Part shown: positions 1 to 64,000 of the stretch, one piece after another
Position numbering within the stretch: the first letter of the stretch is position 1
How the letters are laid out: each line of letters begins with the position of its first letter
Assembly (NCBI GenBank): GCA_051313645.2
Contig: JBNRSN020000003.1
Coordinates: 431,706,001 to 431,770,000 of the forward strand
Direction of reading: 5' to 3'
DNA length: 64,000 bases
Source: Centroscyllium fabricii
Lineage: Eukaryota
Made by a program: the position numbers and the translations under genes
The notes under the pieces: model-generated
Told to the model about the DNA's origin: nothing
What the model saw: only the letters and a program-made list of their open reading frames with translations
Database searches by the model: none

Positions 1-148
1 AGTTGAACAGTCTGGGACTTGAAGCTATGGACATTTTAACATCTGCATCGTTTCTTGGGTAGTTTGCAAGAATGCATTTCGTTGTATTGTGTTTGCTCAC
101 TATGCAATGACAATGACAATAAATTGAATCTTATCTTATCTTATCTTA
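1..148 (+). repeat. Retroposon 3' tail with a (TCTTA)n end, probably Rex1-type
   Basis: similar sequence in reverse orientation at about 7505-7610; tgcaatgacaataaa motif is shared with the Rex1 tails. Confidence 0.5.
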
Positions 149-269
149 GTGGATTCAGTAGTCGGATACTTGAGCCAGGCAGATGTAGATCTGCATAGAA
201 ATTTCAACACGGAAACAGGCCGTGCCTGTGTTTATCTTGTGTTGGTGTTTACCCTCCACATAAAGTGTA

Positions 270-610
270 GTCCTAATCCCATGTGCCCATCTCTTCTCAT
301 ATCTCTTCCTTCTCCTTTCCTTCAGCCATCTATCTAATTTATTCTTAATTGTTGGCATGGTCTCTGCTTCAATCACTAGCTCTGCTAGCGCAATCCACAG
401 CCTCGCAACCCTCCGTGTAAAAACAAAAGTTTCTCCCGCGCTATGTCCTGAATCGCTTGCATTTAATCTTAACAGCCCCTCAACCACTGGAAATGTTTTC
501 TTTCTATTTTCTATGTCCCATCCCTTCATAATTTTAAACACCAATCACCCCTTAATCTCTGTTCTAAAGAAAATGGCCTCAATTTGTGTCTCGTACTCCA
601 AGCTGCTGTT
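270..610 (-). mobile_element. Old CR1 3' fragment
   Basis: KIMKGWD...FTRRVARLWIAL...KNKLDRWL. Confidence 0.58.
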
Positions 611-782
611 GAATCCAATGGGCCTGGCTAATTAATGGGGCCCGACAGATAGAACTGTAACTGGGGGCCTGGAATTTTGCCCATTCCCACAAACCAGAGC
701 TCTGACAGGTAGGGTAGCTCTAACTGGACACTTTTACCAGTAGTCTGTGATGGTAAGATGTGTGGTCTTAGCTGGTTAACCT

Positions 783-873
783 TGATGTGGAGGTGCCGGT
801 GTTGGACTGGGGTGGACAAATGTAAGAAGTGTCACATAACACCAGGTTATAATCCGACAGCTTTATTTGAAAT
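783..873 (-). mobile_element. Penelope-like family 1 pLTR fragment
   Basis: tgatgtggaggtgccggtgttggactgggg..., same as the tail of the other family 1 copies. Confidence 0.7.
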
Positions 874-1414
874 CTTGGCACCACTTCTGCCAACTTGATG
901 AGGTGAGGGGAGCGAATAGAGTCCCTGAGGCTTGTCTTTTGCCAGACGTAGCTCTTTGGACCTAAGTAAGTGTGATGGATCCCCACAGGTAGAGAGTGTG
1001 CACTCGCTCCATAATCAGGCAACCAGAACTTCGAACTGTGTAGATTTCTCAGTCGTTTGGCTTTGAGACTCTTGCGCACGTTTTTGCACCTGTCAGGCAC
1101 CCACCTGACCAAAACAAATGGAAACTGGATTAATAGAAAAATGTACCAGAAAGACAGCACTGGAAAAGGTCTAAAAATAGTCAAAAGTGTAAGTACCCTT
1201 AGAAATGCAACAAAGAAAATTTATAATGAGCACACAAGAAACAACATCCAGATAGATTAAACATAGGAAGTACCCTGCACAAGAAAGTAAATATACAAAA
1301 TGAGAGAGAAAGGTTGAAATAGAAAAACCACACACAATTAATAATGCATTATACAGGATTTAAATAGAATGAATGCACAAGTAGGCATTGGCAGCTTCAC
1401 AAGACTGAACATTT

Positions 1415-1895
1415 TTAAAATTCATTTATGGGATGTGGGCATTGCTGGCAAGGCCAGCATTTATTGCCCATTCCTAATTGCCCTTGAGACGGTGGTGGTG
1501 AACTGCCGCCTTGAACCGCTGCAGTCCCTGTCGTGAAGGTACTCCCACGGTGCTGTTGGGGCTTTTGACCCAGCGACGATGAAGTAATGGCGATATAGTT
1601 CCAAATCAGGGTGGTGTGTGACTTGGAAGTGGTGCTGTTGCCATGCGCCTACTGCCCTTGTCAGGTAGAGGTTGCGGGTTTGGGAGGTGCTGTCGGAGAA
1701 GCCTTGGCGAGTTGCTGCAGTGCATCTTGTGGATGGTGCACACTGCAGCCACGGTCCGCCGGTGGTGGAGGGAGTGACAGTTTAAGGTGGTGGTTGGGGT
1801 GATTATCAAGCGGGCTGCTTTGTCTTGAATGGTGTCGAGCTTCTTCAGTGTTGTTGGAGCTTCACTCATCCAGGCAAGTGGAGAGTATTCCATCA
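1415..1895 (-). mobile_element. L2/CR1-group LINE 3' end (second LINE family)
   Basis: MEYSPLAWMSEAPTTLKKLDTIQDKAARLI...LHHRRTVAA. Confidence 0.78.
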
Positions 1896-2019
1896 GTATA
1901 ACCCTTAAATTTGGAATTCACTTGTGTATTTTACATTCTTTTGGTCTTACCAGACCACACATACCCTGAGGAGGAGAACAGGTGACCTGTTGCTAGTTAC
2001 TGTGGTGATTTGGTGGTTT

Positions 2020-2660
2020 TAAAAATACATAGGAGCATGGGAATTGCTAGACAAAAAAAGACAGCGGCCCATCTAGTTTGCCTTCTACCATCCTGGTGGT
2101 CTAGTTGTTGGCTAATCATAGCAATCGGTCTCCATCAATTAGTCTACAACAGACCCAGACATGAGGTGAGGAAAACCCCAGTGGTGGAGAGCTTTGGGAA
2201 CCACAGGTCCAGTCAACTGTTGCAGCCACGCATCTACACTTACATTGGCCAGGTCTCAAATTACTCATCTACGGTATCCCAAAATATTATTTCCTGAAGA
2301 AAATCTATCCAATTTACATTGAATGAATCGTTACTATCTGCTTCCACCGTCTCCCTCGAGAGCCTGTTCCTGTTCGCATGCTGAAATAATGTTTCTGCAG
2401 ATTATTTTTGAATTTACTCCCCTTCAAGCACAGGCTGTGTCCTCTGTTTCTACTGTTCTGGAGAAGGTGAAACAGCTTGTCGTGGTCTACATTATCTAAT
2501 CCCCTTAGAATCCCAAGAGCAGCAATCATACACATCTCGACCAGCTCTCTTTCCAGTGAGAACATGTCCAATTTACATAATTGCTCCTCAAAATCCAATC
2601 CCTCCATCCTTGCAGTCATTCTGGTTGCTGTCTTCTGTATCCTTTCACGAGCTGCAATAT
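2020..2660 (-). mobile_element. Old CR1 3' fragment
   Basis: LDMFSLER...RNRGHSLCLKG. Confidence 0.62.
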
Positions 2661-3154
2661 CCTATTTTTGTAACCAATGCTTAGTTATTTGGATTTGAAT
2701 TGTAACACTGAAAAATGTTATCTGCTACTTTGCACACCGTTTCTCCTTTTGATAAAAGCATGAAGCCCTGAATCATTCATAAAGAATGGGTGTTTGCAGG
2801 GAGACAAAATAGATGATGCTACTCCTGACTTTTTAAACTCCCATGTAAACTTTAGACGGCATTATCTTCATATCAGAAGTGCTAGCACACTTACAATGTT
2901 AAACATTTTTAGTACTATTCTGATTATTGTAACATTGTTCTATTTTCTACTATCTTTTGCTGCGACATAATTAATATTCCTTTCAAAATTAAGTCTACCC
3001 TACAATGAAATAAGTCCCCCCCCCCCCCATCCAAAGCGCCATAAATTAAAGGATGGCCAAGGGGTATGAAAACCTTCAGCACTTGGCAACTGGTTGCTGC
3101 AGGTATGTGACTGTGGCATTGTTTGAGAAACTAACTTTCAGTATTTATTTTCAG

Positions 3155-3252
3155 GGTCTGGCTGAGTACTGTACTCTCATTGATAGCTCCTCTTCGTTTA
3201 GAGCATATCGAGCAGCTTTGGCAGAGGTGGAACCGCCCTGTATACCGTATCT
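3155..3252 (+). CDS. RAPGEF1: RAPGEF1 (C3G) RasGEF/CDC25 domain, third-last coding exon
   Basis: ttttcag|GGT...CT|gtgag; translates GLAEYCTLIDSSSSFRAYRAALAEVEPPCIPYL; 98 nt, phase-2 end fits the next exon. Confidence 0.96.
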
Positions 3253-3934
3253 GTGAGTATTAGAATGGCTTGTGTTCGGAAGGAGAAATGCAGTCTTAAA
3301 ATAAAAACTAATTCGATGTTGCTCACGGTGAGTCGAGATTTGCTGGTTCAGTAGTTAGTATATAGCAACTGCAAGTCTTGGGCACACTCACTGCTCATCT
3401 CTGGAAAACCTACCAACAGAAACAGCTGATCTGCCATTCAGGAAAAATATAATTAAAGAGACAGGGCGCACTGGCCAAAATATTACCTTTAGTACTTCAA
3501 TCATGCAGCTGGTGCTGTTAGGTGTAATGACTCCTTTTTTGATTTTGTGGGCATGTGACCGATAATACAACATGGTTAGCACTGGCCAATCAGAAGCCCC
3601 ATTGATTCAATCGATCTTAGATACATTTATATCTAATCTTGCATATAGTGCGCACTTCCTGTACTGCAGGAAGTCGCACTTACTTCTCTTTCTCTCACTA
3701 ATTGCCATCCTTTAAACATACTTATATTATACTTAACTCAGTCTTCCTAATTACGTATCCAAGGCAGGGAGTGGATGTCTCCACAGCGGCATTCGCCCGA
3801 GAGCAGCTAACAACAGGCCATTGATCGATGTTTCCTACTGTGTCTGCTCACATCTCGTGCTGCCCTGACCTCCCCACAAACCTCCAAAGTGGCCTTTGCC
3901 TTCTCCCTCCACCCGGCTCCTCTTCGAATTACGT

Positions 3935-4487
3935 CGTGGGATCTTCTGTGTCCATCTGAGAAGGAAGATGGGGGCCTCGGTTTAACCTCTCATCCGAAAG
4001 ATGGTGCCTGCAACAGTGCTGCACTGAAGAAGTGACAATTTGGATTATGTGTTCAAGTTTACTTTATTTGTCACATACTTCATTATACATGTACAAAGTG
4101 CAGTGAAATGCTTAGTCGCAAGCTCCATGTCTGTGCTCTCCGGATAACAATAAATACAAATAATAAATTAACAATTATAAGAAGAAAAGGCATTAAATCG
4201 TCAGTATGCCGACCCTTGGCAGCGTCTTCATTTAGGATCCGGATGGCTTGGGGGTAAAAGCTCCTCCTAAGCCTCTCTGTGTTTGTCTTAATGCTGCGGT
4301 AGCGTTTTCCTGACCGCAGCAGTGAGAAGAGGCCGTTGTTCGGGTGACTAGGATCCTTAATGACCTTCTTAGCCTTAGTCATGCACTGCCTGGTGTAGAT
4401 ATCCTGCAGGTCAAGTCTCTGGAGTGGGACTTGAACCCCTGACCTTCCGACTCGGGCGAGAGTGCAACCACTGAGTCTAAGGCTATC
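3935..4487 (-). mobile_element. DeuSINE fragment split by Rex1
   Basis: ggggcctcggtttaac... and gtgggacttgaaccc...ccactgagtc. Confidence 0.68.
4059..4410 (-). mobile_element. Rex1/Babar 3' fragment inserted in a DeuSINE
   Basis: IKDPSHPNNGLFSLLRSGKRYRS...SFYPQAIRIL; TCAAGT duplication at the ends. Confidence 0.8.
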
Positions 4488-5308
4488 ACCTTGTAAAATA
4501 ATACATTGTGCATTGAATGATACAACACACCTGTCATTATAGAACAGCATATCATCTGACATATAACCAACATCATGGGATATCCATATTAAAATTATTT
4601 TATTTTGCACTGTCAACTTTTTTCATTATACATTTCTATGTCCCCATTTATAATGGAAACTGTATAATTAGTGTTTCAAGATTACATACAGTTTTTGTTA
4701 TAAATATGGACATAGGAATTTATACTGGAAATATGAGTTCAAAATGTATGACTGAAATGGGGTCTGAATTAAGTCTGCATGTCCTCGTCAAACAGTTATC
4801 CTCTGACCTCTAACCCCGCTTCACCTGGAGACTGAACTTGACCTCGACTCCCTGTGTGCACCGTCACTGGAGATCAACAGGTCCTTGTTTTTGTTTCTGT
4901 ATCTACAAATATGCATCTAAGAATAATTAACTCACTGGGTTTCTATTAGCTTTCTGTTTGGGTCAGTGCTAACTATTGGTCATTTGCTTAGCAGCAACCA
5001 TTTTATCTCCGTGACCACTAAGAGGGGATTCAAATTGCAGCTTGCCGCAAGGTAACTCTTGTTAGTGTGAATAGAAAGTAGTAACCCCTACTAACTTGGG
5101 GTTGATTAACTTGATGAAAAAATGTATTATCCAAGTTTATGTGCTGCAGACTTGGCAAAACATGGAATGGCACCAAAGTCATCTGCAAGCATATTGTAAA
5201 CTGGACTGGGAATTTATTTCATGTTCTGTTTCTTAGCCTGAAGTCACACTCCACGTGCAGATAGCTTGCAGAAAACATCTGATCTTTACCCCTCTTTTAT
5301 TTCTCTAG

Positions 5309-5437
5309 TGGCCTCATTCTACAGGACTTGACCTTTGTGCACCTTGGCAACCCAGATCTAATTGATGGAAAAATCAACTTTTCTAAACGATGGCAGCAGT
5401 TTAATATCTTGGACAGTATGCGACGTTTCCAGCAAAT
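5309..5437 (+). CDS. RAPGEF1: RAPGEF1 penultimate coding exon
   Basis: ctctag|T GGC...AT|gtaagt; GLILQDLTFVHLGNPDLIDGKINFSKRWQQFNILDSMRRFQQ. Confidence 0.96.
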
Positions 5438-5649
5438 GTAAGTATTCACAAGCCCGAAGACTGCTGAATTTCCACAAAAACATAATTCACTCTGAAGAGA
5501 TAGATGGGTATGAAGCAAACTGGTGATCATGGATCCACGCTAAGCTGCATGATCATTGCTAGTTTAGATCCACTGTTGCCAAGGTAGTATAATGCAATTT
5601 TTAGAATTTTACTTTTTAAAAAGGAACTAGTTGAATTTTTTTTTAAGTA

Positions 5650-5946
5650 CAGGTTGAGCACCGTTAATCCGGCACCCTCGGGACCAGGCCGGTGCCGGAC
5701 CACTGAAAATTCCGAACCACTAAAGGTTCGAGGGGAGTGTGCGGTAGAACACTCCCCGGGAGGGAGTCCGGGGATAGAACACTTACAAAACCGAAAAAAA
5801 ACAGAAACCCAAACGCCCGACGCCTTCGGTGCTCGCTCACCCTTCGCGGGAAACGGTGGCGCCGCCGAGTGGCTGCTCCGCAAAATGAAGAGCACCGGTT
5901 TCCAATCGTGCCGGACCATCGGGTGCCGGATTAGGTGCTCAGCCTG
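5650..5946. mobile_element. Tigger/pogo-like MITE
   Basis: TA TSD; TIRs CAGGTTGAGCACCGTTAATCCGGCAC / GTGCCGGATTAGGTGCTCAGCCTG; same payload as the 52991 copy, in the opposite orientation. Confidence 0.85.
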
Positions 5947-6292
5947 TACTGGGATTCCCAGGAGGCCAAGAAAATTGCCTTCTCCAAGTGCTTCATCAAG
6001 CTGAACTTTGAGCTGGTTGCTGGGAGGTGCATAGCAGGCTGGAGTGACTTCCCTTCCCTTCCTAAGGGAAAGATGGTTTAGTTTCATTCCATAATCTCCC
6101 TGACCGCATAGCTAAGATAAATATCTCGACATGTGTAGCATTGCATGTGTGACTTCTCTTTGTAGGGTGCCTTCAGAAAGGCACTAGTCTTTACGTCCGA
6201 GTCTTTCCTTTCCCCCTCTCTGCCACCCCACCCCCCCCATGCGTAACGCAATTAAGATTTTGACAATGAAAATAGCTTTCTTCTCTTTTCAG

Positions 6293-6443
6293 TCATTATG
6301 AACTAAAACGCATCGACGACATTGTTACGTTCTTCAATGATTTCGGCGACCACCTTGCAGAGGAAGCGCTGTGGGAACTGTCATTAAAAATCAAACCGCG
6401 CAACATTCAGCGACGGAAAACAGAGCGCGATGAGAAAACCTAG
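6293..6443 (+). CDS. RAPGEF1: RAPGEF1 last coding exon to TAG stop
   Basis: cttttcag|T CAT...; HYELKRIDDIVTFFNDFGDHLAEEALWELSLKIKPRNIQRRKTERDEKT*, matches the C3G C-terminus. Confidence 0.96.
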
Positions 6444-7504
6444 GATTCAACCGTGAAGGCTAAACCTTAGATGGCAGCTAATGAACCCCATTAAGTGACT
6501 TCCTTTACTTAACTGAGCTGCAGAAGCCAGTTCATGCCAAGGTGCTTCACCTTCGGAGCTTTGTTTTTAAACAAGGGCGCAGAACAGGTGGCACCACTCT
6601 AGGGAAACGTTTAAGTTTTATGCCATTGCCTGCATTCAATTTCCTTTCCTACCATCCGTGCCAAGCTGTTTTAAGTGTCCTCTGTTGGGCCCATTCATAC
6701 AGCTCACTTTAACTAGTGGACCTGATGTGGTCTGCATATAGACTCTGCTTTGGAGACTGTTTTGACATTGTTAGGTACAAAGGTACGACAGTTCACTCGC
6801 TGATTGTGAACTTCTGTTTATAGAATAACAAATAGCGGTACTAGCAATTGCACAGGAAACCTTAAAATATAATTATGTACTGTAGGAGAAAGACTGGCTC
6901 ATTGTAAATACTAGATTGCTAGTTTGATGTGCTGTATTGGATTTTTTTTGCATGAGTATGACTGAATGCCAGTAATTGAGGATTTGTTATGAAAAACAAA
7001 TGAATTGTACATAAGAGACAGAGAGAAGTGTTTTAGCCAGGCTGGTACTGAAAGGGCTGGGATGGCTCCTAACAATTGTTCGATGTCATCAATTGGCAGA
7101 CTCACAAAAGGCGCAACACAAGCGTTTGTACATTTTGTGCATGGACTCTGCATTATGGAGTTTGAAAATGTTAAGTGGAGTTTTTTTAAGGGCTGTCTCT
7201 TTTTTTGTTGACTGGGAGTTGAGCTGCAGTTGAGCATTTTCAATAACGGGGGAAAGTTCTGTAGTTGAGACTGGAGGTTTCTGTACATAGCCAGTCTACA
7301 AATTAACTCTTCAAAGCAGTAGGGTTGTCTGCTGAGTTTGACTGTTAACCGTTCAAGTAGTCAGTGAATTCACCTCTATTTGCAAGGTCATCTTCATATT
7401 AACTCGTGGAAAATAGATGCTGCTGGGTAGAGTGCAATCCTTGCTGCTTTAGGTTGTTAGGCACACATCCAGGTTATTAATGTTGTCTAGGTTGTCACAT
7501 CTAT

Positions 7505-7690
7505 CAGATTCAGATTCAATTTATTTGTCATTGCATAGCGAACAAACACCATACAACGAAATGCAGTTCTTGCCAAACCCCCAAGAACAACGCAGATGTC
7601 AAAATGTCCTCGTCTGTTCCATTCCATGACAGTCCCGGTGCTCCAACCATGCAGGCCCCGGCACTACGAACATCTAGAAAGGGAACCTGA
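7505..7690 (-). repeat. Retroposon 3' fragment related to 1-148
   Basis: tttatttgtcattgcatagcgaacaaacaccatacaacgaaatgca matches the reverse complement of 60-125. Confidence 0.5.
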
Positions 7691-8746
7691 TGCCATGTTT
7701 GATTAGTTGACAACAATCATTTGTTGAACCTGAAAAGAAATGTTTCCTTCCTGTATTTAGGGAATAAAAAGTAACCCGCAATAATGATGCAGCACATGTG
7801 AGTCCAGGTAAGGAAGTACATACCCGTGCACATATTATAAAACCCCAAAATGCAGAAATCCATGTTGGTTGTTTTCAATGTCACCATGCTGACTCTTAAA
7901 TTATTGTATAGGTTTAAGCAATCGGCATTATTAGTTTTAACCCTTTCACCAGCACAGACTTGGAATAATGCTGAAACACAATATAGTTGATAAATATATG
8001 TGGATGTTCTGAAATATATTGTCAAACATAATATTCTTGGTTTTCCTAGCAGGAGGTGTTTTAACTGGGCCTCAGCACCATTTTCACTGCAGTCCCTGTT
8101 CTCTAGCAGATGGTTTAGTTTGCAAGATGGAGCAAGCCATGCGTATATTTGATAAATGAGTAAAATGTGTGTTGTATAAACACACAAACCCGTTTTAAAA
8201 TATCTGGTCCCTAAATGGCACCAAATTTATTTTGATTATTACCACTATTGTCTCGCTTGTTTGAGAAATTTCAAATTTAGCATAGTGAGTGCAATTAATT
8301 TCATAGAGTTTCAGTCAGATAATGAATTATAAAAACTAATATTGAACTTGGTACAGGAAGAACTTTTTTTTTTTTACTTAAGCACTGACCCGGTGAAGGG
8401 GTTAAATCCAGCCTGAGAGCTTGAGATACTTAAAATCTTGGTCTACATTTGCTGTTTGCTCTGCATTAACATTAGACACATGCAGAGCCTGTCCTCACTC
8501 CTAGGAGGATGACACACGCAATAGCAGTTTGGTTGCACCAGCAGACTGTGCCCACTAACCTGTTCAGAATAGGGAAAGCATGTTGTGGAAGGAGATAACG
8601 TTTTTGGTGTTGAAACACATCCAGATCGGTGTGATGACAACTCGTATCACTATTTTCTCTTGCTTTAAAGTGAAAAAGGAGATCACCTTGTATGTGTGTA
8701 AGAAGTCACACAACAACAGGTTATAGTCCAACAGTTTTATTTGAAA

Positions 8747-8783
8747 TCACAAGCTTTCGGAGCGCTGCTCCTTCATCAGGTGA
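8747..8783 (-). ncRNA. Minimal hammerhead ribozyme motif (opposite arm)
   Basis: same structure on the - strand with core CUGAUGA. Confidence 0.72.
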
Positions 8784-8902
8784 AGTGAAGAGATGCATAA
8801 AGGCACAGCCTATATAGTCAGAAAACAATGCTAGATGATTGCAGGTAATTTTTCTAACTGTTTTCTGACTATATATGTGGTGCCTATATGCATCTCTTCA
8901 CT

Positions 8903-8939
8903 TCACCTGACGAAGGAGCAGCGCTCCGAAAGCTTGTGA
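8903..8939 (+). ncRNA. Minimal type I hammerhead ribozyme motif
   Basis: UCAC-CUGACGA-A-GGAGC(AGC)GCUCC-GAAA-GC-UU-GUGA: stems I and II pair, and palindromic AGCU replaces stem III. Confidence 0.72.
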
Positions 8940-10477
8940 TTTCAAATAAAACTGTTGGACTATAATCTGGTGTTGTGTGACTTCTTGCATTTGTCCACCC
9001 CAGTCCAACACCGGCACCTCCACATCACCTTGTATATGAGCTTTACTTCTGAGTGCTGACCCAAAGTGTTTCCTTCCACTCTACCTGCTCACCTGCAACA
9101 GGCTAAACTAAACATAGTAAGCAAGTTTGACCTCGATTTGTATTAATTCTGAATTCAGGGCTTGGTTTCTTTACCAAACGATGGCAAACTAATTGGTTTA
9201 TGTCTGACATTTTTAAAACTAACTGTGGTAGATCAAAAAGAGGTTGGTTATGATAACTGGTGCCGGGATAAAAGCTAACTCCCACAGACGATTGTCAAAT
9301 AAGAGGTGCTTTATCCTCTGGTAATGTTTGTGGAAACAGTTGGTATGAGTGTAAATCAAATTAACTCTTAACATTTGTGAACAGAGCAAAATATGCCCCA
9401 GGTTGTTCAAAGTAGCTGTATTTTGGCCTTGGTCAGTTACAGTTTTAATTTGAGCTAGCAGGGGTAACTTAATATTGTTTTAAAGTTGTTTTGTTTCAGG
9501 CTATCAAAATAAGACATTTGGACAGTTTTATATTTGCAAGTGGATTACAGATGGGACAAAGTTCCATTTCCAGGAAAAGTATTTCACAGTTGCCAGATTA
9601 TTGATGGTGTGTAGCCCATAACTTTAGAAAAACACATTGTGACTGACATAAGATGGGCACGGAATTACATTTTGGGTAAGGTTTCAATTAGATTGCATGT
9701 TTCTTTTACTCGACTCAATAACCTATCTGTGCTGAAACTAATATCTGGACATTTGAAGTCTGAATTCAAACAATTGGCAAGATTTCCAGAAACCAGATTT
9801 GGTTTGCTGATTTAGCTAAATTAATATGAACTATCCAGTGAAGTAGCTTATTGGCTTTGTTTCCTGGCCTGCAGGTTAAATTGATGACATGAAATGGAGA
9901 ATTGGTTTCTGGTATTGAACTTGCTTCTAGGTCCGCAGAGCATCCTTAAGCCTAAAATAAATCCTGTAGAAGTACTGATGCTAGACCAGCAGGAATTGGA
10001 AGTTTAGTGTTTCACTGGACTTTCTATTGAAATTCTCATTGTACAACATGTGTTAGCAGATTGTGTAGTTCTTTTGAGATGTTCATCTGCAACCATGAAA
10101 AGTAGCAGCTGTAGCAAATAGGAGATTTGTGATCAATCCCCAAATATTTGGTTATCAGAAATTGTACTTTGGAGGCCAGTGTGAAGTTAGAATGAGAGAA
10201 CATTGCATCAGATAATGTCAATCTGGCTTGTACCATATTTTTAACCACCACCTAGGCAATTTCGGGCTCAATTTTCCCATCTCCAAACCAGTCTGTCTTG
10301 TGCTGCTTCTCATCAGTTCTTCACGTGATCTCCCATTTTTTCAGGTGGTTCAGAACCATCCTTCATTTACTCCCTCTTGGTCTTTTTACTTTCATCTTCC
10401 ATTGTCACTCATATTTTTTCATCAGTTCTTTTTTCAGTTGTCTAATCAATATCCTCTTCCTTCCATTAAGTTGGGGG

Positions 10478-11507
10478 GTTGGTAAATAGTGAGGAGGAAA
10501 TCCGCAAGATGCAGGACGACATAGATGAGTTGGTCAGATGGGCGGAACAGTGGCAAATGGAATTTAGTTTTTCGCCTCTCCCGGGTGATCACATGGGTTT
10601 GGGCGGGATGGAGAGTAAAAATAAAATTGAGGTTAGGATCAGATCAGCCATGATCTTGTTAAATGGCGGAGCAGGCTCGAGGGGCCGATTGGCCTACTCC
10701 TGCTCGTATTTCTTATGTTCTTAATCCTGAAAAGTGTGAGGTGATGCATTTCGGTAGGTCTAACATGGCAAGGGAATACACCATGAATGGTAGGACGCTA
10801 GGGAAGACAGAGGATCAGAGGGACCTTGGTGTGCAGGTACATAGGTCCCTGAAGGCAGCAGGACAGGTGGATAAGGTGGTTAAAAAGGCATATGGGATAC
10901 TTGCCTTCATTAGCTGAGGCATAGAATATAAGAGCAGGGAGGTTATGATGGAGCTGTACAAAACGCTGGTAAGGCCACAGCTGGAGTACTGTGTGCAGTT
11001 CTGGTCGCCACACTACAGGAAGGATGTAATAGCTTTGGAGAGGGTGCAGAGGAGATTCACCAGGATGCTGCCTGGGCTGGGGAGCTTCAGCTATGAGGAG
11101 AGGCTGGGGTTGTTTTCCTTGGAGCTGAGGGGGGACCTGATTGAGGTGTACAAAATTATGAGGGGAATAGATAGGGTGGATGGAGTGGAACTTTTTCCCT
11201 TGGTTGAGGGGTCAATAACTAGGGGGCATAATTTCAGGGTAAGGGGCAGGAGGTATCGTGGGGATGTGAGGAAGAACTTTTTCACCCAGAGGGTGGTTGG
11301 AGTCTGGAACTCGCTGCCTGAAAGGGTGGTAGAGGCAGGAACCCTCACAACATTCAAGAAGCATTTGGATGAGCACTTGAAATGACACAGCATACAGGGC
11401 TACGGACCAAATGCGGGAAAATGGGAGTAGTATAGACTGGGATTGATGGGCAGCACGGACGTGATGGGCCGAAGGGCCTCTTTCTGTGCTGTATGACTCT
11501 GACTCTG
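10478..11507 (+). mobile_element. CR1 LINE 3' fragment, interrupted at 10566-10722
   Basis: WQMEF|NPEKCEVMHFG...RPQLEYCVQFWSP; tail tgactctgactct. Confidence 0.88.
10566..10722 (+). mobile_element. Short retroposon with a CR1 3' tail
   Basis: ttttcgcctctcccgggtgatcacatggg... plus CR1 tail; nearly identical to the 24073 copy. Confidence 0.7.
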
Positions 11508-14500
11508 TTAACTATTAGCTATAGAATTAACTATTCTAACTTTTCCCATTGTAATTCTAGCTCTCACCACCTTGTCACAGCTGCCATCTTTCGTTCATTA
11601 TATTGCCCAGATATTTAAATTGTGTCTCCTGATCCAACTGTTCCCCGTTTATTAAAATGCTCACTTTCACCTGCATTCCTAGAAACCTTCATGACATTGG
11701 TCTTGCCCACATTGATTTACATTTCAGAATCCAGTGCTGCAGCATTCAGGCTTCTTGCCAACAACTACTTGCAACCAAGACTTTATCAGCAAGTCTGATG
11801 ACTTTCACTAGCTGAGCTCGAACTTTCACTCCTGGTGTAATCGAGGACAAATCTGATTTTCTTAACGGTGTGATGATCTAATCACTATTGGACAAACTGG
11901 TTGTTGGATATCTTAGATTTGCCATCCTTGCCATTGAAATTTGGTCATTTTAAGATTGACATTTGTTTCTTAGCCACCAGATTTTCCCACTGTCTGACAA
12001 GACATCTGTTTATCTAGTAAACTTTGCCCTAAAGATTCTCCAGCCTCAGTCATGGATCCCCAGCACAATAGTGTACAGAACAAGAAGGTACTGTCCTATA
12101 TGGTATGGTCAATATTCCATGTTAATAACACTGATGAACCAGGTGTAAAACTGCAAGACTCTAGACCAATAACCTCTTTATACTGTGTCTCCTTAAGTTA
12201 TGGGACCCTCAGCTGTACCCTCAAATTGGCAGTTTTAATCTAGGACCCTTGTTGATGTTTGACTGTCCCAACAGTGAGCATTCACATTGGTGAAAACTTC
12301 ACGTACCAGTAAATCACTTATGGTATTTACTGCTTGGTAACATCGTGAAATTATTTAAATCTTGTGTGCCCACACAATAAATTGAATGCAATGTTGCATA
12401 ATTGTGCCTCTAGGTTTGATTTACAAGATAAATCTTCCTTTCAAGTTAAAAGACCAATGGAAATGCACTATTTCCAGTCTAATATCCTGCATTGGATACT
12501 CCGCTGCCCTGGTGTGCTTCAGTTGTAAAATGGTGCATCAACTCAGATCTGACTTGGTTAGGAACATCCTTGAATTTAGATCCATGATTTTTGTTGAGCC
12601 CCATTTTCCTACTCTTTCTCCCAAACCCCCACCCATTTGAGGCAGCGTGCAGGGTTGTCATGGACCCATTGTTTTAGGGCTGTTGTCAGTGTTGCACTCT
12701 GATCAGAGCAGATCCTCCCAGTTTCTCCTTTTCCAATGAGATGGTGTACAAAGTGCTTCATTTCATAGCTTTGGAACTAATGAAGCTCTTATTGAGCAGA
12801 GTTCAAATGATTGCTGAGATAGAGGTTTCAATTCTGCTTCTCCACTCTGAATAACCAGGCAACAAACTCCATCTGCTTTCTTTTTAATTTCTTCAAATTA
12901 TCTTCTGTTCAGCCACGTAAAAAGTATTTCCTATGGAAATGTATCCAGAAATGGTATTGTAGTTTCCTGAATTAAAGGAACTGCAGACATCTGACTGTTT
13001 TAAGTTCTGTCACGTTGCATGAACATTTGGAGTTTTTTTCAGTATTAGTGCAGTGGTTAAAAATGTATAGTATTTCTGTTTTCACCCTTACTGGGCCTCC
13101 ATCATTGAGCAACCTCGAATAACAAGAATGTTCATGATCCAGATTGCTCTGTATCTTGAGTGAATTGTGCTAATGACCAGATATTTATTTATTAATTCTA
13201 GTGGCCCAGTGGGGAACTAACTCAATTCACCATCAGCCCTTAAACAATAGCCTGAAATTTACAATAAGACACTTTACCAGAGTGTTAAAAAATTGCCAAG
13301 TTTTTTTTCTTATCTGAACGTTAAGGGCTGTAAGAATTTTTGAGCGCAGAATGGTGTTAACTTGCTTGGAGGCAATTGTGTATTTTAAACTCCAGTTGAA
13401 TGGAATGTCTTTTCAGCAGACAGACTCGTGTTCTTAATAGGAATGAGCTTGCTGAGACTGATCATGGTTACCATAAAATTCAAACAACTATTGTTTTTAA
13501 AACATTGTCTAAGAAATCAGCATAATCAGTTGATTGTTTGACTTCTCAAGTGTCTGGGTTTTGGCCCAGTGGTTATCTGTTGATCACTTCTGTCTAAAGC
13601 TGAAATTTCACAACTGTCGTGCCTTTTAGAGAAGAGGCAAACTAATGTAGACCATCTTGCTCCTCTTGGCTTATGTGTTCATTGGCCAATTCTGGAGTAA
13701 CATTGGAGATGGCAATTGTCATTTTTATGCATTGTTCTCCTGGCAAGATTTAAAAAATGAGAACACAGAGTAAAATGAATGCAAATTGTTGAAGAAAGTA
13801 TGGCTGTATGAGGGGTGTAGAATACCTCTATTTTTAAATAGGATGCAACAGTAAGTTGGATCAGACCAAATAGGTATTACAGGTATTGGGCTTTCAATTT
13901 GGAAAATGTTCTACTAAAAAGCAAAATGCATGTTTTTAATCTGAAATTGTAACCATTTGAGTTTGTGCTGACTCACTGGAATTCTCAACAGCCTAGAAAC
14001 ATGTCCACTTAACTTTATTGTTACATATTTGAACCAATTTGAATAGTACTCTTATGTGCATTGAGTTTTCTTTGTTAGCTAAATATTATCTTTTCACATT
14101 CAATACAGCATCTTTTGTATATACTTCAACATTTTATATAAAAAGTAACCCCTGAAGAACCATTTCTTGATTTATTTTTTCTTTTAGTTTTGAATAATAT
14201 AAGTAATCAGAGTGAGAAATTTTCTAGAGTCTGATTGAGGAGATGGGTCTAAACTCAATCACATTTTGTTGTACTAATTGCTCAAAAGAATTTTAAAAAT
14301 TAGTGCTTTTACCCTGGATGCTTGAAGTTGTCAAAATGCCCTAACTTTTTTGAAGAAATTCTCCCAGAGCCACAGCCTAACACTGCCGACGCCGGCCTCA
14401 TCTTCGCTTGAGTATTACTTGTATATTATAAAATGTCATGTTCCTGCAACCATTTCAAATGTGTAACTTTTTTTAAAAATAAAGGCTAACATTCATGTTT

Positions 14501-15129
14501 ACAGTGCATGCAGCAGACTGCAGATTAAACAGACAATCAAATTCAGTGGGAACCTGGTGCCTCTTCATTTCACAGAAGTGCGGAGTTGTATCCTGGAAAA
14601 GAAAACCCCAGAATTGGAGGCCATTGCTGCTAGTTGTCACTTGGGTCAGGATGTGTAAGCATTTGGCTCAATTTTCTGCTGGCCTGTCGCCAAACTCGAC
14701 TCTACTTGTTACACCCTCCTTGTAATTTCTGCCAAAGTAGCATTATATACTACTTTTACAAAAGTTCTAGTCTGCTTCTGTATATTTAGAACAAAAATAT
14801 TCAGTAGTAACTAGTACCAGAGAATTGGATATGAGATATTTTTTTAATAAGGAGCAAAAGACACTCTGCATTTACTTAATTTGAATAATTAGAAAGGAAG
14901 TTAGATTTTATACAGTACTGAAATATTCTTATCTTGACGTTATAGGATTTAACAGGTAATTTGTTTTTTAAAATGTGCATTGCCAAATAGAGCAGTTTCA
15001 ACTTTATTTCTGGTGGCTGTGCACATCAACAAAATGCTTTTAAATCATTTCAGTAACAATTTCTGGAAATGTATAATACATTATAAAAACTTTGGGTGAA
15101 AAGTGTTTAGCTACTCAAGAAAAATGGTA

Positions 15130-16240
15130 ACTTATGAAACACCATGGAAGAAAAGAGAAAGACATGTACACACAGAGGAGAGATAGGAAAGTGGGGAAAA
15201 AACAATTAGAAAGGGGCACAATGAAATGAAATCAAAAAGTAAAGTATTCTACAGACATGTAAATATAACAAGAAAAATCCAGATAGAGGCACAAAGAGAC
15301 TTACAGGTAATGAGTGTGAAATGGCAGAAATATTAAATTATTTGCCCCCATATTTACTAGGGATATTTATTGCAATGCGGACATGACGAGACGAGAAGAT
15401 GATAGAAGGGGAGGGGGGAGAATACGTGTTAAACTAATCAAACTTGGTATGGTTAAATGCCTGGTCCAGATGGATCTACACATGTATTAAAAGTTAGAGA
15501 TTGTCGAGGTACTATTACACGGATATACTGGAAAAGGGAATATATAGTGTCAGAGGACTGGCAGACAGCATTCATCCTATATTTAAAAAGGCAGCAAGAA
15601 CAAGTCCAGGGAACTATATAGACCAGTTAGCTTAATGTTGGTAGAAAAGATAATAGAATTTTTTTTTCTGTTCGGTCGGCACGGTGGCATAGTGGTTAGC
15701 ACTGTTGCCTCACAGCGCTAGAGACCCGGGTTCAAATCCAGCCTCGGGTGACTATCTGTGGAGTTTGCACATTCTCCCCGTGTCACGCAAAGATGTGCGG
15801 GTTAGGTTGATTGGCTATGCTATATTGACCCTTAGTGTTAGGGGGATTGAATATGTGGGGTTACGGGGATATGGTGGGATATGTGTCAGTGCAGGCTCGA
15901 TGGGCCGAAATGGCCTCTATCTCTGCACTGTAGGGACTATGATATCTCTAAGAGCACAGTATAGGTTAGGGGGCACTGGAGAAAAGATTCACAAGGATGA
16001 CACCAGAACTGTGGATATACTTAAAGGCTGAACACGCTGTGGTGGATGGCTTAATAGGATAGAGGTAGAGATCCAAAGCTGGAGGCCATAAATCCAATAG
16101 GGAAGTTAGGAGGAACTTCTTTACGAATGTGGGATGGGATGCACTACTAAAAGTAGTTGTTGAGGTGAATAGTAGATGCATTTAAGGAGAAGCGAGATAA
16201 GCATGAGGGCGAGGGAATAGGATATACTCATAGGCTCATG
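15130..16240 (+). mobile_element. Old degraded CR1 interrupted by an HE1 SINE
   Basis: PGNYRPVSL-like segment at about 15605; 3' RNFF-like segment. Confidence 0.55.
15677..15942 (+). mobile_element. HE1-type V-SINE
   Basis: tRNA head ggcacggtggcatagtggttagcac...gggttcaaatcc and V-domain tggagtttgcacattctccccg. Confidence 0.8.
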
Positions 16241-16441
16241 TGAAGTATAAATAACAGTTCTGAACTAGTCACTTATGATAAAGACTAAAAATTCACATAT
16301 ATTCCACTTGTATTAGCGGAGCAAGCAATCACAAATCAAATATTTTACTCCCAACAGAGAAAAGTTATCGTCAAGGAAAATGGATATATATATGAAAAAT
16401 TAAAGTACTTTTTGGTAGACATGGCAACTATCTTCAAAACA

Positions 16442-16493
16442 TTTATTTGTTAACGATGCAATAAATGAACATGTTTATCCACAACATTTTATT
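16442..16493. terminator. Candidate poly(A)-signal cluster between the convergent genes
   Basis: TTTATT at 16442 and 16488 (AATAAA on -), and AATAAA at 16460 (+). Confidence 0.3.
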
Positions 16494-19400
16494 CAGGAAT
16501 ATTTAACAAGAATTCACACATTAGTATAAAGTGAAAAACTTTAAACTGTAATGAAAAAGACTTGTAAAAAAATACTAAATTATCTCAATTTCTATTCTGA
16601 CAGAAAAAAAACATGGCCAGGAGGACTTGCCCCCAGTATACAAATCATACACGCTAAACATCCTTAACTATGGTAGCTGTGAAACCGAGGCACTTGGGTA
16701 TTTACAGGTAACCGGACCGAGCTGAGTACACAGGAACAAAGTGTTTCCACTCTTCAATATCAGCCACACAAAAACAAAATTCTGGAATAAGGGCATTACT
16801 TAGGTTTTTAAAATATTTACAAACTGGAAGAATTATGTGCAGTTATCCAAAGGTCTGTGGGTACTCTGCTCTCCAGTAAGTGACAAACAGCATGACTTTT
16901 GAGAAAAGTCCATGAACATGGTCAATAAATTAGTCTTTTAATTAAGTTCAATTCAAACCTAAGCCACCAGTTCAGACCAACATTCTCTATTGATGATAAT
17001 TAGGAGTTGTCATTTTAAATTATACAGCAGTATTTTTGGTATTGTTCCAAACTTTACATTTCTTAATAGGAGTCATAATACCTGCATAAAAGTGAAAATA
17101 TCACTGTAAAATCATTGAAGACAAAATTCTCTGTTTAAATAGGACAAGAATAACAAAGAATGTAACAATACTTTTCACCCTGAAAGGGTCAAATCAAATC
17201 TGGATAGTTGCTGAAACTGTCTACTGCTCTTTACTTGATTAATTGCCTTAACTTTCAAACCTTTGAAGACTATTAACATTTCCATACAGTAATTGGGATT
17301 TTCCATCCTCCCCATATTGTAAAATTAAAACACATGCATGTTTATCAGGAATGTACTTCATAACAAAAAAAAGCAAATTTTTACCCAACAGTAGCTCAGT
17401 TGAAATGTGCTTATGGAATTTTCCTCAAATTATATTCCAAAGTGTTTCTCTTGGGAGGTCCTTCAATCCTCACATGAAATGGCAGCTATTTGCACGCATC
17501 CCTACAATTAAAACTTTACACGACTGGACTCTTTAGTGACACAAACTTTAATCCCAGTCGCAATTGGGGCAGGGAGGAGCGCGCATACAATTAAAGTACA
17601 ATATTAATAGAGGTTCGCCGAAAGTTACTATTAAACATTTCCAAGCCGAGAACGCAGTGTGAAGATGGTGGAGGCAGAAAAGTAAGGAAGTATTTTTTTT
17701 TGAAATGCAAACAGTTTCTCCATGTAACCCATAGATTTCTGCCTGCAAGTTATTTTTCCCAGCCTTGGACAATGAATGGGAAAACAGCATAAGCTCTAGC
17801 ATTTACCAGAGAGGGATGAATTTGTTGTTATCATCTCGCGAGCACCAGTCCCGCTCAACATCCCACATGCAATTTATTAACCAAAACTTTGTAGCAGTAG
17901 AAAAAATTTAAGTGCCAACAATGAACTTACATCAGGTGGTGCACCAAACCTATCATTGATTTCAACTAGGTATTCAAGTACTGTGTGTGTGCACATTAAT
18001 AAAATTAGGCCGTAAGTTTACTTTCCTCAGGAAAAGTCCAGTAATTAAATCTGAATGGAAACCAACAGCTGATCACCGACCGTGACATTTGAAATGTAGT
18101 GGAGTAACTGTTTCAGTTTACAGCAGTTGAATGAGTTCTATCGATGATCTGTGCCCAGCCCTGTCGATGTGCTGATTTGTTAAGACCTCAAATCAGGAGC
18201 CACATCACAAGATTCAGTTTATTCCAAAGCTTTTTAAAAAGCTTTAAAAAACTTTAACTATCACAAAGAAAAAAAGCAGATGTACAATGGTTTGGAATAT
18301 AAAGTAGTCCCAACAATAGGTTACAAATGACTGGCAGCTGCTGACTATTAACAACGATCATAGGACAGTTACAGTGACGGAAGACGTCAAACTCCTTTTT
18401 ATGACAGGATACCAAAATTTTCACTTTATTTTGCATTGCTTGTTCCTAATTAGACTCACTGCTTTAGTGGCTGAAAAAGTCAGATTCTGTCTATTACCTG
18501 GGATCACAGGATTTTCTGCTACTACTTTGGGGATCATATTCTATGATTCTGTTCTATTTTTCTGTGAACTCACCACTACACTATATCCATTAATGACAAT
18601 GAGATGTCAGAAGATTTGGTGAAACTGGAAGCTGAGGCTGAACACTGAATTGTAATATTGTTAACATATAGCCCACATTGAGGTGTCAGTTAAGGTTTTT
18701 AAACAGTATATATTTTCCTCAGTGAAGAAGTAATCACCAGTATCTGTGGTCCACACTTTACAATTGAGTCAAGAGAGGAAAATATTGCTTCTGACCTCGC
18801 CTCAGACACGAGCCTATGACCGAACAGCCACACGGCCATCTCAAATTAAAATGAGGACACCAATGCTAGTCAATAAAAAAAATTTCTGCAAGGACTTTTT
18901 AAAACTCACGCACCAGCCTTTTAATTTCTTCTGATGAGGACTAGAATATTTTACTCATTTGAACCTTGGATTCTTACTACTTAAATGTCTACTATTGCTT
19001 TAGACAAACATGCTTCAATAGCCCTCCTGTAGTTGCTTTTGTTATTATTTCTGTGTTCAGAGTTGCTCCTCTAGTCAGTCTAAAAATGCCCAGTAATGAT
19101 GACCAGTAGCTACACATGGGCGAAGCAGCTACAAATACACATCCAAGATTCTTTGGTACGTTCTGCAAGAAATGCCCATCATCAAAGGATGAAATATGTG
19201 GTATATAAAATAATAAATAGCTGTAAAAAGATTATAAACTGTCACCCGCACTCCGAACGAATCTGGAATGCAGTTTCCTGACAGCAGAGATGCTCGGAAC
19301 TCAAATCCAACTAAAGAGGGCTTTGTTTCCATGGCAACTTTCACTGGTAAACATTCAGCATGAAGAACATACTTTAAATTTTTAATAAAACAGGACTTAA

Positions 19401-19865
19401 TGATTTATAAAAATGTTACAGTGGCACACGGAGCATCATACTCTTCAGAATGCCTTTTTCTTGACTCCCTCCTATTCATTAACACTTTAGTTCTACAATA
19501 GAAAGTCTCAAAAGGACTTCTCAACACAGAGGCCGCTCTCTACTGTCATAAAATTAATGGATGCTACTGTACTATTCTTCAATTGTTTAGGAACAGCTGC
19601 TATTTATTCTAATAAGCTGCCATGATTATATTTTTCAACTTTGAGAGACAAGAGTAGCATACTTCAAAACTGTTACCCAAAAAGATGTGTTTTCAATAAT
19701 AGCTTCAATTAAAGTTGCCAACTGATCCACCCACCATCCTATTTTGATGTTCATATTACCGTTGGTCAGTAAAAAGTGGACTGACACTGAAAATTGTTGC
19801 AAACAAAGTTATATATAGTCCAGAGCTGGAAAGCATTAAAGTTTTTAACATTATCGTTGTTCTTT

Positions 19866-20045
19866 TTATCTCTGGATCTGCCGAACAAAGGCCTGGACCA
19901 GCTGGATTAAGGGTTCCTGACCGTCAGGACACAACTTGGATACGGAGCAGGTGGATTTGCTCTGAGGCGACAGCAGCAAGGATGCAGCAGGGGAACATGG
20001 TGCTCCGCGACGGGAATAGCGGGAAATACTAGACAGAACTGTGCT
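19866..20045 (-). CDS. NUP188: NUP188 last coding exon to TAA stop
   Basis: STVLSSISRYSRRGAPCSPAASLLLSPQSKSTCSVSKLCPDGQEPLIQLVQAFVRQIQR*; AG acceptor; matches the NUP188 C-terminus. Confidence 0.95.
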   Translation of the reverse strand, partial: STVLSSISRYSRRGAPCSPAASLLLSPQSKSTCSVSKLCPDGQEPLIQLVQAFVRQIQR

Positions 20046-21344
20046 CTGAAACAGTGAAAACCACAGTAAATACATGACATGAAATATTTGAAAAAAGATT
20101 TAATGAATCTTAAGTCGTATGATCTACACTTTCTACTGCAGGGCTGCTCATTTCTTTTAAATTTTCTACTTTGAAACATTAAGCTCTATCGAATAAACAA
20201 ACAAGGTACTTACTGGCTCATTTCACATTTGTAGTTGTGCTTCATTAATGGTGCAGTATCACAGATTATGTCCTTACTCCAAGATTACTTGAAGTTTGAC
20301 CATAAAATACTATTTCTAAGCTCCTGTGCCCTGCATTATTCTATGGCTCCTTTTTGGTAAAAAGCTTTAAAAGTCACATCCATATGTTTCAAGGGTGCAA
20401 AAGCACATATAAAGGACTTAATTGTACTCCAGAGTTTACAATACATTTGGAAGATACTTATCCAAACCAGCTGGACGTACAAAGTTCTATAGACCAGTTT
20501 CCATACTGAATAAAACCGATCAATACAGCACAACAGTAGAATTCACAGTGATCAGGTACATGAATTATTCACCTCGCTGGTCTGGTCGGGATAATGACAT
20601 CCCAAGTGCTTTAGTGTCCTCTATAGCACAAAGAGGTTACTGCAGCCTATAGTCTCTCATTTGCATCGGTCAGCATGACTTTTATCCTATATTTTCCACA
20701 TATTGTGATAAAATAAAGCAAGTAGCCGACCAGACACCAGAGAAATTTTCAACCCATAGTTTGGATAATCGCAGCTCTGACGCAAGGATATGGCGAGAAC
20801 GTTCCAATGCGCTCCAACAACATTATGCAGTCTGGGATCCAAGCAAAACTTTTTTTTGCAAACTGACTGCTATAGGATTAAAAGAACTTTGGAATTTAAA
20901 AGAACATGACAGTAGAGGGGAGAAAAATGATGCAGTGAACAAGGACAAGAATTGGAGACAAACATAAAGGCTCAGGAATAAAAAACAGGCACAAAAAGGA
21001 AATTCTACAAATGGAGAGTAACAAAAGAAAATAAATAGAACAGGGTGTTGGAACAATACAAGAAGCAACCTTCAATTCTGTACTGCACAGTATATTTTCC
21101 TCCTTTGAAATTTTGTTAATGCTGGCAAAAAGTCAAGAGAATATAATGTTTTATACTTACACCCAACATTAGTTAATATAAGAAATTATACCAAAATGGG
21201 GACGTTCTGTTCACTATAGTGAAATTGTAAACGTGTGAATTTTTAATTTTTTTTTACAATTTTCCCCAATATTCTGGATCACTGATGTTAGACAATTTGT
21301 GAAGTTATTTTCCAATAAACGCCAACTCTTCGCAGGAAATGTTC

Positions 21345-21650
21345 AACACAGAAACACAGAAGATAATTGTAGGCTGATCATCCAAACCCAGCACCCCCCT
21401 CCTACCCTCTCCCCATATCCCCCGACATCCCCGACTCTAAGAACTATATCTCACACACATACTCATGGGCAATCTTTAGTATCTCCAATTCACCTAACCT
21501 GCATGTCTTTGGGTGGTGGGAGGAAACCCACATGAACACGGGGAGAACATGCAAACTCCACGCAGAGATGTCCTGGGCCAAGCAGGGTTCAAACCCAGGA
21601 GCTCCTTATTGCGAGGCAGCAGTGCTAACCACTGCGCCACCATGTCATCC
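21345..21650 (-). mobile_element. V-SINE, second subfamily
   Basis: head ggtggcgcagtggttagcactgctgcctcgcaataaggagctcctggg; V-domain; matches the 57193 copy. Confidence 0.78.
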
Positions 21651-21789
21651 GTAGTGAGGAAACTACCAACAGTTAAATATTAAAGCAAGTCACATTCTGT
21701 GGATGGTGCCTAATTGATACACCGTATAGCCTATAATTAATAAACAGTTTCTTAAGTGCAGTGGTTTGTATGTAAAACTGAGAAGTTAC

Positions 21790-21919
21790 CAGCTCTGAAC
21801 TCAGCTCCTGCTTCATCCTCTGCTTGTCACGTGAGTGAACAGATGGGTCCTTCAGATACCGGACCGCTTGTGAAATCAACACGTAGAAACAGTTCTCCAT
21901 CGTGAACATCAGGAGGGAC
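21790..21919 (-). CDS. NUP188: NUP188 exon
   Basis: SLLMFTMENCFYVLISQAVRYLKDPSVHSRDKQRMKQELSSEL; AG/GT ends, 130 nt. Confidence 0.95.
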
Positions 21920-22179
21920 CTTCAACACAACACCGGCCTTATTAGGGACAGGAGAAATGAAACTTACATTTATTTAGACTAACTTTAAACTCAAAATTCA
22001 ACCTCTGAAATTTTTGTTTGCTAATGGATCTCAACATTGCTCATAGCAAGTCAGAAGAAATTTGGTAGAAATTTGTAAAAGATGTGATCAGACACTGAAG
22101 TAAGTAGACTGCAAGAGTTGTTTGTTATTTTCTTGGGAAATTTGAACTGACCCCAAAAAGTATGGATATGTATCGAAAA

Positions 22180-22601
22180 GAACTTGCATTTATATAACGC
22201 CTCTCACAACTTCATGCTTCACAGCCCTAATTAAGTACTTTTGACGTTTAGTCACTGTTGTAATGTAGGGAAGCGTGGTAGCCAATTTGCACACCATGGA
22301 GACAAATGACCAGTTAATCTCTTCTGAATGATGTTGATTCGAGGATAAGTGATGGCCAGGATTGGGAGAACTTCCCGGCTCTTGTTCAAATAGTACCATC
22401 AATCTTTTACCAGAGAGGACAGACAGAGCTTCAGTTTAAAGTCTCATCTGAAAGACGACACCTCAGACCGTGCAACGCCCTCCTCGGTACGACACGGACG
22501 CATCAGCCTAGATTATGTGTTCAATTCTCTAGAGTGGGGCTTCAACCCTCAACCTTCTGACTCAAAGGCGAAAGAGTCCGTCACTGAGCCAAGGCTGACA
22601 C
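22180..22601 (-). mobile_element. SacSINE1-like DeuSINE
   Basis: reverse complement of the 50521 pattern. Confidence 0.72.
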
Positions 22602-23489
22602 ATTCATAAAAACCTTCAAAGTTACGAATACTTTTGACACAGTTTGGATGGTGGGCTGATTTTTTAATAAATATGAGTTAAAAACCCTACAAGTACAGGC
22701 TATTACAGTTTAAGTAAATTACTGATACTTCAATTTTGAGCAAATACAAACCTTGTAGTAAACCAAAGAACAGCTGGTGTAGATTAAATTACCCCCCTGA
22801 TCATAAAATTCTGGCTCTTTGACAAGTATTTTAAGCTATACCACACGTGTAGTCTGGGAACTGCAGAGAGTTGTTTTTTTACAAATCTCCAGACTCATAT
22901 CATGGAAACAAGTTTATCTAATGATTATATTTTACTCATGGTATAAATGACAAAGACTTTAATCAGTTAGGAGCTACGATAAAAGTCTCTCCAGTTGCAA
23001 CATGGAATATAATTGACTCACAACTTTGTCAATTACAGATTATGCAGTTAGCCTCACATAGCAAAATATTTACCATCTCTAGTTCCTGGCCACAACAGAC
23101 GCTTTACATCTTTAGGTATTTTAGGTATTTGTTTCTCTTGGGCGTAGAATGTGCTGATTTCCCCCCCCAACCCGGCATGTTTATAAAAAGGAACCCACAT
23201 ATACTCTCAGAACAAAAGGCCGACCCCACACTAGAAGGCAGGATGCGGTGAGGAGACGTGCATACACTTGGGAATGGGCCTTAACCACCGGACCTGTGTC
23301 AGATAGAATCAGTGGATAACCACATTGTTTACTATAGTTCATGACACATAAAATTGGAACCATTCACACATTAGTATCCCTTGTGACATGTTAACCTGAA
23401 AAATATAAGCTCCAATTGGTGCTAAATAAAAAGGAGCCATCTGAGCATCTAAAATAGTTCACACTTAAGGTTATCCAAATAAATTGCTG

Positions 23490-23870
23490 GGTACTGTAGT
23501 GCAGTGTATGGTTATGAGAATGGACTAGCAACTCAGAAGTCAAGAGTTCAAATCCCACAGTGCGAGATGTGAAACTAAATTCAATCAATCTTGCAAATCA
23601 TGGTTGGCACCAGAATAAATGACCACGAACGCCGGATTGTTGTAGAAACTCCAACTAGTTCCCGAATGTTCTCTCGGGAAGGGAAACTGCCACCCCTATT
23701 CAGTCTGGCCTACATGCGACTCTAAACTGCACTATGCAGTTGACTTTTAATGACATCTGAAGTAGCCTAGCAAGCCCCTCAGTTGTACACAACTAGGGAG
23801 ATGCAGTTCCCAGCGGTAGGAGCAGCTTTGCCAGAATCGCCCACAGCCAAAGAACAAATTTTAAAAAATT
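23490..23870 (+). mobile_element. Older copy of the same tRNA-SINE family
   Basis: gagttcaaatcccac...gggaagggaaactgcc...gtctggcctacatgcgactc...cctagcaagcccctcagttg. Confidence 0.6.
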
Positions 23871-24072
23871 GTTTTAAAAGATGCAGGCCAACAGTTTACA
23901 AGATATACAACCATCTTAAATACGTGTATTTCAGTCAGTGGTCAAATCACTGGGTTACAGTAACAACGTTTCTGAAATTACCAGGAAAGGATGAACCTTG
24001 TGTCACTACAGAGCCTGGAGATGTGGATTTTCTTCTACAGTGCTCGATCGCAAGAGCTTGTGGGGACATAAG

Positions 24073-24296
24073 AACATAAGAAATAGGAGCAGGAGTAGGC
24101 CAATCGGCCCTCGAGTCTGCTCCGCCATTCAACAAGATCATGGCTGATCTGATCCTAACCTCAATTTTATTCTTACTCCCCATCCCGCCCAAACCCATGT
24201 GATCACCCGGGAGAGGCGAAAAACCAGATAAAAACCCAGTGGCCAATTTGGGAGAAAAAATCTGGGAAATTCCTCTCCGACCCATCTAGGCATCTA
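24073..24296 (-). mobile_element. Short retroposon with a CR1 3' tail
   Basis: 11-bp TSD GGGGACATAAG (24062-24072 and 24297-24307). Confidence 0.72.
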
Positions 24297-24845
24297 GGGG
24301 ACATAAGCATTTCTCTCATACTTGGGCCCCAGGAAGGGGCTTCAGCTTCCTACCCAGGAAGACTTTGAGCTGCAGATTTCCTGTGGCAGCTGCTCAAAAT
24401 GCGTGTGTATCACGTGGGCAAGTCTCTCTTTTGCTGCACATTTAAAAAGCAGTCTTAGAGGGCTGCAGGCAGCTTTGAGAAGTGAAAAAAACACGTTTAA
24501 AGCTAAGTTTTTTTTTGATTCCTTTGCAGATATTTGTCTGTGGTCTTTCAGCTTGTAAATGGGTAGGGTTATTTATTTTTTGGTGAAAGTGGAAAAAAAA
24601 CGGGATTTGAACACGATGTCAGCAGCTCTGATGGCCATCACACCTGAGGATAAAGAATATCTGGTGCTCGCACCAGCGGCAAACGGGCCACAGGAAAACA
24701 TGGCCCAATATAGAGATGAATAACATAGGTGCAAAACAGATTGGTTCTTCCAATGTTTCAGAAGCTATTTGATGTGAAATCTGTGCAAGCTAATTTAGCA
24801 TCGCAAGGAAGGAGGAGTATGTACAGCTGGACTGTGTTCAAGATG

Positions 24846-25840
24846 GGGCCCCAGCTGTTTACATTATATATTAATGATTTGGACGAAGGGATTAATTGTA
24901 GTATCTCCAAATTTGCGGATGACACTAAATTGGGAGACAGTGTGAACAATGAGGAGGATGCTAGGAGGCTACAGAGTGACTTGGACAGGTTGGGTGAATG
25001 GGCAAATGTATGGCAGATGAAGTACAATGTAGATAAATGTGAGGTTATCCACTTTGGTGGTAAAAATAGAGAGGCAGACTATTATCTGAATGGTGACAGA
25101 TTAGGGAAAGGGGAGGTGCAACGAGACCTGGGCGTCATGGTACATCAGTCACTGAAGGTGGGAATGCAAGTGCAGCAGGCGGTCAAGAAAGCAAATGGCA
25201 TGATGGCCTTCATAGCAAGGGGATTTGAGTACAGGAGTAGGGAGGTGATGCTACAGTTGTACAGGGCCTTGGTGAGGCCACACCTGGAGTATTGTATGCA
25301 GTTTTGGTCTCCTAACTTGAGGAAGGACATTCTTGCTATTGAGGGAGTGCAGCGAAGGTTCACTAGATTGATTCCTGGTATGGCCGGACTGACATATCAA
25401 GAAAGACTGGATCAACTGAACTTGTATCCTCTGGAGTTCAGAAGAATGAGGGGGGATCTTACAGAGACGTTTAAAATCCTGACTGGTTTAGACAAGTTAG
25501 ATGCGGGCAGAATGTTTCCAATGTTAGGGAAGACTAGAACCAGGGGTCACAGTCTAAGGATAAAGGGGAGGCCATTTAAGACTGAGATGAGGAGGAACTT
25601 CTTCACCCAGAGAGTGGTGAATCTGTGGAATTCTCTGCCACAGGAGGTTGTTGAGGCCAGTTCGCTAAATATATTCAAAAGGGAGTTAGATATAATACTC
25701 ACAACTAGGGGGATCAAGGGGTATGGCGAGAAAGCAGGAATGGGGTACTGAGGTAGCATGTTCAGCCATGAACGCATTAAATGGCGGTGCAGGCTCGAAG
25801 GACCGAATGGTCTACTCCTGCACCTATTTTCTATGTTTCT
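24846..25840 (+). mobile_element. CR1 (HER1-like) LINE, 5'-truncated, open RT C-terminal ORF and 3' tail
   Basis: GPQLFTLYINDL...SKFADDTKL...RPHLEYC..FWSP; ORF ends at 25751; ctatgtttct tail. Confidence 0.92.
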
Positions 25841-26594
25841 AAGATAGCTTCAGCACTTTAATAATTAAAAACACTTTCTCCAGAACAGGCAAAGTATTGC
25901 AGCATCTGGCTCCTCTAATGGCAAATCCATTGAGTGGTGTGGCACTGAGCTATGTACATAGAGGTCCCAAGTTCTGTGCTGTGGGCAGCAGTTAGCTTTA
26001 GCACCTTCAGGATGGAGGCAATGGAGAATGAATCAGCCTGGCTTCCCATCCCTGCTCTCTATGCACTGATCTGTTGCTAGAAATGCAAATCAGGGGAGAA
26101 TGTGTTTCGCCTTAGCTATATTAGCCTCCACAGTCAAAGAACCTACCAAGACTCACCATCTAGGCTTCAAGTGAAGAATGGCCGTTTGGCGTACAATGGT
26201 AACTGTACCCAGAATGAATGACAGGCTTCAGGAGAATAATTAGAGGGGAGGCAATAAAAGAAATGCTGTCGATCAAGTACATCAGGTCCAATGTTATTCA
26301 ACCTCAGATTTTACATTACAAAGAATACAGCCCACTGCAGGAGAGCTGATCAGAAGGCTCAAATGACCCTATTGTGAAATTGTTTGTTACGTCAGTGTCT
26401 GGTATATTTCTGATGCTTTACAGACAGACAGAAATTTACTGTAGCAAGTGCTCCTTTGATTTTACCTATATCATTGACAAATTAACTTTACAATTTCTAT
26501 TTCATGATGGTCGACTATTCTTCAACAAATTTTATCAATTCATAACAAGGCTTTATTGAAGAACAATCATTCAATGGAAAACTATTTCAATATA

Positions 26595-27164
26595 CAAGGT
26601 TGAAGTTCGTTAATCCGGCACAGGCGGGATCAGGCCCGTACCGAACAAGTGAAAATCCCGAACGATTGAAGTTTTGGCGAGCGCATGCGCAGACCATTCA
26701 AAATGGCCACCGCGAAAGGCCGGCGGCCATTCTGAGTGGTCTGCACATGCGCTGATCGTTCGGGGAGGCTCGCAGCGGCCAGGCTCGGGCAAGCTCGCAG
26801 CGGCCAGGCTCGGGGAAGCTCGCAGCGGCCAGGCTCGTGGAGGCTCGCAGCGGCCAGGCTCGTGGAGGCTCGCAGCGGCCAGGCTCGAGGAAGCTCGCAG
26901 CGGCCAGGCTCGGGGAAAGCTCGCAGCTGCCAGGCTCGTGGAGGCTCGCAGCAGCCAGGCTCGTGGAGGCTCGCAGCGGCCAGGCTCGGCCATTGTGAAT
27001 GATCTGCGCATGCACTCGCCGTTCGGCGGCACATGCGCAGATCATTCTGCCAAAGCATCGATCGCGGTGGCCATTTTGCACATGCGCAGGGCAGTTGGGG
27101 AAATTATTGCCGGACGTTCGAAGTTGCCGGTTTTTCGGGTGCCGGATTAACGAACTTCAACCTG
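26595..27164. mobile_element. Tigger/pogo-like MITE with an internal 25-bp minisatellite
   Basis: TA TSD and TIRs; about 9 units of GAGGCTCGCAGCGGCCAGGCTCGTG at about 26762-26989. Confidence 0.87.
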
Positions 27165-27345
27165 TAGTAGATCTGCAGCAAGCATCCCAACACAAAGGGA
27201 GTCTACAATAGGCAGCTGCAATCAAGGCTCGGCCTGTGCATGCGGCCTGATTTATACACTGCATGTTTAAGATTCCCCCAAAGCATGGTGGCAAACTTAA
27301 TTCAATGTTTGATTTAGTTTGTTCCCAAATAACCTTAATTAACTG

Positions 27346-27592
27346 CTGTCTCCTGTCCAAAGACCACCCCCCCCCCCTCAACCAGCATCTTGTCTCATTT
27401 TGAATACCTCTCTAAGTCTTTTCTCTTTGTGCAGTCTTCTCCCTGCCCCCTCCCACCGCCTTCCTGCTTGTGTTTCATTTCCCAGCTTTAGTTTTGACAA
27501 AGGGTCTGAACCTGAAATGTCGACTCTATATTTCTCTCCACCGATGCTGCCTGGCCTGCTGAGTTTTGCCAGCATTTTCTGTTGTTATTTAG
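27346..27592 (+). mobile_element. Penelope-like family 2 3' fragment
   Basis: 13-bp TSD CCTTAATTAACTG; degenerate hammerhead (TTGACAAAGGGTCTGAACCTGAAATGTC) followed by gatgctgcctggcctgctgag... Confidence 0.68.
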
Positions 27593-27746
27593 CCTTAATT
27601 AACTGTTTGGTTTTCTGATAGGCTATCACCAAAACAAACTTCGCTCAATGCTGGTGAGACACCGCAGCTGGAAGTGAATGTTTTATTGTGAGATTTTGCT
27701 GCTTGAAGCTAAAATCTAAAAGAGAGCCCACCTTCTTTAAACTTAC

Positions 27747-27820
27747 TTTAATGACTTTGTCTCTTCAGATGAAGTTAGTGGTCCCATATTCAACGACATA
27801 GGTTCCTTCTTCTTATCGAT
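27747..27820 (-). CDS. NUP188: NUP188 exon
   Basis: IDKKKEPMSLNMGPLTSSEETKSL(K); AG/GT ends, 74 nt, phase fits neighbours. Confidence 0.92.
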
Positions 27821-28322
27821 CTAGAGAGAATGAAACACATCCAAGTAAAGATAAGACACAAAAATATAGCATGTATATTGCCATGCCAGAAACAGACCAT
27901 GAGGATGTCGGCGTGTGAATATTCTCTATTTGTACTGTAAGCCAGTGTATTTAGGTGGCAGATTTTGTTTTTTTCCCCCCTCCTCCTCGAGCTCCACTTA
28001 TGGTTGCTGCCATCTGGTACCTCACTCAGCTGTCTGTTCTTCACAAGCCAGTCTGAACAGGCTATTCAATAATGTGGCATCACAACTGAGCAGAACCTGA
28101 ACTCACTCGAGATCCACACACACTTGCCACCAGAGGCCACTTGATAACCATCAGAAGCAGCAACCTCGACAGATTTTCATCCCTCCCTATTTTAGGGGCT
28201 TGGAGACCAATTGAAGCACTTAAGATTTTGACCTCTTAAAGAATCTACTACAGGAAAAAAATGTAGCACTTACACACTTCTTTATTAGGTCTCCTTTGTC
28301 TACAAATCTCGAGAAATTAATT

Positions 28323-28737
28323 AGAACATAAGAAATAGGAGGAGTAGGCCATTCGGCCCTTCGAGCCTGCTCCGCCATTCAATAAGATCATGGCTGATCT
28401 ACCTCATCTCCACTTACACTATCCCCATACCCCAAGATTCCCTTAATATTCAAAAACCTATTGATCTCGGTCTTGAATAAACTCACCGACTGAGCCTCCA
28501 CAGCCCTCTGGGGTCGAGAATTCCAAAGATTCACCACCCTCTGAGTGAAGAAATTTCTCCTCATCTCAGTCCTAAATAGCCAACCCCTTATTCTGAGACT
28601 GTGACCCCTGGTTCTAGACTCCCCAGCCAGGGGGAAATATCCTCCCTGTATCTACCCTGTCAAGCCCAGTAAAAATGTTGTATATTTCAATGAGATCACC
28701 TCTCAATCTTCTCTACTCTAGAGAATATAGGCCCAGT
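28323..28737 (-). mobile_element. CR1 3' fragment
   Basis: reverse complement of the RT C-terminus (RGHSLRIRG..FFTQRVVNLWNS) and tail. Confidence 0.85.
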
Positions 28738-28827
28738 CGGGCTTTCAGTCTAATGAGAAAGAAAGTGCCAGGCAATGTAAAAAAAAAACTGCCATGGGGA
28801 AAAGTTGAGCTTTTCCTGAAACACATT

Positions 28828-29851
28828 GGGCCAGAAATTCCGATGCCTAAAGCAGATGCCCACGGCGATGCCTACGAAAAATGCCCACGGATCCGAAATT
28901 TCCGATGCTGAGGGAAAAGGGCCCTTAGCATAATGCCCAGGAATGAGTTGCACCCAAAAATTTCGATTGAAAAAGGGTCATTTTTTTCCGTGATTCTGTG
29001 GGCAACGTTGCCTTCAGATGCCCTCGAAAAAAGCTGGAGTAACTCGTGGCCTTCAGATGCCCTCGAAAAAAGCTGAAGTAACTCGTGGGTTTCAGCGTGA
29101 AAAGGTAAGTTCTAGCAAATTTATTTCAGTTTTGATGTTTGAGTGGTGTTTAGTAAAAGTTGTGAGTGAGTGTGAACGTTTTAGAAAAAAAATTGAAAAT
29201 CGCGTTTTTAAGTGTTTTTTCCCTGTTTTTTTTAAACCAAAAATGGTGCTGGTTTTTTTCAACCAAATTAAGTACCTTCTAATCCCCCACTGCTGAAAGT
29301 ATTTTTTTTTGGATTTCAGTCTCAGATAACTGAGAAATGCATTTTTCATTTTAGTTAGTGGAGTGCTGAAAGGTTTCTGTTAAGGCTTTAAAAGTTAAGT
29401 TCCAGCAAAATAATTTCAGTTTTGATGTTTGAGTGGTGTTTAGTAAAAGTTGTGAGTGAGTGTTATGTTTCCGAAAAAATTTTGAAAATCGCGTTTTTAC
29501 CCGTTTTTTTTAACCAAAAATGGTGCCGTTTTTTTTCAACCAAATTGTTTGAATCAGCAGAAAAGCAAGCACATTTACCAAACTCTGCTGCTGAATAAAA
29601 TGGTTGCAGTTCTCTGCAGCACTTTCTGTACTTTGATCAGGGGGCGTGTGCATTTAAATTAGCCCTCAGAGGACGGGGCTTGCTGCAGCAAGCAAGCAGA
29701 AACGTTGCCCACCAAAACTGGCTGAGCAGAAACGATGCCCACGAAGAAGGTAATCAGTATCGGAATTTTCAAGGGCAAAAACGGGACGTCTCCCGTGGGC
29801 AACATAACAGAAACGATGCCCACGAAACGGGTCAAGCGGAATTTCTGGCCC
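28828..29851. mobile_element. PIF/Harbinger-like non-autonomous element
   Basis: 3-bp TSD ATT on both sides; TIR GGGCCAGAAATTCC; subterminal GATGCCCACG repeats; internal duplications. Confidence 0.78.
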
Positions 29852-30584
29852 ATTACATTTTTTATTGCGATTGCGTTTTGACACAAAGGATAACATGAAT
29901 TATGCATCCTGTTAATCTGCCAGTTATTCTTCACACAATATCCTACATGGGTGTGGAAGAAATTTTAATAAGGTGTGTTGAAGGATGGTTTACGATTAGT
30001 GGGACATGCTATCGCACACAGGTTCAGTCAAATCTCATATGTGCAGTTACAATGCTGACAGTCTAAACTCTCCTGCTCCTATTTCTTACGTTCAATCTTT
30101 TAAATTGAAACTAGCACATCTTCCATGGCATTGATCACAATAAGTCAAAGGATATGCTGTTTTATAAGGACAGGAACATTATACCACATAGCATACAATG
30201 TATTATTCTACTGCTAAGGTAGCACTGTCACTGATGTGTCTTTAAGACCACGAGATCTAATTGCTATATAGATAAATCCAGAGATCAATTATAGGCAGAT
30301 TCTGAGATCAATTAGACCATATTTCATTTTGGTGGGAAATTTTCTAGACTGGCAAATGCTTGTAAATCCTTAACCCAAAATGACTCTCTCTTAAAATTAT
30401 ACCCAGCAATCTGTATGCGCGACAGACACATTTGAAAACATACACATGGAAGGGCAGTTTACCCCACAAGCAAACACTCAAACAAAACTAGTGGCCACAA
30501 ATAGGCTGACAGTGCATTCTGTTTACATCAAAAGGTTAAAAAAAACTTAAAATACCAGCTGATCAACAAAGCTTACTCTTGGTA

Positions 30585-30885
30585 CAGATGGCTCAGTAAG
30601 TAAATGCACCATCTTAGACTACGGAGGACGTGTGTTCGCTCCCCAAGCTGTGCTGAGTTACCAGATCTCGGCAGGGGTAGCAATGTTGGGATTACAGTTT
30701 GGCTCAGTGTCTCCAGTAAGCTTGGCTGAAAATGTGAATGTCTAGTAAGAATATCTGGTAACCCCGTCAGTCAAATGGTCTATCGAGAGTCACAGCCAAG
30801 GTTTACGCATGCACGCATGAAAAATGACCATTTGGATGATGCACTAGAAAGTTGCCAGTAGTTGTGGAACTGTACGCCAGCAAGC
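30585..30885 (+). repeat. Old SINE-like family (other copies at about 25915-26250 +, 37260-37435 +, 27970-28220 -, 34790-34975 -)
   Basis: shared tggctcagtaagtaaatgcac head and tgaagaatggcc...aactgtacccag segment. Confidence 0.45.
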
Positions 30886-31136
30886 ATCTCTGCTGTGATC
30901 ATGTAAAAAGATTAGATATGGTGAAGGCAGCATAGCTTCATTACTTCTTGAGAAAGCAGCTGGAAACCTCAAGATATTGTGGGAAGATGAAAAAAGTAAG
31001 AACCACAGAAGCAATTTTAATAACCCTGAAAAACTGAATGTTAGGATAAATGTGGTCTAAATTTTCAGCCATCGCCATGGATTCAAATGTATGATTGTAT
31101 GTGCCATACTAAGGTCATGCCTCCTCAACCTCTTAC

Positions 31137-31268
31137 CTCTCCCTGCATGTTCAGTACAACATTCACAGTCGCTAGCAGAGTACCAAATGACGGAGCAACA
31201 TCAGAATCAAACGCTGGAGTAGTAAAGCTCAGGACGAAAAGCATATCATACTCGGCCAGATCCAGGGA
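31137..31268 (-). CDS. NUP188: NUP188 exon
   Basis: SLDLAEYDMLFVLSFTTPAFDSDVAPSFGTLLATVNVVLNMQGE; 132 nt. Confidence 0.95.
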
Positions 31269-32300
31269 CTGTGGGAATAAAATAAATTCATTTAGAACAA
31301 TAGGGGGAGGGGGAGGGGGTGGTGGGGGGGTGTCCATTATCTACCTGCTGTACATGGATCAGGACAAAAATGGTCCTGTCACCCAGTAGGAGGTGAGATT
31401 CCAGCCGTACGGTTTTTCTTAGCTCATAAAATGTCCACCATGTATGCTCCGTTTGATAGGTGAGCCAAGAACTGGCAAACTACACAAGCAGATTAAGTGA
31501 ATTCAAATCTTCAGGCACAACTGACATGCACACTCAGCCTCCCTCTAGCAAGGGAGCCTGCGCACCTTGACCAGGCTTTTGGGGGAGGCAAGAAAAACGA
31601 TATGGAACGTGGTCCTTCCACACAGCTCAAATGTGTTCTATCAAGTCAACAAGCAACAAAGATCACATACGTGTGGGTGTAATTTTGAAAGGAAAGTGAC
31701 AAAAATAAGTTACTTTGAAGAGCAACGGTTTTTTTTCATAATATTGGCTTTAAATTGCTAGGTCTCATCAAACAACTGCATTAAACTGCCCCGATGTATA
31801 GGTCCCGATTCTTCCTCATATCAACGTTAACGGTGCTGATTTAAATACAGCCCAACCTTGGAAGTTTGCCTCAGCTGGAACTGAACACCGTGCGGATTAG
31901 TGATTTGGCTAGAGTAGCAATCGTCCCGTTAAACAAAGCAAGATCACATCTCGGAATCTACGATACATGTGTTTTTATTTGACCTCGAAAGACAAATACA
32001 TGTACTGTACACTCAGAGGCAGAAAACAGGAGGGTGAGCATCATGGTATGCACGGAGAGTAGCCGGCATTAGGGAGAGGCAGGAGAATTAAGGTTTCTAT
32101 ACATTAGGGTCCCCACTCCTCTTTGGGGGGGGGGGGGGGTCGTCAGATTGCTGGTCTGTTCAGAGTGTCAGCTTTCAGTGTTATGGTGTCCCACTACACA
32201 CTGTGAATCTCAATACCCAAGAACATCTAAACAAACCATATTCAAATAAACTGCGTCGTGTTTGTTTCATACTAAGAATACATAGGCAATAATTAGTTAC

Positions 32301-32510
32301 CTGGTCCAGCATTATCTGGCAGAGATCAGGGGTAAAGTGTCGAACAGCTGCCAATGTCTTGCTCAGAATCCTGAGCAGACTGGACTGCACTTTCAGCAGT
32401 GCACGCTGTTCCACTTCCTCTTTTTCTGTGCTTTGCTGTTTTGTTGGAGTCTGAGTAGGTTTTGGTTGCCGAGGAAGAATTGCAGATGGAATAGTGTCTC
32501 CGTTCTTTAC
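32301..32510 (-). CDS. NUP188: NUP188 exon
   Basis: VKNGDTIPSAILPR...LLKVQSSLLRILSKTLAAVRHFTPDLCQIMLDQ; 210 nt. Confidence 0.94.
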
Positions 32511-32970
32511 CTGTGGGATAAAATCATATTTGATGCAATTATTGTACATTTTCTCCGATAGGATCTGCCTCATCTCCAAATATAGTCATCTATATAGCGA
32601 GAAGTACAAATATTGAGTCAACTCTCTGTAACCAGTTGCCAACAGGCTTGATACAATCTCCAAGTTCCTGCTCAGAGATGGAACTTAAACTTTTTTTTAC
32701 AAAAAAAAAGGGTAATCGGAAAAAGTTTTGAAAGGAGGCAGTTAAAATGTAACATTGTGGAGGCATTCAAATTAGTAAACAGAACAGACAGTAAATTCAA
32801 AACACTACTTCAAGCAGGACATTTTTACATAATAGAAATGCTATTGACTGCAAACGTTCGTTTCCCTCTGTCAGCTGCACTCCATCGTGTGAATCTTCCA
32901 CCTGCCTCGTAGGCCACTAAAATGTGGATCTTCATCATGCTAAGAGAGCCAGTTTTAGTAAACAAATAAT

Positions 32971-33727
32971 GGGCCAGTATTTCCGATCGCGGATATCCCG
33001 TTGGAGCTCGGGTGCGAGCGCACCAGAGCTCCAACTCGCATGAAGTACCCGTTTGCAGCTGCTTCATGACTTTCCGAAGGCGGCCAGCAGGGGGGGGCAG
33101 AGCTGCATCGCACGAACCTGCGGACCACGTGGTGCGCAGTAACTTTCTGTTTTTTTCCCTAAGATTTTCATCGGGGTAAGTATGGAAGATTCTACGCTTG
33201 GAAATAGCAGTCGTAAGCACCCGTTGTTAGCAGATAAGTCTTTATGTTATTGATTTTAAGTGTTGTTCTTTTAGGTTTATAATTATTGTTAACTTTAAAG
33301 ACAGGTAAGTATTCTTTTAGGCCTGTTAAAGAGTGTAAATATTTTTTCGAAATTTTTATTTTTTCTTTAAAATAGGTAATTTATGTTAGTTGGCTTACTG
33401 TTAAAAAAAGGTGGTGATTTTAAAATTTTATTTTTGAGTTTAGATGTGTATTGGAAGATCTCTCTTTTGAAAACTTACACAGATTTCTCCGTGGAGGTTT
33501 TGAATGGAGGATTGCTTCCATTGATTGGCTCTCTGCCGATCACGTGATCTCGTAGGAGATTTCGAACTGATTACGCCGTTCAGTTGCACAAGGAGCTCAC
33601 ACAGAGCTCTGACAAGCTGTGCAACTCGGAAAGTCACAGTGCAAAAGCTCAAAACTGAAAAAGTGCTGGGTATGCGCTAATAACAGCACTGCACACGCAT
33701 GAAGGCTCCAGGACTAATTTCTGGCCT
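32971..33727. mobile_element. Harbinger-like non-autonomous element (more diverged)
   Basis: GGGCCAGTATTTCC ... AATTTCTGGCCT ends; GC-rich arms around an AT-rich core. Confidence 0.6.
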
Positions 33728-34974
33728 GTTACATTTCTCTCTGATCTTGGTATAGAAGCAGAGCCCAGCACCCCTACAGGGCCGATTGTCCGAATTTAAA
33801 AATAGGACAGTGGTGTACAGACATAGATTTCCTAAAACTGGATGCAACACAAGTATAAAAATGATGGTAGACAAGGGGTCACAGGTTCAAACCAGCATAC
33901 GGCAAATTTAGGACTCATCAGGAAATTGTACTTCACACAAACGTGGATTAGTCCATCATGTAGGATAGTGGAGACAAATACCAGAGAATGATTTAAGCAA
34001 CAGTTACATGCTGTGATGGAGAGAATGTAGCCCTTTCTCAGTGAATAAGCTTAGAAAAAACAAATGGGGTGTCCTCATCTGAATCTGTCTCATGCTCTTG
34101 TAATTCATAGCCACAATAGTAGTTCTTTTGGTGGGAGCAGGGAATGAAAGAAAAATGGTTCTCTTGAACTGCTCGGCGTGCCTAGCAACTTAGCCAAGAG
34201 CTAACAAAATGAATTTAACTGATGTAGCAGGATCAGAGGGGGTCGGGCAGCTCTGGAACTCAGACACAACTCCCGACAGGTGCTTGCACTAACGGGCCGT
34301 GCTTTTCCATTCAACTAGCTGCACGCGTGCTCAAGATGAAGGACAACACTACTGCGGAATAGAACATTTCCACTCCAATATCATCCATCTTTCCCCAGAC
34401 ATGTATGGCAAAGATCAGATGGAAAGTTACATTTTCGCCCTTGTAAAGCCCAGGTGAATCTATCTCCTCCCAATTAGTGCTCCTGCATGGCCTTTGCTTC
34501 TTGATTGAAATGACTAAGTATGCATTAATGTTTGCGCTGCTGATTTCTGTACATCGATGTCTGAATTGAGACTGCTCCAATTCATTTCTACTCAACAACT
34601 GTCAGTCCATTATCATCGCACCGCTGACCATGGGTGACTGGATTTAAACGTATGCTGCAGACACATAAACATCTATTCTGCCACTCTTTCAACGTATTTC
34701 CTCTATGGCAACTTCCTTTCTGCTAGAAACATAAACTGTTATGCATCTATTAAACATTTCAAAAATTTCTACTATTTACCTCCAGCTAACTTTCCCCCTT
34801 CCCTCCTCTCCAGAAAGCACAGACTCCCTCACTGACTTACATTAGGGCAGTCACCCTATGGCCATTATTTGTGCATGCTTCAATGGTGAGTGCCCACCGT
34901 GGAAGATGTCACAACCAAACCTGACCCTAAGCGGACATCCCCACATACCTCCGGTAGGGGCTACTGTGTATCAA

Positions 34975-36050
34975 CAGAAGTGGTGGGATGGATTGAGAAC
35001 TGGCTGGCTCAGAGGAAGCAAAGGGTAGTGGTAGAGGGCCAATACTCGGGTTGGAGACCGGTCACCAGTGGGGTACCACAGGGGTCGGTGTTGGGGCCAC
35101 TGCTATTTGTAATCTTTATCAATGACTTGGAGGAGGGGACTGAGGGGTGGGTCAGCAAATTTGCGGATGACACAAAGATTGGGGGAGTAGTGGATGAGGA
35201 GGAAGGAAGTAGAAAGATTCAGAGGGATATAGATAGGATGCAGAGCTGGGCTGAAGAATGGCAAATGGAGTTCAACACGGGGAAATGCGAGGTGATGCAC
35301 TTCGGTAGGGCAAATATGAAGAGGGAATATAGGGTCAACGGCAGGGTCTTGAGTGAAGCAGAGCAGCAAAGGGACCTGGGAGTATATGTACACAGATCAT
35401 TGAAGGCTGCCACCCAGGTGGACAAGGCAGTAAAAAAGGCCTTTGGTGTATTGGCCTTCATCAACAGGGGAATAGAGTTTAAGAACCGGGAGGTCATGCT
35501 ACAGCTGTACAGGCCACTGGTGAGACCACACTTGGAGTACTGTGTGCAGTTCTGGGCACCGTACTACAGGAGAGATGTGGAGGCGCTGGAGAGGGTGCAG
35601 AGGAGATTCACCGGGATGCTGCCGGGAATGGGGGGAAAGTCGTACGAGGAGAGGCTGAGGGAGCTGGGACTCTTCTCCCTGGAACGGAGAAGGAAGAGGG
35701 GGGACTTAATAGAGATGTTTAAAATGATGAAGGGGATCGATAGAGTAAACGTGCAGAGACTGTTTCCCCGGGTGGGAAGAACGGCAACAAGAGGGCACGA
35801 GCACAAGATTCAAGGAGGAAGATTCAGAAGGGATGGCAGGGGCAAGTTCTTTACGCAGAGAGTGGTCGGGGAATGGAATAGGCTACCATCTGAAATAGTG
35901 GATGCGGACAGTCTGGGTGCTTTTAAAAGGATGATAGATAGGTACATGGAGGGGAAGGAGGAGTAGGGGGGACAGGAAAAAATCAGAGACGGACTAAGCG
36001 CGGCACTACATTGAGGGCCCAAGGGCCTGTACAGTGCTGTATGTTCTATG
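34975..36050 (+). mobile_element. CR1 LINE, 5'-truncated, open RT ORF
   Basis: SGVPQGSVLGPLLFVIFINDL...SKFADDTKIGG; stop at 35966. Confidence 0.92.
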
Positions 36051-36249
36051 TAAACCCGGGGTGCTAATTCGTCCTCGGCCGGGAATAAAACCTGGACCCT
36101 CTTGGCTTGTGTGCCCCCCCACCCCCGCCTCGGAGCTACGGGGACAAATTAAAAGATTTGTTTTTCTATTTTCATCAGCTGCTTTTAAATCTGATCCATT
36201 GGGAGAAGGTTAACAAGCAGATTGCTCGCAGAGTGGTTATATCATTTCA

Positions 36250-36655
36250 TTCACAATTCAATTCAAGTTTTATTGTCATTGCAGAGTACTAGTACAATAC
36301 ACCGAGACGAAGACTCGACGCTCCCGAGAGTAGTGCAAATAAATTACATGCAAATTGCATACAGATTGCATACAGTAAAGTACATTTTCAAGTGTGCAGG
36401 TACCGGAGTTTATTTTTTTAGAGTTCAGGAGGCTGACAGCCCTGTGGAAGAAGCTGTTCTTAAATCTAGTCGTGCGGGTGCGAATTGATCTGTAGCGTCT
36501 CCCGGAGGGCAGGGGGGGCGAACAGACTATGGCTGGGGTGTGTGGGGTCTTTAATAATGTTCAGAGACCTCCGTAAGCAGCGTTTGAGGTAGATGCTTTC
36601 CATTGATGGTAGCTGGGTACGGGTGATTCGTTGGGCAGTTTTGACTACCCGCAGT
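36250..36655 (-). mobile_element. Rex1/Babar 3' fragment
   Basis: closely similar to 49190-49580. Confidence 0.85.
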
Positions 36656-36864
36656 TTTGACAAACCCCATGGCTCAAGATTCAAGTGCCCACACAAAGCC
36701 GTTACTCAAAATGCGCAAGTCCCATAGTATGGTAAGTGCAGGTATTTAAAAATATGTGCCATCTTAAATACCATTAACCACACACTCTTTGAAAAGCTTG
36801 CTTTAAATATTTGACACTGCTCACATTCATAGTCAATACCCAATTAGAAGAAGAAACTACTAAC

Positions 36865-36939
36865 CTGGAGATAGTGTTGAAGCACTTTGGGGCTGTGAAG
36901 CAGAAAAGTGCACGTCTGGCATAGGTAACACAGGTTCAC
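36865..36939 (-). CDS. NUP188: NUP188 exon
   Basis: VNLCYLCQTCTFLLHSPKVLQHYLQ; 75 nt, AG/GT ends. Confidence 0.93.
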
Positions 36940-37550
36940 CTGTAATACACAGAACAAGTGGTTAACTACACCAAGGAGGAATACTTTCTCCACAAATCTA
37001 ACTTTTCTGGACCTACTGAAATGTGCACTTCGGTTCTGGTCTACCATCAACCAACATCCTGCTAAATCAACAGGAACTGAAAACAATCAGCACCAACAAA
37101 AACCAGAGCAAGAACCTGAAGACTTAAAAGCAGGTCTTAGCATAATAACACCCTATTTATCATACCCCACAACCTGCTGCACAACACCATATATTTCCAC
37201 TTAACAGTCTCCACAAAGTTACTCTTTGAAAGTTTCAAGCCAAGTACTTTCTGATGACCCAATTTGATAAATGCACTGTCCAGAACTGAACTGAGCCACA
37301 CACACCAGAAAGGTCACAGGTTTTTCCCCTCGTCTGTGCCGAGGTTGTGGCAGGAGCACAATTGGTCTCAAATTGTTCTGGACTAGGGATGACGATTAAA
37401 AAAAAGTCAGGGTTCTTGCTCCTGATTACATTTGATTAATCAGCACAACTCAAACAGTACAATGAGAGGATTTCAGTTTTCAATTATTCTATTAGAAGAA
37501 CGAGTGTCCTCTCGAGTTCAAGATCACACCTTGTGTGAGCTAAAGCTTAC

Positions 37551-37688
37551 CTGCACATCTCTCAGGAGTTGCGGCAGGTGGAAACGCCACTCTTTGATGA
37601 AGTTGGAGAGCTGAAGAATGAACCCAACCGTGTGATCAACTTCATCAAGGCAAGCCAAGCTCTGCACCTTCCGAACCGCATCCAAGCA
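37551..37688 (-). CDS. NUP188: NUP188 exon
   Basis: CLDAVRKVQSLACLDEVDHTVGFILQLSNFIKEWRFHLPQLLRDVQ; 138 nt. Confidence 0.95.
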
Positions 37689-39182
37689 CTATGGAAGGAG
37701 GACCAAAGGTAATGACAGGTGTACTGATGCACTTAACAAAATCAAGACACTGTGTTTAACAAGTCTGTCTCTTCATCATTTATAAACGACACAAAAACCA
37801 TCTAAATGTAAAAATCAATGCTCTCCTTCAGTTGTGATGGTAAGAAGGTTAAACAACTGGATTTTTCAAAGATGACTTTCGTGCCAACCCGGGATTAATA
37901 GGCTGAAAGCAACCTGTGGTGAGACAACACAGATATGCCACTGAGGCCATGATATTCTGCTGCAAAGTGCACCATCTAGTGGCCTGGAAGACACCCATCA
38001 AATCTTATGGCAAGTGGGTAATAAGAACATAAAAAATAGGAGCAGTGGGCGGCCATACGGCCCATCGAGCCTGCTCCGCCATTCAATAAGGTCGTGGCTG
38101 AAGTTCTACATCAACTCCGCTTTCCCGCCCTATCCCCATATCCTTCGATTCCCTTAGCGCCCAAGAATCTATCGATATCAGTCTTGAATATACTCAATGA
38201 CTGAGCATCCATTGCCCTCTGGGGTAGAGAGTTCCAAAGATTCACACCCTCAGTGAAGAAATTTCGCCTCATCTCAGTCCTAAATGGCCGACCCCTTATT
38301 CTGAGACTATGACCCCTGGAGAGATAAAGGATCAAATCTGCAGGGAAATCACAGAGGTGTGCAAGAAATATATTGTTGTGATATTGGGGGACTTTAATCT
38401 CCCAAATATCGATTGGGATAATGTTAAAGTAAAGGGAAAGGAGGGGGAGGAATTTCTGAAATGTGTTCAGGAGAACTTCCTTGACCAGTATGTTCTCGGC
38501 CCAGCTAGAAAGGAGGCATTGCTGATCTGATGCTGGGAAATGAGGTGGGCCAAGTGTCTGTGGGAGAACACTTGGGTAAGAGTGATCATCGTATCATAAG
38601 GTTTAGATTAGAAATGGAGAAGAGCAAGGAACAATCTAAAGTAGAACATCTAAATTGGAAGAGGGCTAACTTCAATGGGATGAGAGGAGATCTAGCCAGG
38701 GTAAAATGGAACCAAAGATTGACAGGAAAAACTGTAATGGAACAATGGGTGATCTTTATGGAGATGATGTTTCAGGTACAGGCTAGGTACATTCCAACAA
38801 GAGGGAAAGGTAGGGGAACCAAAGCCAGGGCTCCATGGATGACGATAAGAGGGTGTATGATGCATGTCAGGTGAATTCTTCAAGTGAGAACCAGACCAAA
38901 TACAATAAGTTGAGAGGGGAAGTGAAGAGGAAACTAAGACTGGCAAAGAGAGAATATGAGAATAGAATGGTAGTTAACATAAAAAAGAACCCAAAAATCT
39001 TCTACCGGCATGTAAATAGTAAGCAGGTAGGAAGAGGTGGGGTGAGACCTATTCGGGACAAAGAGCTTAGAGACGCAGGACAAGGCTAGAATACTTACTT
39101 AGTAAACACTGATACAAAGTACTCATTAAGAGGATACAGGTTGAAGTTCATTAATCCGGCACCCGAAAAACCGGCAGCTTCA

Positions 39183-39587
39183 CGGCACGGTGGCATAGTG
39201 GTTAGCACTGTTGCATCACAGCACTGGAGACCCGGGTTCAAATCCAGCCTCGGGTACTATCTGTGTGGAGTTTGCACATTCTCCCCGTGTCTGCGTGGGT
39301 TTCCTCCGGGTGCTCCGGTTTCCTCCCACAGTCCAAAGATGTGCGGGTTAGGTTGATTGGCCAGGATAAAGTGACCCGTAGTGTTAGGGGGATCGAATAT
39401 GTGGGGTTACGGGGATAGGGTGGGATATGTGTCGGTGCAGGTTCGATAGGGATCGAGGGATATGGGGACAAGGCAGGGACAGGGTACTGGGTTTGGATGA
39501 TCAGCCATGATCTCATTGAATGGCGGAGCAGGCTCGAAGGGCCGAATGGCCTACTCCTGCTCCTATCTTCTATGTTTCTATGTTTCA
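39183..39587 (+). mobile_element. HE1-type V-SINE (full length) inside the Pack-MITE
   Basis: tRNA head, V-domain and CR1 tail ending ctatgtttctatgtttc. Confidence 0.88.
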
Positions 39588-39680
39588 GTCGTTTGGCACA
39601 GATTTTCCCGACGCCGGCACAGACAATTCAAAATGGCTGCCGTCGGGGCTGGGCTTCCCTTACACCGAACATATACTCAC

Positions 39681-39795
39681 TGGATCCCGGCTTAGTGACC
39701 ATTCCGATGCCGATGGTGAATCCCAGGCCCAGAAGATGAGCTGTTGTGACAGCTGCCTTTCGCAGGACGCGATACAGGCAATGCTCGGTGCCCAT
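39681..39795 (-). pseudogene. CYB561D2: Transposon-captured first coding exon of CYB561D2 (cytochrome b561 family member D2)
   Basis: gcagcgATGG (strong Kozak context), then MGTEHCLYRVLRKAAVTTAHLLGLGFTIGIGMVTKPGS(S) and a |gtgagt donor; aligns by eye to human CYB561D2 [38 protein letters not shown] (recalled); lies inside a TIR element, no other exons present. Confidence 0.88.
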
Positions 39796-40069
39796 CGCTG
39801 CCGGAGGCTCCTGCCTGGCTGCGTGCTGACGTCACCGCGTTCCGAAGCTGGCGTGCGGTGGCGTCACGTGAGCCGGGCTTGAGCCGCACATTGGGCCTCA
39901 GGCCCGCTGAAGCCGTGCACTCCCTGATCCGCAGCAGAATCGATGGCTGCGTGCTGACGTCACCGCGTTCCGAAGCTGGCGTGCGGTGGCGTCACGTGAG
40001 CCGGGCTTGAGCCGCACATTGGGCCTCAGGCCCGGTGGAGCCGTGCAGCCTGACCCGCAGCAGAATCGA
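39796..40069. promoter_or_regulatory. Captured CYB561D2/NPRL2 bidirectional promoter, present as a 128-bp tandem duplication
   Basis: CpG-rich; units at about 39816-39943 and 39944-40069; each has a CRE TGACGTCA (39827, 39955) and an E-box GTCACGTG (39863, 39991). Confidence 0.75.
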
Positions 40070-40112
40070 GTGAGAGTTCCACCCGACCCGTGGGCCGAAA
40101 ATCAACTGGCAG
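40050..40112 (+). pseudogene. NPRL2: Transposon-captured, disabled first exon of NPRL2 (GATOR1 subunit)
   Basis: CTG (presumed former ATG) TRSRIE*EFHPTRGPKINWQ|gtacc versus human [26 protein letters not shown]|V (recalled); apparent 12-nt deletion creating TGA; head-to-head with the CYB561D2 exon as in mammals. Confidence 0.86.
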
Positions 40113-41010
40113 GTACCAGCGAGCGCATGCGCAGAGCATTGAAAATTTTGTGTCAGCCATTTTGAATGTTCTGTGCATGCGCCGCCGTAACTGCAGTAAT
40201 TCGGTGTTTTCAACGATCCGGCAGGGTGCTGGTCCCGACCTTGCCGGATTAATGAACTTCAACCTGTACTGACAAAATATCGGTAGAAGCGGAGATGGCA
40301 GAGGTAATGGATGGAGTGCAAATTGATGGGCAGGGTGTATTGGAAAGGCTGGATATGCTTAGAGTGCATAAGTCGCCTGGTCTGGATGGCTTGCATCCCT
40401 GGTTGCTAAGGGAAGCGGGGGTGGATAGTGGAAGGGCTTGCCATAATCTTCCAATCTTCCCTAGATATGGGGGAGCCTGCCAGAGGATTGGAAAATGGCA
40501 AAATGTGACACCCTTATTCAAGAAAGGGTGTAAAGACAATCCTAGTAACTATAGGCCAGTCAGTTTAACATCAGTAGTGGGTAAGGCTTTAGAAACAATA
40601 ATCAGGGAAAAAATTAACAGGCACTTGGAGAGGTTTAAGTTAATTAATGAGAGCCAGCATGGATTTGTAAAAGGCAGATCTAATTGAATTTTTTGATGAA
40701 GTGAGAGAGAAGGTTGACGAAGGGAATGCAGTGGATGTTGTCTATATGGATTTTAAGAAAGTGTTTGACAAAGTACCACATATGAGGCTGGGTAACAAAA
40801 TTGAGGCTCCTAGAATAGGAGGGTCAGTGTCAGCTTGGATAAGAAATTGGCTTAAGGACAGAAAACAGCGAGTCGTGGTAAATAGTTGTTTTTCAGACTG
40901 GAGGATGGTAGACAGTGGTATTCCCCAAAGGTCAGTGCTAGGACCACTGCTTTTTTTGATAAATGACTTGGATATTGGAATACAGAGTAAAATTTATAAA
41001 TTTGCCGATA

Positions 41011-41541
41011 CAGGTTGTGCACCATTAATCCGCCACGGGCGGGACCAGGCCCGTGCCAGGAAATGGAAAAAACCGGGAGAACGAGTTTGGACACTGCGCA
41101 TGCGCGCCAGTCAAAATGGCCGCGCGCATGCGCGCAGCATTGCGATTGGCTGGCGCGCGCATGCGCAGATCGGGCCCGGGTCCGCCGTCCCTCTCCATCG
41201 CCTTTGGGGTTGCTGCTGCCGCCGAGCGGGACTCAGGCTGACAGCTGTTGCCTAGTGACTGTCCGCCTCAGTCACGGGGCTCAGCTGTCGAGAAAATAAC
41301 GGGCGGCCGTATTGAATTATCTGCGCATGCACTAACCGTCCGGCGACGCATGCGCAGATCATTCAAAACACCCGCAGCTGTTTTGAATGATCTGCGCATG
41401 CGCTCGGCACATGCGCAGATCATTCGCTGAAGCCACGATGGGGGCTGCCATTTTGCGCATGCGCAGTGCAGTCGGGGCAATTTGTGCCGGCAGACTGAAG
41501 CTGCCGGCTATTCGGGACACGGATTAACGGTGCTCAACCTG
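41011..41541. mobile_element. Tigger/pogo-like MITE inserted at the CR1 RT FADD motif
   Basis: tttgccgaTA|CAGGTTGTGCACCATTAATCCG ... CGGATTAACGGTGCTCAACCTG|TAccaccaaactt; CpG-rich unique payload. Confidence 0.87.
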
Positions 41542-43031
41542 TACCACCAAACTTGAAAGTGTGGCAAACAGTGAGGAGGATACCAATCGACTGCAACAGG
41601 ACATAGATAGGCTAGCAGAATGGGCAGATAAGTGGCAGATGGGATTTAATACAGAGAAGTGTGAGGTGATGCATGTTGTCAGAAGGAACAGGAAGAGGTA
41701 ATATAGACTTAATGGCACAGTTCTAAAGAGTGTGCAGCGACAGAGGGACCTGGGGGTTCATGTGCATAGATCTTTGAAAGTGGCAGGACATACTGAGAGA
41801 GTAGTTTGCAAAGCATATGGGATGTTGGGTTTCATAAATAGAGATATTGAGTACATAAGCAGGGAAGCTATGCTGAACCTTTATAAAGTTCTAGTTAGGC
41901 CACAACTGAAGTATTACGTCCAGTTCTGGTCACCATACCCTAGGAAGCATGTGAAGGTCCTTGAGAGGGTGCAGAGGAGATTTACCAGAAGGGTTCCAGG
42001 GATGAGGGGTTTTAGCTACAAGGTTAGGTGGAGTAGCTGGGGTTGTTCTCCTTGGAGCAAAGGAGGTTGAGGGGAGATTTGATAGAGGTGTACAAGATTA
42101 TGACAGGTTTGGCTAAGGTAGACAGAGAAAGGCTGTTCCCATTAACTGATGGTACAAGGATGAGGGGACACAGATTTAAGGTTTTGGGCAAGAGATACAG
42201 GGGAGATGTGAGGAAGAACTTTTTTACGCAGCGAGTGATAATGACCTGGAACTCGCTGCCGACAAGGGTGGTGGAAGCGGAGACGATCAATGATTTCAAA
42301 AAGAAAATGGATAGGCACTTGAGGGAAATAAACTTGCAGGGCTACGGGGATAGAGCGGGACAATCGGACTGACTGGATTGCTCTACAGAGAGCTGGCACG
42401 GACTCGATGGGCTGAATGGCCTCCTTTTGTGCCGTAATGATTCTAAGACTCTATATCTCGGCTCTCCAGCCAGGGGAAACAGCCTCTCAACATCTATCCT
42501 GTCAGACCCTCTCAGAATCTTATTTGTTTCAATGAGATCACCTCTCATTCTTCTAAGCTCCAGAGAATATAGGCCCATGATAATCTCTCCTTATAGGACA
42601 ACCCTTTCATCCCAGAAATCAATTTAGTGAACTTTCATTGCACCTCCTCTAAGGTAAGTATAACCTTCCTTATTTGAGTAACAAGCAGTTATGGATGGAT
42701 CAGCAGGTACAATGCCAGAGCATTGGATTCTTAACTAGCATTGGCCAGACCAACTGAATGAAAAGGCACAGGAGCAGCAAAACATTTCATCAATGTTGTG
42801 CCTCAGAACTTCACAGCTTTTCAGCAATTTCTGGGTCTTCAGTGAATGGGCTGCTGCGATTATCACCCCCATGAAATATCTCCCACTTTGAAATTATGCT
42901 GAACAGTATTGCTGAAACAAATGTAACATTTGCATTTATAGAAAGCTGTCAAAAAAAAGGGGGGATCTTTTGCTTGAAAGAAAGTCTACAAGTTTGGCAT
43001 AGCTTAGATTTTAAAAGCAGTATCCCCCCAC

Positions 43032-43190
43032 CTGCAGTATCCGCTCCTGATGCACCCCAACAAAGTCTAAGGCTTCTGTGAGGAAGTTGTAGCGCAGTGA
43101 CTTTAAAAGTCTCTCCATCAGTGACATGGCGAGTCGATAAACACCTGGCCAGGACGGGGCGTCCAGAGACTTGCGTGAGGATCCCAAAGA
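43032..43190 (-). CDS. NUP188: NUP188 exon
   Basis: SLGSSRKSLDAPSWPGVYRLAMSLMERLLKSLRYNFLTEALDFVGVHQERILQ; 159 nt. Confidence 0.96.
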
Positions 43191-43354
43191 CTGAATTATA
43201 GAAAGATCAATAAAAACAATGCGAGGCATTAAACAGTAATGATTAGCTCAGCTGAAACATCAGACAAGCATTCTCTACATTTCAGGCTATCTCAAGTAAC
43301 TGAATGAAAGACAGGTTGCCAAAAATATGTTAAGGAACAGGAGAGTTGATAAGA

Positions 43355-43478
43355 TAGCAAAATACTGCGGATGCTGAAAATCCGAAATAACAACAGAAAA
43401 TGCTGGAAAAACTCAGCAGGCCACTCCACCGATGCTGCCTGGCCTGCTGAGTTTTGCCAGCATTTTCTGTTGTTATTT
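43355..43478. mobile_element. Penelope-like family 2 mini-foldback
   Basis: AATAACAACAGAAAATGCTGG...CAGCAGGCCA inverted against TGGCCTGCTGAG...CTGTTGTTATT, plus an extension. Confidence 0.7.
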
Positions 43479-43483
43479 AGGAA

Positions 43484-43614
43484 TGATGTGGAGGTGCCGG
43501 TGTTGGACTGGGGTGGACAATTGCAAGAAGTCACACAACACCAGATTATAGTCCAACAGTTTTATTTTAAATCACAAGCTTGGACTATAATCTGGTGTTG
43601 TGTGACTTCTTGCA
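43484..43614. mobile_element. Short Penelope-like foldback (family 1)
   Basis: perfect 12-bp TSD GTTATTTAGGAA; inverted arms with the tail. Confidence 0.8.
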
Positions 43615-44383
43615 GTTATTTAGGAAGGTTAATAAGCCTGGCTCAACCATAGGCGTTCTATGGGTCTGTGCTACAGCTATAGACATATCTGATCCAATTA
43701 TGCAGAAGACTTGATACTGCACTAATGAGAACATGCAACCGTGTAAGATTTTTATATGCAATACAGGTATTGATCGGAAAACATGTGGCTCTTCCCAGTT
43801 ATGTGCATGTTGAAGCATCTTGATATCATGCTGAAAAGTACAAGTTCTGAATATAATTTTGTAACAGCCAGATGGAATCAAAGGATTTCTTCAACCCAAT
43901 AGCACTGAGAGACATTAATAATCACATCACTTGTGGGGAAAGGAAGAGATGGCACTTCAAAATTCATAAACTCAGAATAGGAAAGGATAAGTAGGATTAT
44001 AAAATCAGGACCCCTAAAACTGAAATCTAACATTCTTTTAGAAATTAATTTGTGCCTGTTGTAATATACAATTGGAACACAGTATATTAAAACACAGCAG
44101 GAACAGGATTAATAAGAGTATATAATTGGGATTTATCAAGAACATTATAGACAGCAAAGATGCTTTGTGGAAGCCATAAGAACAAAAGTATAGACTAAGA
44201 ATAAGAAAATACCATTCAGTCTATCAAAGTTGCTCCATCAGACATGCAATCTAACCCACCTGTCCAATCTCCACAATTCAATCCTGATTGGTTGCCCTCC
44301 ACAGACAACCACCACGCTCCCCAAAGCCCCAGCAGAACAGGAACCATCATGGCCCGTGAAGTAGTTCATCTTTTTTGTATATA

Positions 44384-44698
44384 CAGGTTGTGCACCGTTA
44401 ATCCGGGACCCGATGGTCCGGCACGAATCCGTCTGGCCAGCCCACGTGATCCCAGGGACGCTCGCGATGTGCGGGCTTCTCCCTGACTGGTCTACGCATG
44501 CGCAGCGGCCATTTTGAATTGTCTGAGCCTACGCGGCGGCCATTTTGAATGGTCTGCGCCTACGCGGCGGCCATTTTGAATGGTCTGCGCATGCGCAGCG
44601 GCCATTTTGAATGGTCTGCGCATGCGCTCCCCGAACCTTCAGTGGTTCGGATTTTTAAGTGGTCCGGCACCGGCCTGGTCCCAACGGTGCACAACCTG
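44384..44698. mobile_element. Tigger/pogo-like MITE with a 31-bp tandem repeat
   Basis: TA TSD; TIR CAGGTTGTGCACCGTT; 4 units of GCGGCCATTTTGAATGGTCTGCGCATGCGCA with period 31. Confidence 0.85.
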
Positions 44699-44945
44699 TA
44701 CTTACCCTAATATCCTCCTCCCTGATGACACTTGAGCAAATTTGCCTCCTATCTGGTTGCTTAAGGTGACTATGAAGAAGCCCTCAAAACTGGATACAAT
44801 TTCAAAAACACGAGGTTTAATTTAAAAACTCAACTTTGAGACGCACACAGGGGTATGCAATTCACATGTAAAGTATTCACGCGACACTATGATCACTATA
44901 GAACAACTCCCATCATTCTGTGCACTGCACTTCAGTCCTCGTTAC

Positions 44946-45038
44946 CTGGGCAGTTCCATTGGTGCTCAGCTGGTAAACGCTTAGGAGTGGCAGGCAAATG
45001 CTTGGTAAGACACCGGCTCCCGCCACTGCAGCTGCTCC
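44946..45038 (-). CDS. NUP188: NUP188 exon
   Basis: GAAAVAGAGVLPSICLPLLSVYQLSTNGTAQ; 93 nt. Confidence 0.95.
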
Positions 45039-45233
45039 CTGAAAGTACGAGGTGACAAGAAAAATCTTAACTCAACAGAAAGCAATTTGTACAAAATTCC
45101 TAACAGCATTTAATGGATTATTGACAGATTATGCACATCATTGACATAACACACACACAGTATTACACCACTGTATCATTGAGAGACACACAAAAGTTAT
45201 TCTCATAGCAAGCCGCCTATAATAGACAAGGTA

Positions 45234-45797
45234 CAGGTTGAGCACCATTGATCCGTTACCCGAAAAGCCGGCAACTTCGAACGTCCGGCAATAATTTCCC
45301 CGACTGCCCTGCGCATGTGCAAAATGGCCACCGCGATCGCTGCTTCGGCGACTGATCTGCGCATGCGCCGCCGAACGGCGAGCGCATGCGCAGTTCATTC
45401 ACAATGACCTCCCCGAGCCGATCCTACCCGAGCCTGGCAGCTGCGAGCCTCCCCGAGCCTGACCGCTGTGAGCCTGCCCGAGCCTGGCCGCTGCGAGCCT
45501 CTCCGAGCCTGGCCGCTGCGAGCCTGCCCGAGCCTGGCCGCTGCGAGCCTCTCCGAGCCTGGCCGCTGCGAGCCTGCCCGAGCCTGGCCGCTGTGAGCCT
45601 GCCCAAGCCGCTGCGAGAGCCGGGTCTCCCCGAACGATAAGCACAAAAGCAGACCACTCAAAATTGCCGCCGGCCTTTCGCGGCGGCCATTTTGAATGGT
45701 CTGCGCATGCGCGCGCCGAAGCTTCAATCGTTCGGGATTTTCACTTTCCCGGCACGGGCCTGGTCCCGCCCGTGCCGGATTAACGGTGCTCAACCTG
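45234..45797. mobile_element. Tigger/pogo-like MITE, inverted sister of the 26595 copy
   Basis: TA TSD and TIRs; about 7-8 units of the same 25-bp minisatellite. Confidence 0.87.
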
Positions 45798-45879
45798 TAT
45801 CTTATATAGGCTCACAGTGAGAGAGACTTGAAAAGACTTGGAAATAATGAGTCAGAGTTCATTGTCTTTCAAAATCTGT

Positions 45880-46366
45880 TATCAGCTCTGATAAAAGATC
45901 ATCAACCTGAAACGTTAACCGGGCGGCACGGTGGTTAGCACTGTTGTCTCACAGCACTGGAGACCCGGGTTCAAATCCAGCCTCGGGTACTATCTGTGTG
46001 GAGTTTGCACATTCTCCCCGTGTCTGCGTGGGTTTCCTCCGGGTGCTCCGGTTTCCTCCCACAGTCCAAAGATGTGCGGGTTAGGTTGATTGGCCAGGAT
46101 AAATTGACCCTTAGTGTTAGGGGGTTTGAATATGTGGGGTTACGGGGATAGGGTGGGATATGTGTCGATGCAGGCTCGATAGGGATATGGGGAGAGGGCA
46201 GGGGCGGGGTGCAGGGTTTGGATGATCAGCCATGATCTCATTGAATGGCGGAGCAGGCTCGAAGGGCCGAATGGCCTACTCCTGCTCCTAGTTTCTATGT
46301 TTCTGTTTCTCTCTCCACAGATGCTGCCTGACCTGCTGAGTATTTCCAGCATTTTCTGTTTTTATT
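45880..46366 (+). mobile_element. Penelope-like family 2 pLTR split by an HE1 SINE
   Basis: CTGATAAAAGATCATCAACCTGAAACGTTAAC | SINE | TCTGTTTCTCTCTCCACAGATGCTGCCTGACCTGCTGAG. Confidence 0.68.
45920..46301 (+). mobile_element. HE1-type V-SINE
   Basis: head, V-domain and CR1-derived tail. Confidence 0.87.
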
Positions 46367-46424
46367 AATCCTAACGGATAACCAGATATCCTCAAAATCA
46401 CTAGAATTAAGAAACACTGCTTAC

Positions 46425-46625
46425 CTGCTGAGTTCTGGCCAGCACTAAAAGCAAGTGCAGCGTTGCCTCTGCAAAATGTAGATTCTGTTTGACTCGAAGA
46501 CTACGCTCTAAGGTGCTAAGCATGGCAGGAAGGACCGGAACCTTGCGAGTGATCAAAAATAGGTGGTCGCCACACTCATCCATTTCACAAAGTTCTTTGG
46601 CCAGATGCAGAGCCAGCACACACAC
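46425..46625 (-). CDS. NUP188: NUP188 exon
   Basis: VCVLALHLAKELCEMDECGDHLFLITRKVPVLPAMLSTLERSLRVKQNLHFAEATLHLLLVLARTQQ; 201 nt. Confidence 0.95.
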
Positions 46626-46724
46626 CTGGAGACAGAACGACTGATTAAACCAGAGACCATAAACTTAAGAGTTAAATCAGCCTTCTCCCAAGTGTATAAA
46701 TAAACAGCTGTGTTCTCCCCTTAC

Positions 46725-46912
46725 CCCATCTTTCTGGTCCTTGTGCTGTAACCGTGGTGCACAATCGGTCTCCATACTATCCTTGTCATCAGATAAGCCA
46801 GTATCTCCCATCGTCAGCGCATGATGTGTTTGGTCCAGCAGAACAATTGCCTCGGTATGTATGGTCTCGCACACAGTCATGAGCATTTGGGAATACTGAG
46901 GGAAGTCACTAA
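46725..46912 (-). CDS. NUP188: NUP188 exon
   Basis: (V)SDFPQYSQMLMTVCETIHTEAIVLLDQTHH...DKDSMETDCAPRLQHKDQKDG; 188 nt; followed by a 99-nt intron. Confidence 0.94.
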
Positions 46913-47419
46913 CTAAACAGAAAGGATAAAAAAGATTATGAACTGTACACTGGTAGATAGCTGCAAGTGAAGTACAAGGCAGTAAAATAACTGAATTTAT
47001 AAAATGTCATAAATCAGAAGCATGTACAGCTCAGGCAATTCATACTCAGATTTCTGAATCTGCCCTGAGCTATCATTTTAATTCACATTGAATAATACAA
47101 TTTTCCACGCGCACATATATGCATACAACACAAAAACAAACTATTGTTCAGCATGCTCATCACACCTCAAAATGATATGCCTGTCACATGTGTGAAGTGC
47201 TACGTCATATTTGCTTCTGGCTCGTATTCATAAAACACAACAAATCACATGTCTGCTCTGGTTTAGTTCGAATTTGTTAGCTTTCCTCAAGGTGTGTGCT
47301 AAGTGTGTATTGCTCCCCTCGTTATAAAATATTACATCCTCTGACCCCGTAAGCAATATCACAGGAGAGCAGTTAGTGCAGGCTGCAAAAAGAGAAGCTT
47401 TACTCACTTATTTCATGAA

Positions 47420-47846
47420 TGTAAGAAGTCACACAACACCAGGTTATAGTCCAACAGTTTTATTTGAAATCACAAGCTTTCGGAGCGCTGCTCCTTCGTC
47501 AGGTGAAGTGGAGAGATGCATATAGGCACAGCATATATAGTCAGAAAAGAATGTTAGATGATTACAGGTAATTTTTCTAACTGCCCTTTATCACACCTCG
47601 GCAGAGAGATAATCACAGCAATCAAAGGTGTAAATGGTGTCCAAATGTTAGAACAATTACCTGTAATCATCTAGCATTGTTTTCTGACTATATATGCTGT
47701 GCCTATGTGCATCTCTTCACTTCATCTGACGAAGGAGCAGCGCTCTGAAAGCTTGTGATTTAAAATAAAACTGTTGGACTATAACCTGGTGTTGTGTGAC
47801 TTCTTACATTTGTCCACCCCAGTCCAACACCGGCACCTCCACATCA
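47420..47846. mobile_element. Penelope-like foldback element (family 1)
   Basis: inverted arms plus the 38-nt tail; perfect 12-bp TSD TTATTTCATGAA (47408-47419 and 47847-47858). Confidence 0.84.
47470..47506 (-). ncRNA. Minimal hammerhead ribozyme motif, sense to NUP188 pre-mRNA
   Basis: intact CUGACGA, GGAGC/GCUCC stem and GAAAGCUU-GUGA; partner copy at 47722-47758 (+) has wobble changes. Confidence 0.7.
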
Positions 47847-48644
47847 TTATTTCATGAACTCTCTTTCCTCTTTAACAATATAATTCAATGCATGTTATCA
47901 ATTACAAGTACCCTGTATAAGCTATTGATACTGGGAAAAAAAGATATGGCCACTGTTTGAAATCAATTACAGAGTAATGGACCAAATAGCACATTACAGT
48001 AACAGTGACCACTTTTTCATTCTGAAGCAGATCATACTTCACTATTTTTCCAAGAACAAGAATTGTTGCAAATGACATGTTTTTGAATTTGCTCCAGGTC
48101 TCCCCATAGTATACACTATACCCCTACTGACAGGATGGGCAGTCAATGCTTCTCAATGCTGCTCATCCGTTATCAAATGAACAAGCATGGAGTACATCAA
48201 CTCCCTCTCCAGTACTGTTGGCTGACATCTTTAAAACTGCCTGCCTTTAAAGCTCACTGGATTTTTGCCATGGACCCAAGCAGCCAGGACTGCTCAAATA
48301 ATTTCAGAGAGGAGAAATTATGAGTTGCACGATGTACTGAAACGCAGGTTCCTGAAAAGAATGTCAATCAATAATCATAACCATGCTTACTTCTCCTCTG
48401 CCAGCTCCTCAGTTATCCCTCATCCATTTAGTTCTTCCCACATACATTCCCACCATCTCAGCTTTAGTTTTACATGTGTATGGTCTTCTTCCAGCTGGGG
48501 CCCATTACATTGCCTTCTAAGGGCGCTGATCTTTAGCCACTGGGGACATATCGCCCAGAGCAATCACCACCTTGAACACTGTTTTAAGCCAACACAGGAT
48601 ACAATCTCAAAGAAAATAATTTTAAAAGGAATTGAAAGTCTCAC

Positions 48645-48790
48645 CTTGTAGATGTTTGATCTGAAGAGTAGTTATGATAGCTGAAAATATTTTTGCCTTT
48701 GTCTTCTCCATGAAGTACTGGTTACTCTGTGACAGGCTCTCTAAAATTTGGTCCAGGGGGTCCAAGATTTTAGACACATGAACAATGATG
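48645..48790 (-). CDS. NUP188: NUP188 exon
   Basis: IIVHVSKILDPLDQILESLSQSNQYFMEKTKAKIFSAIITTLQIKHLQ; 146 nt. Confidence 0.93.
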
Positions 48791-48864
48791 CTGAGAAGGG
48801 GAAAAAAATGAAAATCAGTATTCTTTGCAACAAAATCAGCTGTGCCATTACTTTATTATAGGAC

Positions 48865-50312
48865 AATTTGATCTGATCGAAGTTTTCAAGGTATTAAGGG
48901 GAACAGATAGGGTAGAGAGAGAGAAACTATTTCCGCTGGTTGGGCTGAGGACATAGTCTAAAAATTAGAGCCAGACCTTTCAGGAGTGAAATTAGGAAAC
49001 ACTTCTACACACAAAGGCTGGTAGATGTTTGGAACTCTCTTCTGCAAGCGGCAGTTGATGCTAGATCAATTGTTAATTTTAAATTGGAGATTGTTAGTTT
49101 TCTGTTAACCAAAGGTATTAAGGGATATGGGGCAAAGGCAGGTATATGGAGTTAGGTCGCAGATCAGCCATGATCTCATTCAAATTTAATTTAATTTAAT
49201 TTTATTTTATTTTTTATTGTCATTGCAGTGTACTAGTACAATACAACGAAACGAAGACTCGCCGCTCCCGAGAGTAGTGCAAATAAGTTACATACAATTG
49301 CATACAGTAAAGTACATTTTCAGGTGTGCAGGTACCGGAGTTTCTTTTTAGAGTTCAGGAGGCTGACAGCCCTGGGGAAGAAGCTGTTCTTAAATCTAGT
49401 CGTGCGGGTGCGAATTGATCTGTAGCGTCTCCCAGAGGGCAGGGGGGCGAACAGACTATGGCTGGGGTGTGTGGGGTCTTTAATAATGTTCTGAGACCTC
49501 CGTAGGCAGCGTTTCAGGTAGGTGCTTTCAATTGATGGTAGCTGGGTACCGGTGATTCGTTGGGCAGTTTTGACTACCCGCTGCAGGGCCTTCCGGTCCA
49601 AGATGGTGCAGTTTCCATACCAGACTGTGATGCAGCTTGTCAGTATGCTTTCAATTGTGCAGCAGTAGAGGTTGGTAAGGATGCCGGCTGTCAGCTTGGC
49701 CTTTTTCAGCTTCCTTAGGAAGTACAGGCGCTGTTGGGCCTTCTTTATCAGAGAGGAGGTGTTTAGTGACCAGGAGAGGTCTTCCGAGATGTGGACCCTG
49801 AGGAACTTGAAGCTGGACACCCTTTCCACCTCAGTCCCTTGGATGAAGATGCGGGGGTGTCTTCCGCCTTTAGTCTTCCGGAAGTCCACTATGATCTCCT
49901 TGGTTTTCTTGGTGTTTAGTGCCAGGTTGTTGTTGGCACACCATCCCACAAGGCGCTGAATCTCATCCCTGTAGACTGACTCATCGTTGTTGATGATCTG
50001 GCCAACCACCGTGGTGTTGTCCGCAAACTTGATGATCTTGTTGGGAGCTGTGGACAGCCACACAGTCGTGGGTAAAGAGGGAGGGGGGGGGCGGCGCTCA
50101 GCACACAGCCTTGTGGGGCCCCTGTGTTCAGGGTAAGCAGGGGGGGCGGGGGGGGGGAGATGAGGTTGCCTAACTTCACAGACTGTGGTCTGTTGGTTAG
50201 GAAGTCCAGGGTCCAGTTGCAGAGGGAGGTGTTCAGACCAAGGGTGATGGTGGTGGAGCAGGCTCGAGGGGCTGAATGCTGAATGGCCTACTCCTGTTCT
50301 TATGTTCCTATA
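48865..50312 (+). mobile_element. CR1 3' fragment split by a Rex1 insertion
   Basis: cagatcagccatgatctcatt | Rex1 | ggtggagcaggctcgagggg. Confidence 0.75.
49182..50246 (-). mobile_element. Rex1/Babar LINE, 5'-truncated
   Basis: [57 protein letters not shown]. Confidence 0.88.
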
Positions 50313-50520
50313 TGTTTGTAATCAGCTCATTCCTTTAAAAATAATTATTAGTAGCAAATGCAGGACAACATCCAGAGGTGCATTGTCTCAGGGATGCTCT
50401 TGGATCTATAACTGGGAAGCAGAAATAGCTTTGCCCGTTCCTTGATACACATCCTACCTTAATTGTTACATTTTCAAGGACGTAGCAGTCTACAACAGAA
50501 TAAAAAAATAAAAATAAAAA

Positions 50521-50955
50521 GTGTCAGTTGTGGCTCAGTGGGCAGCACTCTCGCCTCTGAGTCAGAAGGTTGTGGGTTCAAGTCCCACTTCAGGGATTTG
50601 AGCACAAAAATTAAGGCTGACACTCCAGTGCAGTGCTGAGAGAGTGCTGCACTGTCAGAGGTGCCATCTTTCAGATAAGACATTAAACCGAGGCCCCGTC
50701 TGCTCTCTCGGGTGGATGTAAATGATCCCATGGCACTAATTTCTAAGAAGAGCAGGAGAGTTATCCCCAATGTCCTGGCCAATATTTTTCCCTCAATCAA
50801 CATACCAAAACTGATTATCTGGTCGTTATCACATTGTTGTTTGTGGGAGCTTGCTGTGCGCAAATTGGCTGCCATTTCCTACATTACAACAGTGACTACA
50901 CTTTGAGACATCCAGTGGTCATGAAAGGCGCTATATAAATGCAAGTCTTTTTTTT
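50521..50955 (+). mobile_element. SacSINE1-like DeuSINE
   Basis: tRNA head gtggctcagtgg...gggttcaagtccc; Deu-domain ttaaaccgaggcccc...gatcccatggcact...gtcctggccaat. Confidence 0.8.
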
Positions 50956-51110
50956 CTAAAAGCACAATTTTGCAAATGTTGTAAACGTTGTAACAGAAAC
51001 CCACAATACATTTTTGAAAGTTGCAGAAGATATACAGTACTCAAATGGGTCAGTGATCAAATTCCAAACGGACTACAATTTATCTTCAGGTGAATCTCCT
51101 CATTTCCTAC

Positions 51111-51196
51111 CTTTTCCACTGTTTCAGCAGGACTAGAAGTAGCGTTGCCAGCATAGATCCCATTCGCAGACAGGGAGCAGATGAAGGAGCCAACAG
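51111..51196 (-). CDS. NUP188: NUP188 exon
   Basis: LLAPSSAPCLRMGSMLATLLLVLLKQWK; 86 nt. Confidence 0.93.
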
Positions 51197-51377
51197 CTAC
51201 AAAAAAAAGACATAATTTTAAGGTGAGAATCCAGCACAAAGGGTGGACGGGAGACTGACTTCTACACTTCCAACAAATGCTAGCCTAAAACTGCTCATCG
51301 GGAAATGTGTAAGAGGGGGCTTCAATGTGCCGGACATCATCTCAAATCCCATCAACATAACGAAGACTGTGGGGGGA

Positions 51378-52189
51378 GGGGGGGGATTTTCCTCGGGCCG
51401 TGAGGGCGTGTTTTCAGTGGGGCGGGGCTTAAAATCACGAAACTGGGGGGGGGTCCCGACCCCTCCCGTCGGATGCCCGCCGCTTTGCCATTCTCGGGCG
51501 GCGCGTCTAGCCGGCCCGAATCTTTTCCGCCTTCCACCAGCAGGGCTGATCATTGTGCTCGTTAGGGGCCCTTCATTGCCATGGGTAATCCCATTTTAAG
51601 GGCCCCTCACGATTTTTGAGCCCTTCCCACCCATACCCCGCCATCCTGAAACTCCGCTGGTGAAATCTAGGGGGATCAAAGTCAGCTTGGTCACTTTCAC
51701 CTTCAAGGCATTGAAGGACCTGTAGCAGAATGACTTCCAGGCCTTCAACACCCTGGAGGTGTAAGTGACTTCCTTGTCTGAGGAGCAGCTGTGGAGAAAA
51801 CCTTCCAAAAACTTACCTGAGAGATGAATGGAAATGCTTCACAGAGAGAAGGACCCTAACTGTGAGCTTTCCAGCGAGTCCTTAGACCTGTCACTCAACC
51901 CACTTGGGCTTTGAGATTGGTTGCACTCCACTGTGATGTCACAACGCACTGTTTCCATAGAAACTAACACCACACAGTCCTTACCCGCCAATCAAACCTT
52001 CGGCTGTCAACTGCAGCTCCGCTGTTTTCTGACTGGAATCAGTCAATTGGCAGGGGCTCTGACACGCGGGCAATTAATTGGCCAATGAAGCCAAAATTGC
52101 ATGGGGCTCCCAGGCCCTTGAACATTCGTGTCAGAAACCTGATCCGCCCAAAGCCTGCCAGCTTCCCACACCTTTGCGAATATCCCCCC
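51378..52189. mobile_element. Possible Harbinger-like TIR element
   Basis: GGGGGGATTTTC ... GAATATCCCCCC inverted ends and a GC-rich interior; TSD unclear. Confidence 0.4.
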
Positions 52190-52228
52190 GTGAATCTGAT
52201 TGCAATTACAGGTATAACAGATACTCAC

Positions 52229-52306
52229 CAAAACTTTGGTCCCGTCTAGAACGTCTTGTAGTAAATGCAGCCGTAGTGAACAATCACTTAGATGCATCAC
52301 CTCCGC
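52229..52306 (-). CDS. NUP188: NUP188 exon
   Basis: AEVMHLSDCSLRLHLLQDVLDGTKVL; 78 nt. Confidence 0.93.
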
Positions 52307-52679
52307 CTGGGGAATAAAATAGCTAAGAATAAAACTCAATTATTTGGTGACACGCATGCTACATCACAAAACAACACTGATTCATTGTACCTGCCACGAT
52401 ATTAAGCCCCCACCCACAACGCCGGACAGGAGAAGGTAGGGGGGGTTTAAAAAATTTTTTTTAATGGGGAACACAACCCCAACCCATTTATGCTCCTGCC
52501 ACCATTTTTACGCGCTCAGGAAAGCCGGTGGGCGGGGGAGACAGCTGCTGGCCCAAGATGGTAAGTGTCTTTTACAGCAGACCTTGTGGGCCAGGAGGAG
52601 TGCGAGTGCTCCCCCCGGGCCCCTCAAGGAAGCCTTCAGCCTCCCCTCTGCCAATCACATCCTCTCTCTACCCCTGCAG

Positions 52680-52988
52680 CAATCAGTTGGCAGCTCTCTG
52701 CTTCAGAGTCATAGGGCTGTGGGTTCAAGTCCCCCCTCCAGGGCTTGAGCATATAATCTCGGTGCAGTACGGAGGGAATGCAGCACTGCCTGCTGTGCTA
52801 GCTTGCAGATGAAACGTTAAAGTGAAGCCCCGCTTGTTTGTTCAGACGGACATTAAAGATTTTATGGCACTATTTGAAGACAAGTAGGGAGTTATCCTAA
52901 CATTCATCCCTCAATTATACCACCAAAAACAGATTCAATGGTCATTCGTAGAACCTTGCTGTGTACAAATTAGCTTGCGCATTGCCTA
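52680..52988 (+). mobile_element. DeuSINE (diverged)
   Basis: gtgggttcaagtccc...gagcatataatct...atggcactatttgaaga. Confidence 0.62.
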
Positions 52989-52990
52989 TA

Positions 52991-53502
52991 CAGGTTGAGC
53001 ACCGGTAATCCGGCACCCGATGGTTCGGCACCTTCAGTGGTTCGCCTCGAATCGAAACCGGCGGTCTTCAGTTTGCAGAGCAGCCGCTCGGCGGCGCCAC
53101 CGTTTCCCACGATGGGTGGCGAGCGCTGAAGGCATCGGGCGTTTGAGTTTCTGCTTTTTAGTGTTCTATCCCGGGGCTCCCTCCTGGGGAGTGTTCTACC
53201 CGCGCGCTCCGGGCCCCGGAGAGTGTTCTACCCGTGCGCTCTGGGCCCAGGGAGTGTTCTACCCGCGCGCTCTGGGCCCCGGGAGTGTTCTACCCGCACG
53301 CTCCGGGCCCCGGGGAGTGTTCTACCCGCGCGCTCTGGGCCCCGGGGAGTGTTCTACCCGCACGCTCCAGGCCCCGGGGAGTGTTCTACCCGCGCGCTCC
53401 AGGCCCCGAGGAGTGTTCTACCCGCGCGCTCTGGGCCCCGGGAGTGTTCTACCCCTGAACCTTCAGTGGTTCGGAATTTTCAATGGTCTGGCACAGGCCT
53501 GG
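52991..53502. mobile_element. Tigger/pogo-like MITE, right end truncated by a Penelope-like fragment
   Basis: TA|CAGGTTGAGCACCGGTAATCCGGCAC; 10 occurrences of a 31-32-bp unit (AGTGTTCTACCCGCGCGCTCTGGGCCCCGGG) at 53160-53454. Confidence 0.83.
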
Positions 53503-53625
53503 TCTGACGAAGGGGCAAAAGCTCTGAAAGCTTGTGATTTAAAATAAAACTGTTGGACTATAATCTGGTGTTGTGTGACTTCTTGCATTTGTCCACCCCA
53601 GTCCAACACCGGCACCTCCACATTA
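53503..53625 (+). mobile_element. Penelope-like family 1 pLTR fragment
   Basis: CTGACGAAGGGGCAAAAGCTCTGAAAGCTTGTG followed by the tail ending ...cacctccacatta. Confidence 0.72.
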
Positions 53626-53811
53626 TGAAAATTTGGGAAACAGTCCAGATTCTGAACAATTGCAATCTGTTAGATTTAACCAGATGGCCAAGACACGTCA
53701 CTTCATTAACGTCCATCACTGTAATAGCTGGAACTGAAGCAGAGTGTCTTTGGATGTCAGCCTTCCTAAAAGGGGTTAGTATTCAGAAAACCAATGATAT
53801 TTTATCCTTAC

Positions 53812-54007
53812 GTAGCTGGTAGCCAGAACGAGAACCATTCTCCACGCAGAGATCACCATATGGAACTCTATAATTGTGGAGGCCCCCTCTGCTTCTGTCT
53901 CCGTCATGTGGGTGACAAGTGATTTGATATATTCAGACCAATATTCGTATCGCTTCTTATCAAAGAACATCTTCAGTGTGTACTTTAAGGACTGGTCCAG
54001 TGAACCC
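53812..54007 (-). CDS. NUP188: NUP188 exon
   Basis: GSLDQSLKYTLKMFFDKKRYEYWSEYIKSL...ISAWRMVLVLATSY; 196 nt. Confidence 0.95.
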
Positions 54008-54579
54008 CTGACAGACAAAATACAGTAACATGAATCAAAGACTATCTAGGAATAGTCATCAGTTCTTAATTCACATTTAGCTCGGGTCAGCTCAGAGAGA
54101 CTGGACCAATACTTTTGCAACTTTGTAACAGAATGTAGTATGGCATGCCAATCAATAGAAAAATAATCACATGACTTATGACTGAGTTGGCATTGTGAAC
54201 CCAGTACAAACACCTGACATAATTGTGATTAATTATCAAGGATGGGAATTTCTTTTTAAATCGCAGGCGTAACTTACTGTCCAAAATAAATCAAAGAATA
54301 AATGTAGTTGCACAGATCAAGAATACAAAAAGAAAATTCTGTTCCTCATTCAGCCCATACATTAAAAAAAACAATAAACATTCACCCAGAAAAATGACCT
54401 ACCCTTAACACAAACTATAATGGGAGAGAGAAAATCTTATAAATGTGTAAATCCAGAAACCTAAATTTCCATAAGATCAGACTTGTAGAGCACGCACAAT
54501 TTTATTAGCCACAAACTGGAGGATAAGTTTTCAAAAAATTTGAACGGATGACAGATCTAAAAACTGCGGTTACCATATT

Positions 54580-55230
54580 TACAGCAAGCAATTAGGAAGG
54601 CAAATGGCATGTTGGCCTTTATTGCAAGGGGGCTGGAGTACAAGAGTAAGGAAGTCTTACTACAGTTGTACAGGGCTTATGGTGAGACCACACCTGGAAT
54701 AGTGTACCTTATCTGAGGAAGGACATACATGCCTTAGAGGCGGTGCAACGAAGATTCACTGGGCTGATCCCGGGGATGAGAGGGTTGTCCTCGGAGGAGA
54801 GATTGAGTCCATACTCTCTGGAGTTTAGAAGAATGAGAGGTGATCACATTGAAACATACAAGATTCTGAAGGGGATTGACAGGGTAGATGCTGAGAGGTT
54901 GTTTCCCCTGGGCTGGAGAGTCCAGAACCAGGGGAGCCACAGTCTCAGGATAAGGGGTCGGCCATTTAAGACTGAGATGAGGAGGAATTTCTTCACCCAG
55001 AGGGTTGTGAATCTTTGGAATTCTCTACCCCAAAGGGCTGTGGATGCTGAGACGTTGAGTATATTCAAGGCTGAGATCGATAGATTTTTGGACTCTGGAG
55101 GAATCAAGGGATATGGGGATCAGATGGGAAAGCGGAGATGACGTCGAAGATCGGCCGTGATCTTATTGAATGGAGGAGCAGGCTCGAAGGGCCGTATGGC
55201 CGACTCCTGCTCCTATTTCATATGTTCTTA
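54580..55230 (+). mobile_element. CR1 3' fragment
   Basis: QRRFTGLIPGMRGL...FFTQRVVNLWNSLPQ; tail. Confidence 0.87.
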
Positions 55231-55724
55231 CACTAGGTGATCCAATATATTAAAATTATTAGAAATTTACTAGTACATTTTAGCAACAAATATTGAATGC
55301 ATAATGGAAAAAATATTTATCTTTAAACAAAATTTACTTTATTTTTGATCTAGTGTTGTAAGTAAAGCAGACCTCCAACACTGGTCCTCAATCGCCACAA
55401 CTTTGTTCCAATCTAACCAAAGACCAATCCCATCAGCTGAATGTTACTTTTACTTCTCAGACATTCTAACAATTGACTTGAACAAACTAAACTGAACTAG
55501 TAGACCGCAGTGAAGCAGTAAGATGCTGCTGTGGTCTGTGGAACTTCAGCCAGCAATGCTTCCAGGCTTCAATGAATTGAAGCCAGTGGAATATGCCAGT
55601 TATGGGTGTTTCAGTATCAAGCTGGGATACCTGTAACTGTTCCTGTAGAAATAGCTTGTTATTTTATAAATAATGCTGCTGCACAAAGAAACTGCTGCTG
55701 TTCCTGAATTGGTAAGAGTTGTAC

Positions 55725-55792
55725 CTGACAACGTAGTAAATTTCCAGACAAATGATCTTCAGGATGAAGGCACAGGTTTCCAGGACACTCTT
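55725..55792 (-). CDS. NUP188: NUP188 exon
   Basis: KSVLETCAFILKIICLEIYYVV(R); 68 nt. Confidence 0.94.
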
Positions 55793-55995
55793 CTGTAGAG
55801 GGAAAAACGGACATTAATTATGGTAAAACCTGTTAAGAATACAGAATACAATGTGAACTGTACAGCGCTTACAAATATAAATTCAAGGTATTGTGATGGT
55901 GTTTGCTGGCACTGAAGGTTTTGGAGGAAGAGAAGGCTGGCCAGAAGATTTCAACATCATTTTCATCACTAGAACCACCTCTTGACATGGACACT

Positions 55996-56725
55996 GGGCC
56001 AGAAATTCGGGTTCCCACCACGCTGGGTGCTCGCGCGTAGGGCCAACGAAAGTGCCAGTTTCGTGCATGCACTGCGCGTGCGCGGGAAACCGGAACTTCC
56101 ATTCCCTTAAAAGGGGCTCACAGGTCGAACGCGTGCGCCAGAGAGGCAGCGCGTACGCCTGGAACTTCCTTTCTTTTTATTACAGGTTTCTCCGGGAGGG
56201 TAAGTCTCCAGCAGCTACGCTTTTAAAAAGCAGTCGCAAGGCCTGCTTTTAACAAGGTAAGTGGTGAATTAAGTAAAATTAAAACATTTTTCCACAGGTT
56301 TATTATTTTGAAATACTTTAAAGGAAAGTTTATTTTTAGTCGTTAAAAACTGTAATTATTGTTTTCAAAAATTTAAATTACTGTTTAAAAGAGTTATTTT
56401 ATGTAATTTATAGTTATTTTTAAAATGTGATTTGAAGTTTTAGTTACGTTTTGGGGCCGTTTCTATTCATAGATTTGACAGGTCTTCCTGTCAAATCTAT
56501 GAATAGAGATTCCCTACTACCATCGGCTCTCCATGGCCCACGTGATCCCAGGGTACGTTTCGAACTAACTGCGCTCGAGATACGCAAGCACTGCGCGCCG
56601 GCAGCTGGAGCAGGCCCAGGATTGGAATCCCACGCGGCCCCACAGCACAACGGCCGGCAAGTTCGGTAAATGCAGGTCGGGGGGCTTTCGCCCGTGGGGA
56701 AGCCTCCGACCCGAATTTCTGGCCC
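55996..56725. mobile_element. Harbinger-like non-autonomous element
   Basis: TIR GGGCCAGAAATTCGGG / CCCGAATTTCTGGCCC; flanks ACT and AAT. Confidence 0.75.
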
Positions 56726-56924
56726 AATGTCTTTGTGAAGTGTCGAAAAACACAATTAGGAAACTACAACAATAACCTTTCCAGCAGTTTAACGGTTGAG
56801 AAAGCTGCAGCCAGAGCTTCTCTTTGAAATGCAGAATGCTGAAGACATCAACAGAGGCAAGATGCACTCTTTGCGGAAGGAGGTAGCCTACTAAAAGTAA
56901 AAAAAAAGTTTATGAAAGTCATAC

Positions 56925-56994
56925 CTCTGTAATGTCAGAGGGTGCGGGCAGCTCTTCAAAAAGCACAGACGTCAAATTCTCCCAGAATCGATCC
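56925..56994 (-). CDS. NUP188: NUP188 exon
   Basis: DRFWENLTSVLFEELPAPSDITE; 70 nt. Confidence 0.93.
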
Positions 56995-57123
56995 CTGAAA
57001 AATAAAAACCATTGGACAAAATAACTTGCAGTCTCAAAGAAAATTCTGCATCTTTCCGCAATAATGTTTTTATAATAGAAATTCGAATTCAGCCCATCCA
57101 ACAGTGTAGGTTGAATTTCAGTA

Positions 57124-57192
57124 TTTTAAGGAAGTCCTATCCTGTTGTTTTAAGGACGTCCTATCCTGTTGTTTTAAGGAAGTCCTATCCTG
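57124..57192. repeat. 24-bp tandem repeat, about 2.9 copies
   Basis: TTTTAAGGA(A/C)GTCCTATCCTGTTG. Confidence 0.85.
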
Positions 57193-57527
57193 AGCAATAA
57201 GGAGCTCCTGGGTTCGAATCCTGCTTGGCCCGGGACCTCTCTGCGTGGAGTTTGCATGTTCTCCCAGTGTTTGTGTGGGTTTCCTCCGGGTACTCCGGTT
57301 TCCTCCCACCACCCAAAGACCTGCAGGTTAGGTGAATTGGAGATACTAAAAATTGCCCATGAGTATGCGTGAGAGATATAGTTCTTAGAGTTGGTGGTGT
57401 CGGGGGACATGGGGAGAGGGTAGGAGGGGGGTGCTGGGTTTGGATGATCAGCCATGATCTCATCGAGGTGGCGGAGCGGGCTCGAAGGGTCGAATGGCCT
57501 ACTCCTGCTCCTATCTTCTGTGTTTCT
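57193..57527 (+). mobile_element. V-SINE, second subfamily, 5'-truncated
   Basis: B-box gggttcgaatcc, V-domain and CR1 tail. Confidence 0.8.
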
Positions 57528-58069
57528 GGGTTCGCCTTGGTTAAAAGAGCAAATAAGTCTTTTGGTCTCTAAGTAGCCTCTGCTCTTAACTCTCCAAGGC
57601 TCCTTAATAGCCAACAGGTTTTCTAACAGGATAAGATCAAGTAGTTACCTGCTAGTCTAACATGCCTACTGAGTCACCAACAACAAAGAGAATCTCCAAT
57701 TCAGTTGCAGCAGCTTAGCACTCGGCTGAATTTAACAGCCATTTGATTCTCCCCATCTCCCACTACAGATTTTGAAATGTGATGTGTCTGATTCCCACAA
57801 TATGTAGTGATCTAAATGCAACTTCCAAACCAGTGCTTTAGAATTTAGGCGAGCAGAGATGTTGAATACAGACTGGACAGCCATTAAAAAAACTTTCCTT
57901 TCAGCCCACGGATTTTTCTTTTGTGCCAATTGATGGCACATCTTTCATTTCAACTGAGTCAAATAAAACAGCAATGATTTGAAATGATTTTATTATTTTT
58001 ATCCTTCAGCACAGTTACGTACTTCCATGTATTGTAGGATATGTGGAACAATCTTTGTTCTAATCCTAT

Positions 58070-59945
58070 TCAGGTCCCCTCCCTAACTTTTTCCTCCATT
58101 CCATTGCTGATTGTGTTGGTAGTGTTTCCTGCTTTTACCGACCGTGAGAATTTGTTTAACTATGCTTCCACTTCTCACCCATCCCTCACCTGTCTGCGGT
58201 CCACCTCTGAATTCCCTGCCTTTCCTCATCATCTCTCTTGCCCTCTCTGGAAATGTGCTTCCCTGAGACATCTACTCCAAGCCAAGAGGCCTCCCCAAAA
58301 CTACCTGGATTGTGTTTCTTCCCACCCCATTTCCTTTAAAGACTGCATCCCTTTCTCTCAATGTTTTAGTTCTCCTTACAACTCTTCTGATGAAGGCATT
58401 TTCTCCATCAAAGCTTCAGAAATGTCGTTTTTACTCAACTAACAGTGATCAAGATGACCCCGACCACATACACTCTATTTCCCATGCCTCTATTTTCACC
58501 CCTCCCTCTTTTTCTCACAATAGTGTCTCACTTTCCACCGTACTAATCTCTATAAAAAAAACAATTATCTTCCAGCATTTTCATCACCTACAACCAAATT
58601 CCCACATCACAACAGTGACTACACTTCAAACGTACTTTTTTTAAAAATTCATTGATGGGATGTGGGCATCGCTGGCTGGCTAGGCCTGCATTTAGTGCCC
58701 ATCCCTAATTGCCCTTGAGAAGATAGTGGTGAGCTGCCTTCTTGAACCGCTGCAGTCCATATGGTGTATGTACACCCACAATGTTGCGTAGCGGTTGTTT
58801 ACAACTGAGTGGCTTGCTAAGCCATTTCAGAGGGCATTAAGAGTCAACCACATTGCTGTGGGTCTGGAGTCACATGTAGGCCAGACCAGGTAAGGACGGC
58901 AGATTTCCTTCCCTAAAGGACATTAGTGAACCAGATGGGTTTTTTCAACAATCGACAATGGTATCACGGTCGCCATTACTAAGACTAACATTTAATTCCA
59001 GAATTAAATTGAATTGAATTTAAATTCCACCAGCTGCCATGGTGGGATTTGAACCCATATCCTCAGAGCATTTGACTGAGCCTCTGGCTTACTAGTCTAG
59101 TGACATAACCACTATGCCACCGCCTCCCCATAAACTGATTGTAAAGCGCCTTAGGACGTCCTGAGGTCGTGAAAGGCGACAAATAAATGCAAGTCTTTTT
59201 TTCTTTCAAATATTTATTCCCCTCCCCTCTGATTTTTGCAGAGTGATTATTCGCTCTATAATATCCTTGTTCATTCTTTCACCACCCGAACATCTAGCGT
59301 TGTCTTTCCCCTGGCACTTTTCTATGCAACCACGGCATGTTCAATTCACCTCTTCCTGTACCCTTGCCAGGAACACAAACATTCCTTCCACAGGAGACAG
59401 GAATTGATGTACTTCCTCCAATTTAGCATAGTGCACTGCGCTCACTGCTGAAGGTGGGGTCTCCGCTGCACAGAGGAGAGGAAATGCAGATGAAGTGGTC
59501 ACTTTGCCCAACATCTCTGTTCTGTCCACAAATGTAACCCTGACCTCCCATTGGCTTGCCACTTTAACCTCCTCTCCCATTCCCACTTTAACCCCTTGGT
59601 ATACAACATCCTACATTGTGGGACACAGTATACCAAATTCAACATTCACTCCAGAAATAGTACCTCATCTCTTTTTTTTTTTTAATATTAATTCTTGGGA
59701 GGTGGCCGTCGCTGGCAAGGCATTTAGTGTGACAGAGGGGGCCACACCCGAAACATTAACTCCCGTTTTCATCAGATGCTGCTCAACCTGGAGTGTTTCC
59801 AACATTTCCTGTTTTTGCTTGGCTTATCTTTCCGCTTTGAATTCCGCCACAGAGTTATACTTGAAATGTTAAAACTATCTTGTCTCTTCACAGATTTTGA
59901 TGGGCATTTAGTTTTAGTTTCAGATTTACAGCATTTGCATTTTTT
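58070..59945 (+). mobile_element. Decayed autonomous Penelope-like element (RT C-terminus, GIY-YIG remnant, family 2 pLTR)
   Basis: NYLDCVSSHPISFKDCIPFSQ at about 58300-58360; GLRCTEERKCR*SGHFAQHLCSV at about 59460-59525 resembles GLLYIGETKRRLGDRFAEHLRSV; pLTR at about 59728-59820. Confidence 0.62.
58636..59130 (-). mobile_element. tRNA-headed SINE sharing the 3' tail of the L2/CR1-group LINE
   Basis: gggaggcggtggcatagtgg...gggttcaaatcccacc head; tail gccagcgatgcccacatccc. Confidence 0.72.
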
Positions 59946-60189
59946 CCCATTTTAATGTGGGGGGTTTTAGCAAAAGGGTGACAGGTTCCTCTGTTTTGTT
60001 AACACGGGCCTGTCTACTATGAGATGAGGCGAGAACAAGTGGTTTATTCTAGGGTGGGTGCCCTTCAAAGAGATACACTTTGCAGCATACAAGGGGTAGT
60101 CTAACAATTTCACAAAGTTTAACAGTAAATTTCAACATGTAAAAAATCAGGTGCAGTGGTAAAGGTTTAGAGCAACTATTTTCGAGCAA

Positions 60190-61728
60190 CATGTTTGCAA
60201 GGTTTCCAAAAGGCATTTGACAAGATGCCACACAAAAGATTACTGCACAAGGTAAAAAAATAACAGGATTGGGGTAATATACTGGCATGGGTATGGCTAT
60301 CTAACAGAAAACAGAGAGTTGGGATAAATGGTTCATTCTCGGATTGGTAATCAGTGACTAGTGGTGTTTCGCAGGGGTCAGTGCTGGGACCCCAACATCT
60401 GCATGGTGGCACAGTGGTTAGCATTGTTGTCTCACAGCACTGGAGACCTGGGTTCAAATCCAGCCTCGGGTACTATCTGTGTGGAGTTTGCACATTCTCC
60501 CCGTGTCTGCGTGGGTTTCCTCCGGGTGCTCCGGTTTCCTCCCACAGTCCAAAGCTGTGCGGATTAGGTTGATTGGCCATGATAAATTGACCCTTAGTGT
60601 TAGGGGGATTGAATATGTGGGGTTACGGGGATAGGGTGGGATATGTGTCGATGCAGGCTCGATAGAGATCGAGGGATATGGGGACAAGGCAGGGACAGGA
60701 TACTGGGTTTGGATGATCAGCCATGATCTCATTGAATGGCGGAGCAGGCTTGAAGGGCCGAATGGCCTACTCCTGCTCCTAGTTTCTATGTTCACAATCT
60801 ATATTAACGATTTGGAGGAAGGGACCGAGTGCAACGTATCTAAGTTTGCTGACAATACTAAGATGGGAGGGAAAGCAGTGAGTGAGGAGGACATAGAAAA
60901 CCTGCAAAGGGACATAGACAGGTTAGGTGAGTGGGCAAAGATTGGGCAGATGAAATATAATGTTGGAAAGTGTGAGGTTATGCACTTTGGCAAAAAAAAT
61001 CAAAGAGCAAGTTATTATCTGAATGGAGAGAAACTTCAAAGTGCTACAGTACAAAGGGATCTGGGGGTCCTGGTGCATGAAGCACAGAAGGTTAGTATAC
61101 AGGTACAGCAGGTGATCAGGAAGGCAAATGGAATCTTGGCTTTTATTGCAAGGGGGATGGAGTATAAAAGCAGGGAAGTCTTGCTGCAGTTATACAAGGT
61201 ACTGGAAAGGCCACATCTGGAATACTGCGTACAGTGTTGGTTTCCATATTTGGGAAAGAACATACTTGCTCTCGAGGCAGTTCAGAGAAGATTCACTCGG
61301 TTGATTCCGGAGATGAGGGGGTTGACTGATGAGAAAAGGTTGAGTAAGTTGGGCCTCTACTCATTGGAGTTCAGAAGAGAGGCGATCTTATCGAAACATA
61401 TAGATTGTGAGAGGGTTTGATCGGGTGGATGCGGTGAGGATGTTTCTACTGATGGGTGAGACTAGAACTAGGGGGCATATTCTGAGAAACTTCTTCACTC
61501 AGAGGGGAGTAAATCTATGGAATTTGCTGCCTCAGCGAGCTGTGGAAGCTGCAACATTAAATAAATTTAAATCGGAAATCGACAGTTTCCTAGCTAATAA
61601 GGGAATAAGGGGTTACGGGGAACGGGCAGGAAGTGGACGTAAATCTAAGTTCGGATCAGCCATGGTCCTATTAAATGGCGGAGCAGGCATGAAGGGCTGT
61701 ATGGCCTACTCCTGCTTCTTATGTTTCA
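60190..61728 (+). mobile_element. CR1 RT fragment interrupted by an HE1 SINE
   Basis: TSGVSQGSVLGPQ | SINE | FTIYINDLEEG...SKFADNTK. Confidence 0.87.
60401..60791 (+). mobile_element. HE1-type V-SINE
   Basis: head, V-domain and CR1-derived tail. Confidence 0.87.
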
Positions 61729-61914
61729 GTCTCAAGGCCAGCTGTCACATTTAACCCGGGTGCCACTGGTCGGAAGAATTTCATCATCTGTCGGCTGGGG
61801 TTAAGCATCACAAGAGATGGTGCATTACACCCACAGGGAAGACCTTCCCATCAGTAGTACTTGCAGAATTACCTAATTTTTCAGCTGTGGCTAAGTGGGT
61901 ATACTTCATGGACG

Positions 61915-62597
61915 TGAGCACATAATCCAGGCTGACACTTCAGTGCAGTACTGAGGGAGTGCTGCATTGTTGGAGGTTTTTTTAAAATTTATTGATGGGA
62001 TGTGGGCGTCGCTGGCTGGCTAGGCCTGCATTTAGTGCCCATCCCTAATTGCCCTTGAGAAGATGGTGTTGAGCCACCTTCTTGAACCGCTGCAGTCCAT
62101 ATGATGCAGGTACACCCACAATGTTGTTAGGAAGGGAGTTCCAGGATTTTGGCCCAGCGACAGTGAAGGAGCGGCGATACAGGTCCAAGTCAGGATGGTG
62201 TGTGGCTTGGAGGGGAACTTGTAGGTGGTGCTGTTCCCATGCGTCTGCTGCCCTTGTCCTTCTAAGTGGTGGAGGTGCTATTTTTCAGATGAGACATGAA
62301 ACCGAGGCCCCCGTCTGTCCTCTCAGGTGGACGTATAAGATCCCATGGCACTATTTTGAAGAAAGGTAGGGGAGTTATCCCCAGTGTCCTGGCTAACATT
62401 TATCCCTTAACCAATATCACTAAAAAACAGATTATCTGGTCATTATCTCATTGCTGTTTGTGGGACCTCGCTGTGTGTAAATTGACAGCCGCATTTCCTA
62501 CATTACAACAGTGGCTACACTTCAACAGTTCATTGGCTGTAAAGCGCTTTGGACTTCGAGGCATTTATATAGCACCTTTTACAGCAAGTCTTTTTTA
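61915..62597 (+). mobile_element. DeuSINE interrupted by an inverted LINE tail (about 61976-62270)
   Basis: gagcacataatccaggctgacact ... aaaccgaggcccc ... gatcccatggcact. Confidence 0.7.
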
Positions 62598-62664
62598 AAT
62601 CTCAGTTTGCATAGGAATCTAATTCATTAGTTCACTTAATTCCTTCAAAGGAGATAATCTGACT

Positions 62665-63535
62665 AATTGTCATCCTGTAAACAGTTCCATTCGCAATTCC
62701 TCAAATAATGAAGCAGTCTGTGCCCATATGCAGCAAGGCCTGGACAACATCCAGGCTTGGGCTGATAAATGGCAAGCAACATTCGTGCCAAACAAGTGCC
62801 AGACAATGACCATCTCCAATGAGAGTCTTAACCACCTTCTCTTGACATTCAATGGCATTACCATCCTCGAACTCCCACCATCAACATCCTAGGGGGTCAC
62901 CATTGACCTGAAACTTAACTGGACTAGCCACATAAATACAGTGGTGCAAGAGCAGGTCAGAGGCTGGGTGTTCTGCAGCGAGTGACTCATCTTCTGATTC
63001 CCCGAAGCGCTTCCACCATCTATAAATCACAAGTCAGGAGTGCGATGGAATACTCTCCACTTGCCTGGATAAGTGCAGCTCCAACAACACTCAAGAAGCT
63101 CAACGCCATCCAGGTCAAAGCAGCCCGCTTGATTGGCACCCCATCCATTACCGGCACAACGCGGCTGCAGTGTGTAGCATCTACAAGATGCACTGCAGTA
63201 ACTCACCAAGGCTTCTTTGACAGCACCTCCCACACCTGCGACCTCTTCCACCTAGAAGGACAAGGGCAGCAGGCGCATGGGAACACCACCATCTTCAAGT
63301 TCCCCTCCAAGTCACACACCATCCAGACTTGCAAATATATCACCGATCCTTCATTGTCGCTGGGTCAAAATCCTGGAACTCCCTACCTAACAGCAGTGTC
63401 GGAGTACCTTCATCTCACGGACTGCAGCGGTTCAAGGCGGTGGCTCACCACCACCATCTGAAGGGCAATTAGGCATAGGTAATAAATGCTGGCCTTGACA
63501 GCGACGCCCACATCCCATGAATTAATTTTTTTTAA
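62665..63535 (+). mobile_element. L2/CR1-group LINE 3' portion
   Basis: IYKSQVRSAMEYSPLAWISAAPTTLKKL; same tail as the 1415 and 61976 copies. Confidence 0.8.
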
Positions 63536-63932
63536 ACCACCATGGCTGATGGAGTAGATTAGGTCCATTTGTCGTGGAGCCTGGAAAATCCCGCTATCCC
63601 AGCTCGGAGAGACTACCACAGTATAACTCATGATACAAAACTCTTAACATTACAGTAAAACATCCCTCTTGCTTCTGACAGGAGCTGTTATAGCTGGCTA
63701 TATAGTTAGACAGAAAATCTCAATTACAAGAACTATTTTGCTGGTCCCCAAGAAAATAATTCAACAGCTGTCTGATCAGTTCAACTAATTTTGTACACTA
63801 TCTGGATACTGGACCTTGCTAAATGTAATTTTTAAAACCAAAAGCAGCTGCTGGTGGGGGCAAAAATATAAATTGAGGGCTACAAATAAAGCAAAAATAT
63901 TTCAACAATTAAAACAAAGAAAATGGATATAC

Positions 63933-64000
63933 TTGGTTCGCAAAACGGTCATAGCACTGTCCCTGCGGTCCTGCCACAGCGCATGCAAAAAAGCAATGGC
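63933..64000 (-). CDS. NUP188: NUP188 exon (partial, runs off the window)
   Basis: AIAFLHALWQDRRDSAMTVLRT(K)|gt. Confidence 0.94.

Follow-up and report, generated by a model that had tools for sequence, protein, structure and literature searches.

A very high-copy pogo/Tigger-type Pack-TIR family in Centroscyllium fabricii and its CYB561D2-carrying members

Seven TA-flanked elements in a 64,000-nucleotide stretch of the Centroscyllium fabricii genome (the window; GenBank assembly GCA_051313645.2, contig JBNRSN020000003.1, positions 431,706,001 to 431,770,000) very probably belong, as non-autonomous elements whose mobilization was likely in trans, to a huge family of pogo/Tigger type; one of them, C, is an amplified and likely inert Pack-TIR of CYB561D2. 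We find that the family as a whole is a very high-copy Pack-TIR family. A reading of the window from its letters alone (the sequence-only reading) had proposed a single TIR chassis loaded with five different GC-rich payloads, from which it inferred repeated pick-up of CpG-island-like DNA. The elements are genuine, but their interiors are not unrelated, as subterminal arms of 100–250 bp are common to B, C, D and E, and five such captures are not borne out, as A and D, like the greater part of E, derive from the transposon itself.

Every claimed start coordinate was verified, with TA just 5′ of each element, and both ends with TA on either side are present in all six complete copies. Exact TIR ends number 9 in the window, against 1.0 expected. 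The elements and their parts are as follows.

5650..5946, minus strand (relative to the transposase): copy A1, full MITE, a mosaic of lineage-III autonomous-element pieces with TA on both sides
26595..27164, minus strand: copy B1, full MITE, arms plus a 25-bp tandem array, left TIR with one extra base
26760..26989: 25-bp tandem array in B1, 9.2 units
39137..40266, plus strand: copy C, full Pack-TIR with the CYB561D2 5′ end inside, about 740 bp long once the nested SINE is subtracted
39183..39586, plus strand: SINE-like repeat nested in the left arm of C, a later insertion and not family cargo
39642..40117, minus strand: captured CYB561D2 segment in C
39816..40069: 128-bp tandem duplication within the C cargo
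41011..41541, minus strand: copy D, internal deletion derivative of an autonomous element, lineages I/II (see below)
41163..41287: D core, within the 3′-terminal part of autonomous elements
44384..44698, plus strand: copy E, arms plus a 31-bp array and a 55-bp remnant, right TIR shortened
44425-44479: 55-bp remnant of another repeat in E
44484-44627: 31-bp array of a chassis motif in E
45234..45797, plus strand: copy B2, full MITE, 25-bp array at 45419-45609
52991..53502, plus strand: copy A2, right-truncated MITE, 32-bp array at 53186-53454 expanded from a subterminal repeat

A1 and A2 are 77% alike and B1 and B2 86% alike; each pair lies in opposite orientation with unrelated flanks and thus represents independent insertions, in support of the earlier claim that loaded elements are mobile. 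B1 and B2 have the same 25-bp array and different TIR variants. The right TIR of A2 is absent; a different repeat comes after it, and a search as far as 58000 gave no remainder. Short CAGGTTG matches at 9399, 37169, 49923 and 59783 were rejected as elements. The proposed density of one copy per 9 kb holds locally but does not generalize, the window being a local high: we counted 16 elements in 200 kb of flanking DNA and 9 in 280 kb at other places.

Genome-wide, a 24-letter TIR pattern has 113,922 exact matches (57,111 + 56,811) in the 7.2-Gb assembly, compared with 0 for the reversed control, so that TIR sharing is not due to chance, and TA stands on both sides of 71 of 80 complete sampled elements. 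The search for an autonomous pogo-type transposase with the same TIRs, which the sequence-only reading had suggested, was carried out and returned partners of 3.3–5.2 kb with open DD32D transposase frames. Young autonomous elements exist in the genome: the same 23–24 bp ends occur as both TIRs at 28 of 39 transposase loci, stop-free frames of at least 590 codons are found in 14 of the first 20, and three autonomous copies are 98.6% alike over the part compared (L221/L223). All three transposases scanned contain CENP-B_N (PF04218), HTH_Tnp_Tc5 (PF03221) and DDE_1 (PF03184), and the DDE spacing is 32 or 31 in the five measured, within the DD29-56D range of pogo. The suggested Tigger/pogo-type affiliation is therefore supported by TA sites, shared TIRs and the domains of the partner transposases, a probable placement that draws on domains, TIR, TA and spacing and in which Tigger features were compared by description. 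The element ends may be Tigger4/Zombi-like. The non-autonomous members were likely mobilized in trans by their TIR-sharing partners, as the shared ends and the 95% arm identity of D suggest. For the TIR variant of C and B1, no complete autonomous element was seen among the 39 transposase loci, only two partial loci. Two other transposase families were rejected as partners: the leading DDE_1 family, 2.4 kb long and with 30 loci, is bounded by other TIRs and only hosts nested MITEs, and a second one (L140/L141) is closer, yet its TIRs differ too.

With the 39 transposase-bearing loci as the coverage reference, the interiors of A, D and E are largely accounted for (D 531/531, A1 297/298, A2 509/512 and E 252/315). 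The sequence-only reading would have been undone by interiors that, C apart, all map as deletion derivatives to a single autonomous transposon, without host-derived cargo; by this coverage A, D and E largely show that pattern, which neither B nor the family as a whole does. D is a deletion derivative, its positions 1-446 being 95.7% identical to locus L306 and 272-531 being 95.4% identical to L223. A and E consist mostly of autonomous-element pieces and tandem arrays, covered piecewise by several lineages and partly at only 70–78% (A1/A2 at 70–88% overall, the main pieces of A1 at 78–88%), so that 'transposon-derived' describes the last known home of A and E rather than their first origin. The remaining 55 bp of E match a different interspersed repeat. 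Positions 170-392 of B1, its core, are without cover by the 39 loci, and the source of the 25-bp array was not found; this array has 107 matches over 1.98 Mb, every one near a TIR, and is weakly similar to a chassis repeat (22 of 1,000 shuffles score as well). The D core is situated where the autonomous element has a mosaic 3′ stretch of unusual length, and a longer form of it there resembles what may be an old captured 5′ exon. No source of the D/J core was seen in 30 examined of the best 40 from 2,201 candidates; contigs of four presumed-RNA runs from other organisms gave 56 records matching the J core in one run (X1) and none in the other three.

The gene capture in C is confirmed. Its cargo comprises the 5′ region, the first coding exon (start codon at 39795, exon end at the donor at 39681) and the first 40 bp or so of intron 1 of CYB561D2, and traces to a single TIR-free source (G000:C1156:5726003-5726379; 377 bp, 82% with indels) that matches the cargo only, the element arms giving no match there (L042). 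Identification of the gene came by way of its last exon, which lies 22.5 kb downstream of the source with exon 2 between, and the splice phase at the source restores 'KPGSSLFSWHP', a peptide that the named shark protein also has. The captured N-terminus is 53–67% alike to named shark and ray CYB561D2 N-termini, and the exon of a paralog is merely 47% alike to the cargo exon; a homolog search using the 40-codon captured exon gave no match. Since the splice donor and the adjoining intron sequence are retained, capture took place at the DNA level and not through a retrocopy. About 470 bp of the interior are without cover by autonomous loci, which exceeds the 100 bp asked of a Pack-TIR.

Exact 20-mer matches to the C cargo number 5,071 genome-wide, against 0 for the control. 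We inspected 19 other C loci, which lie on many contigs with unrelated flanks, as independent insertion sites do, and have both TIRs (15) or one (4). A 9-bp deletion directly behind the ATG is common to 18 of these 19, the 128-bp cargo unit is single at the source and present in 1–3 units among the copies, and all C copies tested carry one and the same rearranged cargo; one C junction has a 5-bp microhomology. A single capture event during repair likely brought in the cargo, which has since multiplied to more than 5,000 copies as a likely inert passenger. The nested repeat, which we take to be a SINE, is missing from the other C copies shown and has 92–95% matches at 45922 and 60401.

Repeated capture, claimed for the five window payloads, fails there but holds at the level of the family, in which cargoes from CYB561D2, CENPW and C2orf69 trace to TIR-free sources. 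Type F (8 of 104 sampled elements) carries CENPW exon 1, presumed as such from likeness and then confirmed at its source (C1:428958824, 83%, TIR-free, 10.7 kb before the PF15510 exon). Type H carries pieces of the last exon of C2orf69 (55 bp at 96% and 51 bp at 84%), again from a TIR-free source; C2orf69 was the one useful match in Pfam searches of 126 and 62 stop-free interior frames. Family I, TIR-flanked at all 30 loci examined among the best 40 of 1,274 candidates, retains some 20 bp of CENPW cargo beside new cargo, a sequence relationship which shows that one subfamily exchanged its cargo in passing from F to I; the source of the I core was not seen among those 30. For the B, D/J, G, I, K, L181 and L198 cores, too, no source was found.

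The closest known systems are the animal Pack-TIRs, with 370 cases in 100 genomes, only 4 of them multicopy and 0 in elephant shark, according to the excerpts of Tan et al. (2021, PMC8277862) drawn on here. As in the multicopy cases described there, a host fragment lies between non-autonomous TIR arms and the parent is TIR-free, and as in Pack-hAT-N8_XT, whose CAPSL 5′ UTR cargo is on three chromosomes, a 5′ region was captured and insertion sites are distinct. Unlike those cases, one cargo here has at least 5,071 matches and a single chassis serves several cargo subfamilies. C, at 82% with indels and with thousands of closer copies, falls outside the 90% identity and unique top match required by the pipeline in those excerpts, so cases like it would have been missed. 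That cut-off is a filter for young cases and not a definition of the class. Rice Pack-MULEs (about 3,000 elements of the Mutator superfamily with 8–11 bp TSDs and often low-copy interiors, in the part of PMC5861414 used) similarly combine TE arms with a non-TE middle, move GC-rich gene fragments into GC-poorer DNA and, as in H, draw cargo from more than one donor; the present family differs in being a TA-targeting pogo element with few cargoes, each copied thousands of times. On the sections of Gao et al. (2020, PMC7386202) consulted, the partners agree with pogo/Tigger in TA TSD, TIRs below 40 bp, CENP-B_N, HTH_Tnp_Tc5 and DDE_1 domains, DD32D/DD31D spacing and length of 3.3–5.2 kb, and differ from Tigger as described there in that their untranslated ends are long and mosaic and that a very large swarm of MITEs with cargo accompanies them. 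No capture family of the Tigger/pogo type in sharks came up in the limited collection of papers searched.

Published animal Pack-TIRs are, in those same excerpts, almost all single-copy, the multicopy ones having a handful of copies, whereas here one first exon exists in more than 5,000. Because this high-copy cargo coexists with several other cargo subfamilies and with young, open-frame autonomous partners, two questions can be put to the test in a vertebrate: by what route TIR elements gain host DNA while they are actively transposing, and whether templates are preferentially gene starts. For annotation of this genome, it matters that false first exons of CYB561D2 and CENPW, thousands in number, and apparent CpG islands are transposon cargo or arms.

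We propose that the arms would be all that transposition requires, which would make the middle a free slot, filled by template switching in gap repair or replication, or alternatively by internal deletion or tandem slippage. Every new filling would start a subfamily, with copy number set by transposase activity and not by cargo function. Gene starts in open chromatin may be over-represented as templates, and a 5′-end bias of the captures is suggestive. Both present-day mobility and the capture step are deduced here from sequence comparisons. An extension, which we judge unlikely, would make this pogo lineage a larger-copy animal counterpart of Pack-MULEs that prefers promoters and first exons, swaps cargo serially, holds the D core in its autonomous element and has scattered promoter–exon–donor modules by the tens of thousands, a few of which would now be alternative gene starts.

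A related reading, possible if on the doubtful side, is that promoters and CpG islands are captured preferentially and repeatedly, so that most interiors, including A, B, D and E, would be captures, some since fixed in autonomous elements. Two of the three traced cargoes are indeed CpG-rich gene starts, four untraced cores (D/J, G, I and L181) have a splice-donor-like site, just behind an ATG in two, and the mosaic setting of the D core would fit. Yet donor-like hexamers are frequent by chance, and the three cargo types traced to host genes were recognized through coding sequence, which biases them towards exons. Autonomous elements account for A, D and E, the B and K cores are simple arrays, and the H and cluster-1 cargoes are not CpG islands; such non-island cargo includes the last exon of C2orf69 and an AT-rich piece of another repeat. 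That the payloads are CpG-rich in a CpG-poor background was correctly seen in that all window copies are rich (60–66% GC and CpG o/e of 0.90–1.09, against 44% and 0.48 for the window overall), but this is not specific to payloads, as the arms are CpG-rich by themselves (1.02 in the autonomous left arm). The opposite extreme, that C is a lone accident and all else is MITE diversification through deletion and slippage, agrees with the largest clusters among the 104 sampled elements (D 25, nearly all autonomous-derived; A 12, B 10 and K 7) and with several chassis-only or array types. We consider it very unlikely, as F and H contradict it with independent captures from TIR-free CENPW and C2orf69 sources, and the other-repeat cargo and the F-to-I swap also speak against it.

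It is also very unlikely that loaded copies owe their number to selection as portable promoters or alternative first exons, even though both ATG and donor are preserved in this copy of C, the 5′ unit of C occurs amplified 1–3 times and the arms are rich in NRF1- and YY1-like motifs. Cargo-free and array-only subfamilies are equally abundant. In copy sets mostly picked by similarity, the ratio of CpG to non-CpG transitions is 4.3–9.2 across six MITE sets, as in two transposase ORF sets (5.8 and 6.2), and lower in other controls (SINE 2.0, CR1 end 3.5); by this measure, the copies decay at CpG like any methylated transposon. Furthermore, changes in 22 C copies fall on the three codon positions as 16/11/14, with no signal of coding selection.

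The sequence-only reading had described seven elements in the window, sharing one Tigger-like TIR chassis (TIRs plus subterminal arms) and carrying five captured CpG-rich payloads. The elements are as it described them, six being complete with TA on both sides.

Elements in the window (start, type, tandem unit where present)
5650, A1
26595, B1, 25-bp unit
39137, C, 128-bp unit
41011, D
44384, E, 31-bp unit
45234, B2, 25-bp unit
52991, A2, 32-bp unit, right end missing

All-against-all BLAST showed A1/A2 and B1/B2 to be inverted pairs with unrelated flanks, and subterminal arms common to B, C, D and E. The exact TIR pattern occurs 113,922 times in the 7.21-Gb assembly (control, 0), and in 480 kb not picked for the element there were 25 elements, while exact ends numbered 13; extrapolated very roughly, this gives 200,000–400,000 elements genome-wide. 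The window is above average in density, with nine exact ends against 1.0 expected, although ends are paired and this window was a selected one. Repeats in loci taken from the assembly match about 42% of it.

The gene capture proposed for C is real. The minus-strand translation of its interior is the CYB561D2 N-terminus, and a Pfam search returned two cytochrome b561 last exons, one of them CYB561D2 by its named homologues. The other belongs to a paralogue, probably CYB561D1, whose first exon is just 47% alike. The cargo aligns at 82% identity, with indels, to one contiguous 377-bp segment 22.5 kb upstream of the CYB561D2 last exon. This segment takes in the 5′ region, the ATG, the first coding exon, the donor and the start of intron 1, and has no adjoining transposon arm. 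Exon 2 lies between this segment and the last exon, and the splice phase yields a junction identical to that of the named shark protein. For one gene in the assembly, the best named protein matches were sharks and rays (84–91%), which marks the genome as shark-type. The left capture junction has 5-bp microhomology and the right no clear one. Relative to the source, the element lacks 9 bp after the ATG, as do 18 of 19 other copies, and contains a 128-bp unit that occurs one to three times per copy; this indicates descent from one capture. An exon 20-mer has 5,071 exact matches genome-wide, source included; because it is present in just 18 of 22 sampled copies, the true total is some 6,000 copies or more. 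A repeat that we presume to be a SINE inserted later into the window copy. Another copy carrying CYB561D2 (L129:639-1233) lies about 270 bp ahead of CENPW exon 2.

To look beyond the window, we collected 104 elements, of which 80 were complete, from 118 loci plus the window itself. The sample is biased, since 70 of these loci were centred on exact TIR matches; its clusters comprised D (25), A (12), B (10), F (8), another array type (7) and smaller groups. Type F carries the CENPW 5′ UTR, ATG and 27 codons, traced (83% over 150 bp) to a site 10.7 kb ahead of the PF15510 exon that is rich in CpG and free of TIRs. In type H, two stretches of the C2orf69 last exon, each about 50 bp long (96% and 84%), sit among other sequence that is partly another repeat; where the better match lies, the exon is no CpG island. 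Family I has the arms of F and retains some 20 bases from the start of the CENPW cargo, followed by a different 290-bp cargo; all 30 loci examined among 1,274 candidates were TIR-flanked. The sequence thus documents directly that one chassis exchanged its cargo. The family is young (L273:1348-2047; 0.5% non-CpG divergence), and its cargo holds a CCAAT-like motif, a donor-like site and a presumably MEF2-like motif. Donor-like sites occur in cores G, I, J and L181, as a lead only; in two cores (L181:4435-5229 and L087:725-1525) an ATG shortly precedes such a site, making both candidate first-exon captures.

An autonomous pogo-family partner with the same TIRs, which the sequence-only reading had suggested looking for, was found. 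The most abundant DDE_1 family was rejected, its TIRs being different; querying with the transposase of a second family led to a third group of loci with the exact TIRs. Both ends are present on 28 of 39 partner loci, spanning 3.3–5.2 kb, and among the first 20 of them, 14 contain a frame of at least 590 codons without a stop. All three proteins scanned contain CENP-B_N, HTH_Tnp_Tc5 and DDE_1 domains, the catalytic triad is spaced as DD32D or DD31D, and the five partner proteins group in a single clade, split into two sublineages ~70% alike; the ends of the family may be Tigger4/Zombi-like. TIR variants of the partners match those of the non-autonomous members (MITEs), lineage II having D's ends and lineage III A's. 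Some autonomous elements (L232:2306-5656, L227:2966-6917 and L238:2146-6275) have long mosaic untranslated ends, in which pieces of other repeats are common to several copies, so autonomous elements too have transposed with passengers. One pogo element, whose open frame spans 618 codons, was duplicated together with its flanks (L140 and L141, on contigs C823 and C800) in an apparent zinc-finger repeat cluster; lineage-III partners also cluster on C800. Truncated F-type elements (L108:2049-2348 and L115:1332-1464) lie within the transposase frame of a different pogo family and both resume at identical host sequence, which may mean that insertion favours this site or that the lineage is recombinant.

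The partners bear directly on whether all five payloads were captured. Overall, the observation is confirmed and the interpretation partly supported: capture stands for C, whereas D, A and most of E are covered by autonomous elements, and B is unsourced. The 39 partner loci cover D completely (531/531), and as two overlapping matches at 95–96% suffice, D is a deletion derivative. Its core belongs to the autonomous element's 3′ region, which is long and mosaic, and in a longer form is a CpG-rich stretch with a donor-like site at its end. The core may itself be an old capture, a point in favour of the original proposal; no source was found among the best 40 of 2,201 candidates. A1 is covered over 297 of 298 positions and A2 over 509 of 512, by pieces at 70–88% from lineage-III-type elements, in which A's 32-bp unit is a subterminal repeat. 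E is covered over 252 of 315; its leftover 55 bp matches cluster 1 cargo, which in turn matches another interspersed repeat at eight TIR-free loci. The B array is not covered by the 39 loci, was never away from a TIR in 107 matches, and its unit only weakly resembles a chassis repeat (22 of 1,000 shuffles were as good). Within the B cluster (10 copies), the 25-bp array is the same but the TIRs come in two variants, which implies either a core that passed from one chassis to another or ends that changed once the array had formed.

The elements are CpG-rich, as claimed, but this needs no capture, since the autonomous left arm and 3′ end themselves have CpG observed/expected ratios of 1.02 and 0.84. 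CpG transitions exceed those at other C/G sites 4.3–9.2-fold in six MITE sets, 5.8- and 6.2-fold in two transposase sets, 2.0-fold in a SINE set and 3.5-fold in a LINE-end set, and non-CpG divergence from consensus is 0.5–4.3%. The copies are thus young and shedding CpG as methylated transposons do, rather than being kept as CpG islands. The LINE end is probably of CR1 type, and the arms are rich in NRF1- and YY1-like motifs. Changes in the captured CYB561D2 exon number 16, 11 and 14 by codon position, 14 synonymous and 26 non-synonymous, and so give no hint of selection on coding.

It is established that the elements share their ends and insert at TA, that partner transposases exist, that three cargoes trace to host loci, that one cargo was swapped and that copies decay neutrally. 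In the mechanism we infer, the arms alone would be needed in cis, template switching, deletion or slippage would produce the middle, and each resulting version would be amplified in trans. This kind of element is already known as a Pack-TIR. Tan et al. (PMC8277862) propose that single-copy Pack-TIRs arise by gap filling and multicopy ones by fork switching and subsequent transposition, either of which fits this family; they count 370 Pack-TIRs, just four multicopy and none in elephant shark. Literature searches found no shark pogo capture family, and the copy scale here is beyond published Pack-TIR cases in the literature examined. A preference for gene starts as templates, reported for GC-rich Pack-MULE cargo (PMC5861414), is plausible here: two of the three traced cargoes are gene starts, but the method by which they were found is biased towards coding sequence.

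Two further features of the window are separate from this family. One exon (3155-3252, plus strand), flanked by acceptor and donor sites, matches the RasGEF domain (Pfam E 1.2e-4); probably RAPGEF1-like, it likely places the window's left part in or near that gene. Hairpin-forming repeats of another, unrelated family, their arms 94–98% complementary, occur at 8697-9027, 43482-43581, 47418-47846 and 53457-53626, one member coming after the shortened copy A2.

Follow-up and report, generated by a model that had tools for sequence, protein, structure and literature searches.

An element of 1,130 bp, located at positions 39137-40266 of the 64-kb stretch of DNA analysed here (the window), which appears to come from a cartilaginous fish, carries in its interior sequences that resemble the 5′ coding ends of two host genes, CYB561D2 and NPRL2, in divergent orientation on either side of a CpG-rich spacer. 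We favor, at a probability of about 80%, the reading that this element is a Pack-TIR: a short non-autonomous MITE with terminal inverted repeats (TIRs) that carries a copy, made at the DNA level, of the CYB561D2-NPRL2 promoter region. The segment in question, hereafter the cargo, is 472 bp in length (39647-40118), is rich in CpG, and has no match elsewhere in the window apart from a duplication of its own. Its breakpoints with the transposon backbone lie at 39646/39647 on the left and at 40118/40119 on the right, and it replaces a central minisatellite that is found in other copies of the family.

The element, its insertion site and its family

The initial annotation had described perfect 25-bp TIRs flanked by TA target-site duplications, and both are indeed present, as are the other sequence features it listed, at the coordinates given there. 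The inverted repeat takes in the TA on both sides, such that the sequences at 39135-39161 and 40242-40268, 27 nt each and 100% complementary, consist of TA plus the 25-nt TIR. The left TA occupies positions 39135-39136. The right TA, at 40267-40268, is defined both by the inverted repeat and by the reading frame of the host LINE. When the window was searched for the 25-mer with up to 3 mismatches permitted, 4 occurrences were found, compared with 0.00 expected from 100 shuffles. The element resides in an old LINE that carries an RT domain, and the LINE frame (...*ED / TDKISVE...) is continuous across the insertion when one TA is counted. A search of positions 38500-41000 against Rfam at the gathering threshold yielded no match.

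The window contains at least three other full copies of the same MITE family, all of which bear a minisatellite where the element at 39137-40266 has its cargo. Copy B (26596-27164, minus strand) and copy C (45234-45797, plus strand) lack the cargo, carry the central minisatellite, have TA flanks, and share 86% identity over 573 columns. Copy D (41023-41541, minus strand), which also lacks the cargo, is more diverged and lies within the same LINE copy as the cargo-bearing element. In total, four full copies of the family are present in the 64 kb, along with at least two fragments; the arms contain GC-rich palindromic modules, which are repeated in many copies.

Comparison with copies B, C and D defines the backbone of the cargo-bearing element. 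Its left arm begins on the plus strand with a 45-nt portion (39137-39181) that includes the left TIR (39137-39161, the complement of 40242-40266) and is 95.6% identical over 45 nt to positions 27164-27120 of copy B. The arm is then split by a nested SINE-like insertion (39182-39587, plus strand) with a tRNA-like head and a short-repeat tail, the boundaries of which were judged by eye; all three family copies are uninterrupted at this site. The second portion of the left arm (39588-39646, plus strand) can be aligned to copies C, B and D across the CAAAATGGC module. The right arm (40119-40266, plus strand), which ends in the right TIR (40242-40266), aligns with the same three copies from GCGAGCGCATGCGCAG on, and blastn finds it 77% identical to both 26707-26597 and 45686-45797. 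Thus, the two arms, 45 + 59 nt on the left and 148 nt on the right, match the two different ends of B, C and D.

The TA target-site duplication that flanks the element, as well as copies B and C, is one criterion for Tc1/mariner elements, and we assign the MITE to the Tc1/mariner type because of it. The label “Tigger-like” in the initial annotation is a guess. No transposase domain was detected in the 9 open reading frames that were scanned among the 23 of at least 130 aa in the window; the domains found in these nine were RVT_1 (in 4) and ALKBH8_N (in 1).

Recurring GC-rich palindromic modules of the kind present in the MITE arms can mislead assemblers, and the cargo or its duplication might on this account have been misjoined into a MITE copy from GC-rich repeats. 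We consider such an assembly artefact very unlikely, since a single insertion is consistent with the two arms and their perfect TIRs, with the flanking TA, and with LINE sequence on both sides. Moreover, on the left the cargo junction lies outside the repeated modules, in unique sequence, and the 64-kb window contains no N.

Gene fragments and spacer within the cargo

The left part of the cargo corresponds to the start of CYB561D2 on the minus strand. An ATG at 39795 opens a 55-aa reading frame (39628-39795) beginning MGTEHCLYRVLRKAAVTTAHLLGLGFTIGIGMVTKPGS, and the segment codes for residues 1-39 of CYB561D2; the coding copy of exon 1 (39681-39795) comprises 38 codons and one additional nucleotide. 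Among 1,835,955,588 proteins searched with phmmer, 2 match at E ≤0.001, and the one that is named is CYB561D2 isoform X4 of Chiloscyllium punctatum (E = 6.1×10−4); the pairwise E-value to CYB561D2 is 5×10−14. When four shark CYB561D2 proteins were compared with the window by tblastn, only positions 39801-39667 were matched (best identity 63%, E = 7.9×10−11). The peptide is 51-67% identical to five elasmobranch orthologues, versus 36-46% to five orthologues from bony vertebrates. The start MAEPS, common to the five aligned elasmobranch CYB561D2 proteins, is missing from the captured exon.

Similarity to CYB561D2 stops at a GTGAGT consensus donor (39680-39675), beyond which lie 34 nt of non-transposon sequence that we assign to the start of CYB561D2 intron 1 (39647-39680, minus strand). 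The gene model from Callorhinchus has a different N-terminus that rejoins the family alignment at the GTGAGT position, just before LFSWHP, which fits an exon junction at this point. Taken together, the GTGAGT motif and the divergent N-terminus of Callorhinchus would place the boundary between exon 1 and intron 1 here. The initial annotation had read this segment as a minus-strand exon running from the ATG at 39795 to a GTGAGT donor and encoding the CYB561D2 N-terminus, an assignment that the phmmer, tblastn and alignment results all bear out.

The right part of the cargo contains, on the plus strand, an N-terminal coding fragment of NPRL2 (40050-40118). The reading is ...SLTRSRIE*, with the stop formed by a TGA at 40071-40073, followed by EFHPTRGPKINWQVPASACAEH; there is no in-frame ATG upstream. 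The residues RIE that precede the stop presumably also correspond to NPRL2. A phmmer search of 177,635 PDB sequences with E up to 10 returned 2 matches, both to NPRL2. One is to residues 14-30 of 6ces_N (E = 0.014, 17.9 bits), a match that is weak alone, and the other is to residues 35-51 of a longer chain, the E-values of the two being 0.014-0.015. The alignment has 12 identities in its first 15 residues. The same PDB search with the NPRL2 region read in a frame shifted by one base gave no match.

This plus-strand segment had been interpreted previously as the whole of NPRL2 exon 1, ending at an intron start marked by GT. The PDB matches support the resemblance to NPRL2, but the similarity runs two residues past the proposed boundary: it passes through Q-V-P, with V and P beyond the GT, and stops at 40118. 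The transposon backbone starts again at 40119, directly after the match. Because the NPRL2 match continues through Q-V-P to 40118 and is followed at once by backbone, the GT is more likely part of a valine codon within a coding sequence cut by the capture breakpoint than a splice donor. The segment ends at the backbone junction and has no ATG and an in-frame TGA; a complete first exon with the beginning of an intron is not supported.

Both peptides are short, and Pfam searches with E up to 10 report no family for either the 55-aa frame or the NPRL2 22-mer (the NPR2 family is not reported for the latter), because peptides of this size are too short for the filters. One might therefore ask whether GC-rich sequence internal to the MITE resembles the two proteins by chance. 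We regard such a coincidence as extremely improbable, given that in each of two independent database-wide searches the predicted protein is the only named match or the only match, that the pairwise E-value for CYB561D2 is so low, and that the NPRL2 region gives nothing in the other frame. The earlier judgment that coincidence is unlikely is borne out in that the peptides do match CYB561D2 and NPRL2 in database searches. CYB561D2 and NPRL2 are arranged head-to-head in mammals. That the two genes adjoin in human, where they are adjacent in a gene list for 3p21.31 (PMC6678546), also speaks against chance. The passages on the gene pair or on bidirectional promoters that were found in a literature search contain no statement of the orientation of NPRL2 and CYB561D2.

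The expected divergent layout of the two gene starts is equally what the true CYB561D2-NPRL2 locus would display, were it flanked by two separate MITE insertions. This possibility was rejected because tblastn with the four shark CYB561D2 proteins matches exon 1 only. No further CYB561D2 exon is present in the 64-kb window, where all other tblastn matches have E ≥1.5. The NPRL2 piece contains a stop and no ATG, and it breaks off where the backbone begins, near codon 29. Furthermore, each arm represents a different end of a single element, whose TIRs are perfect and which sits in one LINE with one TA duplication. A native locus is given almost no weight.

Between the two coding starts lies a CpG-rich spacer (39796-40049), which we presume to be a shared promoter. 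The CRE and E-box motifs noted in the initial annotation are present as two copies of TGACGTCA (at 39827 and 39955) and two of CACGTG (at 39865 and 39993). The paired motifs lie within a tandem duplication (39816-40069, plus strand), the units of which (39816-39943 and 39944-40069) are 128 and 126 bp in length, with a period of 128 and 95% matches. These units are identical over their first 91 nt, and the 4 substitutions and one 2-nt indel that distinguish them all fall in unit positions 92-113. Their GC content is 0.69 and their CpG observed/expected ratio 0.97-1.01.

An alignment with MAFFT hinted that the putative intron sequence at 39647-39680 might be decayed backbone. We evaluated this by local alignment against three family copies with 1000 shuffles. 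For 39600-39646, the control taken from accepted backbone, none of 1000 shuffles reaches the score observed against the family backbone. For 39647-39680, 980 of 1000 do so, compared with 246, 798 and 706 of 1000 for three cargo controls, and the backbone assignment was rejected.

The cargo includes sequence that would not be found in an mRNA, namely the spacer between the divergent coding starts, and the GTGAGT with 33 non-backbone nt beyond it after the exon, and therefore is not a retrocopy. The initial proposal of capture at the DNA level is supported: the first exon of CYB561D2 and the beginning of the following intron, the spacer, and the coding start of NPRL2 are all retained.

Proposed origin and present status

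The arrangement described above suggests a sequence of events in which a MITE would have lost its central, minisatellite-bearing portion and gained ∼346 bp copied from the head-to-head CYB561D2-NPRL2 promoter region of the host. The copied piece would start ∼34 nt into CYB561D2 intron 1, take in exon 1 and the intergenic spacer, and end at approximately codon 29 of NPRL2. A spacer stretch of 126/128 bp would have been duplicated in tandem, either after or during copying, and a SINE would then have inserted into the left arm. The element itself would have been inserted at a TA within the LINE. The likeliest mechanism is probably the repair of a double-strand gap in the element, in which template switching brings in an ectopic chromosomal sequence. 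Both the direction and the source of copying are what we infer from protein similarity.

The captured pieces are pseudo-exons, and the NPRL2 fragment is without a start codon and with a stop. We take the element to be present in a single copy, and predict that it is functionally inert or at most weakly promoter-active.

An alternative prediction is that the loaded element is mobile and exists in several copies, spreading a working bidirectional CpG-island promoter together with a spliceable first exon, as in the promoter shuttling suggested by the initial annotation. Several features are compatible with this. With perfect TIRs and an intact TA duplication, the ends would still be recognisable to a transposase, and the family is abundant, as the tally of copies in the window indicates. 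The captured CYB561D2 exon retains its ATG, an open frame and a consensus GTGAGT donor. There are also vertebrate precedents, in the form of multicopy Pack-TIRs and promoters borne by Helitrons (PMC8277862, PMC4224331). Nevertheless, we consider a mobile loaded element unlikely. No other copy of the family in the window contains the cargo, and among published Pack-TIRs of animals only 4, a share given as 1.4%, are described as multicopy in the survey (PMC8277862). Base composition, which at first sight favors mobility, is of little help: the CpG observed/expected ratio of the cargo is 0.89, versus 0.22-0.25 in the LINE flanks, but values of 1.05-1.12 are seen across the MITE family. The whole family shares this high CpG content, which for that reason is uninformative on promoter activity, and we rejected CpG richness as a mark of a young or active promoter. 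A single, largely silent copy is thus the status that we favor.

Relation to known captures

Captures of host DNA by TIR transposons are uncommon, but descriptions of them already exist. Animal elements of this class were surveyed as Pack-TIRs by Tan et al. (2021, Nat Commun 12:4280, PMC8277862), and the novelty attributed to the present element in the initial annotation is smaller than claimed because of this earlier description. As in the survey, the interior of a TIR DNA transposon has been replaced by host sequence that is not derived from a transposable element (TE), with target-site duplications kept. TcMariner elements are the second most common carriers reported there (115 of 370), and one of the examples given is a frog hAT element with the captured 5′ UTR of CAPSL (PMC8277862). 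The origin proposed for Pack-TIRs, gap filling by template switching (PMC8277862), is the mechanism that we consider likeliest here.

The survey required that both ends derive from one TIR TE with terminals of at least 10 bp each, and that the interior be non-TE sequence of 100-5,000 bp (PMC8277862). The element described here has perfect 25-nt TIRs and arms that align with both ends of copies B, C and D, and its 472-bp cargo is assigned to host genes by protein similarity. With respect to the exclusion of retrocopies, the intron start and the spacer are retained. The survey also called for a unique parental copy in the same genome, with at least 90% identity, not flanked by TEs, and with a length ratio of 80-120% (PMC8277862). 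Owing to its duplication, the cargo would be ∼136% of the presumed single-unit source length, which falls outside the 80-120% window of that pipeline. One difference from the Pack-TIRs of the survey is that the cargo here takes in a bidirectional promoter and, on its two sides, the 5′ coding ends of a pair of genes.

Promoters and first exons have likewise been captured by Helitrons in vespertilionid bats (Thomas et al. 2014, PMC4224331, citing Pritham and Feschotte 2007), where captures are biased toward the 5′ ends of genes and high copy number has been shown (PMC4224331). Helitrons differ from the present element in being rolling-circle transposons without TIRs and without TA duplication, and their capture mechanism is another one. 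A second point of comparison is provided by the Pack-MULEs of plants, non-autonomous TIR elements that carry DNA-level fragments of one or several host genes with introns kept. These are alike in being TIR elements loaded with DNA-level pieces of host genes, but they occur in plants and belong to the Mutator superfamily, whose target-site duplications are longer and are not TA. In rice, 36% of Pack-MULEs are reported to be multicopy (PMC8277862).

A search of the main text of the Pack-TIR survey (PMC8277862) for the word “shark” gave no occurrence. In our literature search, we found no description of the capture of host sequence at the DNA level by a TIR transposon for cartilaginous fishes. 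The element at 39137-40266 is a clear example of such an event in this group, and its cargo is unusual in comprising a whole head-to-head promoter and the 5′ coding ends of both genes, one of them as an exon with a start codon and a donor. The exact breakpoints on either side of the cargo may also bear on the model of microhomology-guided gap filling.

Should the element prove to be a silent single copy, it would add one more case to the Pack-TIRs. Further copies, if they exist, would show that cut-and-paste elements, besides Helitrons, can spread ready-made promoters in vertebrates. A mobile loaded MITE would constitute a natural promoter-and-exon trap, in which a compact CpG-island promoter with CRE and E-box motifs rides on a MITE family that is itself CpG-island-like, and might give rise to new transcription starts and chimeric transcripts across the cartilaginous-fish genome.

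The loaded element and its family

The stretch from 39135 to 40268 is a single insertion bounded by a 27-nt perfect inverted repeat (TA plus a 25-nt terminal inverted repeat, or TIR), which bears out the perfect 25-bp TIRs and TA target-site duplications described in the initial annotation. With up to three mismatches allowed, the 25-mer TIR occurs four times in the window (0.00 expected; 100 shuffles): two occurrences terminate this loaded element (copy A, 39137-40266), and the remaining pair bounds another element, at 26596-27164 (copy B). The flanks of copy A are an old LINE, and ORFs directly downstream match RVT_1. The plus-strand LINE frame reads ...*ED ahead of the left TA and TDKISVEAEM...KSPGLDG starting at the right TA. 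Because the frame joins up across copy A when a single TA is counted, the LINE is continuous, and copy A is a true transposon insertion with TA duplication.

The host LINE also carries a 29-nt in-place inversion (39098-39126), 10 nt left of the insertion site. Its motif ...EYFVSVFTK lies on the minus strand there, with the LINE on the plus strand and in intact frame on either side, and short inverted repeats (CTTA/TAAG) are visible by eye at its ends.

Local blastn of parts of copy A against the window, together with alignments, places the carrier in a family of ∼565-bp MITEs. The same approach recovers copy B (minus strand) and copy C (45234-45797, plus strand; 86% identical to copy B over 573 columns), each with TA on both sides, as well as a more diverged copy D (41023-41541) and fragments near 44500-44690 and 5650-5728. 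Copies B, C and D have both arms in common, with GC-rich palindromic modules and a minisatellite of 25-26-bp units in between. Copy D sits in the same LINE copy as the loaded MITE (stretch 40295-41541), ∼750 bp downstream and within the reverse-transcriptase region. Elsewhere in the window, a 247-aa minus-strand ORF (49323-50063) matches Pfam ALKBH8_N (E 2.8e-18); as its surroundings are rich in repeats, it may belong to a repeat-borne ORF and not to a host gene.

Within copy A, the first part of the left arm (39137-39181) is 95.6% identical to copy B, and its second part (39588-39646) is alignable with the family, as is the right arm from 40119 to the TIR. The left arm is interrupted by a nested SINE-like element (∼39182-39587, bounds read by eye) with a tRNA-like head, a short-repeat tail and, by eye, a possible 4-nt duplication (TTCA) at its ends; this SINE was inserted after the MITE existed. 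Between the arms lies the 472-bp cargo (39647-40118). In a comparison with the family backbone, none of 1000 shuffles reaches the observed score for 39600-39646 and 980 of 1000 do so for the next 34 nt (39647-39680), which are therefore not backbone. Searched by blastn against the window, the cargo has no match beyond its own tandem duplication. With arms that belong to the family and a centre that matches nothing else in the window, copy A thus holds foreign sequence in place of the family's middle.

Parts of two genes in the cargo

The initial annotation had assigned a minus-strand exon to the N-terminus of CYB561D2, and protein search, BLASTP and tblastn all agree with this identification. 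When the 55-aa ORF (39628-39795) was scored against 1,835,955,588 representative proteins, two reached E ≤0.001: transmembrane reductase CYB561D2 isoform X4 of Chiloscyllium punctatum (RefSeq; 55% identity across residues 4-41 of the query, E 6.1e-4) and an unnamed 67-aa protein, not used further. Pairwise BLASTP with the Chiloscyllium punctatum protein gives 21/42 identities (E 5e-14). When four named shark CYB561D2 proteins were compared by tblastn with the entire window, the sole match region was 39801-39667 (50-63% identity, E 3.8e-8 to 7.9e-11; all else E ≥1.5), and no further CYB561D2 exons were found in the 64 kb.

Alignment of the 39-residue cargo peptide with 12 named CYB561D2 orthologues yields identities of 67% to Heterodontus, 64% to Hemitrygon, 62% to Carcharodon, 54% to Chiloscyllium and 51% to Scyliorhinus, and of 36-46% to five bony-vertebrate proteins. 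Two rows are uninformative, namely Mustelus isoform X2 (0%), which is without the N-terminus, and the Callorhinchus model (13%), which has a different one. The MAEPS start common to all five elasmobranch proteins is absent from the cargo, whose ATG is placed three codons downstream of theirs; this reflects either a difference in the source species or decay of the copy. Similarity stops at ...KPGSS, and in the DNA GTGAGT (39680-39675, minus strand) comes directly after the final base of the exon (39681). The divergent N-terminus of the Callorhinchus model rejoins the family directly before LFSWHP, which hints at an exon junction at this point.

On the plus strand, the correct frame reads ...SLTRSRIE, a TGA (40071-40073), then EFHPTRGPKINWQVPASACAEH. 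A phmmer search with the 22-mer against 177,635 distinct PDB sequences returned two matches at E ≤10, both GATOR(1) complex protein NPRL2 (6ces_N residues 14-30, E 0.014; 8fw5_B, E 0.015), with 12 of the first 15 aligned residues identical. The neighbouring reading frame gave no match, and Pfam returned no family for the 22-mer. Relative to the PDB numbering of NPRL2, several codons are absent around the TGA; the RIE ahead of it presumably also matches NPRL2. The proposed NPRL2 identity is supported, but the GT (40113-40114) proposed as a donor is more likely part of a Val codon: the match carries V and P beyond Q, past the GT, and ends at 40118, with backbone from 40119. We conclude that the capture breakpoint probably lies within the NPRL2 coding sequence, at about codon 29.

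We take the two genes to be head-to-head in mammals, a statement of orientation that we did not find in the literature consulted on NPRL2 and CYB561D2. In the excerpted gene list of a review, human 3p21.31 includes ...ZMYND10, NPRL2, CYB561D2, TMEM115... (PMC6678546).

The spacer and its promoter potential

The segment between the coding starts has a GC content of 0.69 and a CpG o/e of ∼1.0. A tandem duplication of 126/128 bp (39816-39943 and 39944-40069) gives it two occurrences each of the motifs TGACGTCA and CACGTG. If a single unit is counted, ∼128 nt separate the ATG at 39795 from the start of the NPRL2-like frame, close to the ∼126 bp first estimated. The first 91 nt of the units are identical, and every difference between them, four substitutions plus a 2-nt indel, lies at unit positions 92-113. 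Five events confined to the last 37 of 128 positions would be rare under even decay (∼0.002, hand estimate); gene conversion or a pair of template switches may account for the clustering.

The NPRL2 fragment is not translatable as it stands; going upstream in its frame, the 20 codons as far as the preceding stop include no ATG. The CYB561D2 exon retains its ATG, open frame and consensus donor, such that a transcript started in the spacer could in principle splice into downstream minus-strand sequence. CpG richness was ruled out as evidence of promoter activity, because cargo-free family copies are equally CpG-rich (o/e 1.05-1.12; the window as a whole has 0.48 and the LINE flanks 0.22-0.25).

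The MITE family is itself CpG-island-like (GC 61-66% at 26596-27164, 45234-45797 and 41023-41541; also 44484-44627, where a 31-bp module is amplified 4.6 times in tandem). Copies B and C differ at 19 of 138 CpG-context columns and 64 of 436 others, so CpG columns are no more variable. This pattern could reflect germline hypomethylation, or merely young copies of diverged masters. The arms contain palindromic GCGCATGCGC and AAAATGGC/GCCATTTT modules, which we assume to be putative NRF1- and YY1-like sites.

Origin and relation to known Pack-TIRs

Copy A combines MITE-family ends and a missing family centre with 5′-end sequence from two divergent genes, and the genomic, non-cDNA nature of this cargo upholds the original proposal of DNA-level capture rather than retrocopying. 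Most likely, a double-strand gap within the MITE was repaired by copying an ectopic template; gap-filling or template-switching is proposed for most animal Pack-TIRs, TIR DNA transposons with host sequence in their interior, by Tan et al. (PMC8277862). Their survey gives only four multicopy Pack-TIRs (stated as 1.4%). With multicopy cases rare and the cargo absent from the window's other copies, a single copy is the better bet. Conversely, a mobile, multicopy element spreading promoters is improbable, as the cargo is missing from those same family members. We put the probability at roughly 0.8 that the cargo was captured and is a single copy, inert or at most weakly promoter-active.

In structure, copy A agrees with Pack-TIRs as delimited there (PMC8277862): it has the two ends of one TIR element and internal non-TE sequence within 100-5,000 bp (472 bp), and it is not a retrocopy. 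There, TcMariner elements carry 115 of 370 animal Pack-TIRs, and published examples include 5′-UTR capture (PMC8277862). Copy A is thus a further case of an event already described. The word "shark" has no occurrence in the main text of that paper, and literature on shark DNA transposons or MITEs with a captured promoter yielded, in the parts consulted, general reviews only. What is distinctive is the host lineage, a cargo that takes in an entire putative bidirectional promoter and parts of both its genes, and a carrier MITE family that is CpG-island-like.
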